Shown: positions 1 to 64,000, counted from the first letter of the stretch. The stretch: 64,000 nt of DNA from Candidatus Micrarchaeota archaeon (GCA_016188965.1 JACPGT010000013.1:116609-180608), one strand, 5' to 3'. The notes: a model not told the origin generated them from the sequence alone. Made by a program: numbers and translations.

Positions 1-365
1 AACGTGCCAATTGGGTTCAACCCTAAACTTTTTGCTGCGCTGCGGGCCGGAGCCTCGTCGATGCAGACGACGGGGAGACGATTTTCCAAAGCCAACGCCA
101 AGACCGAAGATTCACCCGCATCTAAAAAGGGCAACTCCAAGCGTTTTTTCACTTTCCGGACTTGGATGGACTTGCGTTGGACGGCCGCATCGATGACGCG
201 GGCATCCGGCTCCTTCTTCTCAAGACCCATCGTGACGGCTTCGTCGTAAACCGCCGGGGGAATCCATAAAGGTGTTTCAAACGTGTCCAAAAGCCAGTCC
301 AATTTTTTGGACTTGGCGAAGGTAATGAGGACGGATGAGTCCGCCACGGCGCGGACCTTATGCAT
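1..365 (-). CDS. DUF3368-type PIN-domain toxin (3' end runs off the window)
   Basis: Not in the ORF track; translated by hand from ATG at 365: MHKVRAVADSSVLITFAK...IPPAVYDE...LDAGESSVLALA...VCIDEAPARSAAKSLGLNPIGT, which has the PIN acidic motifs. Overlaps the antitoxin stop by 8 nt. Confidence 0.85.
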   Translation of the reverse strand, partial: MHKVRAVADSSVLITFAKSKKLDWLLDTFETPLWIPPAVYDEAVTMGLEKKEPDARVIDAAVQRKSIQVRKVKKRLELPFLDAGESSVLALALENRLPVVCIDEAPARSAAKSLGLNPIGT

Positions 366-651
366 GCAGGTCCTCCTCCAAATCAGATTGGCCGTAATGT
401 AAAGAGACGCCGCGACGGGCCAGTTCCGCATTCATCTCCCGCAGGCTCAAGCCGGCGATTTCGGCAGCCTTGGCGGTCGTGGCCCGGCCGTTGACGTATT
501 CCTCAATCGCCTTTTCCAGCAAAGCCTTGGACAAGCCTTTTTCCAAGACGTAACGGAAGACGAAACTTGAATCGGTCGCCGGCAGGAAACCCTTGACTTT
601 TTCCAGACGCGCCAATTGGGACTCTTCCAACCGCAGCGAAACAGTCTTCAT
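358..651 (-). CDS. UPF0175-family antitoxin (RHH-like N-terminus plus HTH)
   Basis: MKTVSLRL...AIEEYVNGRATTAKAAEIAGLSLREM...Y...DLEEDL; lies directly upstream of the DUF3368 PIN gene. Confidence 0.85.
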   Translation of the reverse strand: MKTVSLRLEESQLARLEKVKGFLPATDSSFVFRYVLEKGLSKALLEKAIEEYVNGRATTAKAAEIAGLSLREMNAELARRGVSLHYGQSDLEEDLHA

Positions 652-797
652 GAAAAACCACCAAGTAATACGATGCAATAATTGGTATTAAATCGTTGGC
701 AAACCGGTACTCTGCCATCCATGAACTCGGAGCGAAAAACCTTCCGCAAACGGACGTCCGAACCATTTATTTCCTCGCAAAGCGTAATGAGCCCATC

Positions 798-1922
798 ATG
801 CGCATCCTCATGCTGAACTTGTTCTTTCCGCCGTACGAAGGCGGCACCGAGAAGCACGTGTACGAAGTCAGCCGACGGCTGGCGAAAAAGCACGACGTGA
901 CGGTGCTGACGGCGCGGCTGCCCGGCACCAAGAAAGAAGAAACCGTGGACGGCATCCGCGTGGTGCGCACCCCCGCATGGGTGCTCAAAGATTTGCCCGG
1001 CCCCCTGCCGCCGCCGGTGCCCTTGATGCCCGAACACGCCGCCGACGTCCGACGGCTCCTGAAACAACACGACGTCCTGCACGCCCATAACCGATTCTTT
1101 TACGGACTTGACTTGGTCAACTGGACGAAGAAAGCCAAAAAGCCGCTGTATTTGACGTTGCACAACGCACGCCCCGACGGCATCGACTTTTCCACCGATT
1201 TTTGGGGCCAGGCGTACGACGACACCATCGGAAAGACCATCATGAACGCCTGCACTGGTGTGCTCGGCGTTAGCCGAAACACGCTGGACGTGACGCTGCC
1301 CAAGAAGTTCAAAGGCAAGACCGCCGTGGCGTACAATGGCGTGGACGGCACCGTTTTCCGGCCCCAGGCAAGCGGCGTGAAAGACCGCCTCGGCATCGAA
1401 CGCATGGTGCTCTGCGTGGCGCGCTTCGTGCCCCAAAAAGGCCTCGAATACCTGCTGGACGCCATGGCCGACGTGGACGCCGATTTGGTGCTCGTCGGAC
1501 GCGGACCCTTGGAGAAAAAACTCAAAAACCAGGCCAAAAAGCTGAAAATCGAAAACCGCGTGCACGTATTGACGCAGAAGATTACAAACAAAGAACTCGC
1601 GACGTACTACGCCGCGGCCGACGTTTTTTGTTTGCCGTCGTTGTGGGAGCCGTTCGGCATGGTCGCCGCCGAAGCCCTCGCTTGCAGCGTACCCGTCGTC
1701 GCTACGCGCATCGGCGGATTGCCGGAAGTCGTCCGCGACCCAAAAGACGGATTCCTCGTTCCTCCCAAAAGCCCCCACGCGCTTTCCAAACGCATCCAAC
1801 ACCTGCTGGACGACCCCAAAAAAGCGCGGAAAATGGGCCAAAGCGGCCGCGCGCACGTCCTGAAGAAGTTCACGTGGGAGAAAACCGCGGAAGCGTACGA
1901 AAAAATGTACCGGAACCGCTGA
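798..1922 (+). CDS. Glycosyltransferase family 4 (GT-B)
   Basis: MRILML..FFPPYEGGTEKH, ARFVPQKG, PSLWEPFGMVAAEALACSVPVV, GGLPEVV, FTWEKTA. Confidence 0.95.
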   Translation: MRILMLNLFFPPYEGGTEKHVYEVSRRLAKKHDVTVLTARLPGTKKEETVDGIRVVRTPAWVLKDLPGPLPPPVPLMPEHAADVRRLLKQHDVLHAHNRFFYGLDLVNWTKKAKKPLYLTLHNARPDGIDFSTDFWGQAYDDTIGKTIMNACTGVLGVSRNTLDVTLPKKFKGKTAVAYNGVDGTVFRPQASGVKDRLGIERMVLCVARFVPQKGLEYLLDAMADVDADLVLVGRGPLEKKLKNQAKKLKIENRVHVLTQKITNKELATYYAAADVFCLPSLWEPFGMVAAEALACSVPVVATRIGGLPEVVRDPKDGFLVPPKSPHALSKRIQHLLDDPKKARKMGQSGRAHVLKKFTWEKTAEAYEKMYRNR

Positions 1923-1949
1923 AACGAAAAAAATGGCGAACGGTAAAAA

Positions 1950-3086
1950 TCAGGGCGTCCGAGGTCCGGCCAGCAGCCATTCTTCGACCGTCTTGCACTC
2001 CGCACCCCGAGGCAAAACGGCGTCCACCGGTCTGGCCGTCAAAAGAAGGCCGCGTTCCGCCATCTTCATTCCGGACTGCAGGCCCTCCAGCTCGCGTGAA
2101 GGAAGCGAATCCCCGGAGAATACTTGGACTGCAAGCCGTGCCTTGCCGGGAGCCGTCGCGACAAAATCACACTCTGCCGTCCCGCCCAGGTATGCCAGGT
2201 CATAACCGCGGCGCGCCAATTCGACCGCCACCACGTTTTCCAGACGGCGGCCGAAATCCGGGCTTTCCGAAACGCTCACCGACTTCTGCAAACCCGTATC
2301 CCAGGCATAATGCTTGGTATCGGCCACCAACCGCTCACGAGGAGAGCGGACTAACGGAGGCACTCGCAACACCAAAAACGCGTCGACCAGTCCGTCCACG
2401 TACGACCGCAGGGTCGGCTGGCTTATGCCCAAGGCATCCGCCGTCTTTTTCGACGAGATGACTTTGCCGCTTTCCGACAGCAACAAGATGGCCAGGTCCT
2501 TCAACGAGTTGACTTCCCGAATGCCCTTGCGCGCCGCCACGTCTCGCAAGACCGCCAACTCGAAATACAGCCGATGCAAGGTGGGCGCATCATTCGTGCG
2601 CAACACGCATTCCGGATAACCCCCCACGCGGAGGTATTGCTCGAACGAGTTCAGGCCCCACGCCCGGGCATTACGGAACGACAAGGGCAACACATGCTGG
2701 GGAACGGCGCGGCCGGCCAGGATGGTGCTGATTTCCTTGGATAGAAGCGACGCGCTGGAACCAGTCACCAACACGTGGTGTCTGCCATACTCGATTTCTT
2801 CCCGCACCAGGCGCTCCCAACCGGACAACGTCTGGATCTCATCCAGCACCAGCAAACCGCCTTTGGGTACGGCCTTAACCGCGTCAGCCAGTGCCGGGAC
2901 GGAAGACGGAGCGCCGGTCTTTTCCAAGTCAAAATACTGCCCCTGGCCCCCTTTAGACTGCCACGCATCCAACAGGCGCAACGCCAGCGTGCTTTTGCCC
3001 GCCCGTCGCGGCCCGATCAAAGCTAACGCTTCCTTCCAGGACAATTTCCCGAAAAGGCCCAATTCCTCCTCCCGCGGCAACGACAT
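1950..3086 (-). CDS. AAA_14 + DUF4143 ATPase (COG1373 type)
   Basis: Walker A GPRRAGKS, Walker B LVLDEIQ, TGSS, GGYPE, K.Y..DTG, ENVV..EL, and a C-terminal ECDFV...VQV PD-(D/E)xK-like tail. Confidence 0.92.
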   Translation of the reverse strand: MSLPREEELGLFGKLSWKEALALIGPRRAGKSTLALRLLDAWQSKGGQGQYFDLEKTGAPSSVPALADAVKAVPKGGLLVLDEIQTLSGWERLVREEIEYGRHHVLVTGSSASLLSKEISTILAGRAVPQHVLPLSFRNARAWGLNSFEQYLRVGGYPECVLRTNDAPTLHRLYFELAVLRDVAARKGIREVNSLKDLAILLLSESGKVISSKKTADALGISQPTLRSYVDGLVDAFLVLRVPPLVRSPRERLVADTKHYAWDTGLQKSVSVSESPDFGRRLENVVAVELARRGYDLAYLGGTAECDFVATAPGKARLAVQVFSGDSLPSRELEGLQSGMKMAERGLLLTARPVDAVLPRGAECKTVEEWLLAGPRTP

Positions 3087-3191
3087 AATGAAAACATGAT
3101 TTCAGCACATATAAATAACTATCGTATAAATAAAAAATACTTAAATACAGTGAAAGTAGAGGGAGGCATTCAAGTACACAGACAGTCGCCA

Positions 3192-3255
3192 GCACGCTTG
3201 AAGAAGACCATGGGACAAGACGGCAAAAGCGTACGAAAAGATTTATTCGTTTTGA
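3192..3255 (+). pseudogene. Decayed copy of a GT4 3' end
   Basis: 3211-3255 reads WDKTAKAYEKIYSF*, compared with GT4 WEKTAEAYEKMYRNR*; the upstream gcacg/tgaagaag also matches. Confidence 0.7.
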
Positions 3256-4010
3256 AGCAAGGACAGGACGGACGCGACGACTTCGTCGGCGATCGGCCCG
3301 AATTCCGGGGGACTCTTCATCAAAACGCCCAATTCAGAACGCCATATCTTGGCTTTGGATTGGACGGCAGATGCGAATTCATCGCGAGCGAAACGAACAT
3401 CGTAATACTTCAATTTCTTGTTCACCGAATCCAAATCCGTCCGGACGCCTTTTCGCAGCAAAAACCATGCGTCGTAGACATCGCGCGCCTTGTCCCGTGT
3501 CAATAACGCCCGTATTTTTTCCGACAGAATCTCCGCGGAATCCAAGGCGTAAACGGTGTACGGCCGGATGTCGTCATACGGAGGCACGACCCTTCGCGCC
3601 TGCGCAGGCAAAAGCGGTTTCTCGCGAAGACTCAATTCCAACGTCAGATGCTGCATGCTTTTGGCCTCGCCGTTGAAAAGAGGGCCCGCTAGCTGGACTT
3701 TGAAGGATGCGGAACGCTCATCCGTGAACCTGCGGGATAAGCGCGGCTTGAAATCGTCAACGGTGGCCAACGCGTGTTCAACCCACTCAAGCGGGCTTCT
3801 ATCCGCAGAGACCGTGAAATCCAAATCCTCCGAAAAACGGTCCAGACCCATCGTTTTCTGCAAGCACGTGCCGCCTTTGAACACGAATTCCGTCGTGGTC
3901 TTTGAATAGACGGCCCGCAGCAACTGGTGCTGCAGGTAATCCTTCTCCGCTTGGTACAAGTGGAAGCCCAGCGTCCTTGCTTTTCGCGCCAACTCCTCCC
4001 GCGTAATCAT
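3243..4010 (-). CDS. AbiEii/AbiGii nucleotidyltransferase toxin (type IV TA)
   Basis: AEKDY, FKGGTCL, RFSEDLDF, EKIRAL..R.KARDVYD; ATGA overlap with the AbiEi gene. Confidence 0.92.
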   Translation of the reverse strand: MITREELARKARTLGFHLYQAEKDYLQHQLLRAVYSKTTTEFVFKGGTCLQKTMGLDRFSEDLDFTVSADRSPLEWVEHALATVDDFKPRLSRRFTDERSASFKVQLAGPLFNGEAKSMQHLTLELSLREKPLLPAQARRVVPPYDDIRPYTVYALDSAEILSEKIRALLTRDKARDVYDAWFLLRKGVRTDLDSVNKKLKYYDVRFARDEFASAVQSKAKIWRSELGVLMKSPPEFGPIADEVVASVLSLLQNE

Positions 4011-4699
4011 TCCATCGCCTCGTTCACCAGGATGCGCCACGCCGCGTTCTTGCTGCCGCGGGAAGGCAAATTCGGATTCAACAAGCCATAGGACGGGGTC
4101 ACGAGCTTCCTCAAACCCGATGCATCCAGACCGGCCCGCTCCATCAGGAAACCCAGGCGCTTGGCCACGATCGGCGAATCGAACCGCTTTGCATACTCCA
4201 CCAATTTGGACGCGTCCAACTGCCCGACTGCGGACGCTGCCTCGGTAATGGGTAAATGCTCCGGTAGGTACAAACCGTCCAGCACCGCCTTTTCAGGCTC
4301 GGCCACCGTTACCGAGCCATACCGCTTGAACCCGAAATAGCGGAAAGCTGAAAGACGGATGAAAACAAAACGCGCGGATCCCACCGTCGCCGTCTTTTTC
4401 GGTTTTGGACAGGCGAGTTGGAGGGTGCGCGGCAATTGGGACGTCAAACCGTGGAATGACAACGCCGACAAGAACGACACGTACCCCACACCAAAGGCTT
4501 CAGCGATTTCGAACGGGGTGCGATCGGCGAGGACGAACTTGCCCCGCTCGACGCGGGCGATGGCTCCTCGTTTGATTGCTCGGGCCAGGAACAATTTGAC
4601 GTACTCCGGCTTTTTGCGCATCACGCGGGCGGCATCTGCAAGGGTGAACGACGTCAAGCCCAGTCCGGATAATTCCTTCATGAATTCGAACAACTTCAC
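4007..4699 (-). CDS. AbiEi-type antitoxin / transcriptional regulator
   Basis: N-terminal wHTH (RVERGKF), YVSFLSALSFHGLT.Q, AEPEKAVLD, KRLGFL; GTG start at 4699 preferred (ORF extends to 4720). Confidence 0.88.
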   Translation of the reverse strand: MKLFEFMKELSGLGLTSFTLADAARVMRKKPEYVKLFLARAIKRGAIARVERGKFVLADRTPFEIAEAFGVGYVSFLSALSFHGLTSQLPRTLQLACPKPKKTATVGSARFVFIRLSAFRYFGFKRYGSVTVAEPEKAVLDGLYLPEHLPITEAASAVGQLDASKLVEYAKRFDSPIVAKRLGFLMERAGLDASGLRKLVTPSYGLLNPNLPSRGSKNAAWRILVNEAME

Positions 4700-4906
4700 G
4701 ATTCCACACCCTACCTCCACACCGGATTAGTTCATAAGTTAATAAAGATATCTTTTTTGATATCTTTAAGCATACATAAACACAAACTCGAAGTATTTTG
4801 TGAAACCACAACGGCCGAAAGCAGCGAAAACGAGAAGCCCGATTCGGGATTAGCAGGGTGAAAAACAAAAGAGCATTGTCGAAAAACCGGGACGGAATCC
4901 GACAGC

Positions 4907-5006
4907 AAAATCAGCGGGTTGCCGGAAGTCGTCCAAAAAAAGCTCAAAAAAAAGGGGGGACAAGACGGAAAAAGCATACGAAAAAATGTATCATGCGGCA
5001 GCTTAG
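4907..5006 (+). pseudogene. Second decayed copy of a GT4 3' end
   Basis: KISGLPEVV at 4907-4933 (ttgccggaagtcgtcc identical to GT4) and DKTEKAYEKMYHAAA* at 4959-5006, with an internal deletion between them. Confidence 0.7.
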
Positions 5007-5110
5007 CTTCGCGGGTCGAGCCGCCGGCACCGCAACGGTCCGACAAAAACCGGCAGCCGACGGACAAAGCCCGGCGCGGGGTAGGCGTGCGGGCAAGCAC
5101 GTAAAGGCAC

Positions 5111-6547
5111 TCACTTCGCGAGGTGTTCGCCCATCAAGCGCATTTTTTCCGACGTCAGCGTCCAAGGCGAAACCTTGTTGCCCGGTTCAACCAAGGTATT
5201 TGGAACGTCGGAAAAGTTGAGGTATTTCCATCGCTCGGAAATGCGCGGGTCTTTGAAACGCTTGAGGGATTCTTCGAACGGTTTGGCGCCGCGCGCGGCA
5301 AAGCCATCCAGGCCTACGAACGGCACGTGGTGGCGTTTGAGCACGTCGGCATAATGGTTCAAACCGTCCACGCTTTGCAAAGAATTCGGATAAAACAAGC
5401 CGCCGGCGCCGGAAACGTACGGCTTGACGGTTTGCGCCAGTAGCGAAATCTCGTCGGCTTGCGCGGAAAAAAGCGCCGGGTCGTGCGGCAACAAAGGCGA
5501 GAACACGACCGAGACGTTCGCCTTGCCTCCGAACGCCGCGTGCACCGAGCGGAAAGCCTCGCGCACCGCGCCCAAGGGCTGGACCAAATCCTTATTCTCT
5601 TTCCAATAATACGGGGAACGCGGAGAATTCAAGCCGGGGGCGAATTGCAGCGTGGCGGGCCCGAATTCGGAGACGTCTTTGGCAATGGAATCCAGCGTGG
5701 CGTGGTACTTCGGGACGTTGTACAGGCCTTCCGTCGGCTCCAGCACGAAGTGCGGCCGCACGCCGGCCTGCACCATGGCACGCAAGTCGTCGCGCTCCTC
5801 CGGCGTGAAAAAACCGTTCCCGGGCTGGCGCATCCAGCGTTGTTGCGAGTCCTGGTTAAGGCGGATGAAGACGGAGTTGCCGGAAAAACGCACGCCGCTT
5901 TTGTGGCCCAAATCGGCCAACGCCTCGTGCGGCACGAAATGCACCGGCGTTTTGGGAACCGGCCCGACGACTTCCCGACCCTGCGATTGACGCCAGGACG
6001 CCAACGGGTACGCGCCGATGGCGACGCGTTGCGCGAACGAAGACGCCGCCTTGTCCGAAAAGGGCCCTTCCGAAAGGAAGCGGATCAGACGCATGAAAGG
6101 GTTGGTTCCGGCCAAACCCACGGCAGCGGTGGTGACGCCAGCGGCTCCCACGGCCGCGCCACCGAGGAACTTGCGGCGGGAAATCGGGCGCTCCCAGAAC
6201 GGCAGTTTCTCGACGGCAGGATCAACGACTTGGAAAGTATGGCGGCCAATCTTGAATTCCAGGTCGTGTTGCAGAACGATCCGATCTGATGGCGTCAACA
6301 AACGACTGCGGAACGCTTCGGGCTCCCGCACGTGCACATCGCCTTGACGCCTGAACAAAACATATTGACCCGAAGCCAAACGCTGGATAACGGCATGACG
6401 CAGTTTGACGTCACTGGATTTCGGCAAGTGAAAACGAGGGCCGGGACGGTGGCCCAAAGAAACGGCATCACCGGCCTTGAGCGACAAGGATTCTTCTTGA
6501 AATGCACCCGGACGTGGGCGACCGATTCGACGAATGATAAAATCCAT
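5111..6547 (-). CDS. FHA-like domain + twin-arginine-like/TM segment + degenerate GH26-like barrel
   Basis: VSLGH...VKLRHAVI...FKIGRHTFQV (FHA-like); ISRRKFLGGAAVGAAG; PHFVLEP...LQFAPGLNSPRSPYYW...NVSVVFSP...YVSGAG (GH26 pattern). Confidence 0.6.
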   Translation of the reverse strand: MDFIIRRIGRPRPGAFQEESLSLKAGDAVSLGHRPGPRFHLPKSSDVKLRHAVIQRLASGQYVLFRRQGDVHVREPEAFRSRLLTPSDRIVLQHDLEFKIGRHTFQVVDPAVEKLPFWERPISRRKFLGGAAVGAAGVTTAAVGLAGTNPFMRLIRFLSEGPFSDKAASSFAQRVAIGAYPLASWRQSQGREVVGPVPKTPVHFVPHEALADLGHKSGVRFSGNSVFIRLNQDSQQRWMRQPGNGFFTPEERDDLRAMVQAGVRPHFVLEPTEGLYNVPKYHATLDSIAKDVSEFGPATLQFAPGLNSPRSPYYWKENKDLVQPLGAVREAFRSVHAAFGGKANVSVVFSPLLPHDPALFSAQADEISLLAQTVKPYVSGAGGLFYPNSLQSVDGLNHYADVLKRHHVPFVGLDGFAARGAKPFEESLKRFKDPRISERWKYLNFSDVPNTLVEPGNKVSPWTLTSEKMRLMGEHLAK

Positions 6548-6622
6548 ATCAATCCTTTTCGCATAACGGAATAAATATAGCCCGCGCAGGCCCACAAGAA
6601 GACGGGAGACGGTGGACAAAAA

Positions 6623-7261
6623 ATGCAGACCAAAAGAATTCACCTCGAACGTGTGAAATTGGCCATCCAAAGAAGAAAACCCGTATCTATATGCGTGGTG
6701 TGCGGTGCTAACCAAGTGCGCAGCCCGTTGGCCGAATTTTTATTGCACCAATGGTTTCAAGATCAACGCCATCCGCAAACCGGCAAGAAGTTGGATAACG
6801 TCCGCGTTTCTTCACGCGGCATGCGAGCAATCTCCGGAGAGGCACTACCGAAAAACGTGCGAGCCATGCTGTTGGAACACGTGCACGCTCAAAATCCAAT
6901 CTACGTAACCCGACGCGCCGAAATGTTTCGCACGCAGGACTGCCAACCCCCGCGCCGAGTGTTGGCCCAACACCATCTGATACTCTTTCTGGAACCGGCC
7001 GACCGCGATGCATTCATCAACCAATTCTCAGAACCTGAATCACGCGCCGAAGCTGTGCGAAAAGCTTGGACGCTTAAGGGCTTGGCCTTGAATCAAGAAG
7101 ACCGATCCGACTCGGATTCGAATCACGTTCCGGATCCAGGACGATTGCACCAAACCGGAAATCGGTGGCAGAAAACCATTCTTCGCCAAGTTCGAAACCT
7201 CTGTAAACTTGCATTCAACCGGGTGATCGAACCGAACAGCAGCACGCCGATCACACCGTAA
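6623..7261 (+). CDS. Low-molecular-weight protein tyrosine phosphatase / ArsC-like protein
   Basis: VVCGANQVRSPLAE (CX5R P-loop), VSSRG, VPDP. Confidence 0.8.
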   Translation: MQTKRIHLERVKLAIQRRKPVSICVVCGANQVRSPLAEFLLHQWFQDQRHPQTGKKLDNVRVSSRGMRAISGEALPKNVRAMLLEHVHAQNPIYVTRRAEMFRTQDCQPPRRVLAQHHLILFLEPADRDAFINQFSEPESRAEAVRKAWTLKGLALNQEDRSDSDSNHVPDPGRLHQTGNRWQKTILRQVRNLCKLAFNRVIEPNSSTPITP

Positions 7262-7445
7262 TCCCATCCCAGCAAATCGAGGAAAACAACTAACGCGGCC
7301 ATGCTGAATCGTTACGTCAGAAAATAGCCCGGAAAAAAAACGTGAATTCAAAAAAAAACGGAACGTTTTAGCGTCCAGCACAACACGTCACGGGCCCTGT
7401 CGGCCAATATGATGGTATAAAAAGGCAGAAGAAAAAAAACCACTC

Positions 7446-8879
7446 ATGGAATTGGTTTTACCCCGTCCCCGCGCCGAGGAAGGAATCCGATGGCGTTGGC
7501 CGGATTCCGGCATCATCCGAGACTTATTCCAACGAATAAGTCCACGGGAACGAATCACCGATCCTCGTGTCGCTGCACAACACCACTATTTGGAACAATT
7601 GGGTCAACAAGATCGCGCGCGCTCGGCGTCTTGGACAAAAACGCTCTATCGATTAACCGGGGGCCGGACCGGCTACCTTCAGGAATTGAACCGTTTCAAC
7701 CGAAGCCTGCCATCCATGCACAAGGATTGCAAGATGAGTGTCGTCATCGCGGCGGCCAACGAGGAACAGAACATTACCCGAACGTTGGAAGGCTGGACCA
7801 CGCGCCAACATCGGGTCAATCCAAACGATTACGAAATCGTCGTGTTGGTCAATAAGCCAAACGCGGCAGCGAAATGGGACAAGACGGCCGATCGCGTGCG
7901 CGAATTCCAACGCAAGAATCCCCGGTACAGAATCCGACTGGTCCAAAAAGAGTTCAATTTTCCCGAACAGGACATCGGCCTGAACGGCCAGAGAATCACC
8001 AAAGGCGTGCACATGGGGCTTATATTCAAATTCGCATCCGACCTATCATTGTTGCGCAACCTGAACAGGAAAAGCACACAAAAAGCCAATCACATGATCA
8101 TTACGTCTGGCGGAGACGTGGTCGCGCGGCACCCCAAGCTTGTTCGCTGGCTCCTGGCACAAGGACAAAAGGAACCGGGAGCTGACTTCTTGAAAATCGG
8201 TTACGGCTTGGCTCCGTCCGTAGCCCGACGAGTGCCGTTGTATTGGGCGTTTCATAATTACCGCAACGCGTTTTCGGACGTCTACAACGGTACGCGCCCC
8301 CGAAGGCATGGCGCATTCCGCGCGGCCGCGTATGCTGGCGTAGGGGGGTTCAATCCCGATCGCAACGTCGCGGAGGAAATCGAGTTTGGAAAGCGTTTGA
8401 CGGATGCCGGCGCGGTTATTTCAGAGCCCGAATTCATTGGAGTCTTGGACAATCCCCGCCGAAGCCTGCACACGCTTCTGGCCAACCGCCCGATGGTCGG
8501 AGAGTACCGTAATTTTGATGCGGACGAAGCGCTCAAAGACATGGGGGAAGGCCATCTCAGACAAATTCCGCCATGGGCTTTGCTGAACGCTCAAAACCTG
8601 TCGCGGGAAGTCTCGTCCCATTTCAACGCGTACATGCAACGGATGCGTCAGATGCGTACGCCGGGTTGGTTTACCAAAACACAGCGAATGCTGGCGGCCG
8701 GCATGGAACAAATCGGCTTGACGCCGGCGGATTACCGCGTGCAAGTCCAGCAGACACCGACGGGACGTATCACGGGAGCGCGCGTGCAAATACTGAATGT
8801 GGAGAAAGTCTGGCAAGCTCACCGGCAAAGCCTCCAAAGTCAGACGCATTCGTGGGTGCGCCAGGCACCGATGTTCTAG
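7446..8879 (+). CDS. Divergent GT2-like glycosyltransferase with N- and C-terminal extensions
   Basis: SVVIAAANEEQNITRTL, YEIVVLVN, AFRAAAYAGVGGF..AEEIEFGKRL, NPRR. Confidence 0.7.
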   Translation: MELVLPRPRAEEGIRWRWPDSGIIRDLFQRISPRERITDPRVAAQHHYLEQLGQQDRARSASWTKTLYRLTGGRTGYLQELNRFNRSLPSMHKDCKMSVVIAAANEEQNITRTLEGWTTRQHRVNPNDYEIVVLVNKPNAAAKWDKTADRVREFQRKNPRYRIRLVQKEFNFPEQDIGLNGQRITKGVHMGLIFKFASDLSLLRNLNRKSTQKANHMIITSGGDVVARHPKLVRWLLAQGQKEPGADFLKIGYGLAPSVARRVPLYWAFHNYRNAFSDVYNGTRPRRHGAFRAAAYAGVGGFNPDRNVAEEIEFGKRLTDAGAVISEPEFIGVLDNPRRSLHTLLANRPMVGEYRNFDADEALKDMGEGHLRQIPPWALLNAQNLSREVSSHFNAYMQRMRQMRTPGWFTKTQRMLAAGMEQIGLTPADYRVQVQQTPTGRITGARVQILNVEKVWQAHRQSLQSQTHSWVRQAPMF

Positions 8880-8963
8880 AGGACGCGCCAAAAAGGCGGA
8901 GACAATAATAATATACTCGGCCTTATCTCGAAATATGAGACTCACATTCAGGAGGAGAGAGGC

Positions 8964-9791
8964 ATGCAACGGCTGAACGGTTTTGAGCGGGAACTTTTGG
9001 AAAAAGAGCAGCGTGCCCAGCCTCAACTGCGGGAATTCAAACAGACCGTGGCCGGCCACGTCCGGGATGAGATGCGGGGACAGCACACGTACGATTTTGA
9101 ATTGCGTGCCGGCGTTCACGGACAGGAAACGGCATTTGATGTAACACACGTTAACGAAGCCTCGGCCAACGCATATCGCGGACGCATCAACGCCGCGATC
9201 AAAAAATACGAACAGGCTCTTGCTGATGCTGGCTGGAACGTAACGACTGAGCACCGGAAGTACGAGTCCGAAGTTGCGGGGCCAGTGCACCACACCATCC
9301 TGCGCATGAGCGCATATGGAACCGCCAGGCCCAGCAACGCACCGGCTGAGTTCGGGCAGGACCTTCACGAAACGGCCCAGAAGTCCCAGAAACGATCCTC
9401 TCGGCCGAGCATTCCAGCGGTGTTGCGCGACTTGGAGTTGTTCCAGCAGCGCGTGCAGCGTGCAATCAAAGCCGCGAACAAAAGTCTCGGCGCATATGGG
9501 CCGCTTGGAACTGGTAAAAAATTCAATATAGGTATCTTGACTCAGAACAGCAGAGAGGCGGCCTTACTACACCGACGGATTTCGGACATCGCGGCTCACC
9601 ACCAGTCATCATTGAACGCCGCGGGGTGGAGAGTAAAACTTACGCCCTGGAAGTTTACGGGAAAAGCTGTTTGGTTGGACATTGAACATGCAAGAGCCAA
9701 GCCATGGCACTGGCTTCCGGCCGCCCAGCCGGAAGGCCTGCGCAAAGCGCTCAGCGAAATCAAGCAAACTGTAATTCCAGATTCCCGATAA
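8964..9791 (+). CDS. Hypothetical protein with internal duplication
   Basis: Purine-rich SD-like sequence upstream; repeated ..AGW.V motif (ALADAGWNVT / SLNAAGWRVK). Confidence 0.6.
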   Translation: MQRLNGFERELLEKEQRAQPQLREFKQTVAGHVRDEMRGQHTYDFELRAGVHGQETAFDVTHVNEASANAYRGRINAAIKKYEQALADAGWNVTTEHRKYESEVAGPVHHTILRMSAYGTARPSNAPAEFGQDLHETAQKSQKRSSRPSIPAVLRDLELFQQRVQRAIKAANKSLGAYGPLGTGKKFNIGILTQNSREAALLHRRISDIAAHHQSSLNAAGWRVKLTPWKFTGKAVWLDIEHARAKPWHWLPAAQPEGLRKALSEIKQTVIPDSR

Positions 9792-9893
9792 GCCGTGACA
9801 ACTGGAATGAATCGCGAGCGGACGCTTGGAGTTTAGAAAAAGCCGCTTTTCGAACGCAGCACTCCGAAAAGCGAATTGTCCAAAGGGGCGGTT

Positions 9894-10331
9894 TCAGGCG
9901 AATCGCAGCAGCGACACGGAGAGGGCTTCCTTGCCGCGCTGGGGCGGCAGGCTGGCCAAGGCGTGCGAGTAGATGGCGGGGAAGTTTTCGAAGGCCTGCG
10001 TCAGGCTCGGCAAGCGGGATTGCTTTTCAAGATATGCGCCGACTTTCTTGCGGATGCCGCGGTCGTCGCCCAACGCGATGAGCAAGGTGACGACCAGGGA
10101 GTGCAGGGCGGGCAGCTTGGCGTGTTTGGCGAAGTTGGCGTCGCGGATGGATTGGAAGAACGCCTTGAGGAACGCCTGGGCGTCGCGGTACATGGCGGCT
10201 GTGGCCTTGAAGGGCTTCTTGAGGTACTTGGTCTTGGATAAAAGTTCCATCTGGGCGATTAGGCGCGAGCGGACCAGCGGGTTTTCGGACCAGTGCTTGA
10301 TTTTCTTGGATAAATCGGAACTCAACGACAT
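9894..10331 (-). CDS. Hypothetical basic helical protein
   Basis: GAGGTGA SD; starts 25 nt after the upstream gene; codon usage like neighbouring genes. Confidence 0.7.
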   Translation of the reverse strand: MSLSSDLSKKIKHWSENPLVRSRLIAQMELLSKTKYLKKPFKATAAMYRDAQAFLKAFFQSIRDANFAKHAKLPALHSLVVTLLIALGDDRGIRKKVGAYLEKQSRLPSLTQAFENFPAIYSHALASLPPQRGKEALSVSLLRFA

Positions 10332-10356
10332 GTACGGGTTTCACCTCAATTCGACA

Positions 10357-13122
10357 TCAATGTAAGCGGACCGTGCGGCGCTCCATCACGCGGGCGGCAT
10401 GTTCGTACGGCATCGCGGAACCGTATTCATGGATGGGGGCACGTTCTCCGCCGGCGTGGCCGTACACGCCGCTTTCGGCCAAGGCGCGGCTGACGGCGCC
10501 GGGCAGGTGTTCGTAGGGGGCTCCGGACATCGACGGGTGGGCCATCATGCCGGCCAGGCCGTGCAGAGCTTGTTTGTTGGCGGAAAAGTAGGATTCGTAC
10601 GTGCCGTGTTCTTCGTGGCCCAGGGCGTAAGGCGCAGGAAAGTGGCCGCGTTCGACCAAGCGGTCCAACGCACGGCCGACGAGTTTGCGTGCCTTGCGGG
10701 AGCTGCGGATGGCCGGCTGTTCCAAGGACTGTGGCAATTCGGATTGGTATGGCGTGGCCGTTTCCGCTTGGGGGGCCGGCGCTCCGTAGGCGTGGGCGTC
10801 TTGGGGGCCCATGTGTTCGTAGCCTTCTTCGTGTTCGTACGGCTCGCCATGTCCGTAGGGTTCTTCGTGCCCGTAGGGGTGTTCCGCTTCCGGCTCGTGC
10901 GCGCCGTAAGGCGCTTGCTCTTCCGACGGCTTGCCTTGTTCTCGGGGCCCGTATTTTTTCATCCATTCGGCAGCGTAGTGGCCCATCCATTCATGCATGT
11001 GGTCTTGCATCTGGCCCCAGTGGAATTGGGGTGCGAAGTTGAATTGCGGCGCGAACATGTTGTACATCGGAGGCATGGCGGCGTGCGGATATCCTACTCC
11101 GGCAAAAGCGTGGGCGCTGGCGTACGCGTGGGCGTCGTGGAATCCGGGACCGAAGGCCACGGGGGCCGCGTGTCCGAACGCCATGGGGCCGAACATGCCC
11201 GCTCCGGCGGCTGCCACGGGCGCCATGGGCATGCCGTGGCCGGCGTATGCGGAAGCGTGAGCATACGCTCCCGGAAACATCATTGGGCCAAAGCCTGCGT
11301 GGGCGGAAGCGTGGGCGAAAGCGCCTGGGTACATGGCGGGTCCATATCCGGCGTAAGCCGATGCGTGGGCAAAGGCACCGGGAAACATGACCGGCGCGGC
11401 GTGGCCCAAGATCATCGGGTGCGGCACGCCGGGGGCGATGTGCGGGTTGTAGTGGAAAGGCGCGTAGTTGAATTGGCCCATGAAGATGGGTCCGAACTGG
11501 GGGTGGAATCCGGCAATGGGAGCGGGCCGCTCAAACGGGGTAGGCCGGGTCTTGGAACGCCGGGGCGTACGCCGAACCGGTTCTTCCGCGGGCTTCGGAA
11601 TCTCGTAGGACGGCTCGATGACGCCGGGTTCTTCATTCGCCGTGTACGGAGTTTCGTACGGAGTGTCCCCGGTTCCGTAAGGGTCTTCGTAGGGTTCGAC
11701 GATTCCTTCGTGTCCGGGCGGCAGTTGGATTCCGGGAAGCGTCTTGGGATCGGCGCCGGTCAGCAGACCTAAGATGGCGGCCCAACCCGGATGCACGGGG
11801 CTTCCGGCAGCGGCCAAGGCGGCTTGGTTTTTCAATTCACCCAACAAGGGGCCGGCATTGCCCCAGTCGACGTGGGCCGTGACGCTTTTGACAAAGGGGC
11901 TGTATTGCGCCAATGCATGGATTTTTTGGACAAGAAGGCCTTGGTGGGCGGCGATTTGGGCAGGGGAGAGGGAGTCCATGGAGCCGAATTGTGTGTGGGC
12001 GCCTTTAGTCAGAAAGCCGGCGGCCAATTGCGGGTCGATGTTGCCGCGGCTGAGGATGCCTTGCAGGTGGATTTTGTTGCCGACCATGGCCGCGCCGGTC
12101 TGCGTGTCCAGCCGGATGTTGAGGTTTTCGTGGATGGACTGGAATAATTCATTGTGCTGCTGTACGGCGTTGCGTAGCGCATCGATCTGGGCTTGCTGCG
12201 CGCCGTGGCCCAACTGCCCGTCGGCATATCCGGCCAGTCCCATGGCCAATGCGCCGCCGAGGATTTTGTTGAACGAACCGGCGGCGCCCATGTCGGCGTC
12301 TTTTTGCGCTTCCAAGATGTGGAACAGAAAGTCTTTTTCGTTCTGGGCCAGGCCGCTGGGTTCGATGATGTTCTTGGCGAACGCTTCCTCGCGGGCGCGG
12401 TTGCCTTTGAGGGATTGGTAGAAGCTCTTGCCGGAGGCGCTTCCGTTCTGTAGGAGGGTGCCGATGCCGTTGTCAACGGCGTGCGCTTCGGTATGCATGC
12501 GGTTGCGGCTCCAGTGATCGAGGAAAGCCAAGCCGAAGAGGCTGGACAATTCCGCTTTCTCGTGTTGTTCCAGTTTTTCGACTTGTCCGTTCGCGGGGTT
12601 GACCCAGCGGTCCTGGAGCGCATCCGTCAGGATGGCCCGGACGTTGTCGCGGTGCGTGTCATTGTTGACCAACGCGGTAATCTGGCCCAGGTTGATCGCA
12701 CCGCCGCCTAAACCCATGCCGGCGAACAAGGTGCGCACGGTGCTTTGGCCTTCTGAAGAGAGGTTGAGGTTGCCGTACTTGCGGGAAAGGGAGCCGCCGA
12801 GGGCGTGGTCCAGAAGTTCGGCGGAACGTTTGTGGCTGGAGATGGATGAAACGCCTTGGCCGAAGTTGATGAAGCCCTTGGCGCCCACCAAGGCGGCGGG
12901 AAGCGACCAGCCGCCGGAGAGGGCGCCTACCATGCCGAGCGCGCCGGCGTTGGCAAATGCGTTGCGGACGAAGTCGCCCATGTCGGCTTTGGGGCCGCGG
13001 GATTTGGATTTGGAAATCTTGAAGCCTTGGCGGATGTTGTCGTAGAAACGACGCCGGATGTATCCGGGTCCGCCCGGCATGTCGGCGTCATGCCCGCCGA
13101 ACCAAGAGTCCCATATGGCCAT
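10357..13122 (-). CDS. Large hypothetical protein: Gly-rich hydrophobic segments, coiled coil, His/Pro/Gly/aromatic low-complexity tail
   Basis: Long ORF with typical codon usage; TTTTTAAA box about 25-30 nt upstream of ATG 13122; PGAFAHASAYAG and PYGHEE repeats. Confidence 0.85.
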   Translation of the reverse strand: MAIWDSWFGGHDADMPGGPGYIRRRFYDNIRQGFKISKSKSRGPKADMGDFVRNAFANAGALGMVGALSGGWSLPAALVGAKGFINFGQGVSSISSHKRSAELLDHALGGSLSRKYGNLNLSSEGQSTVRTLFAGMGLGGGAINLGQITALVNNDTHRDNVRAILTDALQDRWVNPANGQVEKLEQHEKAELSSLFGLAFLDHWSRNRMHTEAHAVDNGIGTLLQNGSASGKSFYQSLKGNRAREEAFAKNIIEPSGLAQNEKDFLFHILEAQKDADMGAAGSFNKILGGALAMGLAGYADGQLGHGAQQAQIDALRNAVQQHNELFQSIHENLNIRLDTQTGAAMVGNKIHLQGILSRGNIDPQLAAGFLTKGAHTQFGSMDSLSPAQIAAHQGLLVQKIHALAQYSPFVKSVTAHVDWGNAGPLLGELKNQAALAAAGSPVHPGWAAILGLLTGADPKTLPGIQLPPGHEGIVEPYEDPYGTGDTPYETPYTANEEPGVIEPSYEIPKPAEEPVRRTPRRSKTRPTPFERPAPIAGFHPQFGPIFMGQFNYAPFHYNPHIAPGVPHPMILGHAAPVMFPGAFAHASAYAGYGPAMYPGAFAHASAHAGFGPMMFPGAYAHASAYAGHGMPMAPVAAAGAGMFGPMAFGHAAPVAFGPGFHDAHAYASAHAFAGVGYPHAAMPPMYNMFAPQFNFAPQFHWGQMQDHMHEWMGHYAAEWMKKYGPREQGKPSEEQAPYGAHEPEAEHPYGHEEPYGHGEPYEHEEGYEHMGPQDAHAYGAPAPQAETATPYQSELPQSLEQPAIRSSRKARKLVGRALDRLVERGHFPAPYALGHEEHGTYESYFSANKQALHGLAGMMAHPSMSGAPYEHLPGAVSRALAESGVYGHAGGERAPIHEYGSAMPYEHAARVMERRTVRLH
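11240..11390 (-). repeat. Three coding tandem repeats of 18 aa (54 bp)
   Basis: MFPGAFAHASAYAGYGPA / MYPGAFAHASAHAGFGPM / MFPGAYAHASAYAG. Confidence 0.85.
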
Positions 13123-13203
13123 AACCAAAGTTACCATCAAGGAGGTTTAAAAATGCTCGCGTTTATGCGGGGGCATTCGCGTGGAAAAATCAAGCGGTTG
13201 CGC

Positions 13204-14937
13204 TCAACGGTACATGCGACGCGCCAGGCTGATGAGCCGGGTGTGGACTTCGTGGTGGCTGGCGCCGGGGATGGCGGCGCTGGTGGGGCGGATGGAGTGG
13301 ATGGCGTTGCGATACTCGTTGCCGAAGCCGTCGCCGCCTTCCATGATGTGGTCGCGTACGGCATTGATGCGGCCGCCGTGTACGGCGTCGTAGGCGTTTT
13401 TCAGTCCGCCCTCTTGGAACCGGACGTGCTTCTCGAGGGCGAGTTGGTTGAATTCGGATGCGACGTAGTTGGCGCGCCGCGGGTCGGTTCCGGCGTGGTG
13501 CAGGACGCCGCGCAACAGGGCCGCATGCAGGTGTTCGGCGACGTCGGCGGGCATGGCCGGATGCGCCAACGTGCGCACCACGTCCAGCAGGTTGGCCTTG
13601 CGCCGGGACAGCGCTTCTTCGAACGTTCCGCTTAATTGCTTGTCGGAAAAACCGAAGGGGTTCAAACCGGGCAGTCGGCCTTCTTGTTTGAGCGCGTCCA
13701 ATTCGCGGCCCAATGTGGCGCGGGCCTCTTTTGACGTGAAGATGTCCTTGTGCAGGAGCACCTGCATCAGTTCGGTCGCGTGTGGAGTCCGGGGTTCGGC
13801 TACCGGCGGTGTGCGGAACGGGTCGGAAGGACGGAATGCGTCCTCATGCGTGGAACCGTATGGATGCTCGGAGGGAGCCTGGCCGGGCATGAATCCATGC
13901 AGGCCCATCTGTTGCCAGTGTTCCGGCGGCACGTGCGCCAAGTGGGGGGCAAACCACGCGTATTGCGGAGCCCAGCCCGGATGAGCGGCGCCGAGAAGCG
14001 GACCGGCGTGGCCGCCTGGAAAAACGGGTGCGCCGTGGCCCGCCGGCATCACGGGGGCGTAGGGAAACGAGTGGTACGGGCCGTGGCCGAACATGGCCGG
14101 CTCGAAGGTGGGTCCGACGTGCGGCGCTTGAGGCGAAAAATGCGAGGGATGCATGCCGGGAAACAGGTACGGTCCGGCTTCGGGGCCCAGCCACGACGGG
14201 TGGGGCACGCCGTACGGCATGGACGGGTCGAAATGCGGAGGGAAACCGTAGGGCCCATAGGGCATGGCGCCGTATGGCGATCCGCCGGGAAAACCGGGCG
14301 GTCGTCCCGTTTGCGGACCCGTCCGCTCGCCGGGTCGTTGCGAACCAGGAGTGTTCGCACCGCGTTGCGTTCCGGGCGGCCTATCCGGTTGGCGCGAAGC
14401 GTCATGCGCCTCGGAGGCGGCGTGGTTGATGAGGTTGAGGAATTGGTGGAAGGGGTTGTTGGGGTTGTACCCGTTGAGTTCGCCGTAGGCCGCTTGGCTT
14501 TGAAGATGGGTGAAGAAGGAATCCAGGTTTCCGTGCCAGTCCAGAGGCTGGCCGCGTTTGTCGCTAAGTACGCCGGCTAAGCGGGCTTTGAGGGTGGCGT
14601 GTTGGGGGTCGTTGACGAGTTGTTCGACGGCGCGGGCAAGCAGGGCGTGGTTGTCGCCGAATTTTCCGACCATGGGAAAATCGGGGTCGTAGTCTTTGTG
14701 GCCGGGAAGGAGTTTCGAGGCGGGAACGTCGTTGACCGTTGCGAAGGATTTGCCGGACGGAAGCTTGTCTAGCCGGATGCGGTGCCGGACTTGGAAGAAT
14801 GAAGCGGGCAACAGTTCAGAGTGCAGGACGGCGGGTGCTTCCTGCATTTTTGGCAAAGGGCGAGCGTGGGTCGGTCCGCCTTCGTCGAGTTCTTCCTCGC
14901 CTTCCTCCGCATGAGCATGGTCTGACATGGGTGACAT
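13204..14937 (-). CDS. Hypothetical His/Pro-rich protein, partial paralogue of 10357..13122
   Basis: Central P/G/H/F/Y low-complexity region; C-terminal A..TLGRELDAL...GTFE...AHP.M....EHL domain shared with the neighbour. Confidence 0.85.
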   Translation of the reverse strand: MSPMSDHAHAEEGEEELDEGGPTHARPLPKMQEAPAVLHSELLPASFFQVRHRIRLDKLPSGKSFATVNDVPASKLLPGHKDYDPDFPMVGKFGDNHALLARAVEQLVNDPQHATLKARLAGVLSDKRGQPLDWHGNLDSFFTHLQSQAAYGELNGYNPNNPFHQFLNLINHAASEAHDASRQPDRPPGTQRGANTPGSQRPGERTGPQTGRPPGFPGGSPYGAMPYGPYGFPPHFDPSMPYGVPHPSWLGPEAGPYLFPGMHPSHFSPQAPHVGPTFEPAMFGHGPYHSFPYAPVMPAGHGAPVFPGGHAGPLLGAAHPGWAPQYAWFAPHLAHVPPEHWQQMGLHGFMPGQAPSEHPYGSTHEDAFRPSDPFRTPPVAEPRTPHATELMQVLLHKDIFTSKEARATLGRELDALKQEGRLPGLNPFGFSDKQLSGTFEEALSRRKANLLDVVRTLAHPAMPADVAEHLHAALLRGVLHHAGTDPRRANYVASEFNQLALEKHVRFQEGGLKNAYDAVHGGRINAVRDHIMEGGDGFGNEYRNAIHSIRPTSAAIPGASHHEVHTRLISLARRMYR

Positions 14938-15138
14938 TGGGTTTGGGCGGAAATAAAAAAGAGGCGGCTTTGGGCGTTTCTTGATTTCCGGGAGGAAACG
15001 GCTGCGACCGGCATCTCGGCGGGAAGTGTTGCCGGAAAGGGAGAGCGGAGAATAAAAAGAAGGCAGTGCGGTTCCGGCGGAAAATGAAAAAAAAAAAGAG
15101 AAAAAAGTTTGGAAGAAAAGGATGTGCGTCTTTTTGAA

Positions 15139-15723
15139 TCAGGAAGTCGGCGTGGATGGGCCGCATTTCGCCGAGTAGAGGCTGTAGTCGGCGAGGGAAA
15201 TGTCGTCCTTGAGGGATTCGGGGATGGAGGCGACGAAGTACAGCGAGTAATCGCCGCAGGGCACGAGGCCTTGCACCATGTGGAGGGTTTCGCCGAATTC
15301 GTCAGGCGCGATGCGGTACTGCAAGCGGAGGATGCGGCGTCCGTCGACGGTCTGGACGGTTTCGGAATCAGGCGGGACGGCCAATTCGTCAAACGCGATG
15401 TCCTTGAGTTCTTCCAGCGTATACGTGCCGTTCACGACTTGGAAGACGAACGTCTCGGATAGGCCGGAGGGGCCGGGGGCGAAAAAAAGGGCGGTTTTGC
15501 CGTCTTCGACTTCCAACGGGTAGCCGACGGGGTAGCGGATGGAGTAGCCGCGCACGGCGTCGGTGAAAGCCAAGCTGTGCGACTCGTACTCGTCTGAATA
15601 AGAGACGGTCGTGGAAGCCGGTGAAAGCAACTCGGATGACCACGGGCCCAAGTCGGTGAAGAAGTAAGCGAACAAAACGGCGGCGGCGAACACCAGGGGT
15701 AGTGCGAGCGAGCGCAGGTTCAT
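15139..15723 (-). CDS. Membrane-anchored PsbP/DcrB-like protein
   Basis: N-terminal TM; GYSIRYPVGY, TVDGRR, YSLYF pattern; ATGA-coupled to the 3349-aa gene. Confidence 0.6.
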   Translation of the reverse strand: MNLRSLALPLVFAAAVLFAYFFTDLGPWSSELLSPASTTVSYSDEYESHSLAFTDAVRGYSIRYPVGYPLEVEDGKTALFFAPGPSGLSETFVFQVVNGTYTLEELKDIAFDELAVPPDSETVQTVDGRRILRLQYRIAPDEFGETLHMVQGLVPCGDYSLYFVASIPESLKDDISLADYSLYSAKCGPSTPTS

Positions 15724-18700
15724 GGTTTGGATCCTCCGGTCTGGCCTTTGGACAGCAGGCGGGTCAAGGCCTGGTCCGCGGCGGACAGTTTGGCGGCGCC
15801 TTCGGCGTCTTTTCCTGCCCGGAATGCGGCAATGGCCTGGTTGGCAAGGGCGATGATGGAGCGGCGGTCGGCATCGGACAGGGAATTCTTGAAACCGTCG
15901 GTGTTGACCTGGTCGATGAGGGCCTGCGCCGCTTGGATCTGCACTTGGCGGGCGGTGACTTTCGGATTCTCGGCCGCGGGCTGGTATTCCTTGAACCCGA
16001 CGGCGGGCAACGGCGCATAGTCGATGGACGAGCCGGGCGGAAGTTTCAACAGCTGGAGGTCAGCGGGCAGCAGGGGGGCTTCCTCCGGCAGGAAGATGGA
16101 GCCGATGAAGCGAGGGTCGACCAGCGCGTCGTCGTTGAATCCGACGACGAGGCCGTACGCTTGGGATTGGCCGTCGGGCCACTGCAACAAGCGGAAGCAG
16201 GTGCCCGAATTGCCGCAGAGCTTCGAGACGCTGATGACGTTGCCGGACTCGCATAAGCCGGACGCGCCCTTGATGCAGATGCTTTCGGCCGACGGCTTTC
16301 CTTTTTCGGTGTGGACGGCGATGACGTGACTGCCGCTGGAGTCGGCCGACACTTGGATCTGCACGGGCCGAAAATCGGTGTTGAACAGGAAGGCCGAAAG
16401 AAATGCCGCGAATGCGCTGGCGCCGCGGGCGAGGCGGGCGCGTCCGTCGGCGTTCAGTAGCTTGCGGGCCGCGGCTTGCTGGTCGGCCAGCGTTGCTTCC
16501 GCATCCGCCAACAACGACGGCGTCAACTTGGCGGGTTTTCCGTCGCGGTCGTACAGCTGCAAGTCGGCCAGCGCTTTGGCTTTCTGGGCAGGAGTCTTGG
16601 CGCCTTTAAGGAATCCGGTGGAGTCAAGACGGTTGGCACCGACCTCGGTAACCGACGCCACGCCTCCGAATGACGCGCCGATTTCGACGCCTTGGCGTCG
16701 GAACGCGTCGGAAAGATCGGTGAAGCTCAGCGCACCGTCTTCGAATCGTTTGACAATCGCCGCGCCGGTTTCGCCTGCGGCATTCGGGAATTTTCCGGTT
16801 TTGACGATGTCGTTGATGGCCGGCGCCAAACCAGTGCCCACGTCGGCAGATTGGATGAGTTGCAGGTAGCGGCTTTCCTTCTTCAATTGATCCAATAGGA
16901 CCTTGTTCTGCGCCGCGGTGCGTTTGCCTAAAGCGGTAACCACGTCAGCATCCGGAGCCGTATCCGGCAGGCTCAATTTTGTGCGCAAGAGTACGCCTGC
17001 TTCTTTTTCCAACGGCTCGAGGGCTTCGCCCATGAGGTTGGTCCGCATCGCGTTGCTGGAATGGATTAGAAACTTGGCGCCGCTGCCTTTTTCACTCGTG
17101 ACAATCAGGAATTTGGATTTCTCACCCGTAAGCTGTTCCAGCAGATACTCCTGGTTGGCCGCGGTCTGGAAGTAGTTCAGTCGGTCCAATTCAGCCATGC
17201 ATCCGGCGGGATTGCCACTGCAGCGGGTGAGCACACCCGCTGGAATCTTGTTCGTGGACCCTTTCAGTACTTCAAAAGTCTGGGGGCCGAATTCCGGCGA
17301 CTGCATCAGGGCCGAAAAAGTGGAGCGAAGGCGCGCCGTCAACGCATCGCCTTGCAAGCTGGCGGGGCCGGCGAGGCCCAGGTTTTCGACGAAGAACTGG
17401 CGGGCGGCAACGGGGTTTTCCTTGATTAGGTTGGTGGAAACCATGGCGTAACCTTGCTTGACTTTCGCCGGGTCCTTGCTGCCGATGAGGGCCGCGGCTG
17501 CCTTCTTGTCATCCGGCGACAGAAGCGCCATGCCGTGGAACAACGCATTGCTGAACGCATTTTCAGGTTTTCCGTTTCCGGCGTCATAGAACGCGCGGAC
17601 GGCTTGTTCCGTGGTGCGGCGGCCTTGCGCGCCGAAGAAGCCTTGGGCGGCAAAGGAGCTGGTCGCGGCTTGTATGTTCTTGCGATACGACTCGCCGGGC
17701 ATGAGGTTGATCATGTAGGAGCGGGCCGCGACTCCGCCGCTGTAGACTTTGTTGGGGGATAAGCCTTGACGCAGGACTAAAGTGATGGGAACAACTGGCG
17801 GCGTGGCGGTGACGTCGGGGCCGGCCAGATTCTCCAGGTACGCGACCGTCGCGCCGCCGACGATGCTCTGCAGGGCGAACGAGCCGACGGCGGAGCGCAT
17901 GGCGGTTCCTGTCAGGGTCGAACCGAGGGTCGTCGTGGACGTGGCGCGGAGCAACTGGGCTTCGGCGGCCAGGGGCTTCCAACCGCCGAAGAACGGATTG
18001 GCCATTTCGACCATGCCGGCTAATACCGACGAAGTGCAGGCTTCCAGGGCGCGGCAGGACAAGACGCTTCGGCCTTGGAAATATTCGGCCACGGCGCCGG
18101 CGCCGCAGCCGGATGCGGCGGTGATGAGGCGGTAGTTGGTGATGAAGGAGCGGACTCCGACGAGAAAGGAGGATCCGCCGGTGGCCGTGACGGAGGCGGG
18201 GTTGGCCGCTGCGATGGCTTGGAGGAGCGCCAGGCCCGTGACGGTGAGGCCCAACTTCGTCAGGACGGGTCCTCCGGTGCGCCAGCAGAAGTTCGCGTTC
18301 TCGTACGGAATGGCAGGACAGGGCTTGTCTTCGAATCCGGGTTTGTTGCAGTACTTGATTTTCGCGTCTTTGGCGTTGGCGCCGAACGCGGAGGCGTACG
18401 TCATCTTGACGGCGAGGGCGTCCTTGTCGTTGGCGTCCGAGCCGTACGTACCTAGCACGCCTTGGCGGAGGCGGCCCACGCTTTCCAGCATGGCGGCGAC
18501 TTTGCCTTTGTCGCCGGAGTTGACGGCGGATTGCGCCAAGCCGCCGACGGCGTTGAGCGTGTTCCAGGAAAAGACTTGCTTGACGGCGCCGATGACGCTG
18601 CCGGTGCCCAACTGGTTGCCGGCGTACGACACGGGCGTGTCGGCCGTCAGAAGCGCCGCGTTGGCCAAGTTGACGGGGCATTCCTGGAGTTTTTCGACGT

Positions 18701-21700
18701 TCAGCTCGACTTGCATGTGGCCCATCCATTCGGACACTGAACTTCCTTGGATGCCGCAGGCGGGGTCAAGGCGGGCGGTGAGCCGGTAGATGCCGCAGCC
18801 GTTGAACAGGATGCGGCCGGAGCCGGAGGATTGGACGACGACTTGGTTGATTTCGGGGAAGAACTGCGTCTTGATTTGTGATTCCCACTGCAGGGACTGC
18901 GCTAAGGTGTCATCGCCGGACAAGGCGCCTTCCGTCAATTGCAGGACCGTGGATTTCTGGAATTGCTTTCCGCTGTCGAGGGACTGGCAGAACGCCGAAA
19001 GGCCGGAAAGTTCGGTGGCTTGGCCGTTGTTGTTGATGCGTTGGTTGACCAGTTCGCGGAACGTGCTGGCGAACGAATAGACGGCGCGTTCGGCCTGGCC
19101 GCTGGTGCAGAAGAATTTCTTGCAAGTGCGGAAGTCCAGAAGGTTCTGGTACGCCTGCGTGCGGGCTTGCGCTTCGGTCTTGCGTTCCGCTTCCTTCTGT
19201 GCTGCGGACTTTTCCGGTTCCGGCGGATTCGCCGCGGCGGCTTCGGCCGCGGAAGGCGTCAGAGCCGGCGGCGCGTTGGCGGACGGCGCGTCGGCAAAGG
19301 CAAGCGTTTCGTAGGACGCGAGGCCCATCTGGCCTTTCTGCTTGGGCGTCGCCGTGCGGGGGTCGAAGAAAGGCACGGCTTTTCCGATGGGCGAGTACGG
19401 ATAGAGCGAAGAGGAGGGTCCGGGATTCCAGACGTGGACGTTGATCGTCTTGGTGGGGTTGAACGAATCGCCCAGAAAGTCGATGATGTAAGGGCCTTGT
19501 TTTCCTTGGCTTCCGGGGTTGGACACGCAGGAAAGCAGCATCACGTCGGCCGGCTTGATTTCCGCCCCGGTCTGCAGCTGGAAGGTCGTCTTGGACCCGC
19601 CTTCCACGCGCGTGCACGTCATGAGTCCGGCGCCTGCGCCCGAGATGGACTTGACGCGGACGGGCTTTTCCTCGTTGTTGACGATGGCGAAGAACAATTC
19701 GTGCCCGGCGCTCTTGAAGTACAGCTTGTCCGCGCCGGTGCCGCCGGCGATGCCGGCCAGTTCCGCCGTGTCGTAGTTGACCGATACGGCGTTCAAGTCG
19801 ACGAACTGCTTTTGATCCTGGTAGGCCTGGCAGTCCGACTCCTTGGCGTCGAAAATCATCTTGACGGGCAGGCGGTGTTTTTCGGATTCGGAAACGGGCT
19901 CGCCGTTGACGTCGTTGAACTTGAACGCGTACCGGCCTTCCATGGACGGCGGCACTTTGCTTGCCGAAATGCATTTGTCTTTCCAAAGCACGTCCGGCGG
20001 TAGGCTGAATTCAAGGGTGAAGGCGCGGCAGTTGGACTGGCCTTCCACGGACGGCTCGACCGCGAGGCGTTGGCGCTTGCCGTAGGCGCTGGGTTCCGAG
20101 AAGTAGGCGCGTTCGGAAGGCACCTTGGAATCCGTCGAATCGGCTCCGGCGATGGCTTGGAAGATGGGCTTGTGTTCAGCGGACACGGCTTGGGCCGGCT
20201 CGGACGTGACGGCGTCCAGGATGATGCTCTGTTTGCCGCTGTTGAACAGGCAGATTTCCTTCTTCTGGGTGAACAATTCCGGATTCTTGTTGCTGAACGT
20301 GATTTCCAGCACGCCCATCTTGCCGTCCTTGTCCAAAGCGGCAAAAACGTCTTCCGCCGTGATGGACACGTCGAGGCGGCCGGATCCTTTCTCGCATACG
20401 GGCAGGAAGGAAAGCGACGAGCCCTTGGGCATCAGAAGGCCGGAACCGGAGTACTGGGGCGGCATGGCGGCCTGGATCTTCTGGCCGTTTGGATGAAGCG
20501 TGATTTTCTTGGCGCTGCCCAACTGCGTCAACGAGCCGGATTTCGAGCCGAACGAGATCGGCGTCAGGACGCCCAGGTCCACGTCGGCCTGGTTTTCCTT
20601 GAAACTGGCCAGGACGCGCTGGGGCATGGATACCACCGATTTTTCGGCGAAGGACACCTTGGCTTCCTTCAGCGTGTCGGCGACGTCCTTTCCGGCAGCG
20701 TCCTTGAGGCACGCCGTCAGCTCGACGGCATCCGACGTGCGGATGCTTTTTTCCTCGGCGTCCGACGCGTCGCCTACGGTGAACTCGCTGTCGGTCGAAA
20801 AAACAATTTTCTTGACGGCCGGGCTATGGAACACTTCGGCCGTCCCCGAGCCGCCGCTGACGGAGAATACGAGGCGGGCCGAATCGTCGCAGGCCGGCAG
20901 GATGGCTTCGTACCCTTTCGCCGTCTTCTGTACCGCCGTTCCGGTCGGCAGGGTGAAAGCCACGGAGTCCGGAGGCGCGTACGTGAAGGAACACTTGGCC
21001 ACTGAAGCCGGGTCGTAGGGAATGCGGGCGTGGGCGCCTTTGAGGTAAGTCAAGGCGTTGTCGCGGGCTACGCGCAGCACGTTCTGGCTTAGTTGTTTGG
21101 ACACGCTAAGCGTCCAGGATGCCTCGACCACGGCGTCGTCGGAAAGCTTCAGCGCGTTGCGTCCGTCCTGCGTCTTGAATGCCTTGGGCGAAGGGCCATG
21201 CACGCTCAAGGCGTAGGACAGGGGCATGCGCAGTTCGAACGCCTCCTCGATGGGCAAATCCTTGACGGCACTGACGCGCGCACGGGAGACGAACAAGGAC
21301 GTGCCGGACGGCAGCATGAGCGTGCCTTTCTGAACGTCTAAAGCGGCGCCGTCGCCGAAAGCTAGGCGTTCGCCTCCGGGCAACTGGATGGCCTTGAGGT
21401 TCTGCAAGTGGGCATCGGACTGCGGTTTGGAAAGGTAAGACAACGAATTGGCGGCGTTGGGCGTCTTGGGCTGCACATTCTTGCGTTCGACCGTGCCGGG
21501 CAACAAGTCGAACTGCGCGTCGGTAGGAAGCTTGATCTCGACGGAGTCCGGCGGCAGCAGGTTCTGCAACGCATCGTAGTTGAAGGGAATACGGCGGAAC
21601 GTGACCGGCTGCAAAGGCGGCACGCGCACGCCGGCGGCGGAGAGCCGGGCGTTGCCCTGCGCCTGCGGCGTTTGCACGCCGGGCGGCAGGATGATCTGCG

Positions 21701-24700
21701 CGTTGTCCAGCGTGACGAGCATCTGTCCGGACGCGCCGAAGGGCTGGTAGTCGGCATCGGACGGCAGGTTGAGCGTCACGCCCAACGGGAACGAAATGGT
21801 CCAGCCGCCTTCCGGCAAGGCCTGCACGTAGCGGCGGTCCAGGACGAACGCCGTGCCTTGCGGCACCTGGGCGTCGATGGGTGTGACGGACGCGCCGGTG
21901 CCGAACCACAGCAATTCACGCGTAGGCAACAAGACCGACGTGCTGCCGTCCGGGTTGGACTTGCTGCGGGCGTTGGCCAGAAATTCCATGCGTACGTCCA
22001 CGGGCAACGTGAGGCGGTAGCCGTTGGGAGGCTGGCAGGCCAAGCTGGCGGTGGAGACGTCGAGGTTGACCGAAGCCGTCTTCTTCGAGGACAGGCCCTG
22101 GAACGAACCGTATACGGTCAGAGCGCCTTTTTTCTGCAGGTCTTCGCTGAAGCAGTCGATTTCACGCGGCAGGAAGGCCTTAATGGTGAACGCGTCCTGC
22201 GAGCCGGGCGGCAGAGTGAGCGACGCCGGCTGGATGGAAAGGCCCAGGGTCTGCTCGACGTTGAACACCATCGGGTACGCGCCCGTATTGGACACCGTCA
22301 TCTGGACGGACTGCGTCTTGTCCTTCGGCGGCTCCAGGTTGAACTGCAGCGCGTCCGGCGAGACGGACCACGACTCGTCGATGGCCGTCTGCGAAAACAC
22401 CGCGTCAACGGTGAACGGCACGTCGAACGACTCGGAGTAGCCTTTGCCGGACACGCGGACGTGCACCGTGCCCCGCACTTTTTCCTTCAATTGGCCCGCT
22501 TTCTTGGCGATTTCCAGGACGGATTCCTTGATGGCGGCCTTCAGGTCGAACGACGCCGTGCCGCTTGCGGCCAAGGACAGCGACGTCGTCGAAAGCGTCA
22601 CGTCGGTAATCTGGCCGCCGGCGTCCAGCGAAACGCTGATGGAGGCACGCAGCTTGTCGGCAAGCCGGTTGGACAATTGGACGGACGCCGAAGCGGGCTC
22701 CTTGGAATCCACGCTGATGACCAACGCTGGAGGCGTGATGTCAACGGCCTGCTCCGGCGGTTGCACGGCAATCGAGCCGGAAAACGGCCGGTAGCCGTCC
22801 TTCGTCACTTCGAACGAAATAGGCGCAAGCGAGTCAGGCTCAATCTCGTCCACGACGTAGACGCCGGACGCGTTGCCCGATTCGACGGCCTCCCGATCAT
22901 CGACGCTCACGCGGGCCCCCGTCACGGACTGGCCCAGCGTGTCCTTGACGGTGAACACCAATTTCGACACGCTCAAGGCCTCGACGCGGTCCGGACGCAC
23001 CGATACGACCAGCCCGGGCGTGCCCGGAGAAAAGACGCTCACGAAGGCCTCCGTCTCGAAGAGAACCGATCGGCCGTCCGAGACGTTGATCGACAACGGC
23101 GCGTCGGCTGACAGGCGGACGGCTTGGAACGAGAACTCGGCCGAACTGCGACCAGCGTCGGCCCGGATGCGGGCCGCCGAAGGCGTCAGGGATGCGACGC
23201 TGGAATTGCTGCGGCCGGAAAGAAGCACGATGGCCGGCGTGCCGGACGACACGCCAAGGACGCCGTCGGATGAGAGGCCGAAGACGTTGACGACCAACGA
23301 CGCCTTCTGTCCCCACGGCAGGTCGAGGCGCGAGCTCTTGCGTCCCTTGTACGAAAAATGCCACTGCACGCACACGTTTTCGGTGCACGTGCCGGAAAAC
23401 GAGACGGACAGGCGGGCGGATTCGGTCAGGCCTTCCGCCGGCGAACGCAGCGTCTCGACGGGAGTGAAGAAAGCCGAACGGTGGGAAAGCACGACGGTGC
23501 CGCTGGAAGGCGTCTTGAAACGCAAGCTAAACTGGCGCGAGCCGTTGAACGGCCCGTACTCGAACAGCACGCCGGTCGCTTCCTGGACTTCGACGGCCGC
23601 CGGCGCAAGCACCGTCACGAAGCCGGACAACTCGGGGTTGCGCATCGACTTGAACGAAAAGCCGCCCACTTTGTTGAACACGACCGAACGATTCTGGCCG
23701 TCGGGAATCGTGACGCTCTGACCGTCGTCGAAAACGATGAAATGCGTCACGTTGTCCTGGTTGACGAACCAGACGGACCCGCCTTGCGTCACTTCGAAAG
23801 AGGGCTGGGAAAAGCCATCCGGACCGATGTCGACGGGCGGCACGTCGGGCAACGCTCGGTTCTCCGCCGAGCCTTTCTTGGAAACCCGCGCGCCGACGCC
23901 TTGGCCACCCAGCACGGCCGCGCCTTCGAGGGCCACTTCACCTTCGGCTTTCGAGAACGAAACGCCGGGCGACACGATGGCGTAACGCGCCTCGTACTCG
24001 CTCAACGGCGAGAGGGAATGGACCTTGCGGCCGGAAACGTCGAAAACGCCGTCGAAACGCAGCCTCACGTTCTGCGCCACCTGGCTGGACGTCAGTTCGA
24101 ACGTCAACGGCGGCATGCCGGCATACACGGGCAGAGGGGAGGCATCCATCGACGAGTAGCCGTCCGCGCTGACGTGAAACTGCGCGTCCTCGCTTTCAAG
24201 GACGGCGATGGAACAGGCGCCTTTGGAATCCGTCTTGCACGACGCGTTGGACCACGAGACTTTGGCATTGGCAAGGCCGTTGCGCGAAAAATGGTCCACG
24301 ACGGACACTTTGACGCCCACCGACACGGGCGGGAACTGCAAGTCGACCTGCGTCTCGTTGGAGTCTGCATCGAGCGCGACGGAGCCGCTGGAAACCGAAC
24401 GCACGCCGTCGGATGCCACCACTTGGATGACGCGGAGCGGCACGTCGTCGAACACCTGCACGCCGTCCTCGCCCGTCAGCCGCACCGGCAAGCCCAACGG
24501 CTTGGACTTTTCGTCCAGAAGAAAGACGGACACGCGCGACGCGTCAGTGCCTCGGCGGTCCGTCACGTGCACGCGGACGCGGGTCGATTGGTTGTCGGAA
24601 TCTTCCAGCACGACCAACTGGTCCTTCTGGATGGACGGCACGTACTTCGGCAGGAAGCCGGCCTTGTAGACGGAGACGGCCAACGACGACGAATGCGACA

Positions 24701-25769
24701 CGTTGAAAATCGCGATTCCTTCCTCGGGGAACGACTCGCCGGCCAGCTTCGCACCCACATACAGCCGCACCAAGGGCGAATAGACGGCGTTGCCCGCAGA
24801 ATCCTTGACCGTGACGCGCACGCCGGAGAACGCCGGCGGCAACGCCGAAAGCGCCACGGACACCGTCTCATCCGGCCGCGTCACGTTGACGTCTTCCGAC
24901 GCTTCGGAAAAACCTTCGGCCGACACCACGACCCGGACAGAACCGCCCAGAGGCACGTCCAACGCCGGCGCCGAGCCGTCTTCCGACGTTTCCGCCGTCC
25001 TCAACAAGGCATCGGCCTGAAAGACGCGGACCGACGCGTTGGCCACCGGACCGCCGCCGACTTTGGCCTCGACCACGCGCACGTGAAGACGCGCGTCCGT
25101 CGCCTGGTCTTTCTTCATCGGCACCAGCATGACGTACCGGTTCGACTCGCCGACCTGCACGCGCTGCTCGTCCGGCGTGAAGCCCTCCTGCTCGGCCTTC
25201 ACGACGTACTCGGAATTCTTGGGAACCGAAAACGAGAACGACGTCTGCTTCGCCACTTGATCGATGACCTTGCCGTCCGCATCCGACAGCGTCAGCGTCG
25301 GCGCGTCCGCCGCCTGCACGTCCACCACCAAGCTGACGCCTTGCGCTTCCTGGAGGCTGGCCGACACGCTTTTGCGCGACGTCTGGCCCGCCTTGACCGT
25401 CAGGTCGAAATTCGGCTCGGAAAACACGGCGGACGACGAGAAGACGTTGACGTTGACTTTGCCTGCCGGCACTTGGTCGAAAGACGCCTTGCCTGACGCG
25501 TCGGTCGACGCCGACGCTTTGAAGGACCCGGAATCCGTCAGCGTGACGGACACGCCCGGCAAAGGCTCGCCGGCGAAACTGGACGCCGAAACGACGACCG
25601 AACCCGTCGATGGGCCTTGGTTGAAAAACACAAACGCTATGCCCGCGATCAAAAGCAGGGCAATGACAAGCAAGGCGGCCGGCGGAATGCCTTTTTCCTG
25701 CAAGGCGTCTGCCCAGCTGCGGAAAGGCAAGCCCTGCTCGTCCGACCACTCGAAAAACGATTCAAACAC
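15720..25769 (-). CDS. Giant membrane-anchored surface protein (3349 aa) with carboxypeptidase-regulatory/prealbumin-like Ig repeats and a cupredoxin-like domain
   Basis: N-terminal TM; repeated V.V.D..G..V..A.V....TD..G...F motifs; Cys-containing C-terminal third with hydrophobic helices; GTG start. Confidence 0.92.
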   Translation of the reverse strand: MFESFFEWSDEQGLPFRSWADALQEKGIPPAALLVIALLLIAGIAFVFFNQGPSTGSVVVSASSFAGEPLPGVSVTLTDSGSFKASASTDASGKASFDQVPAGKVNVNVFSSSAVFSEPNFDLTVKAGQTSRKSVSASLQEAQGVSLVVDVQAADAPTLTLSDADGKVIDQVAKQTSFSFSVPKNSEYVVKAEQEGFTPDEQRVQVGESNRYVMLVPMKKDQATDARLHVRVVEAKVGGGPVANASVRVFQADALLRTAETSEDGSAPALDVPLGGSVRVVVSAEGFSEASEDVNVTRPDETVSVALSALPPAFSGVRVTVKDSAGNAVYSPLVRLYVGAKLAGESFPEEGIAIFNVSHSSSLAVSVYKAGFLPKYVPSIQKDQLVVLEDSDNQSTRVRVHVTDRRGTDASRVSVFLLDEKSKPLGLPVRLTGEDGVQVFDDVPLRVIQVVASDGVRSVSSGSVALDADSNETQVDLQFPPVSVGVKVSVVDHFSRNGLANAKVSWSNASCKTDSKGACSIAVLESEDAQFHVSADGYSSMDASPLPVYAGMPPLTFELTSSQVAQNVRLRFDGVFDVSGRKVHSLSPLSEYEARYAIVSPGVSFSKAEGEVALEGAAVLGGQGVGARVSKKGSAENRALPDVPPVDIGPDGFSQPSFEVTQGGSVWFVNQDNVTHFIVFDDGQSVTIPDGQNRSVVFNKVGGFSFKSMRNPELSGFVTVLAPAAVEVQEATGVLFEYGPFNGSRQFSLRFKTPSSGTVVLSHRSAFFTPVETLRSPAEGLTESARLSVSFSGTCTENVCVQWHFSYKGRKSSRLDLPWGQKASLVVNVFGLSSDGVLGVSSGTPAIVLLSGRSNSSVASLTPSAARIRADAGRSSAEFSFQAVRLSADAPLSINVSDGRSVLFETEAFVSVFSPGTPGLVVSVRPDRVEALSVSKLVFTVKDTLGQSVTGARVSVDDREAVESGNASGVYVVDEIEPDSLAPISFEVTKDGYRPFSGSIAVQPPEQAVDITPPALVISVDSKEPASASVQLSNRLADKLRASISVSLDAGGQITDVTLSTTSLSLAASGTASFDLKAAIKESVLEIAKKAGQLKEKVRGTVHVRVSGKGYSESFDVPFTVDAVFSQTAIDESWSVSPDALQFNLEPPKDKTQSVQMTVSNTGAYPMVFNVEQTLGLSIQPASLTLPPGSQDAFTIKAFLPREIDCFSEDLQKKGALTVYGSFQGLSSKKTASVNLDVSTASLACQPPNGYRLTLPVDVRMEFLANARSKSNPDGSTSVLLPTRELLWFGTGASVTPIDAQVPQGTAFVLDRRYVQALPEGGWTISFPLGVTLNLPSDADYQPFGASGQMLVTLDNAQIILPPGVQTPQAQGNARLSAAGVRVPPLQPVTFRRIPFNYDALQNLLPPDSVEIKLPTDAQFDLLPGTVERKNVQPKTPNAANSLSYLSKPQSDAHLQNLKAIQLPGGERLAFGDGAALDVQKGTLMLPSGTSLFVSRARVSAVKDLPIEEAFELRMPLSYALSVHGPSPKAFKTQDGRNALKLSDDAVVEASWTLSVSKQLSQNVLRVARDNALTYLKGAHARIPYDPASVAKCSFTYAPPDSVAFTLPTGTAVQKTAKGYEAILPACDDSARLVFSVSGGSGTAEVFHSPAVKKIVFSTDSEFTVGDASDAEEKSIRTSDAVELTACLKDAAGKDVADTLKEAKVSFAEKSVVSMPQRVLASFKENQADVDLGVLTPISFGSKSGSLTQLGSAKKITLHPNGQKIQAAMPPQYSGSGLLMPKGSSLSFLPVCEKGSGRLDVSITAEDVFAALDKDGKMGVLEITFSNKNPELFTQKKEICLFNSGKQSIILDAVTSEPAQAVSAEHKPIFQAIAGADSTDSKVPSERAYFSEPSAYGKRQRLAVEPSVEGQSNCRAFTLEFSLPPDVLWKDKCISASKVPPSMEGRYAFKFNDVNGEPVSESEKHRLPVKMIFDAKESDCQAYQDQKQFVDLNAVSVNYDTAELAGIAGGTGADKLYFKSAGHELFFAIVNNEEKPVRVKSISGAGAGLMTCTRVEGGSKTTFQLQTGAEIKPADVMLLSCVSNPGSQGKQGPYIIDFLGDSFNPTKTINVHVWNPGPSSSLYPYSPIGKAVPFFDPRTATPKQKGQMGLASYETLAFADAPSANAPPALTPSAAEAAAANPPEPEKSAAQKEAERKTEAQARTQAYQNLLDFRTCKKFFCTSGQAERAVYSFASTFRELVNQRINNNGQATELSGLSAFCQSLDSGKQFQKSTVLQLTEGALSGDDTLAQSLQWESQIKTQFFPEINQVVVQSSGSGRILFNGCGIYRLTARLDPACGIQGSSVSEWMGHMQVELNVEKLQECPVNLANAALLTADTPVSYAGNQLGTGSVIGAVKQVFSWNTLNAVGGLAQSAVNSGDKGKVAAMLESVGRLRQGVLGTYGSDANDKDALAVKMTYASAFGANAKDAKIKYCNKPGFEDKPCPAIPYENANFCWRTGGPVLTKLGLTVTGLALLQAIAAANPASVTATGGSSFLVGVRSFITNYRLITAASGCGAGAVAEYFQGRSVLSCRALEACTSSVLAGMVEMANPFFGGWKPLAAEAQLLRATSTTTLGSTLTGTAMRSAVGSFALQSIVGGATVAYLENLAGPDVTATPPVVPITLVLRQGLSPNKVYSGGVAARSYMINLMPGESYRKNIQAATSSFAAQGFFGAQGRRTTEQAVRAFYDAGNGKPENAFSNALFHGMALLSPDDKKAAAALIGSKDPAKVKQGYAMVSTNLIKENPVAARQFFVENLGLAGPASLQGDALTARLRSTFSALMQSPEFGPQTFEVLKGSTNKIPAGVLTRCSGNPAGCMAELDRLNYFQTAANQEYLLEQLTGEKSKFLIVTSEKGSGAKFLIHSSNAMRTNLMGEALEPLEKEAGVLLRTKLSLPDTAPDADVVTALGKRTAAQNKVLLDQLKKESRYLQLIQSADVGTGLAPAINDIVKTGKFPNAAGETGAAIVKRFEDGALSFTDLSDAFRRQGVEIGASFGGVASVTEVGANRLDSTGFLKGAKTPAQKAKALADLQLYDRDGKPAKLTPSLLADAEATLADQQAAARKLLNADGRARLARGASAFAAFLSAFLFNTDFRPVQIQVSADSSGSHVIAVHTEKGKPSAESICIKGASGLCESGNVISVSKLCGNSGTCFRLLQWPDGQSQAYGLVVGFNDDALVDPRFIGSIFLPEEAPLLPADLQLLKLPPGSSIDYAPLPAVGFKEYQPAAENPKVTARQVQIQAAQALIDQVNTDGFKNSLSDADRRSIIALANQAIAAFRAGKDAEGAAKLSAADQALTRLLSKGQTGGSKP

Positions 25770-25922
25770 GGATTCTTTGACCCTAGTCTACGAGGGCAAG
25801 GGGGAATAAAAAGGGATGGCGGCTGCGGGCTTGAAAACCACAGGACGAAACCCGACACGGAGGCAAACGAAGCAGTAAAAAGGCCGGAAACAGAAAAAAC
25901 GTAAGAAGAAAAGGCAAACCGT

Positions 25923-26204
25923 ATGGACGTAAAAACCATCAAACGTAAAATAGCATCCATCCTCCAGCGGCACCACGTGAGCCGCGCAGGTGTGTTCGGA
26001 TCCGCTGCCCGTGACGAAATGCGCAACGACAGCGACGTAGACATACTGGTCCGATTCAAAAAAAACATCGGCCTGCTGGAATTCATCGCTCTCAAACTAC
26101 AGCTTGAAAAGGCGTTGGGATGCAAAGTCGACCTCGTGGAATACGACTCGCTCAAGCCGGCCCTCCGGGAAAAAGTCCTGGCTCAAGAGGTCCGCCTCGC
26201 ATGA
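25923..26204 (+). CDS. mntA: Minimal nucleotidyltransferase (MNT) antitoxin
   Basis: GVFGSAARDEMRNDSDVDILV...LEKALGCKVDLV. Confidence 0.92.
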   Translation: MDVKTIKRKIASILQRHHVSRAGVFGSAARDEMRNDSDVDILVRFKKNIGLLEFIALKLQLEKALGCKVDLVEYDSLKPALREKVLAQEVRLA

Positions 26205-26560
26205 AGCGCGACATCGGAGTCTACCTCGACGACATCCTGGAGAGCATCCTGCTCATCCGCGAATACGTCCGAGGAATGGACCGGGACGACTTCAACGCCA
26301 ACATGCAGACGAAAGACGCCGTCTTGCGACGGCTTGAAATCATCGGCGAAGCCGTCAAAAACATCCCCGAATCCATCCGCGTCCAGCACCCCAAAATGCC
26401 TTGGAAGGAAATCGCCGGCATGCGCGACATCCTGATTCACGCGTATTTCGGCGTCAACATGGACCGCGTGTGGACCACCATCAACAAAAACATCAACGAA
26501 CTGGAAGCCACGATTTATAAAATCAAGATAACCGGTTCGAAAAAAAAGCCAAACCCGTGA
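26201..26560 (+). CDS. hepT: HEPN (DUF86) RNase toxin
   Basis: YLDDILESI, DAVLRRLEIIGEA, PWKEIAGMRDILIHAYF (Rx4H); ATGA overlap with MNT. Confidence 0.92.
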   Translation: MKRDIGVYLDDILESILLIREYVRGMDRDDFNANMQTKDAVLRRLEIIGEAVKNIPESIRVQHPKMPWKEIAGMRDILIHAYFGVNMDRVWTTINKNINELEATIYKIKITGSKKKPNP

Positions 26561-26709
26561 CGACCTCGCGGTCACCTAACACGCCGAAAGAAAGCGAAGA
26601 CGCCAACGTCAGGGGCAGGTTAATCTTGCCGGAATGCATCCGCCCATCCGCGAAAAAGGCACCCGCCCTTCTCATCCGACCAACTCGAAGAAAGGCTCAA
26701 ACACTACGC

Positions 26710-26913
26710 TATAGCAAACCAAGAAAGTAACCCGACTCAATAGTCTTGGTTTCCGCACAAATTGTCCGGCAATTTGTGGGACATCACAAAACCGCTACGG
26801 TTTTGTGTGGCCTTGCGGAAGTATCCGCAAGACCCGCAAGTCTTGGAAAGACTTGCTAGGTGCTATCTAGCAAAGCTTGCCAAATAGTCGTGAAACATGC
26901 AAGCTTTGCTATA
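26710..26913. other. Six-hairpin palindromic element with 9-bp terminal inverted repeats (MITE-like or structured RNA)
   Basis: TATAGCAAA at 26710 and TTTGCTATA ending at 26913; six perfect stems of 8-13 bp in tandem. Confidence 0.7.
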
Positions 26914-26974
26914 AACCCCCGTTCTACGAGGGAAGAAGGAAAAAAGGAGTGCGAATGAAATTGAAAATTCAAAA

Positions 26975-29932
26975 TTACCCATAGCATTGGTTAGTTGCGG
27001 TGCTAGGAAAGCCAGTGCATAGAGCGTATTTACCTAAACTGCCGCACTGCGACTGGGGCACGTAGTAGTCGCCCGACATACAACTGCATTTTATTATGGG
27101 TTGTACGCTGCAGCCCCTTCTGTTAGTACAGTCAGAAGTTGAGATGCTGCTGCAGGCCAAACCTTGAAATGCCGAATCCGAATAGGCAACCGCGCAACAA
27201 GTCAACCCCGCTTGGCAGACGAAGTTGCCGTTGCCTTGGAAGTTTTTCGTCTGATAACACTGGCTGTTGGCCAAACACCTTCCGTTGGTCCTGGTCGGCG
27301 TCAGACTACAGGGAGAACCTTCGCCAACAGTAGTTGGTCCGGAGCCTACGCGAGGGGGTTGAACTCCAGGCGGGGCGCCCTGGGGGAGGGGGGGCGAAGA
27401 GACAACACAACACTGAATATTGGAAGCTGAATACTGCGTGCAAGTTCCACCTTGGCTTGACGAATACGAAGTACCACCTTTCTGCGTACAGGCATTAGTA
27501 GTTATACATGTCCCTTTCTTTCCGCCGGCAGTACAGGCCTGACCCGGAGCGGGATCTTTTCGTGGTTCACCACCGCCGGAGGATTGGGGCCCTCCGCTTG
27601 GAGCACCGCCACCGCTGCTGCGAGGGGCGTCCCCGGAATCTACGCGTTCAGGTGTTCGAACGGGTTCCGACTCGACTTGCTTGAATTCTTCCAAGCCCTT
27701 GACGTCGAACGGCTTGGCGGGCTTCGCGCCCAAGTCCTTCAAAGTCGTTTGGTCCAGCGGGGTGGAGCAATACACTTTTTCAGGCGTGGTCGAGGCGGGG
27801 CTAGTGTCGGCAGCCGGCTGGGTTTGACTCGTCGGCGTGCGGGTGAACCATTGGTGGACGAATACCTTCACGGCGACGGCTTGTCCGAAACCGACGTTGA
27901 ACGCCTTCACTACAGGGTTGGAAACCGCGTCGGAACTCGTGAATTTATAATAGTTGAATCCGGAAGCCGTCGTCGCTGTCTTGAGCGCAGTCGGTGACTG
28001 GAGGCCGTTGACAGGCACGCCGGAAACCGACTCTGCCGTCGAAGGCGGGCCGTCGTTGTCGACGAAAAACAATCCGGCTGCGACTGGCTCGCCGTAGTCG
28101 ATGGAAGAATACGGCGCAGAATATACCCGCCCCCAGATATCGTCGCCATTGGCCCGGGTCGCCGGCAAATCACCATTCGTCGGGTTCCTATCGGGTTTGG
28201 CCGGCTTTTCTTCTTTCTTCCTTTCGGCGGCAGGCACCTTGCCTTTCATGCCAGCGACTTTGATTTTAAGGTCTTTTTCCAAGTCCAACGAGAGGGGAGT
28301 CTCGGCCTTCAACGCGGCTTGTAGGGCTTTGTAAATAGGGCTATCGGGCTCAACTTCGTTGCACGCTTTGTCTTTGTCCGTCGCGCCAAAATTCTTCTTG
28401 CCCTCACCGGCATTGACGCAATACTTGCTCCATAACGCCCCGGGCCAAGCGGGCACCCAATCGTCGAAGTTGGCGGGTTTGCCGCCTTCTTTGAGTTGGA
28501 CGGACTGCAACGAAATGCTGAAGAACACGGCGGGCGCCGGTTGGGCCCCTGAAGCTGGAGCTGAACTGGCGGCACTTGACGCCGTGCCGGTTGCAGCCGG
28601 AGGCGTGCTGACCGGGGCGTTTTTCAGCTGGATGGTGAAATCGATTTTGCCGCCTTTGCCGTCAAAAGAACCGGGTTTGACGTTGACTTTGACCGCACTG
28701 ATGCACGTCAAGTCCAAGCCTTGGCGCTCGGCCTGTTGCCTGAGTTCGTGGCCTAGTTGCTTCGCGTCCGTCAACACGCGGGACGGCGAGGCCTGTGCGG
28801 GGTGGCCGCCGGTGGCGGTTGGCGTAGTGCCGTCACAAATCGCGGAGGCTTGTTTGTCGCCGGTTTGGGTCAGTTTGCATTTTTTGAGTAATTCGGTTGA
28901 ATCGCGGCCTTCGTCGAGGACGTACGCCAGCAATTCTTGGGTGTATTTCTGTTGTTCTTCGCAAGACGCGGGCCGCGTGGAACCCGCAGAAGATGACGCG
29001 TCACTCGATATGGTCGGTCCGCTTTGGCAGTAGGTTTGCGCGGATAGCGTGGTTCCGGATAATTTCAGCAAGGAAAACGAAGCGGATGAATCCGGGTACG
29101 ACGCGTCGATCGTCACGCCGTCTTTGGGCGGCAACCCGTTTTCGACTGGGATATATTTGCCTTTGACTTGCGCTTCGATGTATTCCTTGAAGGGTTTTTC
29201 TTCCGCTTCCGGATTGGCAAACCCGACGGGCCACTTGTTCAAGTTGTACAGCGTCATGCCGGAAGTCGAGACGGCGGAAGGCGACGAAGACGAGGACTGC
29301 ATTTGGGTGGTGCCAACAACCGGGGTGAAGGCCTGAACAACAGAGGAGGGGGGTCGTGCAGCCACCGCTGCGGGTCGAATTCCCCCTGAACCGGGATCCG
29401 AAACAGAATCGGGAGCGGGTTCGGCTGGAGGGCGGGAACCGGAGGAGCCGGTTGGTCCAGAAGCGACGGCAGTACCCGGAGAACCACCCGCGCGTTTGGC
29501 GGCTAACCACGTTTTGAATCCGGCGATATCTTCGGTGCCAATAGTTATCAGAGCGGTTAGTAAATCGGGGTCGGCTTTCAACGTCTTAAAGCAATCCGCT
29601 CCAGAAAATTGATAATTACGGCTGAGGCGACCATAAACCGCCGTGTTGTCAGCAAATATTTTCTTTTGGGTAGACCCAGGAAAAACTTCTACGGGCGCTT
29701 GTTCTTGCGCGTACTCGCGGTCGCAAATATTGTTTTGTACGGGTAATCGAAAAGCATTTCCGGAGTCATAGTCCACGTTGGCACCAAAATCGAAAGAGGC
29801 AGTACCCGTTTCAAAATTTAGCGTATTTCCGACGACCAACCCGGTCATGACGCGGTCGGGTCCGGCGGCAAATAAGGCCGCGGCGACGAGGGCGGCGAAG
29901 GCGACGGCGGCGATGAAGTTTTGGGAAGACAT
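26975..29932 (-). CDS. Secreted or anchored protein with Ser/Pro/Thr linkers and Cys-rich C-terminal modules (985 aa)
   Basis: Hydrophobic N-terminus followed by MTGLVV; C..GTC.....C...GG...C...IQCC modules; starts 10 nt after the 2025-aa gene. Confidence 0.88.
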   Translation of the reverse strand: MSSQNFIAAVAFAALVAAALFAAGPDRVMTGLVVGNTLNFETGTASFDFGANVDYDSGNAFRLPVQNNICDREYAQEQAPVEVFPGSTQKKIFADNTAVYGRLSRNYQFSGADCFKTLKADPDLLTALITIGTEDIAGFKTWLAAKRAGGSPGTAVASGPTGSSGSRPPAEPAPDSVSDPGSGGIRPAAVAARPPSSVVQAFTPVVGTTQMQSSSSSPSAVSTSGMTLYNLNKWPVGFANPEAEEKPFKEYIEAQVKGKYIPVENGLPPKDGVTIDASYPDSSASFSLLKLSGTTLSAQTYCQSGPTISSDASSSAGSTRPASCEEQQKYTQELLAYVLDEGRDSTELLKKCKLTQTGDKQASAICDGTTPTATGGHPAQASPSRVLTDAKQLGHELRQQAERQGLDLTCISAVKVNVKPGSFDGKGGKIDFTIQLKNAPVSTPPAATGTASSAASSAPASGAQPAPAVFFSISLQSVQLKEGGKPANFDDWVPAWPGALWSKYCVNAGEGKKNFGATDKDKACNEVEPDSPIYKALQAALKAETPLSLDLEKDLKIKVAGMKGKVPAAERKKEEKPAKPDRNPTNGDLPATRANGDDIWGRVYSAPYSSIDYGEPVAAGLFFVDNDGPPSTAESVSGVPVNGLQSPTALKTATTASGFNYYKFTSSDAVSNPVVKAFNVGFGQAVAVKVFVHQWFTRTPTSQTQPAADTSPASTTPEKVYCSTPLDQTTLKDLGAKPAKPFDVKGLEEFKQVESEPVRTPERVDSGDAPRSSGGGAPSGGPQSSGGGEPRKDPAPGQACTAGGKKGTCITTNACTQKGGTSYSSSQGGTCTQYSASNIQCCVVSSPPLPQGAPPGVQPPRVGSGPTTVGEGSPCSLTPTRTNGRCLANSQCYQTKNFQGNGNFVCQAGLTCCAVAYSDSAFQGLACSSISTSDCTNRRGCSVQPIIKCSCMSGDYYVPQSQCGSLGKYALCTGFPSTATNQCYG

Positions 29933-29942
29933 GACAAACGGC

Positions 29943-32900
29943 CTAACTCGATGAAGCTATGCATCGGCAAATTACCTTGCCGTCACTACCAGGAGTCTTC
30001 CCAGGAGGCGTTAGTAAATCCAAATTGGGACCGCATTTTCCGTTTCCGGATTGGCTGCGGTCGGACGCCATACTGCACGTGAACGACATATCGGCCTTCT
30101 GTCCGCGGCATCCTCCAATAGACTCGCTGCTGCACGTGGAATCGTCTCTTGTCGCTTTGGGGGCATGTGACAATTCTTGGGCCTGAGTGCTGACGGGCGC
30201 GTTGCTTTGGGTGGTGGTCGCGCCTTTGGGCACCCAGTTTTGGATTTCGTATTTCTTGCCGTCGGCGGAGAGTTTGAGGTAGGGAAATCCGCGGTACTCT
30301 TCCTTCAAAGTCTGCGAGCCTTTCGGCCGGTTGGCGGATGGCGCGTCGGATGCTTGCGTCCAGAGGCGCGGGTCGTATTGGGCAGGGGTGGAGGACATGC
30401 GGTCGAAGCGTTCGAATTCGACGTTGTCGCCCGTCTGGCTTGCGCCGGTCAAGTCGGCTTTGATTTGGTAGACTTTGATGCCGCCGGAGTTTCCGGCTTC
30501 TTTGACGGGCAGGGCGATGACGGGTTGCAAGTCGGCGATGACGGGTTTGCGGTTGGAGTAGACGCCGCGGCTGTAGCCGTACCATTGCTGTTGTTGCTGC
30601 ATGAACGGGTTGAAGTATCCGGTGTTCAGTTGGCCTTGGTATTGGAAGGCGTTGAGGATGTCCGAGTGGCAGCCGGCTTGTTGCCATCCTTGTCCGAAGG
30701 CGTCGCCGAAGCTTTGCTGGATGGTCGGGTCGTTCACGTAGCCTGGGTAGTAGCCTTGGCCTGGGTAGAAGTTGGACTGGTACGGGTTGTAAGGCACTTG
30801 TCCGCCGCCGAGCGCGGGGTTGACGGCCGCGCCGCCGCTGATTCCGCCACCGTAAGGATTGGCGCCGCCGTAGGGGCTGCCGTAGGGGTTGTAGCCGCCG
30901 CTGAATCCTTGCTGGTCGTAGTATCCCGGCGTGTTCTGGTTGTAGCCGTAGATGGGCGCGATGCCGCTCTGTTGGCATTGTTGGCGCGTCTGGGCCAAGG
31001 GATCCTGTCCTTGCCGGATGCAGGCTTCGTATTGTGAACGCAGGGCCATGTATTCGCGCAAGGCGTCCTGCATGGCTTGCTGGTATAAGCGTTGGTACGC
31101 CTGTCCGTCGCCGCCGTTGAGCCCGAGGGGGTCTTCGTAGGCCAGCGTGTCGACGGAGGCGAGGTATTGGACGGCAAAAGCGTTCAGCGCGGTCTTGACG
31201 GTTTCAAGATAAGCCGTGGCTTGTTCCGGCGTGCAGTAGTTGGCGCCGGAGCATGAATACGCGCCTTCGCTTGCGCCGACGTTGCCGACGATGTCGTATT
31301 GGTCAAGTCCGACGGGTGCGGGCTGGATCGTCACTTGCAGGGGCAATTCGGTGGCGGTCGTGGCCGTGGCGCCGGATTTCAAGGTGAGTTTGTCGTCTTT
31401 CTTGAGCGTCAGCGTGGTGGCGCGGGCGTCGGTGCCGGCTACGACGAAGTTGGTCAGGCCGGCGCCGTTGAGGATGAACTGGACTTGTTTGGATTGGATG
31501 TTGTTGGCAAAAACGGCGGGTTCCTCGAAGCTTAATCCGGTTTTTCCACGCAGGGTGATGGCGCCGGAGGGCATGGCGATGAAGGCCAAGTGATCCGCTT
31601 GGCTTTGCGCGGTTTGGACGGCGAAGTGGACGATGTAGTCGCGGGCGTCGAGGTTGACGCCGGTGCCGAATGGCTTGAGTTTGACTTGGAAGCCGTCTTT
31701 TCCTTTGCCGATGGGTTCGACCTTGATTTGGCCGTCTTGTCCCGCGGTGTATTGGACGCATTGGGCGCGGGGACGGAAGGTCACGACGAAGGTGCGCGTC
31801 TGGCGGGTGAGGAGGCCGACTTGGGACTGCAGGTTCTGTTTGATGTCGGTGAAGATGTCGTTGACGCCGGAGAACTTGCCGACTTCCTGGATTTCGTAGC
31901 AGGGATTGTTGTACTGCGTCAGGATGTCGACGGTGTTGAACAGCTGGTTCTCGACGCTGAAGGCCAAGGCGTTGTACGGCACGATGGGGAAGATGGGCTT
32001 GGTGCAGGAAATGCCGCTGGCGGACGGCGTGCATCCGTCGCCGGCTTTCTTGAGCGCCACGCCGCGTTGCGTCGCCGTCAGTTGGGTGGGTGCTGACGCG
32101 GCGGTGACTTGCTGGGGATAGTTGCCCAGCGTTTGGGCGCCGAGGTAGTAGCCGAGGTATTTGGAGAAGATGTTCTGGAAGTTGAAGTTAGGCGCTTGGC
32201 AGACTTGCGACACGGGGATGCAGCATTGCTGGCCTTCCGCGCATACGGCGGCGGTGGCGGAGGGAGTAGGCGTGGGCGTGCCGTAGGGGTTGGGTGGATT
32301 TTCCGAGAAGTAGGGCGGAAGCCCCGTGTTGTACGGCGATGGGCCGTATGGGTAGCCGGGGACGTTGGAGTATGGCGTGTAGCCGGTGGGCCACGTGGGC
32401 GAGGATGGCTGGTACGTGGACGGGATGAAGCCGTTGGGACAGGATTGGCCCAGCGCGACGCATTGGCCGCCGCGGGCGGCGCAGTCCGCACCGGGTACGG
32501 GCGTGGGCGAAGGCGAGGCGTTGCCCGGCTGGGGCGAAACGGTTGGCGTGGGGCTGGCAGACACGCCGCATTGTGAGGATAGGACGGCAATCGAGCTGCC
32601 GAGTGCTTGTCCGTTGACGGTTTCGGCGTTGAACGCCAGGAAGCATTCCCCGTCCGTCGTGGGCGTGAGGAGGATCCGGGTGTCTTTTCCGGGCTTGACG
32701 CGGAAGTTGGCGGACGACGAGCCGGACGCGCCGTGTACCGGCGGGGTAGTCGTGGCCGTGGTGCTCAAGACGCGCATGGAGGCACAGGCCGTTCCGGCGA
32801 ACGAGGCGGCGACTTTCAGTTCGGCGTTGACGCGCGAGGACACGGTCAGGGTGGTGGGGTTCTTGCAGTCGAGTTCGACGTTGGAAATGTCGGAGCCAAA

Positions 32901-35900
32901 TTCGAGCGGTTCGGTGGCGTTGGCCGCGACTTGGGCTTCTCCTTCCTGGAATCCGTCACGCGAGGCGACGACGGCGAACAGGCCGGGCGCGTGGGGCCGA
33001 AGTTTCTTGAACTTGTAGATGCCGTCTTGCCCGTTGTCCTTGGAGCCGTCGCCTTGGAGGGTGATGGGCTCGTTGGGGAATCCGTCAAAAGGCGAGCCCT
33101 GCGTTTCCTTCAAGGTGAGGCGGGCGTCGGTGACGGGAACGTTGCGGTCGGACTTGACGTCGACCGTCAGCGTGTTATCCTGTAGCGTTTCGATGGCCGT
33201 CGGTGAGGGCACGATGACGAACGTGCCGGTGCCTTGGACGACGACGAAGCGGTTCACGTCGAGGATGGCGCCGGGCGTGTCGGAAAACGCAAGATTGAAG
33301 CGGGAACTGGCCGTCGGCAGCAGTGCTTTGGCAAAGAGGGTGCCGTTGGTGCGTTGGAAGAACGACAAGGGGATGCTGACGGTGGTGGAAGCAGGGCTGA
33401 CGGGCGTGAGCGTGCCGAAGTCGTAGCCGGTGATTTGGACGGACGGGCTGGTCGTGATGCTCAAGCGGGGCGCGTCAAGGGCTTCGAAGGCGCGCAAATC
33501 GATGGAGACGTTGAACGTCGAGCCAGCGTCTACGCGGAGGCCGTTGGCCGCGCTGGCCGTGGCCGAGTAGAAGCGGGTGGAGAGGCAGGCGCGGTCGTTG
33601 CAGTCGCTCTTGCCGTCGATGACGGGCAGCTTGATGGTGACGGTCTGCGCATAGCAGGAATCCAAATCGGCGGTCTTTTCTAGGCCTCCGAAGCGGGGGT
33701 CTTCCGGCTTGCGGAGGTTGATTTCGCCGGCCTGGGCATAGAGGCGGTAGTGCAGCACGACTTCGTCGCGGGGCTTCGCGTCGGGCTTGACGAATACGTC
33801 AGCGGCCACGGTGCCGGCGCCGAATTGCGAGGAATACGTCCAGTCGATCCATTGGATGGGGCCGTTCTGGTCGCCCAAGTCGTCGGTGCAGGACGGGCCG
33901 GGGTTGAAGCGGCCGCCCTTGACGATTTCGGCAGCCGAGGGTTGGGAATAGTCGCCGAACGTCGCAATGGATTGTGCCGCGTCGGCCTGCGTGCCGACGC
34001 GGAGGAACACGCCGGCTTTGCGGGCGTTGGACGGCAGGTTGAACGAGACGGCGAAGGAGTAGATGCGGCCCTTGTCCAGCGCCGTGACGTTGCGGCCATT
34101 CTCGTCCAGGACGGCGTAACTCAACACGGTCAACTGGTTGGCCAGCGACGAGGGCAGCAGGTAGAGTGACTTGTGCATGGTGGCGCTAGGCTCGACGGAG
34201 AATTCCTCGGACGACAGTCCGACGTAGCCGGAGGCGTTGGCGTACAGCACGAGGTTGCGGTTCGCCGGTACTTGGATGGAGCAGGCCGTGCCGTTGCTCT
34301 GGCACGTGCCGACGACGCGGTTGGTCGACGAGAGGGCCGCGGTGAACGTGGCGGACATGGCCGAGCGGTTCGCCGCGTCGAATGCTTTGGCCGAGACGAA
34401 CGCCGTGGCCGGTTGCAGCATGATGCGCATCGATTTGGGTTCCAGGCCGATTTCGACGATGTCGCTTTGTCCGCTTTGGGCGCCGTACACCGCGGTGGCC
34501 TTGACGCGCTTGAGCGGCAGGTTTCCAAAGACGGTGGCGCCGTCCAGTTCCGTGTCTTGAGCCGGCAGGCCCAGGGGGAATCCATCATGCGTCTGCAGGG
34601 TGACGGTCGCGCCGGAGACGGCCGCGCCGGTGTCATCGATAACGGAGACGTTCAGAGAACCGTGGTTGCCCACCAGCACGCGGTCCAGCACTTGTTGCGT
34701 GAATTCGCCGCCCGTCAGCACGCGCGTGGTGGCCGGCAAGTAGCCTTCGGCCCATACCGTGGCGTATACGCGGGCCGACGGCGCGATGTCGAAACTGACT
34801 TTGCCGTCGTCATCGGTAAGCGTCATGTCGGACACGGCGCGCAAGGCCGCTCCTGACAGGTAGAGCCGCACTTGGGCGCCTGGAATCGGGGATTTAGCCG
34901 AGTCGACGGCTTGGAGGGAGACTTTCGAAAAGTCCGTTCCGCCGCCGGTGGTCGTCTTTTTGGGCAGTTGGACGAAGAAGTCGGTGTCCGACGCGGTGAC
35001 TTTCGAGTCGAACGTGTGCAAGCTGAAATCGTTGCTGTCCGGGTCGAACGTGGCGTAGACTTCGACGCCCAGCGGGACGTTGTCGAAACGCGCCACGCCT
35101 TGGGAATCCGTCGCCGAAGAATCCAGAGTTTCGGCGTTGTCGTTGCGGTACAGCGTCACGAGGCCGGACAGGCCGTTGCCCTGCAGGTCCAGTACTTCGA
35201 CGCGCACCGTCGCCGAACCGGGTTGGACGGATGGATTGGGAGTGACCGTTCCGCCGCCTCCGCCTCCAGAGGAGTATAGCGTGACGGAGCAGGAAGAGCT
35301 GCTCGTAAGGCAGGACTGCGTCGTGCTTTCGTAGCCGTCATGTGAGACGGCCAGCGTCACGGCCGGGGAAGAAGGCGGCACGGAAAGCGTGACGCGTCCT
35401 TGGGCGTCGGTCTGTCGGGTGACGAATTCGCCGGTCAACGGGTCCTGGAAACGCACTTCGGCGTTGCTCAAGGGGAATTGGTTGTCGTCGTTGACGAAGA
35501 GCACCAACGAGCCGGACCCGCCGGCGGAACCGCCCGCGGCCTCCAACGAGATGGAAAACGTGGCCGACGACTTGCCGGACGGCAAGGGGAATTCTTTGGA
35601 GAAGGCGTTGTATCCAGCAGCCGCGTCGATGCGGATGGTAATCTTCTTGGAGTAGGGCACTGATTCGAAGTTGGCCACGCCATTTTTCGTCTTGGCGGAC
35701 AACTCGTCGTCGCCGGAGGAAAGCCTGACCAGGATGCTTTCAAGGTTGACAGAATCCGGCCCCGTGACCTTGACGGCCACGTTGACGGCGCCGGAATTGC
35801 CAAGCGGCGGAAAACCGCCACCCAGGACGGACATGGCGGCGAACGCGCCAATGCCGAGGATGAGCAGGACTCCGAGGAAGAAGAAAGGCATGGAAGGCAT

Positions 35901-36020
35901 GCCGCGGTCTTCGAGGGGATTGATGAACCATTCATAGACCTTGATGCCGGAATTCTCAAGGCCGTCCATGAAGCGGTAATACGTGTCTTCCAACGATTGG
36001 TATAACTCGTTCAAGCCCAT
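29943..36020 (-). CDS. Giant membrane-anchored surface protein (2025 aa), paralogue
   Basis: Start MGLNELYQSLEDTYY at 36020 (GGTGG SD and TATA upstream); Ig-like repeats; Q/Y/G-rich and Cys-rich C-terminus. Confidence 0.92.
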   Translation of the reverse strand: MGLNELYQSLEDTYYRFMDGLENSGIKVYEWFINPLEDRGMPSMPFFFLGVLLILGIGAFAAMSVLGGGFPPLGNSGAVNVAVKVTGPDSVNLESILVRLSSGDDELSAKTKNGVANFESVPYSKKITIRIDAAAGYNAFSKEFPLPSGKSSATFSISLEAAGGSAGGSGSLVLFVNDDNQFPLSNAEVRFQDPLTGEFVTRQTDAQGRVTLSVPPSSPAVTLAVSHDGYESTTQSCLTSSSSCSVTLYSSGGGGGGTVTPNPSVQPGSATVRVEVLDLQGNGLSGLVTLYRNDNAETLDSSATDSQGVARFDNVPLGVEVYATFDPDSNDFSLHTFDSKVTASDTDFFVQLPKKTTTGGGTDFSKVSLQAVDSAKSPIPGAQVRLYLSGAALRAVSDMTLTDDDGKVSFDIAPSARVYATVWAEGYLPATTRVLTGGEFTQQVLDRVLVGNHGSLNVSVIDDTGAAVSGATVTLQTHDGFPLGLPAQDTELDGATVFGNLPLKRVKATAVYGAQSGQSDIVEIGLEPKSMRIMLQPATAFVSAKAFDAANRSAMSATFTAALSSTNRVVGTCQSNGTACSIQVPANRNLVLYANASGYVGLSSEEFSVEPSATMHKSLYLLPSSLANQLTVLSYAVLDENGRNVTALDKGRIYSFAVSFNLPSNARKAGVFLRVGTQADAAQSIATFGDYSQPSAAEIVKGGRFNPGPSCTDDLGDQNGPIQWIDWTYSSQFGAGTVAADVFVKPDAKPRDEVVLHYRLYAQAGEINLRKPEDPRFGGLEKTADLDSCYAQTVTIKLPVIDGKSDCNDRACLSTRFYSATASAANGLRVDAGSTFNVSIDLRAFEALDAPRLSITTSPSVQITGYDFGTLTPVSPASTTVSIPLSFFQRTNGTLFAKALLPTASSRFNLAFSDTPGAILDVNRFVVVQGTGTFVIVPSPTAIETLQDNTLTVDVKSDRNVPVTDARLTLKETQGSPFDGFPNEPITLQGDGSKDNGQDGIYKFKKLRPHAPGLFAVVASRDGFQEGEAQVAANATEPLEFGSDISNVELDCKNPTTLTVSSRVNAELKVAASFAGTACASMRVLSTTATTTPPVHGASGSSSANFRVKPGKDTRILLTPTTDGECFLAFNAETVNGQALGSSIAVLSSQCGVSASPTPTVSPQPGNASPSPTPVPGADCAARGGQCVALGQSCPNGFIPSTYQPSSPTWPTGYTPYSNVPGYPYGPSPYNTGLPPYFSENPPNPYGTPTPTPSATAAVCAEGQQCCIPVSQVCQAPNFNFQNIFSKYLGYYLGAQTLGNYPQQVTAASAPTQLTATQRGVALKKAGDGCTPSASGISCTKPIFPIVPYNALAFSVENQLFNTVDILTQYNNPCYEIQEVGKFSGVNDIFTDIKQNLQSQVGLLTRQTRTFVVTFRPRAQCVQYTAGQDGQIKVEPIGKGKDGFQVKLKPFGTGVNLDARDYIVHFAVQTAQSQADHLAFIAMPSGAITLRGKTGLSFEEPAVFANNIQSKQVQFILNGAGLTNFVVAGTDARATTLTLKKDDKLTLKSGATATTATELPLQVTIQPAPVGLDQYDIVGNVGASEGAYSCSGANYCTPEQATAYLETVKTALNAFAVQYLASVDTLAYEDPLGLNGGDGQAYQRLYQQAMQDALREYMALRSQYEACIRQGQDPLAQTRQQCQQSGIAPIYGYNQNTPGYYDQQGFSGGYNPYGSPYGGANPYGGGISGGAAVNPALGGGQVPYNPYQSNFYPGQGYYPGYVNDPTIQQSFGDAFGQGWQQAGCHSDILNAFQYQGQLNTGYFNPFMQQQQQWYGYSRGVYSNRKPVIADLQPVIALPVKEAGNSGGIKVYQIKADLTGASQTGDNVEFERFDRMSSTPAQYDPRLWTQASDAPSANRPKGSQTLKEEYRGFPYLKLSADGKKYEIQNWVPKGATTTQSNAPVSTQAQELSHAPKATRDDSTCSSESIGGCRGQKADMSFTCSMASDRSQSGNGKCGPNLDLLTPPGKTPGSDGKVICRCIASSS

Positions 36021-36048
36021 AGGTCCACCAGAGAATAGTTTCGCACTC

Positions 36049-36057
36049 TTATATAAA
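36049..36057 (-). promoter_or_regulatory. Archaeal TATA box for the 2025-aa gene
   Basis: TTTATATAA on the minus strand, about 30 nt upstream of ATG 36020. Confidence 0.6.
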
Positions 36058-36231
36058 CGTAAACAATTGCCCGCGAGGGAAAAAGGACGCGGGTTTAAGA
36101 AAAAAACAGGAGAAAGAAGCCCGGGTAAATGAAGCAAAAACGCGGGCCGCCGGCCCATCCGCGTCGCGTCACCGGCCAGCACCCGGGCAAACGCTGAAAA
36201 ACCAAGGACCGAATCAGAAGTCCGAACCGTC

Positions 36232-36660
36232 ATGAACTGGTACCAGCATTTCGCCGTCTCGCTTGCGGCCTGCCATCTGCTCAACGTGGCATCCGCGACG
36301 CCGTGGACCGGGCCGTTATTGGCCGCCGCCGCGCTGGGCGCGTGGCTTCCCGACGTAGACCATCAGAAAACCCGCATCTTCCACTTCGCACTCGCCGTCG
36401 TCTTCGCACTCGCTTTTTCATTCGTTTTCCTGACGGTCAACTTCCCGTTTTCCGCGAAGGTCTTCGCCGCCACGGCCGCAGGCTTTGCATCGGCGCTTTT
36501 ATTGTGGCTCATCAAGCCGCGTCACCGCGGCGTCACGCACCATGGGCTTGCCGCCGCCGTCTTCGGAATGCTGGTCTACGTCGTGAGCCAGAACGCGTCC
36601 GTGGCGGTCAACGGTTTCCTGGCGTACGGCATGCATTTGGTTGCGGACTGGGTTTCGTGA
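36232..36660 (+). CDS. YdjM-like membrane metal-dependent hydrolase
   Basis: H near the N-terminus, LPDVDH, HRGVTH, HLVAD; several TM segments. Confidence 0.85.
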   Translation: MNWYQHFAVSLAACHLLNVASATPWTGPLLAAAALGAWLPDVDHQKTRIFHFALAVVFALAFSFVFLTVNFPFSAKVFAATAAGFASALLLWLIKPRHRGVTHHGLAAAVFGMLVYVVSQNASVAVNGFLAYGMHLVADWVS

Positions 36661-36791
36661 GAAGAACTAGCGTATAGCAATATCGATGCGCCCCAGGACA
36701 AACAACGCGACGGCGTATTTATTCCGAAAAAAGCCTGCGGGCCGATGAAAAAAAGAGGATGCGTAAGCCGAAAGAAATGGCGAAAATACGC

Positions 36792-39700
36792 TTAACCGAT
36801 GTAACCGCCGGAAGGCCCGCCGGATAAGCTGCCTGGTCCGCCCAAGTTGTCTTTGCTGAAGTATCCTTGGGCGCCGTTGCACGAGCCGCCCGTGGCAAAG
36901 GACGCCATCATCGCGTAGGGGCCGAGGGATTTCATCACGGTGTTGGCCACCATGCTCTTGGCTAGATCCTGGGCGGCCGTCTTGGAGAACGGCTGGCAGT
37001 CGGAAGACAAACCGAGGTGGATGACTTGCGTGAATTGCCGGCCTGATGGGAACGACTCGACACACGCAGGCTTGGGTTTGCAAAGGGCGACGCAGCCTTT
37101 GGCCGCCAAAGCCTTGGCGTCGGCAATTTGCTTGTCCAAATCCGCGCCGAAGTCGGCGCCGTATTCCGACGCGACGTCAAGGGCTTTTTGAGTCGCGAGC
37201 TTTTCGGCCTCCAATTTAGCCGCTTCCGCTTCGTAACGGTCGGACGTAGGGCAGGCGAACTGCGACTGCTGGGGCCAGAGGCCGAACGGAATCTCGAAAA
37301 GGGGAGGACGCATGGCGTTGCACTTTTGTTTTGTGGCGGCCAATTGCTGAACGTCCTTGTCATAAGCCAAACGCGTTTGAGTCACGGCTTGTGCAGCGGT
37401 CTTAGCCAACGCAAGCGCGGCGGCGGTTTTAGTCTGCGCCGCGCTTGCAAGGCCGGATGATTCAGCAGCAGCAGCAACGGCCGCAGCGCTTCCTGCATCG
37501 GTCGCAGGAGGATTGGCCGCCTGAAGTGCTTTAAGGGCGGACTGCCGAGAAGTCTCCACTGCACCAATGTCAATCGTGAATTCCGCTTCCAGCTTTTGAG
37601 CGGCGGCAGTTGCAGGCCCGGGCGAAGATGCGGCAGGTGACGGGAGAGCAGTCGTTGACGTTTCTTCAGGTAGATTTGTCTGCGCGATAGCTTCAGATAA
37701 GGCCGTTTTCGCATTGAATAGGTTCAAGCGGGCGGCGCCATCAGCAGTGACGGCTTGCCCATTGGGTGCAATCGCGCCGTCATAGCCAGGAGCACAGCCC
37801 ATTTTGGCGCAGGGGACGCAGACTCCTTCGGTACAGGTGTAGGCCGGCACTTTTGAATTCGTTACACTGGACGACTTTGCGCCCTTGGACGCCGCTTCCG
37901 CAGCGATAGCTACGTTCACTCCGCTTTGAAGCTGTGTGACAGCAGCCTGGAGAGCCGTTCCAGCCTGCTTCAAATCAGCCTTTTCCGCAGCAATCTTCTT
38001 CTGAAGCGTCACGACTTGGTTGCCCAGCGCTTCGCATTGTTGTTTGTAGACGGGGGCTAACGTGAAGATGGCGAGTTTCGTGTCGGGTTTGGTGTGTTCT
38101 TCCGACGCCTGGTTCTGCGAGGGAAGGGCCGGGTTCTTGCCGGTGACGACTTGGTTGCCGGCGGCGTGGAGGAAGCCGCAGAGCAGCAGGCCTTGTCCGC
38201 GGCCGTCGAAGCTCTGTTCGAGTTTCATGGCTTGCGCCGAATAGGTGAACGTGTTGCCGTCGAGGCTTGACGCGGTGACGTGGTACACGCCGGGCAGTCC
38301 GCCGCATCCGGCTCCGACGCGTTGCACGCCCAAGATGTCGAAGGCCTTGTCCGCGCCTTCCGTCAGTTGCATGACGGTGGAAAAGACGAAGGGTTCGCGG
38401 GTGATGGGAGGCGTAGTGGCGAAAGACAAAGAAGAGCCAAAGGACGGAGCAACGGAGTCGGGGCGGTTTTCGAACGATGCCGCAACGCCGTCGGAGTCCG
38501 CGGAGGCGGCCGGAAGAGCCGTCCAGCTGCCGAGGAGCTGGACTTGCACCGAGCGTTGTGATTCTGAATCGGACCACGTGATGGCGGTGACTTGGAAGCG
38601 CAAGCCGTTGCCTTCGTAAAACTCGCCTTGCTGTTTGGAAATCGCGGTCAGCACAGTGCCGGCGGGGGAGCGGATGTCGAAGCCGGCATACGTCGTGCCG
38701 GAGGCTTGCAGGATTTCGGTGAGTTTGATCTGGTTGCCGTTGGCCGCGGTCTTGACGTCGTTGACGTGCAGGGTGACGGGGGTCGAATCCGCGGATGCCG
38801 ACGGAGTCGGCGTGGGAGTGGATGTGGCAGACGGCGTGGGAGTCGGGGTGATGAATGCCGTGGCCCTGGCCGTCGCGGAAGGAGTGGGAGTAACCGACGC
38901 GGTGGCGGAAGGCGACGCGGATGCCGACGGAGTCGGCGTAATGGAAGGAATGGCGGTGGGAACCGGCGTGGGTTGTGCCGAGGGAAGGGCCGTGTCTTGG
39001 CCGCGGCGGAACATGGTGGCGACGGCCGTGTTCTTGGCCGCGGTCTGGAAATGGCGCAATGCCTGCAAGGCGGCCTGGCCCGAACACCATCCTTGCGCGC
39101 AGGACAAATAGTCGGAGGCGGTTTCGACGCGGGGGCCCATGGTGCCGATGCCGTCGAAGTAGGCCGGGGCGTTGTTGTACGTCCATTGGCCGACTTGCGC
39201 GTCGCCGTCGAGCAACGTGAGGGTGCCGGGGCCGGACCAGGAAAAAGCGGCGGCTCCTTGGGCGGCAACGGCGATGGAGCCGGATGCCCCCAGCGGTGTC
39301 AAGGTGCGGGTGCCGGCCTGTTTCTGGTTGATGACGTATAGCAGTTTGGCGGTTTTTTCGCCTTCGTCAAGCGTGGCCGGCGCGGTGTTGATGGAGGTGG
39401 CGGATTGGGCGTTGATGCGGATGGGCAGTTTGATCTGGCTGTTGGGCGCGCAGATGGCAGCCAAAATGAGGTTGGCGTCTCCTTGGGGTAGGATGACTTC
39501 GTTGGCTTTGACGGAAGCCGGGCAATCGGGGCGGTAATCCTTCGCTTCGAACGCCAGCGACGTGCGGCCGAGCTGGTAGCAGCCGGAGTGGGTGGCTTCG
39601 ATGCGCGTCTCGATGGCGCAGGACGGCTCGTCGGTGATGCGCAACGGAACGCTGTCTCGGGGGTAGATGGGGTCGACTTGCAGCGTGATTTCGGTGGCGT

Positions 39701-42206
39701 CGGCCTCGACTTTTCCGGTGGCGGGGTTGTAGTGGATGTTCACGGACGTCGTAAAGGTGCCTGCCGTGGGCAGGACGGTGGGCGTGGCGGGTCCGGGCGT
39801 GGGCGTCGGCGTGCCCTGGAGCGTGCCGCTGATGCCGCGCACGAGGGGTATCTTGTATTCGTACGTGCGGGGGTAGCAAAGCGCGGCCTGCGCGTCGGGC
39901 GGATCACGGGCGGAAAGCAGGCCGCTGTTCGTCTGCGTGGCGAAGTAGAGGGACAATGGCTGGTTGGAGCGGGCGTCGGGTTTGATTTGGAGCAGGAAGG
40001 TGGCGATGCGGACGGCGGGTTGGTTGAAGCGGAGTTCGACCCATTTGTAGCCGTCGGAGTTGGACACCAAATGGGAAGCAAGGTCCTGGCAGTTGGCCGA
40101 AGGGTTGTACGTAGAGCTGCGCAGGACGGCATCCGCGCCGGTGTATTCGGCGATGTAGGCGTCGTCGGACTCCATGTCCGCTTTGCTTCCGACGCGCAGG
40201 TAGATGCTCTGGTTCGTGGCCGACGCCGCGGGCGTGGCGTTCAGTTCGACGACGTATTGCTGGCCGGTCTTAAGCTGGCTGACGCGCTGACCGGACAAAT
40301 CGCGGATCTGTACGAGCCCGACTTGGGCGCCTTGCGTCGCGCTTTGGGGGATGAGTACCGCGGGCAATACGCGGTTTTCGCCGTCCAAAAGCACGAGGTC
40401 GGCCACGAAGGGGACATGTTCGGCTTTGGTCAGGATGACGTGCGTCTGGACCTGGGCGGGAACGTCGGAAAAGCGGGAGGAGCCGTTGGTGTCGGTGGTG
40501 GCGTCGGCAAAGGCCTGGCCTTGGCTGTCCACGTGTACGGAGACGGACGCAAGTGCCGCATTGTCCAGAGCGGAGACGGCGCTGACGCGCAAGGCGGCGC
40601 GGTGGATGGTCAACTGCAGCCGCAGACGGCTTCCGCCTTGTTCGATGCTGACGCGGGCCGTCGCGTTCTGTCCGGCATGCTCGGCCAGCACGTCGTAGGC
40701 CGAGAGGGAAAGCTCGCTAAAGACGGCCGAGCCGGAAAAGTCCGTGGATTGGGCAGGGGAGGCCAAGCGGCCGTTCTGGAAGAGCGTGACGCGGGCACCG
40801 GAGAGCGCGGCGCCGTACTCGTCCTGTACGGCGACGGTGAGGGCGGCCGAGTTGAAGGCCGTGGCCTTTTCCAAGGTGAAGACGTTGTCTTTGCCGGCCT
40901 GCAAGTCGGCCGTCTTGGACAGGTAGCCGTCGGAGTCAAGATAGACGTAGTACGCGCCGGGCTGCACCTGCAGTTCCCAACGCTCGCCTTCATACGTGGC
41001 CAGTTCGATCAAGGGAGCTTTGATGATGCGCGCAGAGAACGGAAGCGGGTTGCCTTGCACGTCCTGGGCGCGGATGACGGTGTCCAATGCGTTGCCACCA
41101 CCGGAGCCGCCGGACGCGTCCAGCGTGATGAGGATTTGGGTGTCTTCCGTCACGGTCTGGGGGCGCGACGAGCCGTCGTAGAGGGGAAAGTTGGCGACTT
41201 GCGCGGTGACGAACACGCTGGAGCCCATTTCGGCGGAAAACGCGGCTGCACCGGCAACGGTGTCGCTTTCACCCAAGAGCGTGCCGCCCGCGCCATAGAG
41301 ACGGACGTGGCCTTCCAAAGGCCCAGCGCTGGAAGACAGTTGGATGGTGACTGCGCCGAACGTGGCCAGCTGGGTCGAATTGCCGTCGCCGCCGCCCGCG
41401 CCGTTGCCGCCGGAACCGGAGCCGTCGCCCGAACCCCCCGAGCCGACGTCACCGCCGCCGAAGAAGGACCCGCTTAAGGACTTCAGAAAGACCGTGGTCT
41501 GTCCGCCGTCGCGCACGGCCAGCGTCTCGGTCTTGTAACCTTCCTTGCTGACGCGGATGTTCGTCAAAGCCGCTTTGGGCAAAACCGCGCGCCCTTGTTC
41601 GTCCGTGGCCTTCGTTCCGCTGCCGTCCTCCGACACGTACAACACTTGGGCCGCCGTCACGGGTTGTTCCGACCCGGCATCCAGCACCACGACGGTCAGC
41701 ACGTTGTAGTCGACGGAGCCGGGATCCGGCAGGTCCTCCGTGCCCGGCGGCGTGGACTTCAGATCGGCTTTAAGCGTGCTTTGCCCCGCGCTGGCCTTGA
41801 GCGTCAACGTCTTGAAGCCGGACTTGCTGACGCGCACCGTCAAGGCGGAGCCAGGCAGGCCGTCGAACGTGATTTTTCCTGCCTTCGTCTTGCCTTGGGC
41901 GATGATGGAGTCTTGGAAGAGGATTTGCACGTCGGCGCCGTCCACGGCCTGCCCCGCGGACTGGACCGTGATGGAAAGACTACGCGTGCCGCCGTCGGCC
42001 TGCGACGTCAACAGCACAAGCGCGCCGCCGACAAGGGCCACGAAGAGGAGGATAAAGACGGGAAGCGACGGGATGCCGCGGGCCTCGATGGGCGTGACGA
42101 AGAAATCCATGAAGGGCACGCCGGCGGTCTGTAGGCCTTCGGCAAAGCCGTAGTACGCCTCCTCGATGGAATCGTAGACGGCCTTGAGGGAATCGAAAAT
42201 ACCCAT
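36792..42206 (-). CDS. Giant membrane-anchored surface protein (1804 aa), paralogue
   Basis: MGIFDSLKAVYDSIEEAYY..GIPSLP + TM; Ig-like repeats; Thr/Pro linkers; Ala-rich coiled-coil and Cys C-terminus. Confidence 0.92.
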   Translation of the reverse strand: MGIFDSLKAVYDSIEEAYYGFAEGLQTAGVPFMDFFVTPIEARGIPSLPVFILLFVALVGGALVLLTSQADGGTRSLSITVQSAGQAVDGADVQILFQDSIIAQGKTKAGKITFDGLPGSALTVRVSKSGFKTLTLKASAGQSTLKADLKSTPPGTEDLPDPGSVDYNVLTVVVLDAGSEQPVTAAQVLYVSEDGSGTKATDEQGRAVLPKAALTNIRVSKEGYKTETLAVRDGGQTTVFLKSLSGSFFGGGDVGSGGSGDGSGSGGNGAGGGDGNSTQLATFGAVTIQLSSSAGPLEGHVRLYGAGGTLLGESDTVAGAAAFSAEMGSSVFVTAQVANFPLYDGSSRPQTVTEDTQILITLDASGGSGGGNALDTVIRAQDVQGNPLPFSARIIKAPLIELATYEGERWELQVQPGAYYVYLDSDGYLSKTADLQAGKDNVFTLEKATAFNSAALTVAVQDEYGAALSGARVTLFQNGRLASPAQSTDFSGSAVFSELSLSAYDVLAEHAGQNATARVSIEQGGSRLRLQLTIHRAALRVSAVSALDNAALASVSVHVDSQGQAFADATTDTNGSSRFSDVPAQVQTHVILTKAEHVPFVADLVLLDGENRVLPAVLIPQSATQGAQVGLVQIRDLSGQRVSQLKTGQQYVVELNATPAASATNQSIYLRVGSKADMESDDAYIAEYTGADAVLRSSTYNPSANCQDLASHLVSNSDGYKWVELRFNQPAVRIATFLLQIKPDARSNQPLSLYFATQTNSGLLSARDPPDAQAALCYPRTYEYKIPLVRGISGTLQGTPTPTPGPATPTVLPTAGTFTTSVNIHYNPATGKVEADATEITLQVDPIYPRDSVPLRITDEPSCAIETRIEATHSGCYQLGRTSLAFEAKDYRPDCPASVKANEVILPQGDANLILAAICAPNSQIKLPIRINAQSATSINTAPATLDEGEKTAKLLYVINQKQAGTRTLTPLGASGSIAVAAQGAAAFSWSGPGTLTLLDGDAQVGQWTYNNAPAYFDGIGTMGPRVETASDYLSCAQGWCSGQAALQALRHFQTAAKNTAVATMFRRGQDTALPSAQPTPVPTAIPSITPTPSASASPSATASVTPTPSATARATAFITPTPTPSATSTPTPTPSASADSTPVTLHVNDVKTAANGNQIKLTEILQASGTTYAGFDIRSPAGTVLTAISKQQGEFYEGNGLRFQVTAITWSDSESQRSVQVQLLGSWTALPAASADSDGVAASFENRPDSVAPSFGSSLSFATTPPITREPFVFSTVMQLTEGADKAFDILGVQRVGAGCGGLPGVYHVTASSLDGNTFTYSAQAMKLEQSFDGRGQGLLLCGFLHAAGNQVVTGKNPALPSQNQASEEHTKPDTKLAIFTLAPVYKQQCEALGNQVVTLQKKIAAEKADLKQAGTALQAAVTQLQSGVNVAIAAEAASKGAKSSSVTNSKVPAYTCTEGVCVPCAKMGCAPGYDGAIAPNGQAVTADGAARLNLFNAKTALSEAIAQTNLPEETSTTALPSPAASSPGPATAAAQKLEAEFTIDIGAVETSRQSALKALQAANPPATDAGSAAAVAAAAESSGLASAAQTKTAAALALAKTAAQAVTQTRLAYDKDVQQLAATKQKCNAMRPPLFEIPFGLWPQQSQFACPTSDRYEAEAAKLEAEKLATQKALDVASEYGADFGADLDKQIADAKALAAKGCVALCKPKPACVESFPSGRQFTQVIHLGLSSDCQPFSKTAAQDLAKSMVANTVMKSLGPYAMMASFATGGSCNGAQGYFSKDNLGGPGSLSGGPSGGYIG

Positions 42207-42538
42207 GCAGAAGGGACGAGGAGGCCGGATAAAAAGGTTTAGACGGCAGGAGAAGCGGAAAAACCGGGAAAAGCAAAAAGAAGGGAGAGAAAAAGAAAAA
42301 CCGGGAAAAGAAATACGGAAAAAAAAACCGAAGGAAAAAGTGGTTGAGAAAAAAAGAAAGCCGCATCAGATGAAGAAAGACGGTAAAAGAAAACGAGAAA
42401 AAAAGAAGGGAAGAAAAAAAGTGAAAACAAAGAAAAAGAGGAAGGAAAAAACCGGAAAAAATATGAAACCTGGGAGAACCGGCACCGGAAAATAGGGGAA
42501 AAAAGGAAGAGCGCGGCGGCGTTTGAAAGTGAAGCCGC

Positions 42539-43204
42539 CTATGCCGTGTATTCTTCCTCGAACTTGACGGACGTGACGCCATCCAGCACGGAAAACGCCT
42601 GTTCGATGAAGCGGAATTTCTTCAGCACCACGTCGGCCGCCATGTCCCGCTTGAGGGCCAGTTTGACCGACACGGAACCGTCCTTGAACGACGCCTCCGC
42701 CGACAACAACTTCCGCCCCAAGGCTTGGGCCTTGTCCTCGGCGGACCGGTACACCTTCTTCACCGTGAAATCGTACTGCACCGTCTTGCCGGCCAAGTCG
42801 GAATTGAAGTCGACGCGCACGCGGCCGCCATCCACGCTCTGCACTTTCGCCGGCCGGCCATCCATCTCCAACACCAAGCCGGGATAAGGATCGATCTTCT
42901 GTTCGCGGAACGCCGCCAGCGGCACCAAACGCACCAAATCCGGATTGCGGTTGCCGAAAGCCTTCTCCGGCGGCAGCTTGACGCTCTGCGCTTTTCCTTC
43001 CTCGGCACCCTGCAACGCATCATCCAAGCCTGGAATGACTTGGCCCTTGCCCACGGCGACCAGAACGGGGCCGTACGCGGCTTTCTCGTTGAAGATGCCG
43101 GCGGTCTTCGCCGCATCCGCCGACGTCGTGTCGAACAATTGGCCCTCGGCCTTCGCCGAGTACTCCAATTCGACCAAATCATTCTTCGAAACGTTCAAAG
43201 CCAT
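42539..43204 (-). CDS. slyD: Long-type archaeal FKBP peptidyl-prolyl isomerase (SlyD/MtfK-like)
   Basis: LFDTT, VGKGQVIPGLD, PPEKAFG, VRVDFNSDLAGKT; AGGTGG SD. Confidence 0.92.
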   Translation of the reverse strand: MALNVSKNDLVELEYSAKAEGQLFDTTSADAAKTAGIFNEKAAYGPVLVAVGKGQVIPGLDDALQGAEEGKAQSVKLPPEKAFGNRNPDLVRLVPLAAFREQKIDPYPGLVLEMDGRPAKVQSVDGGRVRVDFNSDLAGKTVQYDFTVKKVYRSAEDKAQALGRKLLSAEASFKDGSVSVKLALKRDMAADVVLKKFRFIEQAFSVLDGVTSVKFEEEYTA

Positions 43205-43227
43205 AGTATTCAAACCACCTGGAAAAA

Positions 43228-43962
43228 TCATTGGGAAGCGTTCGAACCGGACGCGACGGGCGAAGCAGACGCCGAAGCGTTGCCGGCCGACGCGTTGACC
43301 GAAGGCTCCGGCGACGCGGACGCACCCGCCGCAGGCGACGCCGTGCCCCCCCACGCGGACAGGACGTCCGATTCGAGCTGTTGGGCCGTGACGGACACGA
43401 ACTGGTTGTCCTGCACCACGACGGTGACGGACAGCTCCGCCTCGTCGCCCACGTCCAGCGAAGGCGAGACGAACGCCTGAAAACCCGCAAAGCCCTGATT
43501 CGAGAAATACGCGTCCAACTGGCGCGCCGACACGTCCTGCGAACCGGTCGACGTGTTCAACTCCAACTGCGCCGGAATCAAGTCCATGCCAGCCGAGCGG
43601 AACAGCGGCGCCTGGCAGGCGTCCGCCACACGCGATTCGACGAAGTCCAACGAAGCGTTCTTTTCGAACTGGATGGCCAACACGTCCGGCGAGGCGAACA
43701 AGGCATTGCGCACGCCCGGATAGGTCCGCAGTTCCTCATCCAACTTCGTGGCCGCACCGCACACCGCCAAACCGGCGTAACCCAGCTGAAGCACCTTGCC
43801 GCGCACCTGCGCGGTTCCCGAGAACGACAACGGCGTCGGACTCGGCCCGCCGTCGGCATCCGACGAACGCGCGGTGGAAAGGCCCAAAAAGACCGTCTCA
43901 CCCACGAAGACGACGATCAACAACAACGCGCCGTACTTGAGCAACTGATCGCGAGAAACCAT
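43228..43962 (-). CDS. Membrane-anchored hypothetical protein
   Basis: N-terminal TM (YGALLLIVVFVG) and a Ser/Ala/Pro tail. Confidence 0.75.
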   Translation of the reverse strand: MVSRDQLLKYGALLLIVVFVGETVFLGLSTARSSDADGGPSPTPLSFSGTAQVRGKVLQLGYAGLAVCGAATKLDEELRTYPGVRNALFASPDVLAIQFEKNASLDFVESRVADACQAPLFRSAGMDLIPAQLELNTSTGSQDVSARQLDAYFSNQGFAGFQAFVSPSLDVGDEAELSVTVVVQDNQFVSVTAQQLESDVLSAWGGTASPAAGASASPEPSVNASAGNASASASPVASGSNASQ

Positions 43963-44177
43963 GATTCGTTCACAACCACAACGCCAGCCTCGGTCCATCC
44001 GGACAGCCGGGCGGACAAACGGCGGACTAAAGACTACATGACCCAGAAAGCCGGCGCATTAAAAGGCGGCAGAAAAGGGAATCGATACGCAAGACTCTGG
44101 AAAAAAACCTATAAAAAGACTCGTCTGGTCCTTCGGAAACGCCCGAAGAACCGTCATCCGCAAAAAAACGGTGCCGT

Positions 44178-44846
44178 TCAATTGGGACAGGCATCCGCCA
44201 ACGTCAGCATGACGCTGGGACCCAAGGTCCGGCGGTACTGCGCACTGCCATTGATATGCGTATAATCCAACAACGTCAATTCCACGTCGTAACGCGCATT
44301 GAAGCACTTCATCGTCAACGCGTACTTGTAATACGGACCCGTCTCGCCTTCGGTAAGCGACACGCGTTTTTCCGTGCCATTGGCGCCAACCACCGTGCGA
44401 ACCGTGTCGAACGCGCCGAACGCGTTTCCTTTGGACGGCCGGATGAAAATAGTGTACTGGTACGCCGCCTGGGTGTCATCCACCACCCACACGTTCTCCG
44501 CACTCTCATACGCCTTGCGCGAATCGTTGAACGCCGCATTCACCGCCACGTTGAACTCCGCCGCGAACTTTGCCAACGTAGGCACGCCGGCAGGCGCGGC
44601 GGTCGACACAGGCTTAGCCGAAGGCAACGTCGTCGGCTTGGCCGACGCGATGTACGGGATGCGGGCCGTCGGACTGGCTGACGCTGCAGCCGAAGGCGAT
44701 GCGGCCGCCACCGTCACGGACGGACTAGGCGACGCCGCGACCGAAGGCAACGCCGTAGGCGACGCCAACGGCGCGGAAGGCTGCGTACAACCGGCCAACA
44801 ATAAGCCGAACACTACCAAACCGTAAACCAGATTCTTGAAATCCAT
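44178..44846 (-). CDS. Predicted lipoprotein
   Basis: Signal peptide with lipobox LLAGC followed by a Ser/Pro/Ala linker. Confidence 0.8.
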   Translation of the reverse strand: MDFKNLVYGLVVFGLLLAGCTQPSAPLASPTALPSVAASPSPSVTVAAASPSAAASASPTARIPYIASAKPTTLPSAKPVSTAAPAGVPTLAKFAAEFNVAVNAAFNDSRKAYESAENVWVVDDTQAAYQYTIFIRPSKGNAFGAFDTVRTVVGANGTEKRVSLTEGETGPYYKYALTMKCFNARYDVELTLLDYTHINGSAQYRRTLGPSVMLTLADACPN

Positions 44847-44949
44847 GACCAGAAAACACCCACTATAATGACTCCGAACAAAGATAAAAACCGAACGCCC
44901 CGCCCGCGACGCCGGCCCGAGCTGGCGCTGAAAAAAACAAACGGGAAAG

Positions 44950-45000
44950 AAAAAGGGAAAAAAGAAAAAAGGGAAAAGGGGTCTTTCGACCCCCTTTTTC
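44950..45000 (-). terminator. Hairpin + oligo(T) terminator of the S-layer gene
   Basis: Minus strand GGGGTC-GAAA-GACCCC followed by TTTTCCCTTTTTT, just after the stop codon. Confidence 0.75.
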
Positions 45001-45005
45001 AGAGC

Positions 45006-47843
45006 TTAGCGGCCCTGCAGGCTGTCGGCATTCTGCGACAACCAGGCGATCAGGCTGTTGGCAGCCGACGTCGTGTCCGACGCCGAGTAGCCGTAGACCA
45101 GGATCTTGTCACCCTGGACCTTGACCACCGGTTCATCCGAAGCCGAGGCAGCCGGAGCACCCGAGAGCGCCGAAGCGGCGACCGAGTTGACCAGCGGACC
45201 ACCGACGACGATCAGCGGCTGAGCACCAGCCGAGGCATCCGTCACGACCAGCGGAGACGCGGCCGTGTCCAACGGCGTGACCACGAAGGCCGTCTCCTGC
45301 GAAGGCTTCAAGCCGTCCGCGCCGGAAACTGAACCACCCGTCGAGCCACTCGACGCGCCCGCAGCCGTGATCGTCTTGACCACGACTTTGTAGCCGTTGT
45401 TGTCCAAAGCGGTTTCGCCCGCCTTGAAGTCCGTCGTCGCCTTGTTGGCGCCCGTGTCCGTTCCTGCCGTCGACAGCGTCGTCAAAGCATGAGCCAGCGT
45501 CGTCGCGTACTGAATTTCCGCGTTCGTCAAGCTCAAGGCCGCCAACTTGCTGCCACGAGGCGAGATGTAGCCCACTTCGTACAGCGTCGGCGTCGTAGCC
45601 GTCGTCGTGTACGTAGCCGCACCCAACGCCGTCAGCGGGAAGTAACCACCCGTGGCCGTGCCGCTTTCCAGCGACAAGTGAGGCGTGCTCGAGCTCGCCT
45701 GGCTTACACCCAGCGAGAAAGCGCCCTGCACGGAGTCTTCCGTCGTGACGTACTCGGGAACGAACAAACCACGGCGGATCGTCGTCATGTCACCCGCTTC
45801 GAAGCCAGCCGGCGTGATACGCAGGTAGACGAAGTTCGGTCCGTAGTTGTACTTCACGAAGTTGCTGCCCACGTTGTAGGACACACCCGTCGCGCCCTGG
45901 CCCGGCGTAATCGTGCCGTTCCAGTTCTCGAAGTTGATGCGCACCGTACCGGCGGCCAGACCCATCAGGGTGCCGTCAACCGTGGCGTTGCCGTTCGCGT
46001 TCGTCAGGACGATTCCCGAAGGCGTCAAGCGCGCGGCCGAAGCCGTCACGTTCGAAATCGCGGCTGCCGGGAACGTGGCTGCCGTAGCGAAGCCCGTGTC
46101 CGTACCGAAGGTCCAGACGCCCGCCATCATCGTCGAGTTGGCGGCCGTGTTGTTCGTGAACCGGGCACCCGTGCCGAAGTCGTAGACTTTCGCGCCCGTA
46201 CCCGTGCTGATGCGCACGTTGGTGGCGGACGTCGTGTAGGCCGCACCGGCCAGCACCATGGTGGTGCTGTAGTACGGTACGAAGTTCGACGTCGTCGGGT
46301 CACGGAAGAAGACCGTACCCGCAGAGCCGTTGCCAGCCGCCGTGGCGTCCGAGATGATGTAGAATTCACGGGCGTTGGTCGGGGCCGAAGCGGCGTCCGA
46401 GAAGTCGAACGGCGAGGTCAGCGTCGACTGTGCCAAGATGTAGGACAAATCGACGGTCGTCGTGTCCGTGGCGCTGGTCTGGAAGCTCTGCGAACCCGTC
46501 GCGAACGTCAGCTTGTCGTAGGAGACGTCGGCCAGGCCGTTGTACGTGAGCTTCATCAGGGCAGGCTTGTCCAGGAAGTTCAGCGAGTCGCCCTTGTTCA
46601 GGTCCGACGCGACCGAGCGCGTCAGTTGGACGCGGGCCAGCGAGTGACCGTAGGACGTTCCGCCTCCGACGAGGTTGACGCGCCAGTTCGTGTTGTCCGT
46701 GCTGACCGAGCTGGATTGCTGCAGGGCCAACTTGTCGGAAAAGACGCTGACTTGCGCGTAGCTGGTCTGACCCAGACCGGCGAAGACCTGGAAGACGCGG
46801 ATGACGATACCATTCTTGTTGTATTCGCCATCTTGCTGCAGCGTCGTCGTGTCGATCACGTTGCCGTTGGCATCGCTGACTTCGAACGAAACGGACAGCA
46901 ACTGCGCCGTACCGGTCGGGACGGCCGAGATGTCCTTGAGCTTGGCGGAAATGCCGTTCGGGGACGTGACAGTGTCACCGATCTGCATGAACTCCTTGTA
47001 GGAGACTTCCTTACCCAGCGTCAGAACTGACGTGGCAGGCAGGGCCGTGTCCGAGTTGAAGTTGTCCATGCCGACGATAATCCAGTCCGCGCCCAAAAGC
47101 TTGACCTTGACGCGGTGCTTGGTCGTCTTGTAGGTGTCCGAGCAGGTCGAGTCGTCCGGCGTGAATTCCGTACAAACCTGGATGGGGTTCGTAAAGATGG
47201 ATTCGTACGCGACTTGCGGGTTCTTGGCCTTGACCGTCTTGGTCGAGGCGTCGTACTGCGTCTTGGAGTAGACGTAGTAGCGTTCCTCCTGCGTGTACGA
47301 CTTGGACACTTGCGAGTCCGTAATCGCGCCCTTGAAGGCCAAAGCCGATTCCGAGGACGTGATCTTGCGGCCAGCGCTGGCGAACGGAGACGTTCCGCCC
47401 AGGATGGTGTTGGTGCCCGTCAGGTCGTTGACGCGGTCATCCGTCGTGTTCGTGTCCAGGAAGCCTTCGACGTAGGTCTTCATCTGGTAGGCCACGTTCG
47501 GGTTGACGCCCGGCGTCGTGATTTCCAAGGAGACTTTGTCATCCGTGGAGGTCGTGCTGGCCGTACCGCCCGAGCAGGACAGCAGGTCAGCGCCCAGGAC
47601 GGTGATGTCCTGCGACGTGTAGGCCATGTTGCCGATCATAGCGGCAATGTTGGCTGCGGCGACGGCGTCCGAGGGTTGGGCCTGGGAGCCGACGACGATC
47701 TTCAGGTTCGGAGCACCGTTCGAGAAAAACGGGAAGTTGCTCAGACCGCTGGAGTCCACTTGGACTGCGCCAGCAAAAGCGGCGCCCAGCAATGCAGCGC
47801 CGGCAGCAGCCGTCGCGATTTTCTTGACGTTCAAACTTTTCAC
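45006..47843 (-). CDS. S-layer protein (Methanococcales/Thermococcales-type N- and C-terminal domains)
   Basis: KKIATAAAGAALLG signal, IVVGSQAQPSDAVAAANIAA, C-terminal LIVVGGPLVNSVA...VYGYSASDT; strong codon bias; GAGGTGG SD. Confidence 0.93.
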   Translation of the reverse strand: MKSLNVKKIATAAAGAALLGAAFAGAVQVDSSGLSNFPFFSNGAPNLKIVVGSQAQPSDAVAAANIAAMIGNMAYTSQDITVLGADLLSCSGGTASTTSTDDKVSLEITTPGVNPNVAYQMKTYVEGFLDTNTTDDRVNDLTGTNTILGGTSPFASAGRKITSSESALAFKGAITDSQVSKSYTQEERYYVYSKTQYDASTKTVKAKNPQVAYESIFTNPIQVCTEFTPDDSTCSDTYKTTKHRVKVKLLGADWIIVGMDNFNSDTALPATSVLTLGKEVSYKEFMQIGDTVTSPNGISAKLKDISAVPTGTAQLLSVSFEVSDANGNVIDTTTLQQDGEYNKNGIVIRVFQVFAGLGQTSYAQVSVFSDKLALQQSSSVSTDNTNWRVNLVGGGTSYGHSLARVQLTRSVASDLNKGDSLNFLDKPALMKLTYNGLADVSYDKLTFATGSQSFQTSATDTTTVDLSYILAQSTLTSPFDFSDAASAPTNAREFYIISDATAAGNGSAGTVFFRDPTTSNFVPYYSTTMVLAGAAYTTSATNVRISTGTGAKVYDFGTGARFTNNTAANSTMMAGVWTFGTDTGFATAATFPAAAISNVTASAARLTPSGIVLTNANGNATVDGTLMGLAAGTVRINFENWNGTITPGQGATGVSYNVGSNFVKYNYGPNFVYLRITPAGFEAGDMTTIRRGLFVPEYVTTEDSVQGAFSLGVSQASSSTPHLSLESGTATGGYFPLTALGAATYTTTATTPTLYEVGYISPRGSKLAALSLTNAEIQYATTLAHALTTLSTAGTDTGANKATTDFKAGETALDNNGYKVVVKTITAAGASSGSTGGSVSGADGLKPSQETAFVVTPLDTAASPLVVTDASAGAQPLIVVGGPLVNSVAASALSGAPAASASDEPVVKVQGDKILVYGYSASDTTSAANSLIAWLSQNADSLQGR

Positions 47844-47999
47844 GGAACCACCTCGACGAACATCGTTCGTCTAGTTACCAAAACAACTTGCGGCCGTAAC
47901 CCGACGGACGTTGCTTTTCATTTCCCAAACCCCGGGAACAACGACAGTCCGTCCGGCCTTTAGCCGAAGCGGAATACTTATCGGAACCCGGTTTTTAAA
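47844..47999 (-). promoter_or_regulatory. S-layer promoter and structured 5' leader
   Basis: TTTAAAAA at 47999-47992; stems GACGGAC/GTCCGTC, TTCCC/GGGAA and GACGAAC/GTTCGTC, the last abutting the SD. Confidence 0.55.
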
Positions 48000-48294
48000 C
48001 CTTTCCAAAACCTTACGCTGTTTGACGAATAGCCCTCGGACAGGCCAAAACAGGCCGAAAAGGGGTCGAAAATCCGACGTTTGTCGAAAACCGGACGAAA
48101 CAGCGGCCATGCGCCTCACCCTCCCCTTTGCCTCGGAGCCCCCCCCACCGGCCGGCACGCGGTTTGGAATTGCTGGAGATTATTAGGATTTTCGTCATAT
48201 ATAATATAGGCGAAGCCAAACCCAAATGGCGAATATGTTACTACCAACAAGTTTATAAATAATGATTGTGAGTAATATAGCAGGCGAAAAAAGC

Positions 48295-48678
48295 ATGGCG
48301 CATGAATTCAACTCCCAACAAATCAAGCAGGTCGTCTCGGCCAACAAGGCCAAGTTCACCGGCGAGCACGGGCACGGACCGAAGGAATTCGAGCAGACGA
48401 CCATGTTCATCCCGGTGGCCACGGAAGGAAAAGCCGTCATCAACGTGCAGACGCGTCAGAAATTCCTGACAACGGGCATCACGAACTGGCGTATGTACCA
48501 CTTCCACCGCGCGGCGGCCATCATGGGCGCCGTGGCGGCCGTGTGGCTCATCTTCATCAACCCGTACCTCTCGGCGGCAGCCGGCATGGCCTCGGCCTGG
48601 AGCTATGGCGAGTACCTGAAGAAGGATTTCACGATCAACCACATCTACAAGAGCCGTCACCTGCTGGAAAGCACGTAG
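48295..48678 (+). CDS. Small membrane protein, unrecognised 'TRxxF/Y' family member A
   Basis: MFIPV..VINVQTRQKFL followed by a hydrophobic hairpin; TTTATAAA at 48252-48259. Confidence 0.8.
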   Translation: MAHEFNSQQIKQVVSANKAKFTGEHGHGPKEFEQTTMFIPVATEGKAVINVQTRQKFLTTGITNWRMYHFHRAAAIMGAVAAVWLIFINPYLSAAAGMASAWSYGEYLKKDFTINHIYKSRHLLEST

Positions 48679-48709
48679 GCGGAAGGAAAGGAACGAGGAT
48701 TCGTAAAAC

Positions 48710-49156
48710 ATGAGTGGACATGGACCCGTGGACCCGCGCGACCACCTGCTGCACGACATCGAGTCGACGGCCACGCCGGCGCACCACGCGGCGGAGGACG
48801 TCGAACACGCCATGCACGAGGCCCACGAAGAGCACGCGCAGGGCATCAGCACGGCGGACCACCCCCCGCACGTGTCGTACATGCCCATGGAAGTGGACCG
48901 CACGGTCCCGCCCAACCTGCGCCAGTTCACGCGGTGGGAATACCTCTCCGAATACGTCGAATGGTGGCGCCAGGGCGTCACGTCGAAAGTGCAGTCCGTG
49001 GTCTTTTTGGGCCTCGGGTTGCTGACGCTGGAAACGTTTCCGCCCGGCGCGTTGTTGATGTTCGCCTTGTCGGCGCGCCATCAGGACCTGGCCTGGATGT
49101 ACGACTTCATCGCCAAGAAGTTCGGCGCCTCCCGTACCTTGACGCTGGTCGATTAG
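48710..49156 (+). CDS. Small His-rich membrane protein, family member B
   Basis: SYMPME..VPPNLRQFTRWEYLS followed by a hydrophobic hairpin. Confidence 0.8.
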   Translation: MSGHGPVDPRDHLLHDIESTATPAHHAAEDVEHAMHEAHEEHAQGISTADHPPHVSYMPMEVDRTVPPNLRQFTRWEYLSEYVEWWRQGVTSKVQSVVFLGLGLLTLETFPPGALLMFALSARHQDLAWMYDFIAKKFGASRTLTLVD

Positions 49157-49301
49157 GAACGAAGAAAAACCTCTTTCATTTTTTTCAAAAAAACGAAAAA
49201 ACCCAAAAAAAAGGGAAAGCACGCGACACGGAAAAAACCGGAAAAGTCGCGAAAAAAGCCGAAAAACCTCGAAAAAAACCAACCAAACGTGAAACCGAAA
49301 A

Positions 49302-49508
49302 ATGGCGGAAGAAATCTACGAAGAAAAGGACGCGCCGTGGGAGACGCACTTGATGTCCTTCCTGGAGGACATGGGCCTAGTCAAGATCATCGACGGCCCG
49401 ACGGACTTCAAGACGGGCATGTTCGACCACGGATTCATCCTGCCGGATTGGATCATCAACGCCATCGTGGTGCTGACGGTCCTGTACTGGCTCTTCACGG
49501 TGAAATAA
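49302..49508 (+). CDS. Small acidic protein with a C-terminal TM
   Basis: 68 aa ending WIINAIVVLTVLYWLFTVK; 1-nt gap to the next gene. Confidence 0.75.
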   Translation: MAEEIYEEKDAPWETHLMSFLEDMGLVKIIDGPTDFKTGMFDHGFILPDWIINAIVVLTVLYWLFTVK

Positions 49509-49509
49509 G

Positions 49510-49983
49510 ATGGCCATGACCAACTACACAAGCTCGCACCTCGTCGAGTACGTCGAGAAGACCGGCGCCGCCAAAATCGAGGGGAAGGCTCAAGGCGGGC
49601 ATGACGCCCACGGCCAGAGCGGCCACGGAGGCGGCGACCACGGACGCCAGCTGCACCACATGTACGTGCCCATGAAGCAAGTGGGCCACATGATGGAAGG
49701 CGGCAAGAAAGTGCCGGTGCACAACCTGCACGTGCACACCCGTGCCCAGTTCCTCTCGGGTTTGGTGGACAGCGGCTTCCGCACGGGCGCTCTGGGTACG
49801 GCATACCGGTCGTACTTCTATGCCATCGTGTTCTTCGTGCTGACGGTGCTGACGTACAACGTCAGCCTGTACGTGGCCGCGGTGTTCGCGTACATGGCGG
49901 GCCTGCACTGGTCGCGCCGTCTGATCGAGCCGCCGTGGTCCGTCACCTGGTTCAAAGGAAAGGCCCTGTACCACACGAAGTAG
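49510..49983 (+). CDS. Small His/Gly-rich membrane protein, family member C
   Basis: MYVPMK..VPVHNLHVHTRAQFLS followed by two TM segments. Confidence 0.8.
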   Translation: MAMTNYTSSHLVEYVEKTGAAKIEGKAQGGHDAHGQSGHGGGDHGRQLHHMYVPMKQVGHMMEGGKKVPVHNLHVHTRAQFLSGLVDSGFRTGALGTAYRSYFYAIVFFVLTVLTYNVSLYVAAVFAYMAGLHWSRRLIEPPWSVTWFKGKALYHTK

Positions 49984-50226
49984 AAAACGACCATTCATTT
50001 CTTTTTTCATTTATCCAAAAAAAAGCAAATGCAAAAAAACCAAAAAAAAAACAAAAAACGCGAACGAGAAAAACGAAGGAAAACCGGATCGGAAAAGAAA
50101 GAAAACGAACGAAAACGCGAAGCAAAAAAAACAAAAAAAAGGAAAAAGCTGAATCCGCAATACGCGGAAAACGAACAAAAACAGGAAAAAAGCAAGCCAA
50201 CTTCGAAATAGCGAAGGTGTGAAAAG

Positions 50227-50532
50227 ATGAGTTCCGATATCGAGCACAACCCCGGCGTCGTCGTGTCCATGGGTATCACCGAAAGCAAGGTACCCATGCT
50301 GCGCGCCACCACGCGGTGGGACTACGTGTCGCGCTTCTTGGCCGTGTGGAAGGAGTACGTCCGCTTCCAGATCTACTACGGCGTGCTGCTCATTTTGGGC
50401 ATCTACCTGCTCTTCGTGCAGCCCGTGCTGGCCGTGCCGGCGCTGGCGGGTGCCGCGTACTTCTACCAGCTCAAGGAGTTCCGAAAAGAGCGCACCCTGC
50501 GATCGAAACGTACCGTCATCATCGGACACTAG
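50227..50532 (+). CDS. Small membrane protein, family member D
   Basis: VVVSMG..VPMLRATTRWDYVS followed by two TM segments; AGGTG SD. Confidence 0.8.
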   Translation: MSSDIEHNPGVVVSMGITESKVPMLRATTRWDYVSRFLAVWKEYVRFQIYYGVLLILGIYLLFVQPVLAVPALAGAAYFYQLKEFRKERTLRSKRTVIIGH

Positions 50533-50866
50533 GCGCAGAAGGCCCTAAATAGGGTCGAAAATGCCGAAAGGACGAAACAACGTACGGAAACGGAAAGGCA
50601 CACCGCCGAAAAAAAGACGCACAGTGCCTTTTCCCTCTTTTTGCATTTTTTTCCAAAGCAGCCGGTGGGCCAATGCCGACGGATGCGTCTTTTTCATCTT
50701 TTCCAAGGCCCAGCGAAGCATCGTTCCGCAAAAGCCCGCAACCCCAACCGAACCGTTAAACGGATGCGCCGCAAAGCCGCGGAACGAACGCGCCTAGACT
50801 AGTCGGCCGGACCGTTGCGAAGGCTTCCCGCAACCCTTAAAATCCTCTGGTATCAACCATTCAGCT

Positions 50867-50944
50867 ATGCGTCTTGAACAGCTGGAGAAATTGTTGCAGC
50901 GCCAAGTCCGCGCCCACGCCAGCAAGCGCATCATCAATAACTAG
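50867..50944 (+). CDS. Possible 25-aa leader peptide
   Basis: MRLEQLEKLLQRQVRAHASKRIINN*; CCTTAAAA box about 25-30 nt upstream; ends 9 nt before the tRNA. Confidence 0.35.
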   Translation: MRLEQLEKLLQRQVRAHASKRIINN

Positions 50945-50953
50945 TTTTCAGAG

Positions 50954-51067
50954 GCCCTGGTAGCTCAGCCGGTAGAGCGGCTGACTGTTAGCTTTTTTGG
51001 CGGCGGTTTTTCAAAGCCAAGAACGCCAGACATCAGCAGGTCGTTGGTTCGAGTCCGACCCAGGGCG
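50954..51067 (+). tRNA. tRNA-Asn(GTT) with a 41-nt intron at 37/38 (50991-51031)
   Basis: Acceptor GCCCTGG/CCAGGGC + G73, D-arm GCTC/GAGC, anticodon stem GCTGA/TCAGC, GTT at 50987-50989, T-loop TTCGAGT; CCA not encoded. Confidence 0.93.
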
Positions 51068-51135
51068 CTTTCATTTTTTCAGTTCTTCATACATTATTTT
51101 TTCCAGTCGTCTGAAAGTCGTTCGTCGTGTGTGCC

Positions 51136-51417
51136 ATGGAAGTGCGGAAGGTTCTGGAAAAAATCGCGGCCGCCCAGCGCGTGCCGTTGGACGAGAGGGA
51201 AAAAGAGACGTTCAGCCACCAGATTAGCCAAGTGTTGGCGGCGTTTGACCGGCTTGACCAGGTCGACACAAAAGGCGTGCCGCCGTCATACCACCCCGTC
51301 GACATCCCGGCACAATTGCGGCCCGACGAAATCGAGCCGTCACCGGCGCCGGTGGCCAACGCCCGCCGCACCGAGAAAGGCTACATCAAAGGCCCGAGGA
51401 TGATGAAGACGGCATGA
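51136..51417 (+). CDS. gatC: Asp-tRNA(Asn)/Glu-tRNA(Gln) amidotransferase subunit C
   Basis: LDQVDTKGVPP..H...LRPDE...NA..TEKGYIKGP; overlaps gatA. Confidence 0.9.
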   Translation: MEVRKVLEKIAAAQRVPLDEREKETFSHQISQVLAAFDRLDQVDTKGVPPSYHPVDIPAQLRPDEIEPSPAPVANARRTEKGYIKGPRMMKTA

Positions 51418-52715
51418 CGGACCGCTTTGAAACTCTGGAAAAGGTGCGCCGCGCCGATGCCAATTTTTCCTGCATGGCATTCGTGCCCGAGTCGTTGGGC
51501 CAGCCGGCTGGCGGTCCGCTTTCCGGCACGTTCTTGGGCATCAAGGACAACCTCTGCGTGCAAGGCATGCCAGCGCAGGCCGGCTCGAAGATATTGGAAG
51601 GCTACATGCCGCCTTTTTCGGCCACGGCCGTCTCGCGTTTGCAGCAAAAAGGCGCCACCGTCGTGGGAAAAACAGTGATGGATGCGTTCGGTTTCGGGAC
51701 GTTCAACGCCAACACGTACAAGGTTCCTAAGAACCCGCACGACGTGTCACGGGCGGCGGGCGGCTCGTCCGGCGGATGCGCCGTGCTCACCGCGGCGACC
51801 GGCATTCCGTGCGTGGCGGAGTCGACCGGCGGAAGCATCAGCGCGCCGGCGGCCTTTTGCGGCGTGGTGGGCGTGACACCGACATACGGCAAAGTCAGCC
51901 GGTACGGCCTCATCGATTACGCCAACAGTTTGGACAAGATCGGTTCCATGGCCGCAACAGTGCGCGAGGCGTTCGATTTGATTGACGCCATGGCCGGTCC
52001 GGATGCGTTGGATTCCACTTCGCTGGTGCCGGCGCCGATGAAAAAAATCCAAGGCAAAGTGGCCGTGGTCAGCGAGTTGTTTGAAAAAGCCGAGGCCGGC
52101 GTGCGCACGGTTGCGATGCAAGCCGTGGAAAAACTGGAGCAGACCGGCGTGGCCGTCGAGGAAGTCCGGCTGGAGCACACCGAAAACGCTTTGTATGCAT
52201 ATTATATTCTGGCCATGGCCGAAGCGTCGACAAACTTGGCCAAGTTCGTGGGCCTGCGCTATGGCCAACAGCCGGCGCCGGAGGAATCCGAGACGTATAC
52301 CGATTATTTCACGCGCGTGCGCGAGCTTTTCGGACCGGAGGAGAAGCGCCGTATACTGTTGGGCAGTTTCGCCCGCACCGCCGGTTACCGCGGCAAGTAC
52401 TACGACAAGGCCGCGCGCGTGCGGACCTTGGTCATCCGCGAACTCAAAAACCTGCTGGAAAAATACGATGCGTTGTTGATGCCATCCATGCCGTGCGTGG
52501 CCCCTCGGTTTTCCGACATCGAAAAATTGTCGCCGTTGGAGCATTACGCGATGGACGTGTGCACCGTGCCGGCGAATTTGGCCGGATTGCCGCATGCCAG
52601 CGTGCCGGTCGGCACATCGCAAAGCATGCCAGTGGGCTTGCAGATCGTCGCGGATCATTTCCAGGAAGGCATCGTCCGCCATTACGGCGAGGCCGTGGAG
52701 GGGCAACGCACATGA
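51414..52715 (+). CDS. gatA: Amidotransferase subunit A (amidase signature)
   Basis: IKDN, GGSSGG, ESTGGSISAPAAFCGVVG, VSRYGL, EEKRRILLG. Confidence 0.96.
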   Translation: MTDRFETLEKVRRADANFSCMAFVPESLGQPAGGPLSGTFLGIKDNLCVQGMPAQAGSKILEGYMPPFSATAVSRLQQKGATVVGKTVMDAFGFGTFNANTYKVPKNPHDVSRAAGGSSGGCAVLTAATGIPCVAESTGGSISAPAAFCGVVGVTPTYGKVSRYGLIDYANSLDKIGSMAATVREAFDLIDAMAGPDALDSTSLVPAPMKKIQGKVAVVSELFEKAEAGVRTVAMQAVEKLEQTGVAVEEVRLEHTENALYAYYILAMAEASTNLAKFVGLRYGQQPAPEESETYTDYFTRVRELFGPEEKRRILLGSFARTAGYRGKYYDKAARVRTLVIRELKNLLEKYDALLMPSMPCVAPRFSDIEKLSPLEHYAMDVCTVPANLAGLPHASVPVGTSQSMPVGLQIVADHFQEGIVRHYGEAVEGQRT

Positions 52716-54139
52716 ACGCCCCCGCCGCCCTACAGGCCGAAGATGACGGCCTCAAAATCGGGCTTGAGACGCACGTGACGCTTAACACCAAGACCAAGTT
52801 GTTCTGCGGTTGCAACGCGAAGGCGCCGGCGGACGCGTTGCCAAACCAGTACACGTGTCCGACGTGCCTAGGCCTTCCGGGATCCAAGCCGCGGCTGAAC
52901 GGAAAAGCGGTGGAATTGGCGGTGCGGGCGGCGCAGGCGCTCACTTTCGACATCGATTTGGACAGCCGTTTCGCACGCAAGACGTACTATTACCCGGATT
53001 TGTCCAAAGATTACCAAATCACGCAGTACGATCGGCCGCTGGGGTTGCGCGGAAAACTCAAGGTCAGCGAAAACTCCGTAGACCTCACCCGGCTTCACAT
53101 CGAGGAGGATCCGGCGCAGATCGTGTATCCGCATGGCAACATGGCCAACAGCACGTACAGCCTGCTGGACTACAACCGATCAGGAATGCCGCTGCTGGAA
53201 ATCGTGACGGAGCCGTGCCTCAAGAGCCCTATGGATGCCAAAGCCTATTTGGAGGAATTGTTCCGCCTCTTGGCGTATCTGGGCGTGATCGACGCCAAAG
53301 CCGAGCGCGTGATGAAGACGGATGCGAATATATCCATCCGCGGCGGCCAGCGCGTCGAGATCAAGAACATCACGTCGTTTGCCGCGGTCGAAAAAGCGTT
53401 GCAGTCCGAACGCTTCCGCCAGAAAAAAATGCTACAGACCGGAAAAACCATCGAACGGCAGACGCGGCTGTATTCCGAGGAGACGGACACCACGCTTCTG
53501 ATGCGGACGAAAGAGCAGGAAGAGGATTACGGCTACATCGTCGAGCCGGACCTGCCGCCCTTGACGCTTTCGCACGAGTACGTCGAATCCGTGCGTGCCG
53601 CGACCAAGGAGTTGCCGGAAAAGGCCATCACACGCCTGGCAGGCGTCGTTCCGGCGCAATACGCACCCATCCTGGTGTACCAGGGATTGCTGCCGTACTT
53701 CGAATCCTCCAGGACCGCGGACAAGAACCTCTTGGCGCGCTGGACGTGCGGCTACTTGTTGAAGGCCATGAACTACAATGACATCGACGCGCCGGATTCG
53801 GCGTTGCCGGTTGCCGAATTGGACGCATTGCTTGCCGCCATCCAAAGCGGAAAAATCACGGAACGCGCCGCCATGGAGTACATCAAGCGCATGGTGACGG
53901 AGAAGAAGACTTTTGCGGCCGTCATGCAGGCCGGAAGCGTCGGATTGGCAGAAAGCGGCGCGCAAACGGCGGCCGACGCGTTGGTATTGAAGATCATCTC
54001 CGAAAACGCGAAAGCCGTGGCGGAATACCGCGCCGGCAAAGCCAAGTCCCTCGAATTCCTGGTAGGTCAGTTCCTGCGGCAGAACCTCGGGCTTCATCCC
54101 AACGAAGTCCGGGAATTGTTCAGGAAAAACATGGCGTAA
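52712..54139 (+). CDS. gatB: Amidotransferase subunit B
   Basis: IGLETHV.L.TKTKLFC, RKTYYYPDL, HIEED, DYNRSG.PLLEIVTEP, DANIS, VEIKN; ATGA overlap with gatA. Confidence 0.97.
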   Translation: MNAPAALQAEDDGLKIGLETHVTLNTKTKLFCGCNAKAPADALPNQYTCPTCLGLPGSKPRLNGKAVELAVRAAQALTFDIDLDSRFARKTYYYPDLSKDYQITQYDRPLGLRGKLKVSENSVDLTRLHIEEDPAQIVYPHGNMANSTYSLLDYNRSGMPLLEIVTEPCLKSPMDAKAYLEELFRLLAYLGVIDAKAERVMKTDANISIRGGQRVEIKNITSFAAVEKALQSERFRQKKMLQTGKTIERQTRLYSEETDTTLLMRTKEQEEDYGYIVEPDLPPLTLSHEYVESVRAATKELPEKAITRLAGVVPAQYAPILVYQGLLPYFESSRTADKNLLARWTCGYLLKAMNYNDIDAPDSALPVAELDALLAAIQSGKITERAAMEYIKRMVTEKKTFAAVMQAGSVGLAESGAQTAADALVLKIISENAKAVAEYRAGKAKSLEFLVGQFLRQNLGLHPNEVRELFRKNMA

Positions 54140-54233
54140 CGCCAACGTTGTTTCTCCTCTTTTTTAGTCAGGGTTGATTTTCCTTCTACTCAACATTTAT
54201 ATTATAATGTATATGATAAACGCGGTGAGGTGG

Positions 54234-54446
54234 ATGCAGGTCGTGTTTGAAGCGGAAATTCGACAAGTGGGGACATCTCTCGGCGTACTGATTCCGGCCA
54301 AAATAGTCCGACAGAAGCACTGGAAAAAAGGGACGCGGGTATTCGTTACGTTTCTGGATATCGACGAAAAGGCCATAAAAAAAGGATTCGGAATGGGAAA
54401 AGGGATGAAGCCGTACCAGAAAGTAAAATGGAGCAAATGGGAATAA
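54234..54446 (+). CDS. vapB: AbrB/MazE-like antitoxin
   Basis: IRQVGTSLGVLIPAKIV; GAGGTGG SD; AT-rich promoter upstream. Confidence 0.85.
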   Translation: MQVVFEAEIRQVGTSLGVLIPAKIVRQKHWKKGTRVFVTFLDIDEKAIKKGFGMGKGMKPYQKVKWSKWE

Positions 54447-54447
54447 C

Positions 54448-54822
54448 ATGCTACTGGACTCTTCCGCGTGGATCGAATACTTCCTTGCAACGGCTAAGGG
54501 AAAAAAAATCCTCCAATGGCTGACCGGCGGTCCTGCCTACGCCAGCGCCATCAGCTATGCCGAAATCACCCGGTGGGCATTGCGGTCAGGGCAATCGCCG
54601 GAACCTTTCATCCACCAGATGGAAAAGGTCGCCCGCGTTCTGCCAATGGAAAAAAACACGCTGGTCGCGGCCGGATACATGACTGCCGATCGCAAAAAAA
54701 CCCATGAAAAGTGGGGCTTGGCGGATGGGATCATGTATGCTACAGCCCGAAAACATGGCCTCGAATTGCTGACCGTGGATCACGATTTCAAAGGCCTTGA
54801 AAACGCCATCATCATCGAGTAG
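54448..54822 (+). CDS. vapC: PIN-domain VapC toxin
   Basis: LLDSSAWIEY, SYAEI, LADGIMYATA, LTVDHDF. Confidence 0.92.
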   Translation: MLLDSSAWIEYFLATAKGKKILQWLTGGPAYASAISYAEITRWALRSGQSPEPFIHQMEKVARVLPMEKNTLVAAGYMTADRKKTHEKWGLADGIMYATARKHGLELLTVDHDFKGLENAIIIE

Positions 54823-54878
54823 GCGGACCCCCGCCCCCAAACCCTTAAAACCCCCTTTTGTCACTACTGACGGGTAGT

Positions 54879-55250
54879 ATGGGTTTTTTTGATTGGGCGT
54901 ATTCGGCGAAAGACGAGACGCTATGGCTTCTCGGCCTGCTCGTGGCCACTTTCGTCTTTCTAGGCATGGGTTCCGCCGGCTGGGGCACCGGAGCGTCGTT
55001 CAACGCCTGGGGCGCTTTTTTGGAAGTGTTCAAGGTCGTCATCGGCATCCAACTGGTCTTCGGATTCATCGCGTTGCTCTTGAGCCTGCTGCCGTTGGTG
55101 GTCGTCGTGCTCATCGGCCTTCTGGGCGCGTATTTGTTCAACCGCCTGGTCGGCTCCGTCAGCCTGACGGAAGGCATGGCGGCTCTGACGGGCGGCACGT
55201 CGTTGCAGAGCATCGTCGTGTTCGCCCTCATCGTGCTGCTGCTACTGTAA
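54879..55250 (+). CDS. Hydrophobic membrane protein
   Basis: About four TM segments; CCTTAAAA box about 30 nt upstream of the ATG. Confidence 0.75.
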   Translation: MGFFDWAYSAKDETLWLLGLLVATFVFLGMGSAGWGTGASFNAWGAFLEVFKVVIGIQLVFGFIALLLSLLPLVVVVLIGLLGAYLFNRLVGSVSLTEGMAALTGGTSLQSIVVFALIVLLLL

Positions 55251-55460
55251 AACGCAAACCGGCAACATCGCGACACGAAGGAAAAACCAAGAAAAAACTC
55301 ACGCACGGATGGCGGCGGCAGAGAAAGTCCGCCTCCGCAACAACCCTTAAAAACCTTCAACCCGTAAATCCATTCAGGCACGAATTTTTCGCCCGTTTTT
55401 GGTCCAGAGGCCTCCATTTGCGTCGGAAGGTTGCCGGGCCGGAAGAAAGGGAAAAACCAC

Positions 55461-57131
55461 ATGACGCCGAAAAAGCCGGAATCCGAACAGGAAGCACTCA
55501 TCAAAAGCCTGGCCAAGAAAACGGACGAGCACGAGTTCTACACGCCCATCCCCAAGAACTACCAATTTGGCAAGACCAAGTACGTGTTCGTGACCGGCTC
55601 CGTGATTTCCGGCGTGGGAAAAGGCATATTCTCCGCATCGTTATCCAAGCTCTTGAAGGACCAGGGCCTGCACGTGGAGGCCATGAAGTTCGACGGCTAC
55701 CTCAACGTGGATGCCGGCACCTTAAACCCCTACCGCCACGGCGAAGTGTTCGTGCTAGACGACGGCACGGAATGCGATATGGACCTCGGCACGTACGAGC
55801 GCTTCTTGGACCAGGACATCTCGAAAGACAACTATTTGACGGCCGGAAAACTCTTCTCGCAGATCATCGCCAAGGAACGCGCCGGCGAATACCTAGGCCG
55901 CGACGTGCAGTTCGTCCCGCACGTGACCGGCGAAATCAAGGCATTCATCCGCCATTTGGCGCTCAAGACTGAAGCGGACGTCGTCGTCATCGAAGTCGGC
56001 GGCACGGCGGGCGACATCGAATCGGCCTATTTCCTGGAAGCCCTGCGTGAACTGGCGTATGAAGAGGGCGCGGGCAACAGCTGCTTCGTCAACGTCACCT
56101 ACATCCTGAAGCCCTCCGCTTTGGGCGAACATAAGAGCAAGGCGGCACAACTGGGCATGCGCACGCTGATGAGCCTAGGAATCCAGCCGCAGCTGATCGT
56201 ATGCCGCTCGCGCGAGGCCATACCCGAGAAGATCCGTGAAAAACTATCCATCTTTTCCAACGTCCCCGTCGACCGCGTCATCGGTCTTGAGGATTTGCAA
56301 AGCATCTACCAGGTACCCTTGAAACTGAAGGAATGCAAAGCCGACGAAACGGTGTGCGACATCCTGCAACTCAAGGGCAAGCTCAAGGCGCAGGAAAAGG
56401 CGTTGGCGCTTTGGGAAGAATTCGAAAAGAAGATGCACGAAGCGAAGAAGGAAGTTCACGTGGCCATCACCGGCAAATACACCGGCTTGCATGACGCGTA
56501 CGCGTCCATCCTCAACGCCTTGGAGCACGCCGGCGAAGCGAATCGCGCGCACGTCAACGTGCACTGGGTAGACACCACCAAAATCGAGACGCTGAAAGAA
56601 GCTTCCGAGGCGCTCAAGGGCATGGATGGCGTCATCGTGCCCGGCGGATTCGGCGCCCGCGGAGTGGAAGGCAAAATCCTCTGCGTCCAACACTGCCGCG
56701 AAAACTCCGTGCCGTACTTCGGCTTGTGTTATGGATTCCAGATGGCCGTCATCGAATTCGCGCGCAACGTCTGCAGCATCAAGGGCGCGCACACGACGGA
56801 AGTCGAGCCGGAATGCAAGGACGACGTCATCGACATCCTGCCGGAACAGAAGGAAAAGGAAGGACTTGGCGGCAACATGCGCCTCGGCGGGCACAAAGTC
56901 GAGATCAAGAAGGGGACGCTGGCCGAGAAATTGTACGGCGATTCGTCGGCGCACGAGCGCTTCCGCCACCGCTACGAATGCAACCCAAAGTACATCGACG
57001 TCTTGGAAAAAGCCGGCCTCGTGTTTTCCGGCAAAGCGCCGCACCACCCCATCATGCAGATTCTGGAGCTTCCCGAATCCAAACACCCGTTCTTCGTGGG
57101 GGTTCAGTTCCACCCCGAATTCACCTCCCGC
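55461..57131 (+). CDS. pyrG: CTP synthase lacking its normal last ~20 residues and stop (frame stays open to 57890)
   Basis: TKYVFVTGSVISGVGKG, DGYLNVDAGT, HGEVFV, GLCYG, ERFRHRYE, QFHPEFTSR; similarity ends abruptly there. Confidence 0.95.
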
Positions 57132-57132
57132 C

Positions 57133-57813
57133 GGCATCGGCGCCGCTTGCGCCAAGGCGTTCGCCGACAAAGGGGCGCGCGTGGTCATCCACTACAAGTC
57201 GGCCAAGACCAAAAAAGAAGCCGAAAAAATCGCCAAACAGTGCAGGGCCGAACGGTGCGTGCAAGCCGACGTCGAGTCGTTGGACGAATGCAAGAAGCTC
57301 ATCGACGCCGTGGTGAAGAAATGCGGCCGCATCGACGTCTTGGTGAACAACGCCGGAATGAACACGCCTACACCCGTCGGCAAGACGGACGCGGCCACGT
57401 GGGAAAAAATCGTCAACACCAACCTCCGCGCTCCCTTCTTCCTCGTCCAGTACGCGTTGCCACACCTGCCCGCCGGCTCGGCCATCGTCAACCTAGCATC
57501 CATCCGCAGCTTCCGCACCCGGCCCAGCGTCGCTGTGTACTCGCTGACCAAAGCCGGCGTCAAGTCGCTGACGGAGACGATGGCCAACGAACTGGCGCCC
57601 GGCATCCGGGTGAACGCCATCGCGCCAGGCTACGTCGACACCGACATGTTGCGTGCTTTTCCACCGGAAAAAATCGAACAATTCCGACAAAGCGCGGCAC
57701 TGAAGCGGATCATCCGACCCGACGAAATCGCCCACGCAGCCGTCTTTTTGGCCGAGAACGACGCCGTCACCGGCCACACCCTTGTCGTGGACGGCGGCTA
57801 TTTGATCCAATGA
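57133..57813 (+). pseudogene. FabG-like short-chain dehydrogenase lacking its start and first beta-strand
   Basis: GIGAACAKAF, IDVLVNNAG, YSLTK, IRVNAIAPG, VTGHTLVVDGG; no TGxx before GIG and no plausible nearby start codon. Confidence 0.85.
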
Positions 57814-57891
57814 CTCGCTGGGGGCCAAAAACAAAAACTCACCGGCCAGTTCGTCCAACGATTTTTATCCCGCATTCGGCACCGCTGTAGC

Positions 57892-58680
57892 ATGCTCATC
57901 GTACGACAATACTATTCGGCCGACTTCGTGCCGGTGCTGCAAGCCGAAGGATGCGACATCGTGCTTTCCAATGGCGCGACCGTGAACCTGGCATTGTCCA
58001 CAGACGTTTACTGCTTAGGCTACACGCAGCAAGGCGCGCGCCATGACTGTCCGAAAAAAGCGACGGGCAAAAAGCAATGCGCGACGTGCGCCAAGGAAGA
58101 TGATTTCCTATCGTGCCTGCGGTGCGACGGCGCCACGTGCCTACAGTTCACGCCGCAATGGAAGGAGGATTGCTTCGGCAAGGATTATACCGTGTACCTG
58201 GCCAGTTTCGGCGACAAAGTCAAAGCGGGCGTGACCCAGACTGCGCGCGTGCGCAAACGGTGGGTCGAACAGGGCGCCGATTATGCCGTGCGCGTCTTTT
58301 CCGGCCTCAACGGCCAACAAGCCCGCGTCATCGAATCCGCTTTGGTGCGTTCCGGTTACATCGGGCGGCACACCACGGCGGAAAAACTTCAGTTGCCGAC
58401 GCCGGTGGAATCCGCCATCCAAGACGAGTTGGAAAGCGATTCAATCCGCCGAGTCACGAAGTTGTTCCAGAAGAACGCTTTGGAGCCGAAAATCGAGAGC
58501 ATGCAAAGCCACTACCCGGCTATTACCACGGCAAAAAGCACGGATTACCTCAACGGCACGGTGTTGGGGGCCAAAGGACCCGTGCTGTTTTTGGAGCAGA
58601 ACGGCGCCGACCGCGTCTTCGGCCTGCCGAACGCCGTGGGCCGCAAGGTCCTGACGCACACGTTGTCCGCATTTGCCTGA
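57892..58680 (+). CDS. DUF2797-domain Cys-rich protein
   Basis: C...CP...QCATC...CLRC...C, VYLA...KAGVT...RWVEQGA. Confidence 0.8.
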   Translation: MLIVRQYYSADFVPVLQAEGCDIVLSNGATVNLALSTDVYCLGYTQQGARHDCPKKATGKKQCATCAKEDDFLSCLRCDGATCLQFTPQWKEDCFGKDYTVYLASFGDKVKAGVTQTARVRKRWVEQGADYAVRVFSGLNGQQARVIESALVRSGYIGRHTTAEKLQLPTPVESAIQDELESDSIRRVTKLFQKNALEPKIESMQSHYPAITTAKSTDYLNGTVLGAKGPVLFLEQNGADRVFGLPNAVGRKVLTHTLSAFA

Positions 58681-58919
58681 TTTCCTGGAAAAAAGGGCGC
58701 AACGCGACGGCTCTGTTGAAAGAGTCAAAGAAGCAACGGATGATGCCATGGCGGAAGGCAACTGGAAAACGAAAGCAACGACAAATTCCTTCGGCAACTG
58801 CAAACGCCTTTCATTTATTTTGTTTCAAACCAAAACGCTTTTTTTCCTCTTTTTCCGATTTTCAACAAGACCCAACGCAGCGCGGGATTTATTAATTTGG
58901 CACCGCCTACAGCACAGTG

Positions 58920-59399
58920 ATGAACGTCTTGATCGTGTATGAAGGCGCAGCCGTGAAACCGTTGGCCGACGCCATCGCGCAAGGCGCGCAGGAATTGAAT
59001 GCGACGGTGGCCGTCAAGACCGCAGCGGAAAAACCGCCGTGGGCAGGTTGCGACTTCGTCTTCGCCGGCGGGATGCTGGATAAAGGATTCTCCGTCCAGA
59101 AATACCTGGAAACAAAAGACGTCTCCAAGACCAAGTTGGCGCTTTTCTGCGTAAAGAAAGGCGCCGGCAACCTCGACTTGGCCGTCCAGACGCTGCAGCA
59201 GAAAGGGGCGCAAGTGGAGAGGAACACCTTTTCCGCCCAACTGCAGGGACCTCTGTCCTTCGTCGGCGTGGGCAAGCTGAAGGATGCCGACTTGATTCGT
59301 GCCCGCGGATTCGGCGAACGCACGCTGAACGTGGCATTCAGCTTGGGCATCGCGAAGGATACGGAAAAAGCCGACAAAATCAAGGGCTACGTCAAATAA
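58920..59399 (+). CDS. Degenerate flavodoxin-fold protein
   Basis: MNVLIVY...LADAIAQGA, DFVFAG, KLALFC, RARGFG; lacks the SxTGNT loop. Confidence 0.65.
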   Translation: MNVLIVYEGAAVKPLADAIAQGAQELNATVAVKTAAEKPPWAGCDFVFAGGMLDKGFSVQKYLETKDVSKTKLALFCVKKGAGNLDLAVQTLQQKGAQVERNTFSAQLQGPLSFVGVGKLKDADLIRARGFGERTLNVAFSLGIAKDTEKADKIKGYVK

Positions 59400-59499
59400 A
59401 CGAAAAAAAGAAGAATCCTTCAAAAAAAGCAGTGGCGAAATCCGAAAAAAGGACGGGATCGTTGCACAAGTCGCCTTTTTGCAAAGCGTTGACTTCTTT

Positions 59500-60069
59500 T
59501 CAAAGCGTCCGGATGGTGGGCAAAAGCCGTCCTTCCAAGGCATGCCGCTCAACGCGCAGGTTCAACTCGTGGAACTTGCGAGTGAGGTACTTGCGCACGC
59601 GGAACTCCCACTCCGGATGGATGCTGAACACGCCGTTGTCCGACAGCTTGACCAAGCAGATGTTGAGGCGGCCTTCGTGGTCCTTGTACTCGGTGAAGCG
59701 TTTGGCGTTCTGGTGGAAGAATTTCTGCACCTGTTCCTCGGAAAAGAGGCTCTTGGAATCCGACGCGCCGGGAAAAAAGGAGAAAGGCGCCAAAAGCGCG
59801 TTACCGGCCTGTTGCGCCAGGATGGCGCTTTCCGCCGCTTCGTCCATGTGACGCAGGCGGCCGAGGGCCGACGTCTTGAGCGAATCGACCAATGCGTCCA
59901 GTTCCTTAGAGTCACGCTTGCCGGCCACCGCGCCCTGCACGTACACGTAGACGTCTTCCGGCGTCTCGGGCCCGTTGACCAGGCAGTACAACGCCAACAG
60001 GTGCAGCTTGGAGATGCGGCTCCAGCGGTAGGCGTCGTCCAACAGGTTCAGCAGTTCTTTCTGAAGCAT
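59500..60069 (-). CDS. Hypothetical protein
   Basis: 189-aa ORF from MLQKELL with host-like codon usage; no family recognised. Confidence 0.7.
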   Translation of the reverse strand: MLQKELLNLLDDAYRWSRISKLHLLALYCLVNGPETPEDVYVYVQGAVAGKRDSKELDALVDSLKTSALGRLRHMDEAAESAILAQQAGNALLAPFSFFPGASDSKSLFSEEQVQKFFHQNAKRFTEYKDHEGRLNICLVKLSDNGVFSIHPEWEFRVRKYLTRKFHELNLRVERHALEGRLLPTIRTL

Positions 60070-60230
60070 GGGGAGTGAACCGCAGATACAACGTGGCGAT
60101 GTAATATTAGGCTTGGGAAACAGTGGCGGCGAAAAAAGCCGAAGACTCAAAAGGAAGCGAAGGCAAACCCCCCAAAAAGAAAAGCTAGGCGCCCCAAAAG
60201 AAAAGCAGAGTGCGCGCGAATCGGAGGGAA

Positions 60231-61730
60231 TCACTCATACCGAATCGTCGCCGGCGGCTTCTGAGAAATATCGTAAAAGACCCTATTGACGCCTTCGACT
60301 TCGCCCAGAATGCGCGAAGCGACTTTCTGCAAGAGCTCCGGCGGCAGACGAACCCAGTCCGCCGTCATCACGTCCTTGCTCTCGACCGCCCGCAGCACGA
60401 TGGGGTATTCATACGAGCGTTCGTCGCCCTTGACGCCGACGGTGCGCACCGGCAGGATGGCGGCGAAAGCCTCGAACATCCTGTCGTACCATCCGGCTTT
60501 CCGCAATTCGTCGATGAAAATGTAATCCGCCTCGCGTACGGCGTGCAACTTGTCCGGCGTGACTTCCCCGACGACGTTGATGGCCAAACCAGGACCGGGG
60601 AACGGGTGGCGCTTGAGGATGGCCTCCGGCACGCCCAATTGTTTTCCAAGTTGGCGGACTTCGTCCTTGTACAATTCGGCCAAAGGCTCCAACACCTTCC
60701 ACTTCATCTTCTCCGGCAGAGTCAGGTTGTGGTGGCTCTTGATCTTGGACGTGGCCTTGCCGCCGGCGGCCGCGCTTTCCACGCGGTCAGAAAAAATGGT
60801 GCCCTGCGCCAAGTATCCGACGTCGGGGACGCTCTGCGCCGCCTTTTCGAACGTTTCGACAAAGAGGTGGCCGATGATCTTGCGCTTCTTCTCCGGATCG
60901 CTCACGCCCTTGAGCGCGTACAGGAATTCCTTGGACGCATCGACAAAGACGAAGTGGTCGAAGTCGTTGAAGAATTCCTGGATTTCTCGAGTCTCGTTCT
61001 TGCGCATCAGGCCGGTGTCAACGTAAATGGGAAACAATTTTTTGCCGACGGCTTGCCGCAGCAGGAAGGCCGCGACGGTAGAGTCCACGCCGCCGGACAC
61101 GCCGATGACGACGTTCTGCGAACCCACGCGCTGGCGCATCTCGGCGATGAGCGCGTCCTTCGAAAACGTGCCGGGCGTTTTTTTGGCTTTGCAGATGGTA
61201 AACGCGAAGTTCTGAAGCACCGCGTTGCCGCAGGGCGTGTGGTGCACTTCCGGGTGGAACTGAAGGCCATAAATCGAACCCTTGGCGTAGGCCGCGATCG
61301 AGTCGCCGCTTTTGGCCAGGACTTCAAAGCCGGAGGGAAGCACCAACACGCTGTCACCGTGCGAATACCACACTTTTTCTTTAGGATGCAATCCGTCCAG
61401 CACGCCTTCGGCCTTGACCACGTCCAGTTCGCGTTCGCCGTACTCACGCGTGGCGCGCTCGACTTTCCCGCCGAAATGGTTCGCGATGAATTGGTGGCCA
61501 TAGCAGAGGCCGAGGATGGGAATGCCCAGGTCGAAGACCTTCGAATCGGGCCGGGGCGCGTTCGAAGCATAGACGCTGGACGGACCTCCCGAAAAGACAA
61601 TGCCCTGCACGCCGGCAATCTCGGCCGCTGGCACGTCGTGGGCAAAGAGGCGGACCGGCACGTGCAAGTCGCGCAGGCGCCGCGCGATCAAGTGCGTGTA
61701 TTGACCTCCGAAGTCCAGTACGGCAATCAT
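60231..61730 (-). CDS. guaA: GMP synthase (fused GATase + ATP pyrophosphatase)
   Basis: LDFGGQY, GLCYG, QFHPEV, SGGVDS, IKSHHN, HPFPGPGL, KPPATIRYE. Confidence 0.98.
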   Translation of the reverse strand: MIAVLDFGGQYTHLIARRLRDLHVPVRLFAHDVPAAEIAGVQGIVFSGGPSSVYASNAPRPDSKVFDLGIPILGLCYGHQFIANHFGGKVERATREYGERELDVVKAEGVLDGLHPKEKVWYSHGDSVLVLPSGFEVLAKSGDSIAAYAKGSIYGLQFHPEVHHTPCGNAVLQNFAFTICKAKKTPGTFSKDALIAEMRQRVGSQNVVIGVSGGVDSTVAAFLLRQAVGKKLFPIYVDTGLMRKNETREIQEFFNDFDHFVFVDASKEFLYALKGVSDPEKKRKIIGHLFVETFEKAAQSVPDVGYLAQGTIFSDRVESAAAGGKATSKIKSHHNLTLPEKMKWKVLEPLAELYKDEVRQLGKQLGVPEAILKRHPFPGPGLAINVVGEVTPDKLHAVREADYIFIDELRKAGWYDRMFEAFAAILPVRTVGVKGDERSYEYPIVLRAVESKDVMTADWVRLPPELLQKVASRILGEVEGVNRVFYDISQKPPATIRYE

Positions 61731-61747
61731 GAAAGCATTCCTTCGGG

Positions 61748-62836
61748 CTATCGCTTAGCGTAGTTGGCCGTGTCGTCAAAGTCCATCAACGAATGCGGGT
61801 GGCTCTCGGTGAAACCCGACGACGTGATGCGCACGAAACGCGCTTTCTTTTGGAATTCGTCAAGATTCTTGGCGCCGACATACACCATGGCCTTGCGCAA
61901 GCCGCCTTCGAACTGCGTGATGACGTCCTCGACCGAGCCGCGGTACTTCGTCAAACCGGAGACGCCTTCCGGAACATGGCTTTTCTTGAACGCGTCATAC
62001 CGGTTGGCATGGTTGGCCTTAAGCGATTCGACCGAACCCATGCCTCGATATTTTTTGTATTTCTGTCCGTCGACCTCGACCAATTCACCCGGCGACTCGT
62101 CGCAACCGGCGAAGATATTGCCCATCATGCCGCACGACGCACCGGCGGCAATGGCTTTGGCCAAATCGCCGGAGTACTTGATGCCTCCGTCGGCGATGAC
62201 GGGAACCTTGTGTTGGGAAGCAACGTCGGCCACTTCGCTCACGGCCGTCAATTGCGGGACACCAATCCCAGTAACTACCCTCGTGACACATATACTACCG
62301 GGCCCAAGACCAGTTCGGAGTCCGTCGGCTCCAGCCGAAATCATCTGCTCGGCCGCTTCGCGGGATACGATGTTGCCAGCCACCACGTCGGCACCCATCT
62401 TCTTGTACCGCTTGACAGCCTCGATGACGCTTTTACGGAAGCCATGCGCCGTGTCGATGACCAAAAAGTCGACTTCCTTGGCCAACAAGGCCGAGACGCG
62501 TTCGTCGTCCTGCGGTCCCACGGCGGCGCCCACAGGCAGTTCTTGGGCCTTGACGTAAGCCACGTGCTCGACTTGCTTGGCAACCGGGATGTTGTAGTGA
62601 ATCACACCGATTGCTCCCCGTTTGGCCATGGCAACCGCCAATTTACCCTCGGTGACGGTGTCCATGGGCGAAGAAACGATGGGGACCTGGATCTTGAGGT
62701 TGCGCGTAATATGGGTGGACACATCGATGTCGGCGATGGCGACTTCCGAGTAGCCGGGTTGCAGAAGGACGTCGTCAAACGTGATGGCTTCCGGCGCGTC
62801 GGTCAGCTTCTTGGTAAATCCAGTCGATCCGGCCAT
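61748..62836 (-). CDS. guaB: IMP dehydrogenase without CBS domains
   Basis: TFDDVLL.P, SSPMDTVT, IDTAHG, GPGSICVTR, IADGG, YRGMGS, PEGVSG; 362 aa. Confidence 0.96.
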   Translation of the reverse strand: MAGSTGFTKKLTDAPEAITFDDVLLQPGYSEVAIADIDVSTHITRNLKIQVPIVSSPMDTVTEGKLAVAMAKRGAIGVIHYNIPVAKQVEHVAYVKAQELPVGAAVGPQDDERVSALLAKEVDFLVIDTAHGFRKSVIEAVKRYKKMGADVVAGNIVSREAAEQMISAGADGLRTGLGPGSICVTRVVTGIGVPQLTAVSEVADVASQHKVPVIADGGIKYSGDLAKAIAAGASCGMMGNIFAGCDESPGELVEVDGQKYKKYRGMGSVESLKANHANRYDAFKKSHVPEGVSGLTKYRGSVEDVITQFEGGLRKAMVYVGAKNLDEFQKKARFVRITSSGFTESHPHSLMDFDDTANYAKR

Positions 62837-63023
62837 GTAAACCACTCGCGATGTTCTTGAAAAAAACCGTCCGGGCTGGAGGGGAAAAAAAGTTCAAGCA
62901 CGCAAAAGTGCTTTCTTTTTTAATTGGTCGAATCAGGTTAAAAAGGGTTGCGAGGGCATGGTTCTGTTCAGTTAACGGTTGGTCGGAAGTGCCGTTCGGT
63001 TGGTGTTCAAAACGGTTGGCGCA

Positions 63024-63371
63024 ATGGAACCTCAAAACAAACAGCCAAATGCAGACAAAACGGGCATTAAAAGACCGGAACCTAACTACCTAATGGATAA
63101 AGTTTGGGCGAATTTAACAACAACTTTATTCCTTTTTGTAGTGGCGCTAAGCCTAATCGTACCCCTATTCTTTCATAACTTTGTTGGAAACTATTTTTCT
63201 GACCTGCTTTCAGTTTTAAAACTAGTTTACGATTTGGCCGCAACCACCAACTTCGCCCCGATTCAAAGGGCATTAGCCTTAGCCCTTTTCGCAATAATCT
63301 ACCTTTTCTCGGACAAGACCAGAGCCTACGAGCCAATGCAAAAGTTTGCACAAAAATACATGGGGCTCTAA
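63024..63371 (+). CDS. AT-rich hypothetical membrane protein
   Basis: Two hydrophobic segments; codon usage differs from the flanking core genes. Confidence 0.55.
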   Translation: MEPQNKQPNADKTGIKRPEPNYLMDKVWANLTTTLFLFVVALSLIVPLFFHNFVGNYFSDLLSVLKLVYDLAATTNFAPIQRALALALFAIIYLFSDKTRAYEPMQKFAQKYMGL

Positions 63372-63812
63372 ATGAACGGCTTTGAAAGCGATAAAATAGT
63401 AAACGCAATTGACGAGGGTTCAATAGACCAGTTGTTGTTAGGGGCAACATTGGCCGCAGGCGCTTTACTGCTCGGATTCAAAGAATACTTCAAAGACAAC
63501 CTACAAGCCACAGTAATATTCTATCTAATTTTAGCACTCCTACTGATATTCGTAGTACGCGCCACCGGAATTCTATTCAAGCGACCCTTATTGAAAAACT
63601 TGTCAAAGTTTTTGTTCTCGATACTATTGTTCTTTTTCTGGCTTGTGGCAATTTACTTCACTATTGCCGCAGTCATCACTCCGGCCATTTTTTCGCTACT
63701 CAACGCAATCTACCTCAAGGGCATAGCCGTCCTGATTCAACCCTATTTCGCCATCGTGCAAGAACTCATCGCATTTTATATTTTTATGAAACTTGAAGAA
63801 CTCACACAGTAG
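63372..63812 (+). CDS. AT-rich multi-TM hypothetical protein
   Basis: About four TM segments; abuts the previous ORF. Confidence 0.6.
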   Translation: MNGFESDKIVNAIDEGSIDQLLLGATLAAGALLLGFKEYFKDNLQATVIFYLILALLLIFVVRATGILFKRPLLKNLSKFLFSILLFFFWLVAIYFTIAAVITPAIFSLLNAIYLKGIAVLIQPYFAIVQELIAFYIFMKLEELTQ

Positions 63813-63820
63813 CCGCAAGA

Positions 63821-64000
63821 CTAGCGTTGAACGTTTCCCCAGCATTTTTGTTCGAATCGGCATCCGGCGCATTTTCGCTTGTTCGTGACTTTTTCAGTTA
63901 AATCTCTAACCGTGAGGCACTTGTGCATTGCAAGAAGCTTTCCCTCAATAACGCGGTCAATTTCTTTCGTATAGGGTCGTCGCCAAAAAATCTCTCCCGT
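63821..64000 (-). CDS. C-terminus of a Cas4/AddB-like Fe-S nuclease (partial)
   Basis: Translated by hand: ...EKVTNKRKCAGCRFEQKCWGNVQR*, a CxxCx5C motif. Confidence 0.55.
   Translation of the reverse strand, partial: TGEIFWRRPYTKEIDRVIEGKLLAMHKCLTVRDLTEKVTNKRKCAGCRFEQKCWGNVQR

Follow-up and report, generated by a model that had tools for sequence, protein, structure and literature searches.

A giant signal-anchored surface protein with a strain-exchanged tip loop in a three-module envelope gene block of Norongarragalinales

The 40-kb block described here, part of a 64,000-nucleotide window from a Candidatus Micrarchaeota archaeon, comprises three separately inherited envelope gene modules that are adjacent only in one genus of Norongarragalinales (Micrarchaeota) (Table 1). 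Module A is a cluster of signal-anchored giant proteins, ending in giant C and a PsbP-like partner; module B consists of the S-layer gene, a conserved anchored protein and FKBP26; and module C is a five-gene membrane operon. The most distinctive product is giant C, in which an N-terminal anchor and a β-sandwich stalk carry a five-part tip containing a loop exchanged between strains. Judged from its sequence features, giant C is plausibly, though tentatively, a motor-less contact protein whose tip would insert into another cell's membrane and display the loop to that cytoplasm.

Table 1. Features of the block, with positions counted from the first nucleotide of the window
Feature	Position	Strand	Remarks
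145-aa soluble orphan	9894..10331	-	position conserved within genus
His927 + His577	10357..14937	-	tandem duplicates of ~890-aa soluble protein
PsbP/DcrB-like protein, 194 aa	15139..15723	-	N-terminal membrane anchor, one invariant Cys pair
Giant C, 3349 aa	15720..25769	-	single-copy, order-wide signal-anchored surface protein
Giant C, C-terminal β domain, res 3124-3235	16065..16400	-	conserved, four Cys
Giant C, basic amphipathic helix, res ~3095-3123	16401..16487	-	runs into short hydrophobic stretch
Giant C, hypervariable helical loop, res ~2666-3085	16515..17774	-	typically Cys-free; allele-swap site
Giant C, hydrophobic segment, res ~2495-2665	17775..18287	-	uncharged, Gly/Ala/Ser-rich
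Giant C, α/β domain, res 2209-2387	18609..19145	-	conserved, disulfide-rich; CxxxFC ... GCGxY ... LANA
Giant C, stalk	19170..25607	-	CarboxypepD_reg and other Ig-like β-sandwich repeats
Giant C, signal-anchor helix, res 31-49	25623..25679	-	19-residue hydropathy median 2.79 (15 orthologues)
MNT-HepT pair	25923..26560	+	type VII toxin-antitoxin
985-aa protein	26975..29932	-	N-terminal hydrophobic helix, Cys-rich C terminus
Giant A, 2025 aa	29943..36020	-	same anchor; Gln/Tyr/Gly/Pro-rich C-terminal part
YdjM-family membrane protein	36232..36660	+	
Giant B, 1804 aa	36792..42206	-	same anchor
FKBP26/SlyD-type peptidyl-prolyl isomerase	42539..43204	-	module B
244-aa N-terminally anchored protein	43228..43962	-	module B
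Lipobox protein	44178..44846	-	module B; Pro/Ser/Thr linker, variable
S-layer protein	45006..47843	-	S_layer_C, TIGR01564
Five-gene membrane operon	48262..50532	+	module C
Single-TM protein, 68 aa	49302..49508	+	module C
tRNA gene	50954..51067	+	insertion (likely intron); closes block

Within the genus, synteny is kept across the entire block. Single contigs of G007 and G030 place the giant-PsbP module 180 kb and ~700 kb, respectively, from the S-layer gene. The module C operon faces the S-layer gene head-to-head in 18/22 genomes of one family and in none of the nine operon loci read outside it; an S-layer-linked copy in G039 has the same lengths and scores as that of G012 and, taken for a probable contaminant of the bin, was left uncounted. 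The core families (the giants, the PsbP-like gene and the small operon) share one profile, being present in all 11 sampled genomes of the order and in essentially none of 110 other Micrarchaeia, and the modules were not found in the remaining orders sampled. The giant C tip follows the same pattern: it occurs as a single copy in 59/68 genomes of the order, and in 23/25 in-order genomes compared with 0/176 other Micrarchaeia. Word-index protein searches for the giants beyond the order gave five matches each; these searches are insensitive and so leave room for giants in other phyla such as the Iainarchaeota. This common distribution is a single evolutionary event, and is therefore no independent proof of common function.

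A prior sequence-only reading of this DNA had proposed one ~40-kb host-contact apparatus. The core families do share their distribution, yet the modules lie apart outside the genus and do not form a single locus. We consider it improbable that all 40 kb encode one co-inherited apparatus whose base would be the small His-rich membrane proteins and whose payload would be the large His-rich ones: synteny in the genus and the shared order-restricted profile speak for it, but a single common origin is not correlation, the separation of the modules elsewhere refutes it as a locus, a search of G001, G002, G009, G004 and G007 gave no counterpart of the His pair, which lacks an export signal, and FKBP26 is a general cytoplasmic foldase. 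The host-contact role itself is not established: the modules were not found in other orders sampled, and host attachment cannot be assumed because Norongarragalinales have been proposed to be the least host-dependent, potentially host-independent, Micrarchaeota (PMC12892359). The order's type genome is auxotrophic for most amino acids (PMC8561730). We found no published description of these families in open-licence PMC and bioRxiv main texts; these orthogroups may, however, appear in the gene tables of PMC12892359.

The block is also less uniform than the earlier description of nearly every gene as a surface, membrane or low-complexity orphan, since it contains the MNT-HepT pair, a YdjM-family gene, the FKBP and the 145-aa soluble gene. 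The adjacent nucleotidyltransferase and HepT genes match Pfam above cut-off and NCBIfam just under it; the pair is a passenger, in a slot that holds other small modules in relatives. In G000, G001, G030, G032, G036 and G040, the YdjM-family gene and a giant gene are transcribed divergently, and in G001 giant B is inverted together with ydjM. The Cys-rich partner named in the earlier reading corresponds to the 985-aa protein, with 19 Cys in its last 185 residues; it has only ~40 N-terminal residues in common with its positional orthologue in G001. His927 and His577, without hydrophobic segment or Cys, are sub-genus accessory genes. The supposed His-rich paralogue sets at the two ends proved unrelated to each other on comparison. 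Four window proteins contain 5.9-8.3% His, compared with 2.1% genome-wide, but the figure falls to 3.0-3.7% in the three more distant His927 homologues and to a median of ~2% for the family of small proteins. His-richness is local decoration and was rejected as a functional theme.

The FKBP, lipoprotein and S-layer gene recognized previously are confirmed by an FKBP26-type PPIase, a lipobox and above-cut-off S_layer_C/TIGR01564 matches, the last being of methanococcal/thermococcal type. A dedication of the FKBP to the Pro-rich giants, in line with the earlier remark on Pro-rich neighbors, was rejected: the FKBP gene accompanies that of the S-layer protein, and a second FKBP is encoded in the genome. 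The 244-aa anchored protein is present in 24/41 relatives, often next to the FKBP and S-layer genes.

The three giant paralogues of the earlier reading (3349, 2025 and 1804 aa) have a common plan, in which an amphipathic segment at the N terminus is followed by a signal-anchor helix and by CarboxypepD_reg β-sandwich repeats; two further giant paralogues are encoded elsewhere in the genome. Giant A usually lies directly upstream of giant C in relatives. The anchor alignment of the giants is too variable for a profile scan of the genome collection. In giant C, a short cytoplasmic amphipathic segment ahead of the anchor ends in a conserved E-x-x-G-I-P motif. The earlier reading had anticipated stalks based in the membrane, tips that vary and an element active on membranes; all three are visible, the last in giant C. 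The expectation that the region encodes no ATPase motor also holds, as Pfam and NCBIfam searches gave no ATPase family match; giant A contains one Walker-A-like word, judged to be chance.

In all 44 orthologues examined, the tip of giant C contains a hydrophobic segment of GRAVY 0.24-1.10 (median 0.64) with 4-15% charged residues, including a nearly uncharged Gly-rich run of 100-190 residues. The tip has a long, marginally hydrophobic, Gly-rich helical hairpin, as in α-helical pore-forming toxins and translocators. Median best 19-residue hydropathies are 1.6 for this segment, 1.2 for the second helix and 2.8 for the anchor. The loop ranges from 0 to 513 aa (two loops have length 0) and is without Cys in 43/44 orthologues, the exception being the window protein, with two; the flanking tip domains contain 2-5% Cys and the stalk 0.86%. 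Conservation against the window protein is also lowest in the loop, at 35-51% identity compared with 59-70% elsewhere. In two metagenome contigs, ~300 loop residues are only 30-34% identical at the protein level, with sharp edges, while flanking DNA is 94-100% identical over 1,900 codons before the loop and 94-100% identical after it; the PsbP-like gene is 93% identical across the swap. The swapped loops are still homologous alleles rather than unrelated toxin domains. Family searches with 19 giant C tips gave no significant toxin or enzyme match.

An AlphaFold2 model of residues 2206-2603 (398 aa; mean pLDDT 83) resolves the first part of the hydrophobic segment as high-confidence helices of 31, 31 and 19 residues, packed as an ordinary three-helix bundle that, as modeled, could be a buried soluble core; a longer, 1,146-aa model reaches pLDDT 57. 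Neither model had a PDB/BFVD fold match at E <= 0.001. The best VIA-align rows were generic three-helix bundles (Z 8.8, rmsd 4.2, 99 aligned) that barely covered the α/β domain, so the absence of a match to its fold shows nothing. Profile searches of tip and small-protein alignments against PDB sequences gave nothing meaningful, and the ESM Atlas gave no more than chance-level rows for the hydrophobic segment (<= 0.89; one DUF637 at 0.85).

The confident folding of this bundle without a membrane suits a different interpretation, in which giant C serves simply as a long adhesin or antenna, the helices form a soluble tip core and the outermost loop is diversified against viruses or for recognition of kin, substrate or host glycans. 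Allele swapping is typical of virus receptors too. In addition, in the parts of the literature drawn on here, DPANN surface proteins typically have Ig-like stalks (10.1101/2023.10.27.564410, PMC10266531). We nevertheless regard this interpretation as unlikely: a soluble domain would not normally contain so long and nearly uncharged a Gly-rich run, the loop is the only part to avoid Cys, its neighbors all being disulfide-rich, and the basic-then-hydrophobic helix ending the loop is a membrane-crossing signature.

A positive-inside pattern and the Cys-free loop suit any cytoplasm, including the cell's own. Giant C could be multi-pass in its own membrane, with the stalk arching back or spanning to a second membrane or division site, the tip helices re-entering the producer's membrane and the loop acting inside the producer as a signaling or scaffolding domain, for which single-copy conservation and the neighbors of the giants in G007 and G015, which we take from their sequences to be ftsZ, would be consistent. 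This is quite unlikely, however, given that the anchor is much more hydrophobic than the tip helices, that the stalk varies by >2,000 aa (full proteins, 2490-5178 aa), and that an own-cytoplasm domain has little reason to vary so widely in length or be swapped between near-identical strains.

The PsbP-like gene begins with an ATG that overlaps the giant C stop by 4 nt, and is translationally coupled, as had been noted, but its likeness to PsbP is weak. The window protein has no Pfam match; the family profile matches cyanobacterial PsbP (PDB) at E 0.03, and PsbP_2 and DcrB are matched, also weakly, by 5/21 (best E 0.006) and 1/21 (E 0.067) orthologues. The gene directly follows giant C in 51/51 genomes in which both are visible (4 genomes, 18/18 loci picked on PsbP and 29/36 further loci, the remaining 7 being cut by contig ends). 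Its membrane anchor and disulfide argue that the protein acts outside the cell.

In the contact model, the tip helices, apparently too weakly hydrophobic to stop export, would leave the cell with the ectodomain, and the stalk (~20 domains, by our estimate 70-85 nm if extended) would clear the S-layer. On contact, the helices might enter the membrane of a partner, host or prey, with the two flanking helices placing the loop in the contacted cell's cytoplasm; there it would meet a changing target, hence allele swapping. By analogy with Eag and T6SS effector helices, the hydrophobic tip probably has its cap or chaperone in the PsbP-like protein. Such a mechanism would need no motor, and giants A and B could be accessory stalks or adhesins. 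The strict single-copy conservation of giant C fits a housekeeping envelope role equally well. Rather unlikely, in our estimation, is the fuller proposal that a giant still anchored to its producer plants its hairpin in another cell's membrane with a strain-swappable effector loop in that cell's cytoplasm, as a new type of ATPase-free contact machine with a PsbP-fold cap and possibly a five-subunit complex as base. If true, an order supposed to be free-living would have a means of predation or parasitism, and named genes could be put to a DPANN cell-cell bridge.

Hardly any proteins have been named for the ways in which DPANN archaea attach to other cells and open them. Giant C is a candidate, kept as one copy across the order and ending in a tip whose parts are defined, and the strain-level swap points to a residue range under selection. 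Retention of ~20-25 kb of giant surface genes in 0.7-1.6 Mb genomes suggests that contact biology still matters, which bears on the proposal of host independence.

Module C, present in 36/41 relatives and usually followed by pyrG, encodes, besides its single-TM protein, four paralogous two-helix hairpin proteins of 138, 148, 157 and 101 aa. The ESM Atlas gave no usable match for the 148-aa protein. VirB3/PrgI/TcpE, CURT1 and SPCS1/2 form small two-helix membrane complexes, and module C resembles them in its hairpins, basic amphipathic flanks and several paralogues per cell. None of 44 module C members matches the corresponding Pfam families at E <= 0.2, and with pyrG downstream in place of a VirB4 neighbor, a PrgI/VirB3 identity was rejected. 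Module C may be the base of the giants; most likely it forms its own hetero-oligomeric membrane complex linked to envelope or S-layer biogenesis. It is an undescribed marker of the order and a candidate envelope-building complex.

The published sections on the Nanohaloarchaeota SPEARE proteins considered here describe giants of 8,900-9,400 aa with a VirB4/TraG ATPase within and a second next door, proposed for host binding and effector delivery (PMC10266531). Giant C likewise comes from a DPANN lineage and has a very large Ig-like stalk anchored in the membrane, but it is without the ATPase and, as far as those sections go, differs in tip architecture; VirB4/TraG PF19044 had no match in the genome that contains the block (G000; 89% complete), with the control positive in 7/14. 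T6SS TMD-effectors and their Eag (DUF1795/DcrB-like) chaperones, as covered in the parts of PMC7773334 used here, likewise set hydrophobic translocation helices beside a variable payload; the chaperone gene next to them belongs to the PsbP/DcrB fold group, to which the partner of giant C has no more than the weak likeness given above. In giant C, however, the helices are C-terminal on an anchored stalk and the putative payload is an internal loop, and whereas Eag chaperones are cytoplasmic, the PsbP-like partner has an N-terminal anchor and an invariant Cys pair. Neither giant C nor the 19 tips gave a Pfam/NCBIfam match to PAAR/prePAAR, VgrG or T6SS context.

In the portion of the Microcaldus ARM-1 report considered here, the DPANN-host nanotubes are made by the host, and no proteins are assigned to them (PMC11329633). 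These attachment organelles, as described there, are ~70-nm protein bridges between cells, similar in scale to the estimated length of the extended giant C stalk. The DPANN-host attachment structure of Nanobdellota YN1 reportedly belongs with them. CdiA and other polymorphic toxins have a long stalk, a membrane-translocating segment, an exchangeable distal module and a small gene directly downstream. Giant C shares the stalk, the exchangeable distal module and the small downstream gene, and has a candidate for the membrane-translocating segment. Orphan cassettes were considered and rejected, the tip, loop and end domain each being single in the G000 genome, without spare partner genes; two-partner secretion is also lacking, and the PsbP-like gene is conserved rather than co-varying. 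In contrast to these toxins, the variable part of giant C is internal and allelic, and its C terminus is a conserved four-Cys domain rather than a toxin.

The gene inventory of the sequence-only reading proved mostly correct, subject to several corrections, and the observation is partly confirmed. Its further claim, that the 40-kb block is a single locus, holds only in this genus: synteny across relatives shows that the modules split beyond it. Contig C17, which carries the window, is part of a 1.37-Mb genome (G000) that is 89% complete. In the relative G001 the entire block is present except for the pair of His-rich genes (His927 and His577), with giant B and the YdjM-family gene ydjM inverted and different small genes in the toxin-antitoxin slot, and in G002 the stretch from giant A to the small-membrane operon is present. 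The metagenome contigs of two close relatives retain the order giant C, PsbP-like gene, His577, His927. On one contig of G007 the PsbP-like gene lies at 301 kb and the S-layer gene at 119 kb; in G030 these genes lie at 293 kb and 993 kb, with the operon at 1,206 kb and one giant paralogue other than giant C 10 kb from the S-layer gene. In G023 a stretch of 40 kb with unrelated genes separates the giant and S-layer modules, and no S-layer gene was found in the giant cluster of G030, G036 or G040, read through ydjM and beyond. A single contact machine encoded by the whole block would suit the arrangement within the genus, but is quite improbable given that the modules separate outside it. What remains is a narrower and better-supported finding. 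The co-distribution counts all go back to a single ancestral gain and are not independent of each other.

Positions of features in the window, in other contigs of its genome (G000) and in loci of relatives
Feature	Location	Strand
Three left-flank orphans	window 5111-9791	
145-aa orphan, His927, His577, PsbP-like, giant C (3349 aa), cys985, giant A (2025 aa), giant B (1804 aa), FKBP26, g244, lipoprotein, S-layer (in order)	window 9,894-47,843	minus
MNT-HepT pair		plus
ydjM		plus
Five small genes (operon), followed by a tRNA gene	window 48,262-50,532	plus
tRNA gene	window 50954-51067	plus
Additional anchored giant (C13 giant)	G000 C13:57953-64429	
Additional anchored giant	G000 C1:47462-54301	
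'MDFTFLFI...' cluster	G000 C13:47500-56300; L027/L028; L060; L073	
DUF424 gene (example)	L060:2899-3213	
171-aa stand-alone anchor protein (G007)	L024:11765-12280	
Giant C orthologues of family f2	L059:2383-17919; L076:4140-19469	

The giant family occurs in all 41 relatives, several copies in each, and in every giant a short amphipathic segment on the cytoplasmic side is accompanied by a G-I-P motif and a signal anchor. A profile of this anchor matches from its first positions in 11/11 genomes of the order Norongarragalinales; 20 of 110 other Micrarchaeia match, only over the generic beta-sandwich part. A named relative of giant B (1804 aa) comes from Ca. Norongarragalina. Giant C is single-copy, and its tip is present in 59/68 genomes of the order, a count in which two genomes give two matches that look like contig breaks and the G002 match is marginal; a second survey found the tip in 23/25 genomes of the order versus 0/176 outside. 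The PsbP-like gene, present in 39/41 relatives, was found in 11/11 genomes of the order versus 2/110 outside, the latter weak. It follows giant C in 51/51 genomes with continuous DNA, comprising 4 genomes, 18/18 loci picked on PsbP (in 3 of which genes are inserted) and 29 of 36 further loci, the other 7 of which break off within giant C at a contig edge. In six genomes ydjM is divergent from a giant gene.

The giant C orthologues of family f2 reach 5,100-5,200 aa through a repeated stalk unit matching residues ~1250-1420 of giant C in the window, and G007 carries a stand-alone protein consisting of a giant-type anchor and a short tail. A DUF424 gene lies 3' of the PsbP-like gene in several families, identified at one locus and elsewhere judged from N-termini that resemble it (G028, G030, G031, G032, G035 and G037). 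Relatives of the C13 giant, on G001 C9 and G002 C70, have at their end a Cys-bounded hairpin of very high hydrophobicity (100-aa GRAVY 1.3-1.4) that is mostly lost in the C13 giant itself. Ends made of such very hydrophobic, Cys-bounded helices are seen in some unlinked giant paralogues of relatives; in the window, giants A and B lack them. A second conserved group of small membrane proteins, 6-9 in number and including the 'MDFTFLFI...' one, immediately follows the giant-PsbP module in G030, G031 and G034; in the window's genus it lies close to the C13 giant. As a candidate membrane base it is preferable to the five-gene operon.

In the S-layer module, the gene for g244, a 244-aa anchored protein, is found in 24/41 relatives and lies within ~3 kb of the S-layer gene in G000, G001, G002, G008, G009, G015, G019, G025, G026, G032 and G039, usually accompanied by FKBP26. 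This neighborhood belongs to the S-layer gene and not to the giants. Pairs of ftsZ-like genes, so named by reading of the sequence, adjoin the S-layer gene in G003, G006 and G023 and giants in G007 and G015 (loci L039, L040, L198/L199, L025 and L067).

Four of the five operon proteins are paralogues (profile-profile probability 82-99%) with a common plan: a cytoplasmic beta-hairpin ending in T-R is followed by an amphipathic helix and a tight two-helix hairpin, after which a basic helix leads to the terminal strand. The cluster occurs in 36/41 relatives, mostly with exactly four matches, and in 11/11 genomes of the order versus 1/110 outside (E 6e-4). Across the 19 operon loci read, gene order is constant wherever gene calling resolved it, except in G026, where the last two genes are swapped, and G011, which has a divergent set. 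The single-TM gene clustered in at least 15 of the 19 loci and, among the operon loci listed, pyrG is often 3' of the operon. The family numbers 146 members in a set of 1.84 billion representatives, with no long tail (35, 27, 37 and 47 for the four types), and the only named one among 10 looked up, a weak member, is from Micrarchaeota. Of the 30 loci of this family found in 185,579 species genomes, 28 bear a title with Micrarchaeota, Micrarchaeia or Norongarragalinales and 2 only 'archaeon'. In family f1, 22 genomes have both the operon and the S-layer gene; the two face each other in 18 of these and are on separate contigs in 4, whereas they do so in 0/9 loci from other families. The operon is likely to encode a membrane complex of fixed stoichiometry, co-regulated with the S-layer in one family. 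The S-layer and operon regions of G039:C41 and G012:C32, from genomes of different families, have equal lengths and near-identical scores, a likeness that is probably bin contamination.

Profiles from 19 orthologues give the giant C tip a fixed order. The CxxxFC domain is followed by a G-x-Y...Y-x-D...C element; next come a hydrophobic segment, in which a Cys pair is conserved, and the variable stretch (the loop), and a domain with four Cys forms the end. Among the 44 orthologues for which both ends are available, GRAVY is 0.24-1.10 and the share of charged residues 4-15% over the 130 residues past the conserved element, and the loop varies from 0 to 513 aa. It is Cys-free in 43 of the 44, whereas Cys makes up 2-5% of the flanking domains and 0.86% of the stalk, and it is closed by a Lys/Arg-rich helix leading into a short hydrophobic stretch. 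The median best 19-residue hydropathy is 1.6 for the hydrophobic segment and 1.2 for the closing helix, whereas the anchor reaches 2.8. A confident AlphaFold2 model of the tip from 50 sequences (mean pLDDT 83, pTM 0.69) comprises an alpha/beta domain followed by helices of 31, 31 and 19 residues; in a longer model the variable stretch is helical, at low confidence. The strongest single result for giant C comes from two metagenome contigs whose giant C DNA is 94-100% identical over both the first 1,900 and the last 200 codons. Over ~300 loop codons identity drops, with sharp edges, to 40-45% in DNA and 30-34% in protein, and the PsbP-like proteins are 93% identical. The loop divergence between these contigs is allele replacement.

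Marginal hydrophobicity that allows export with later insertion is an established principle for translocators and pore formers. By this principle the tip helices would be exported first and inserted into a membrane later. A giant C that is a multi-pass protein of the producer's own membrane would also place these helices in a bilayer, but is unlikely: the loop is free of Cys and enclosed by two marginal membrane helices, on an ectodomain rich in disulfides, which suggests that it belongs in a reducing compartment, and its fast allele turnover argues that this compartment is not the producer's own. The loop would thus end up in the reducing compartment of another cell. A variable loop is also what an exposed adhesin with a variable tip would carry, a reading that we regard as rather unlikely, since the Cys-free loop, marginal helices and fast turnover together favor insertion. 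Considered together, these data lead us to prefer, at somewhat short of even chances, a model in which the giant C tip inserts into the membrane of another cell over the adhesin, the multi-pass protein and the single 40-kb machine. The possible host independence argued for Norongarragalinales (PMC12892359) counts against the earlier reading of the block as a host-contact apparatus; the terms S-layer, surface, giant and adhesion are all absent from the main text of that paper. The type genome is described as auxotrophic for amino acids and as having type IV pili and an M23 peptidase (PMC8561730).

The remaining genes of the block are less constant. His927 and His577 go back to a single soluble protein of ~890 aa that was duplicated in tandem: distant homologues join the N-terminal half of His927 to the C-terminal half of His577; neither was found in the 5 genomes tested. 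Only the N-terminal 40 residues of cys985, a 985-aa protein with a Cys-rich end, are kept in G001. The MNT-HepT pair is mobile, since a copy (81%/68% identical) lies behind another giant in G002. The tRNA gene, found by Rfam and missed by ARAGORN, has a ~40-nt insertion in the anticodon arm and is likely an intron-containing tRNA-Asn. One left-flank orphan has an N-terminus that reads as FHA-like, without a Pfam match, and an internal twin-Arg-like segment; the others are a protein distantly resembling GT2 (E 3e-4) and a basic orphan of 275 aa.

Eag chaperones are DcrB homologues that shield hydrophobic helices in T6SS effectors (PMC7773334). By analogy, the PsbP-like protein, coupled to giant C, may shield the tip helices, although unlike Eag chaperones it is anchored and extracellular; its fold assignment as PsbP, made from sequence, is weak. 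Giant C as a polymorphic toxin was ruled out by membership, family searches having found no known toxin domain in 19 tips and G000 having no orphan cassettes for the tip. We found no description of these gene families in the open-licence literature, supplements aside. DPANN contact has been described via host-derived nanotubes (PMC11329633), ATPase-bearing giants (PMC10266531) and pilus loci with coiled-coil proteins (PMC11291902), and Omnitrophota giants exceed 10,000 aa and carry SecA-like domains (10.1101/2023.11.21.568195). The architecture of giant C is matched by none of these. The giant C system belongs with the giant surface proteins of DPANN; that it forms a new type of contact-delivery machine is doubtful, yet to be taken seriously.
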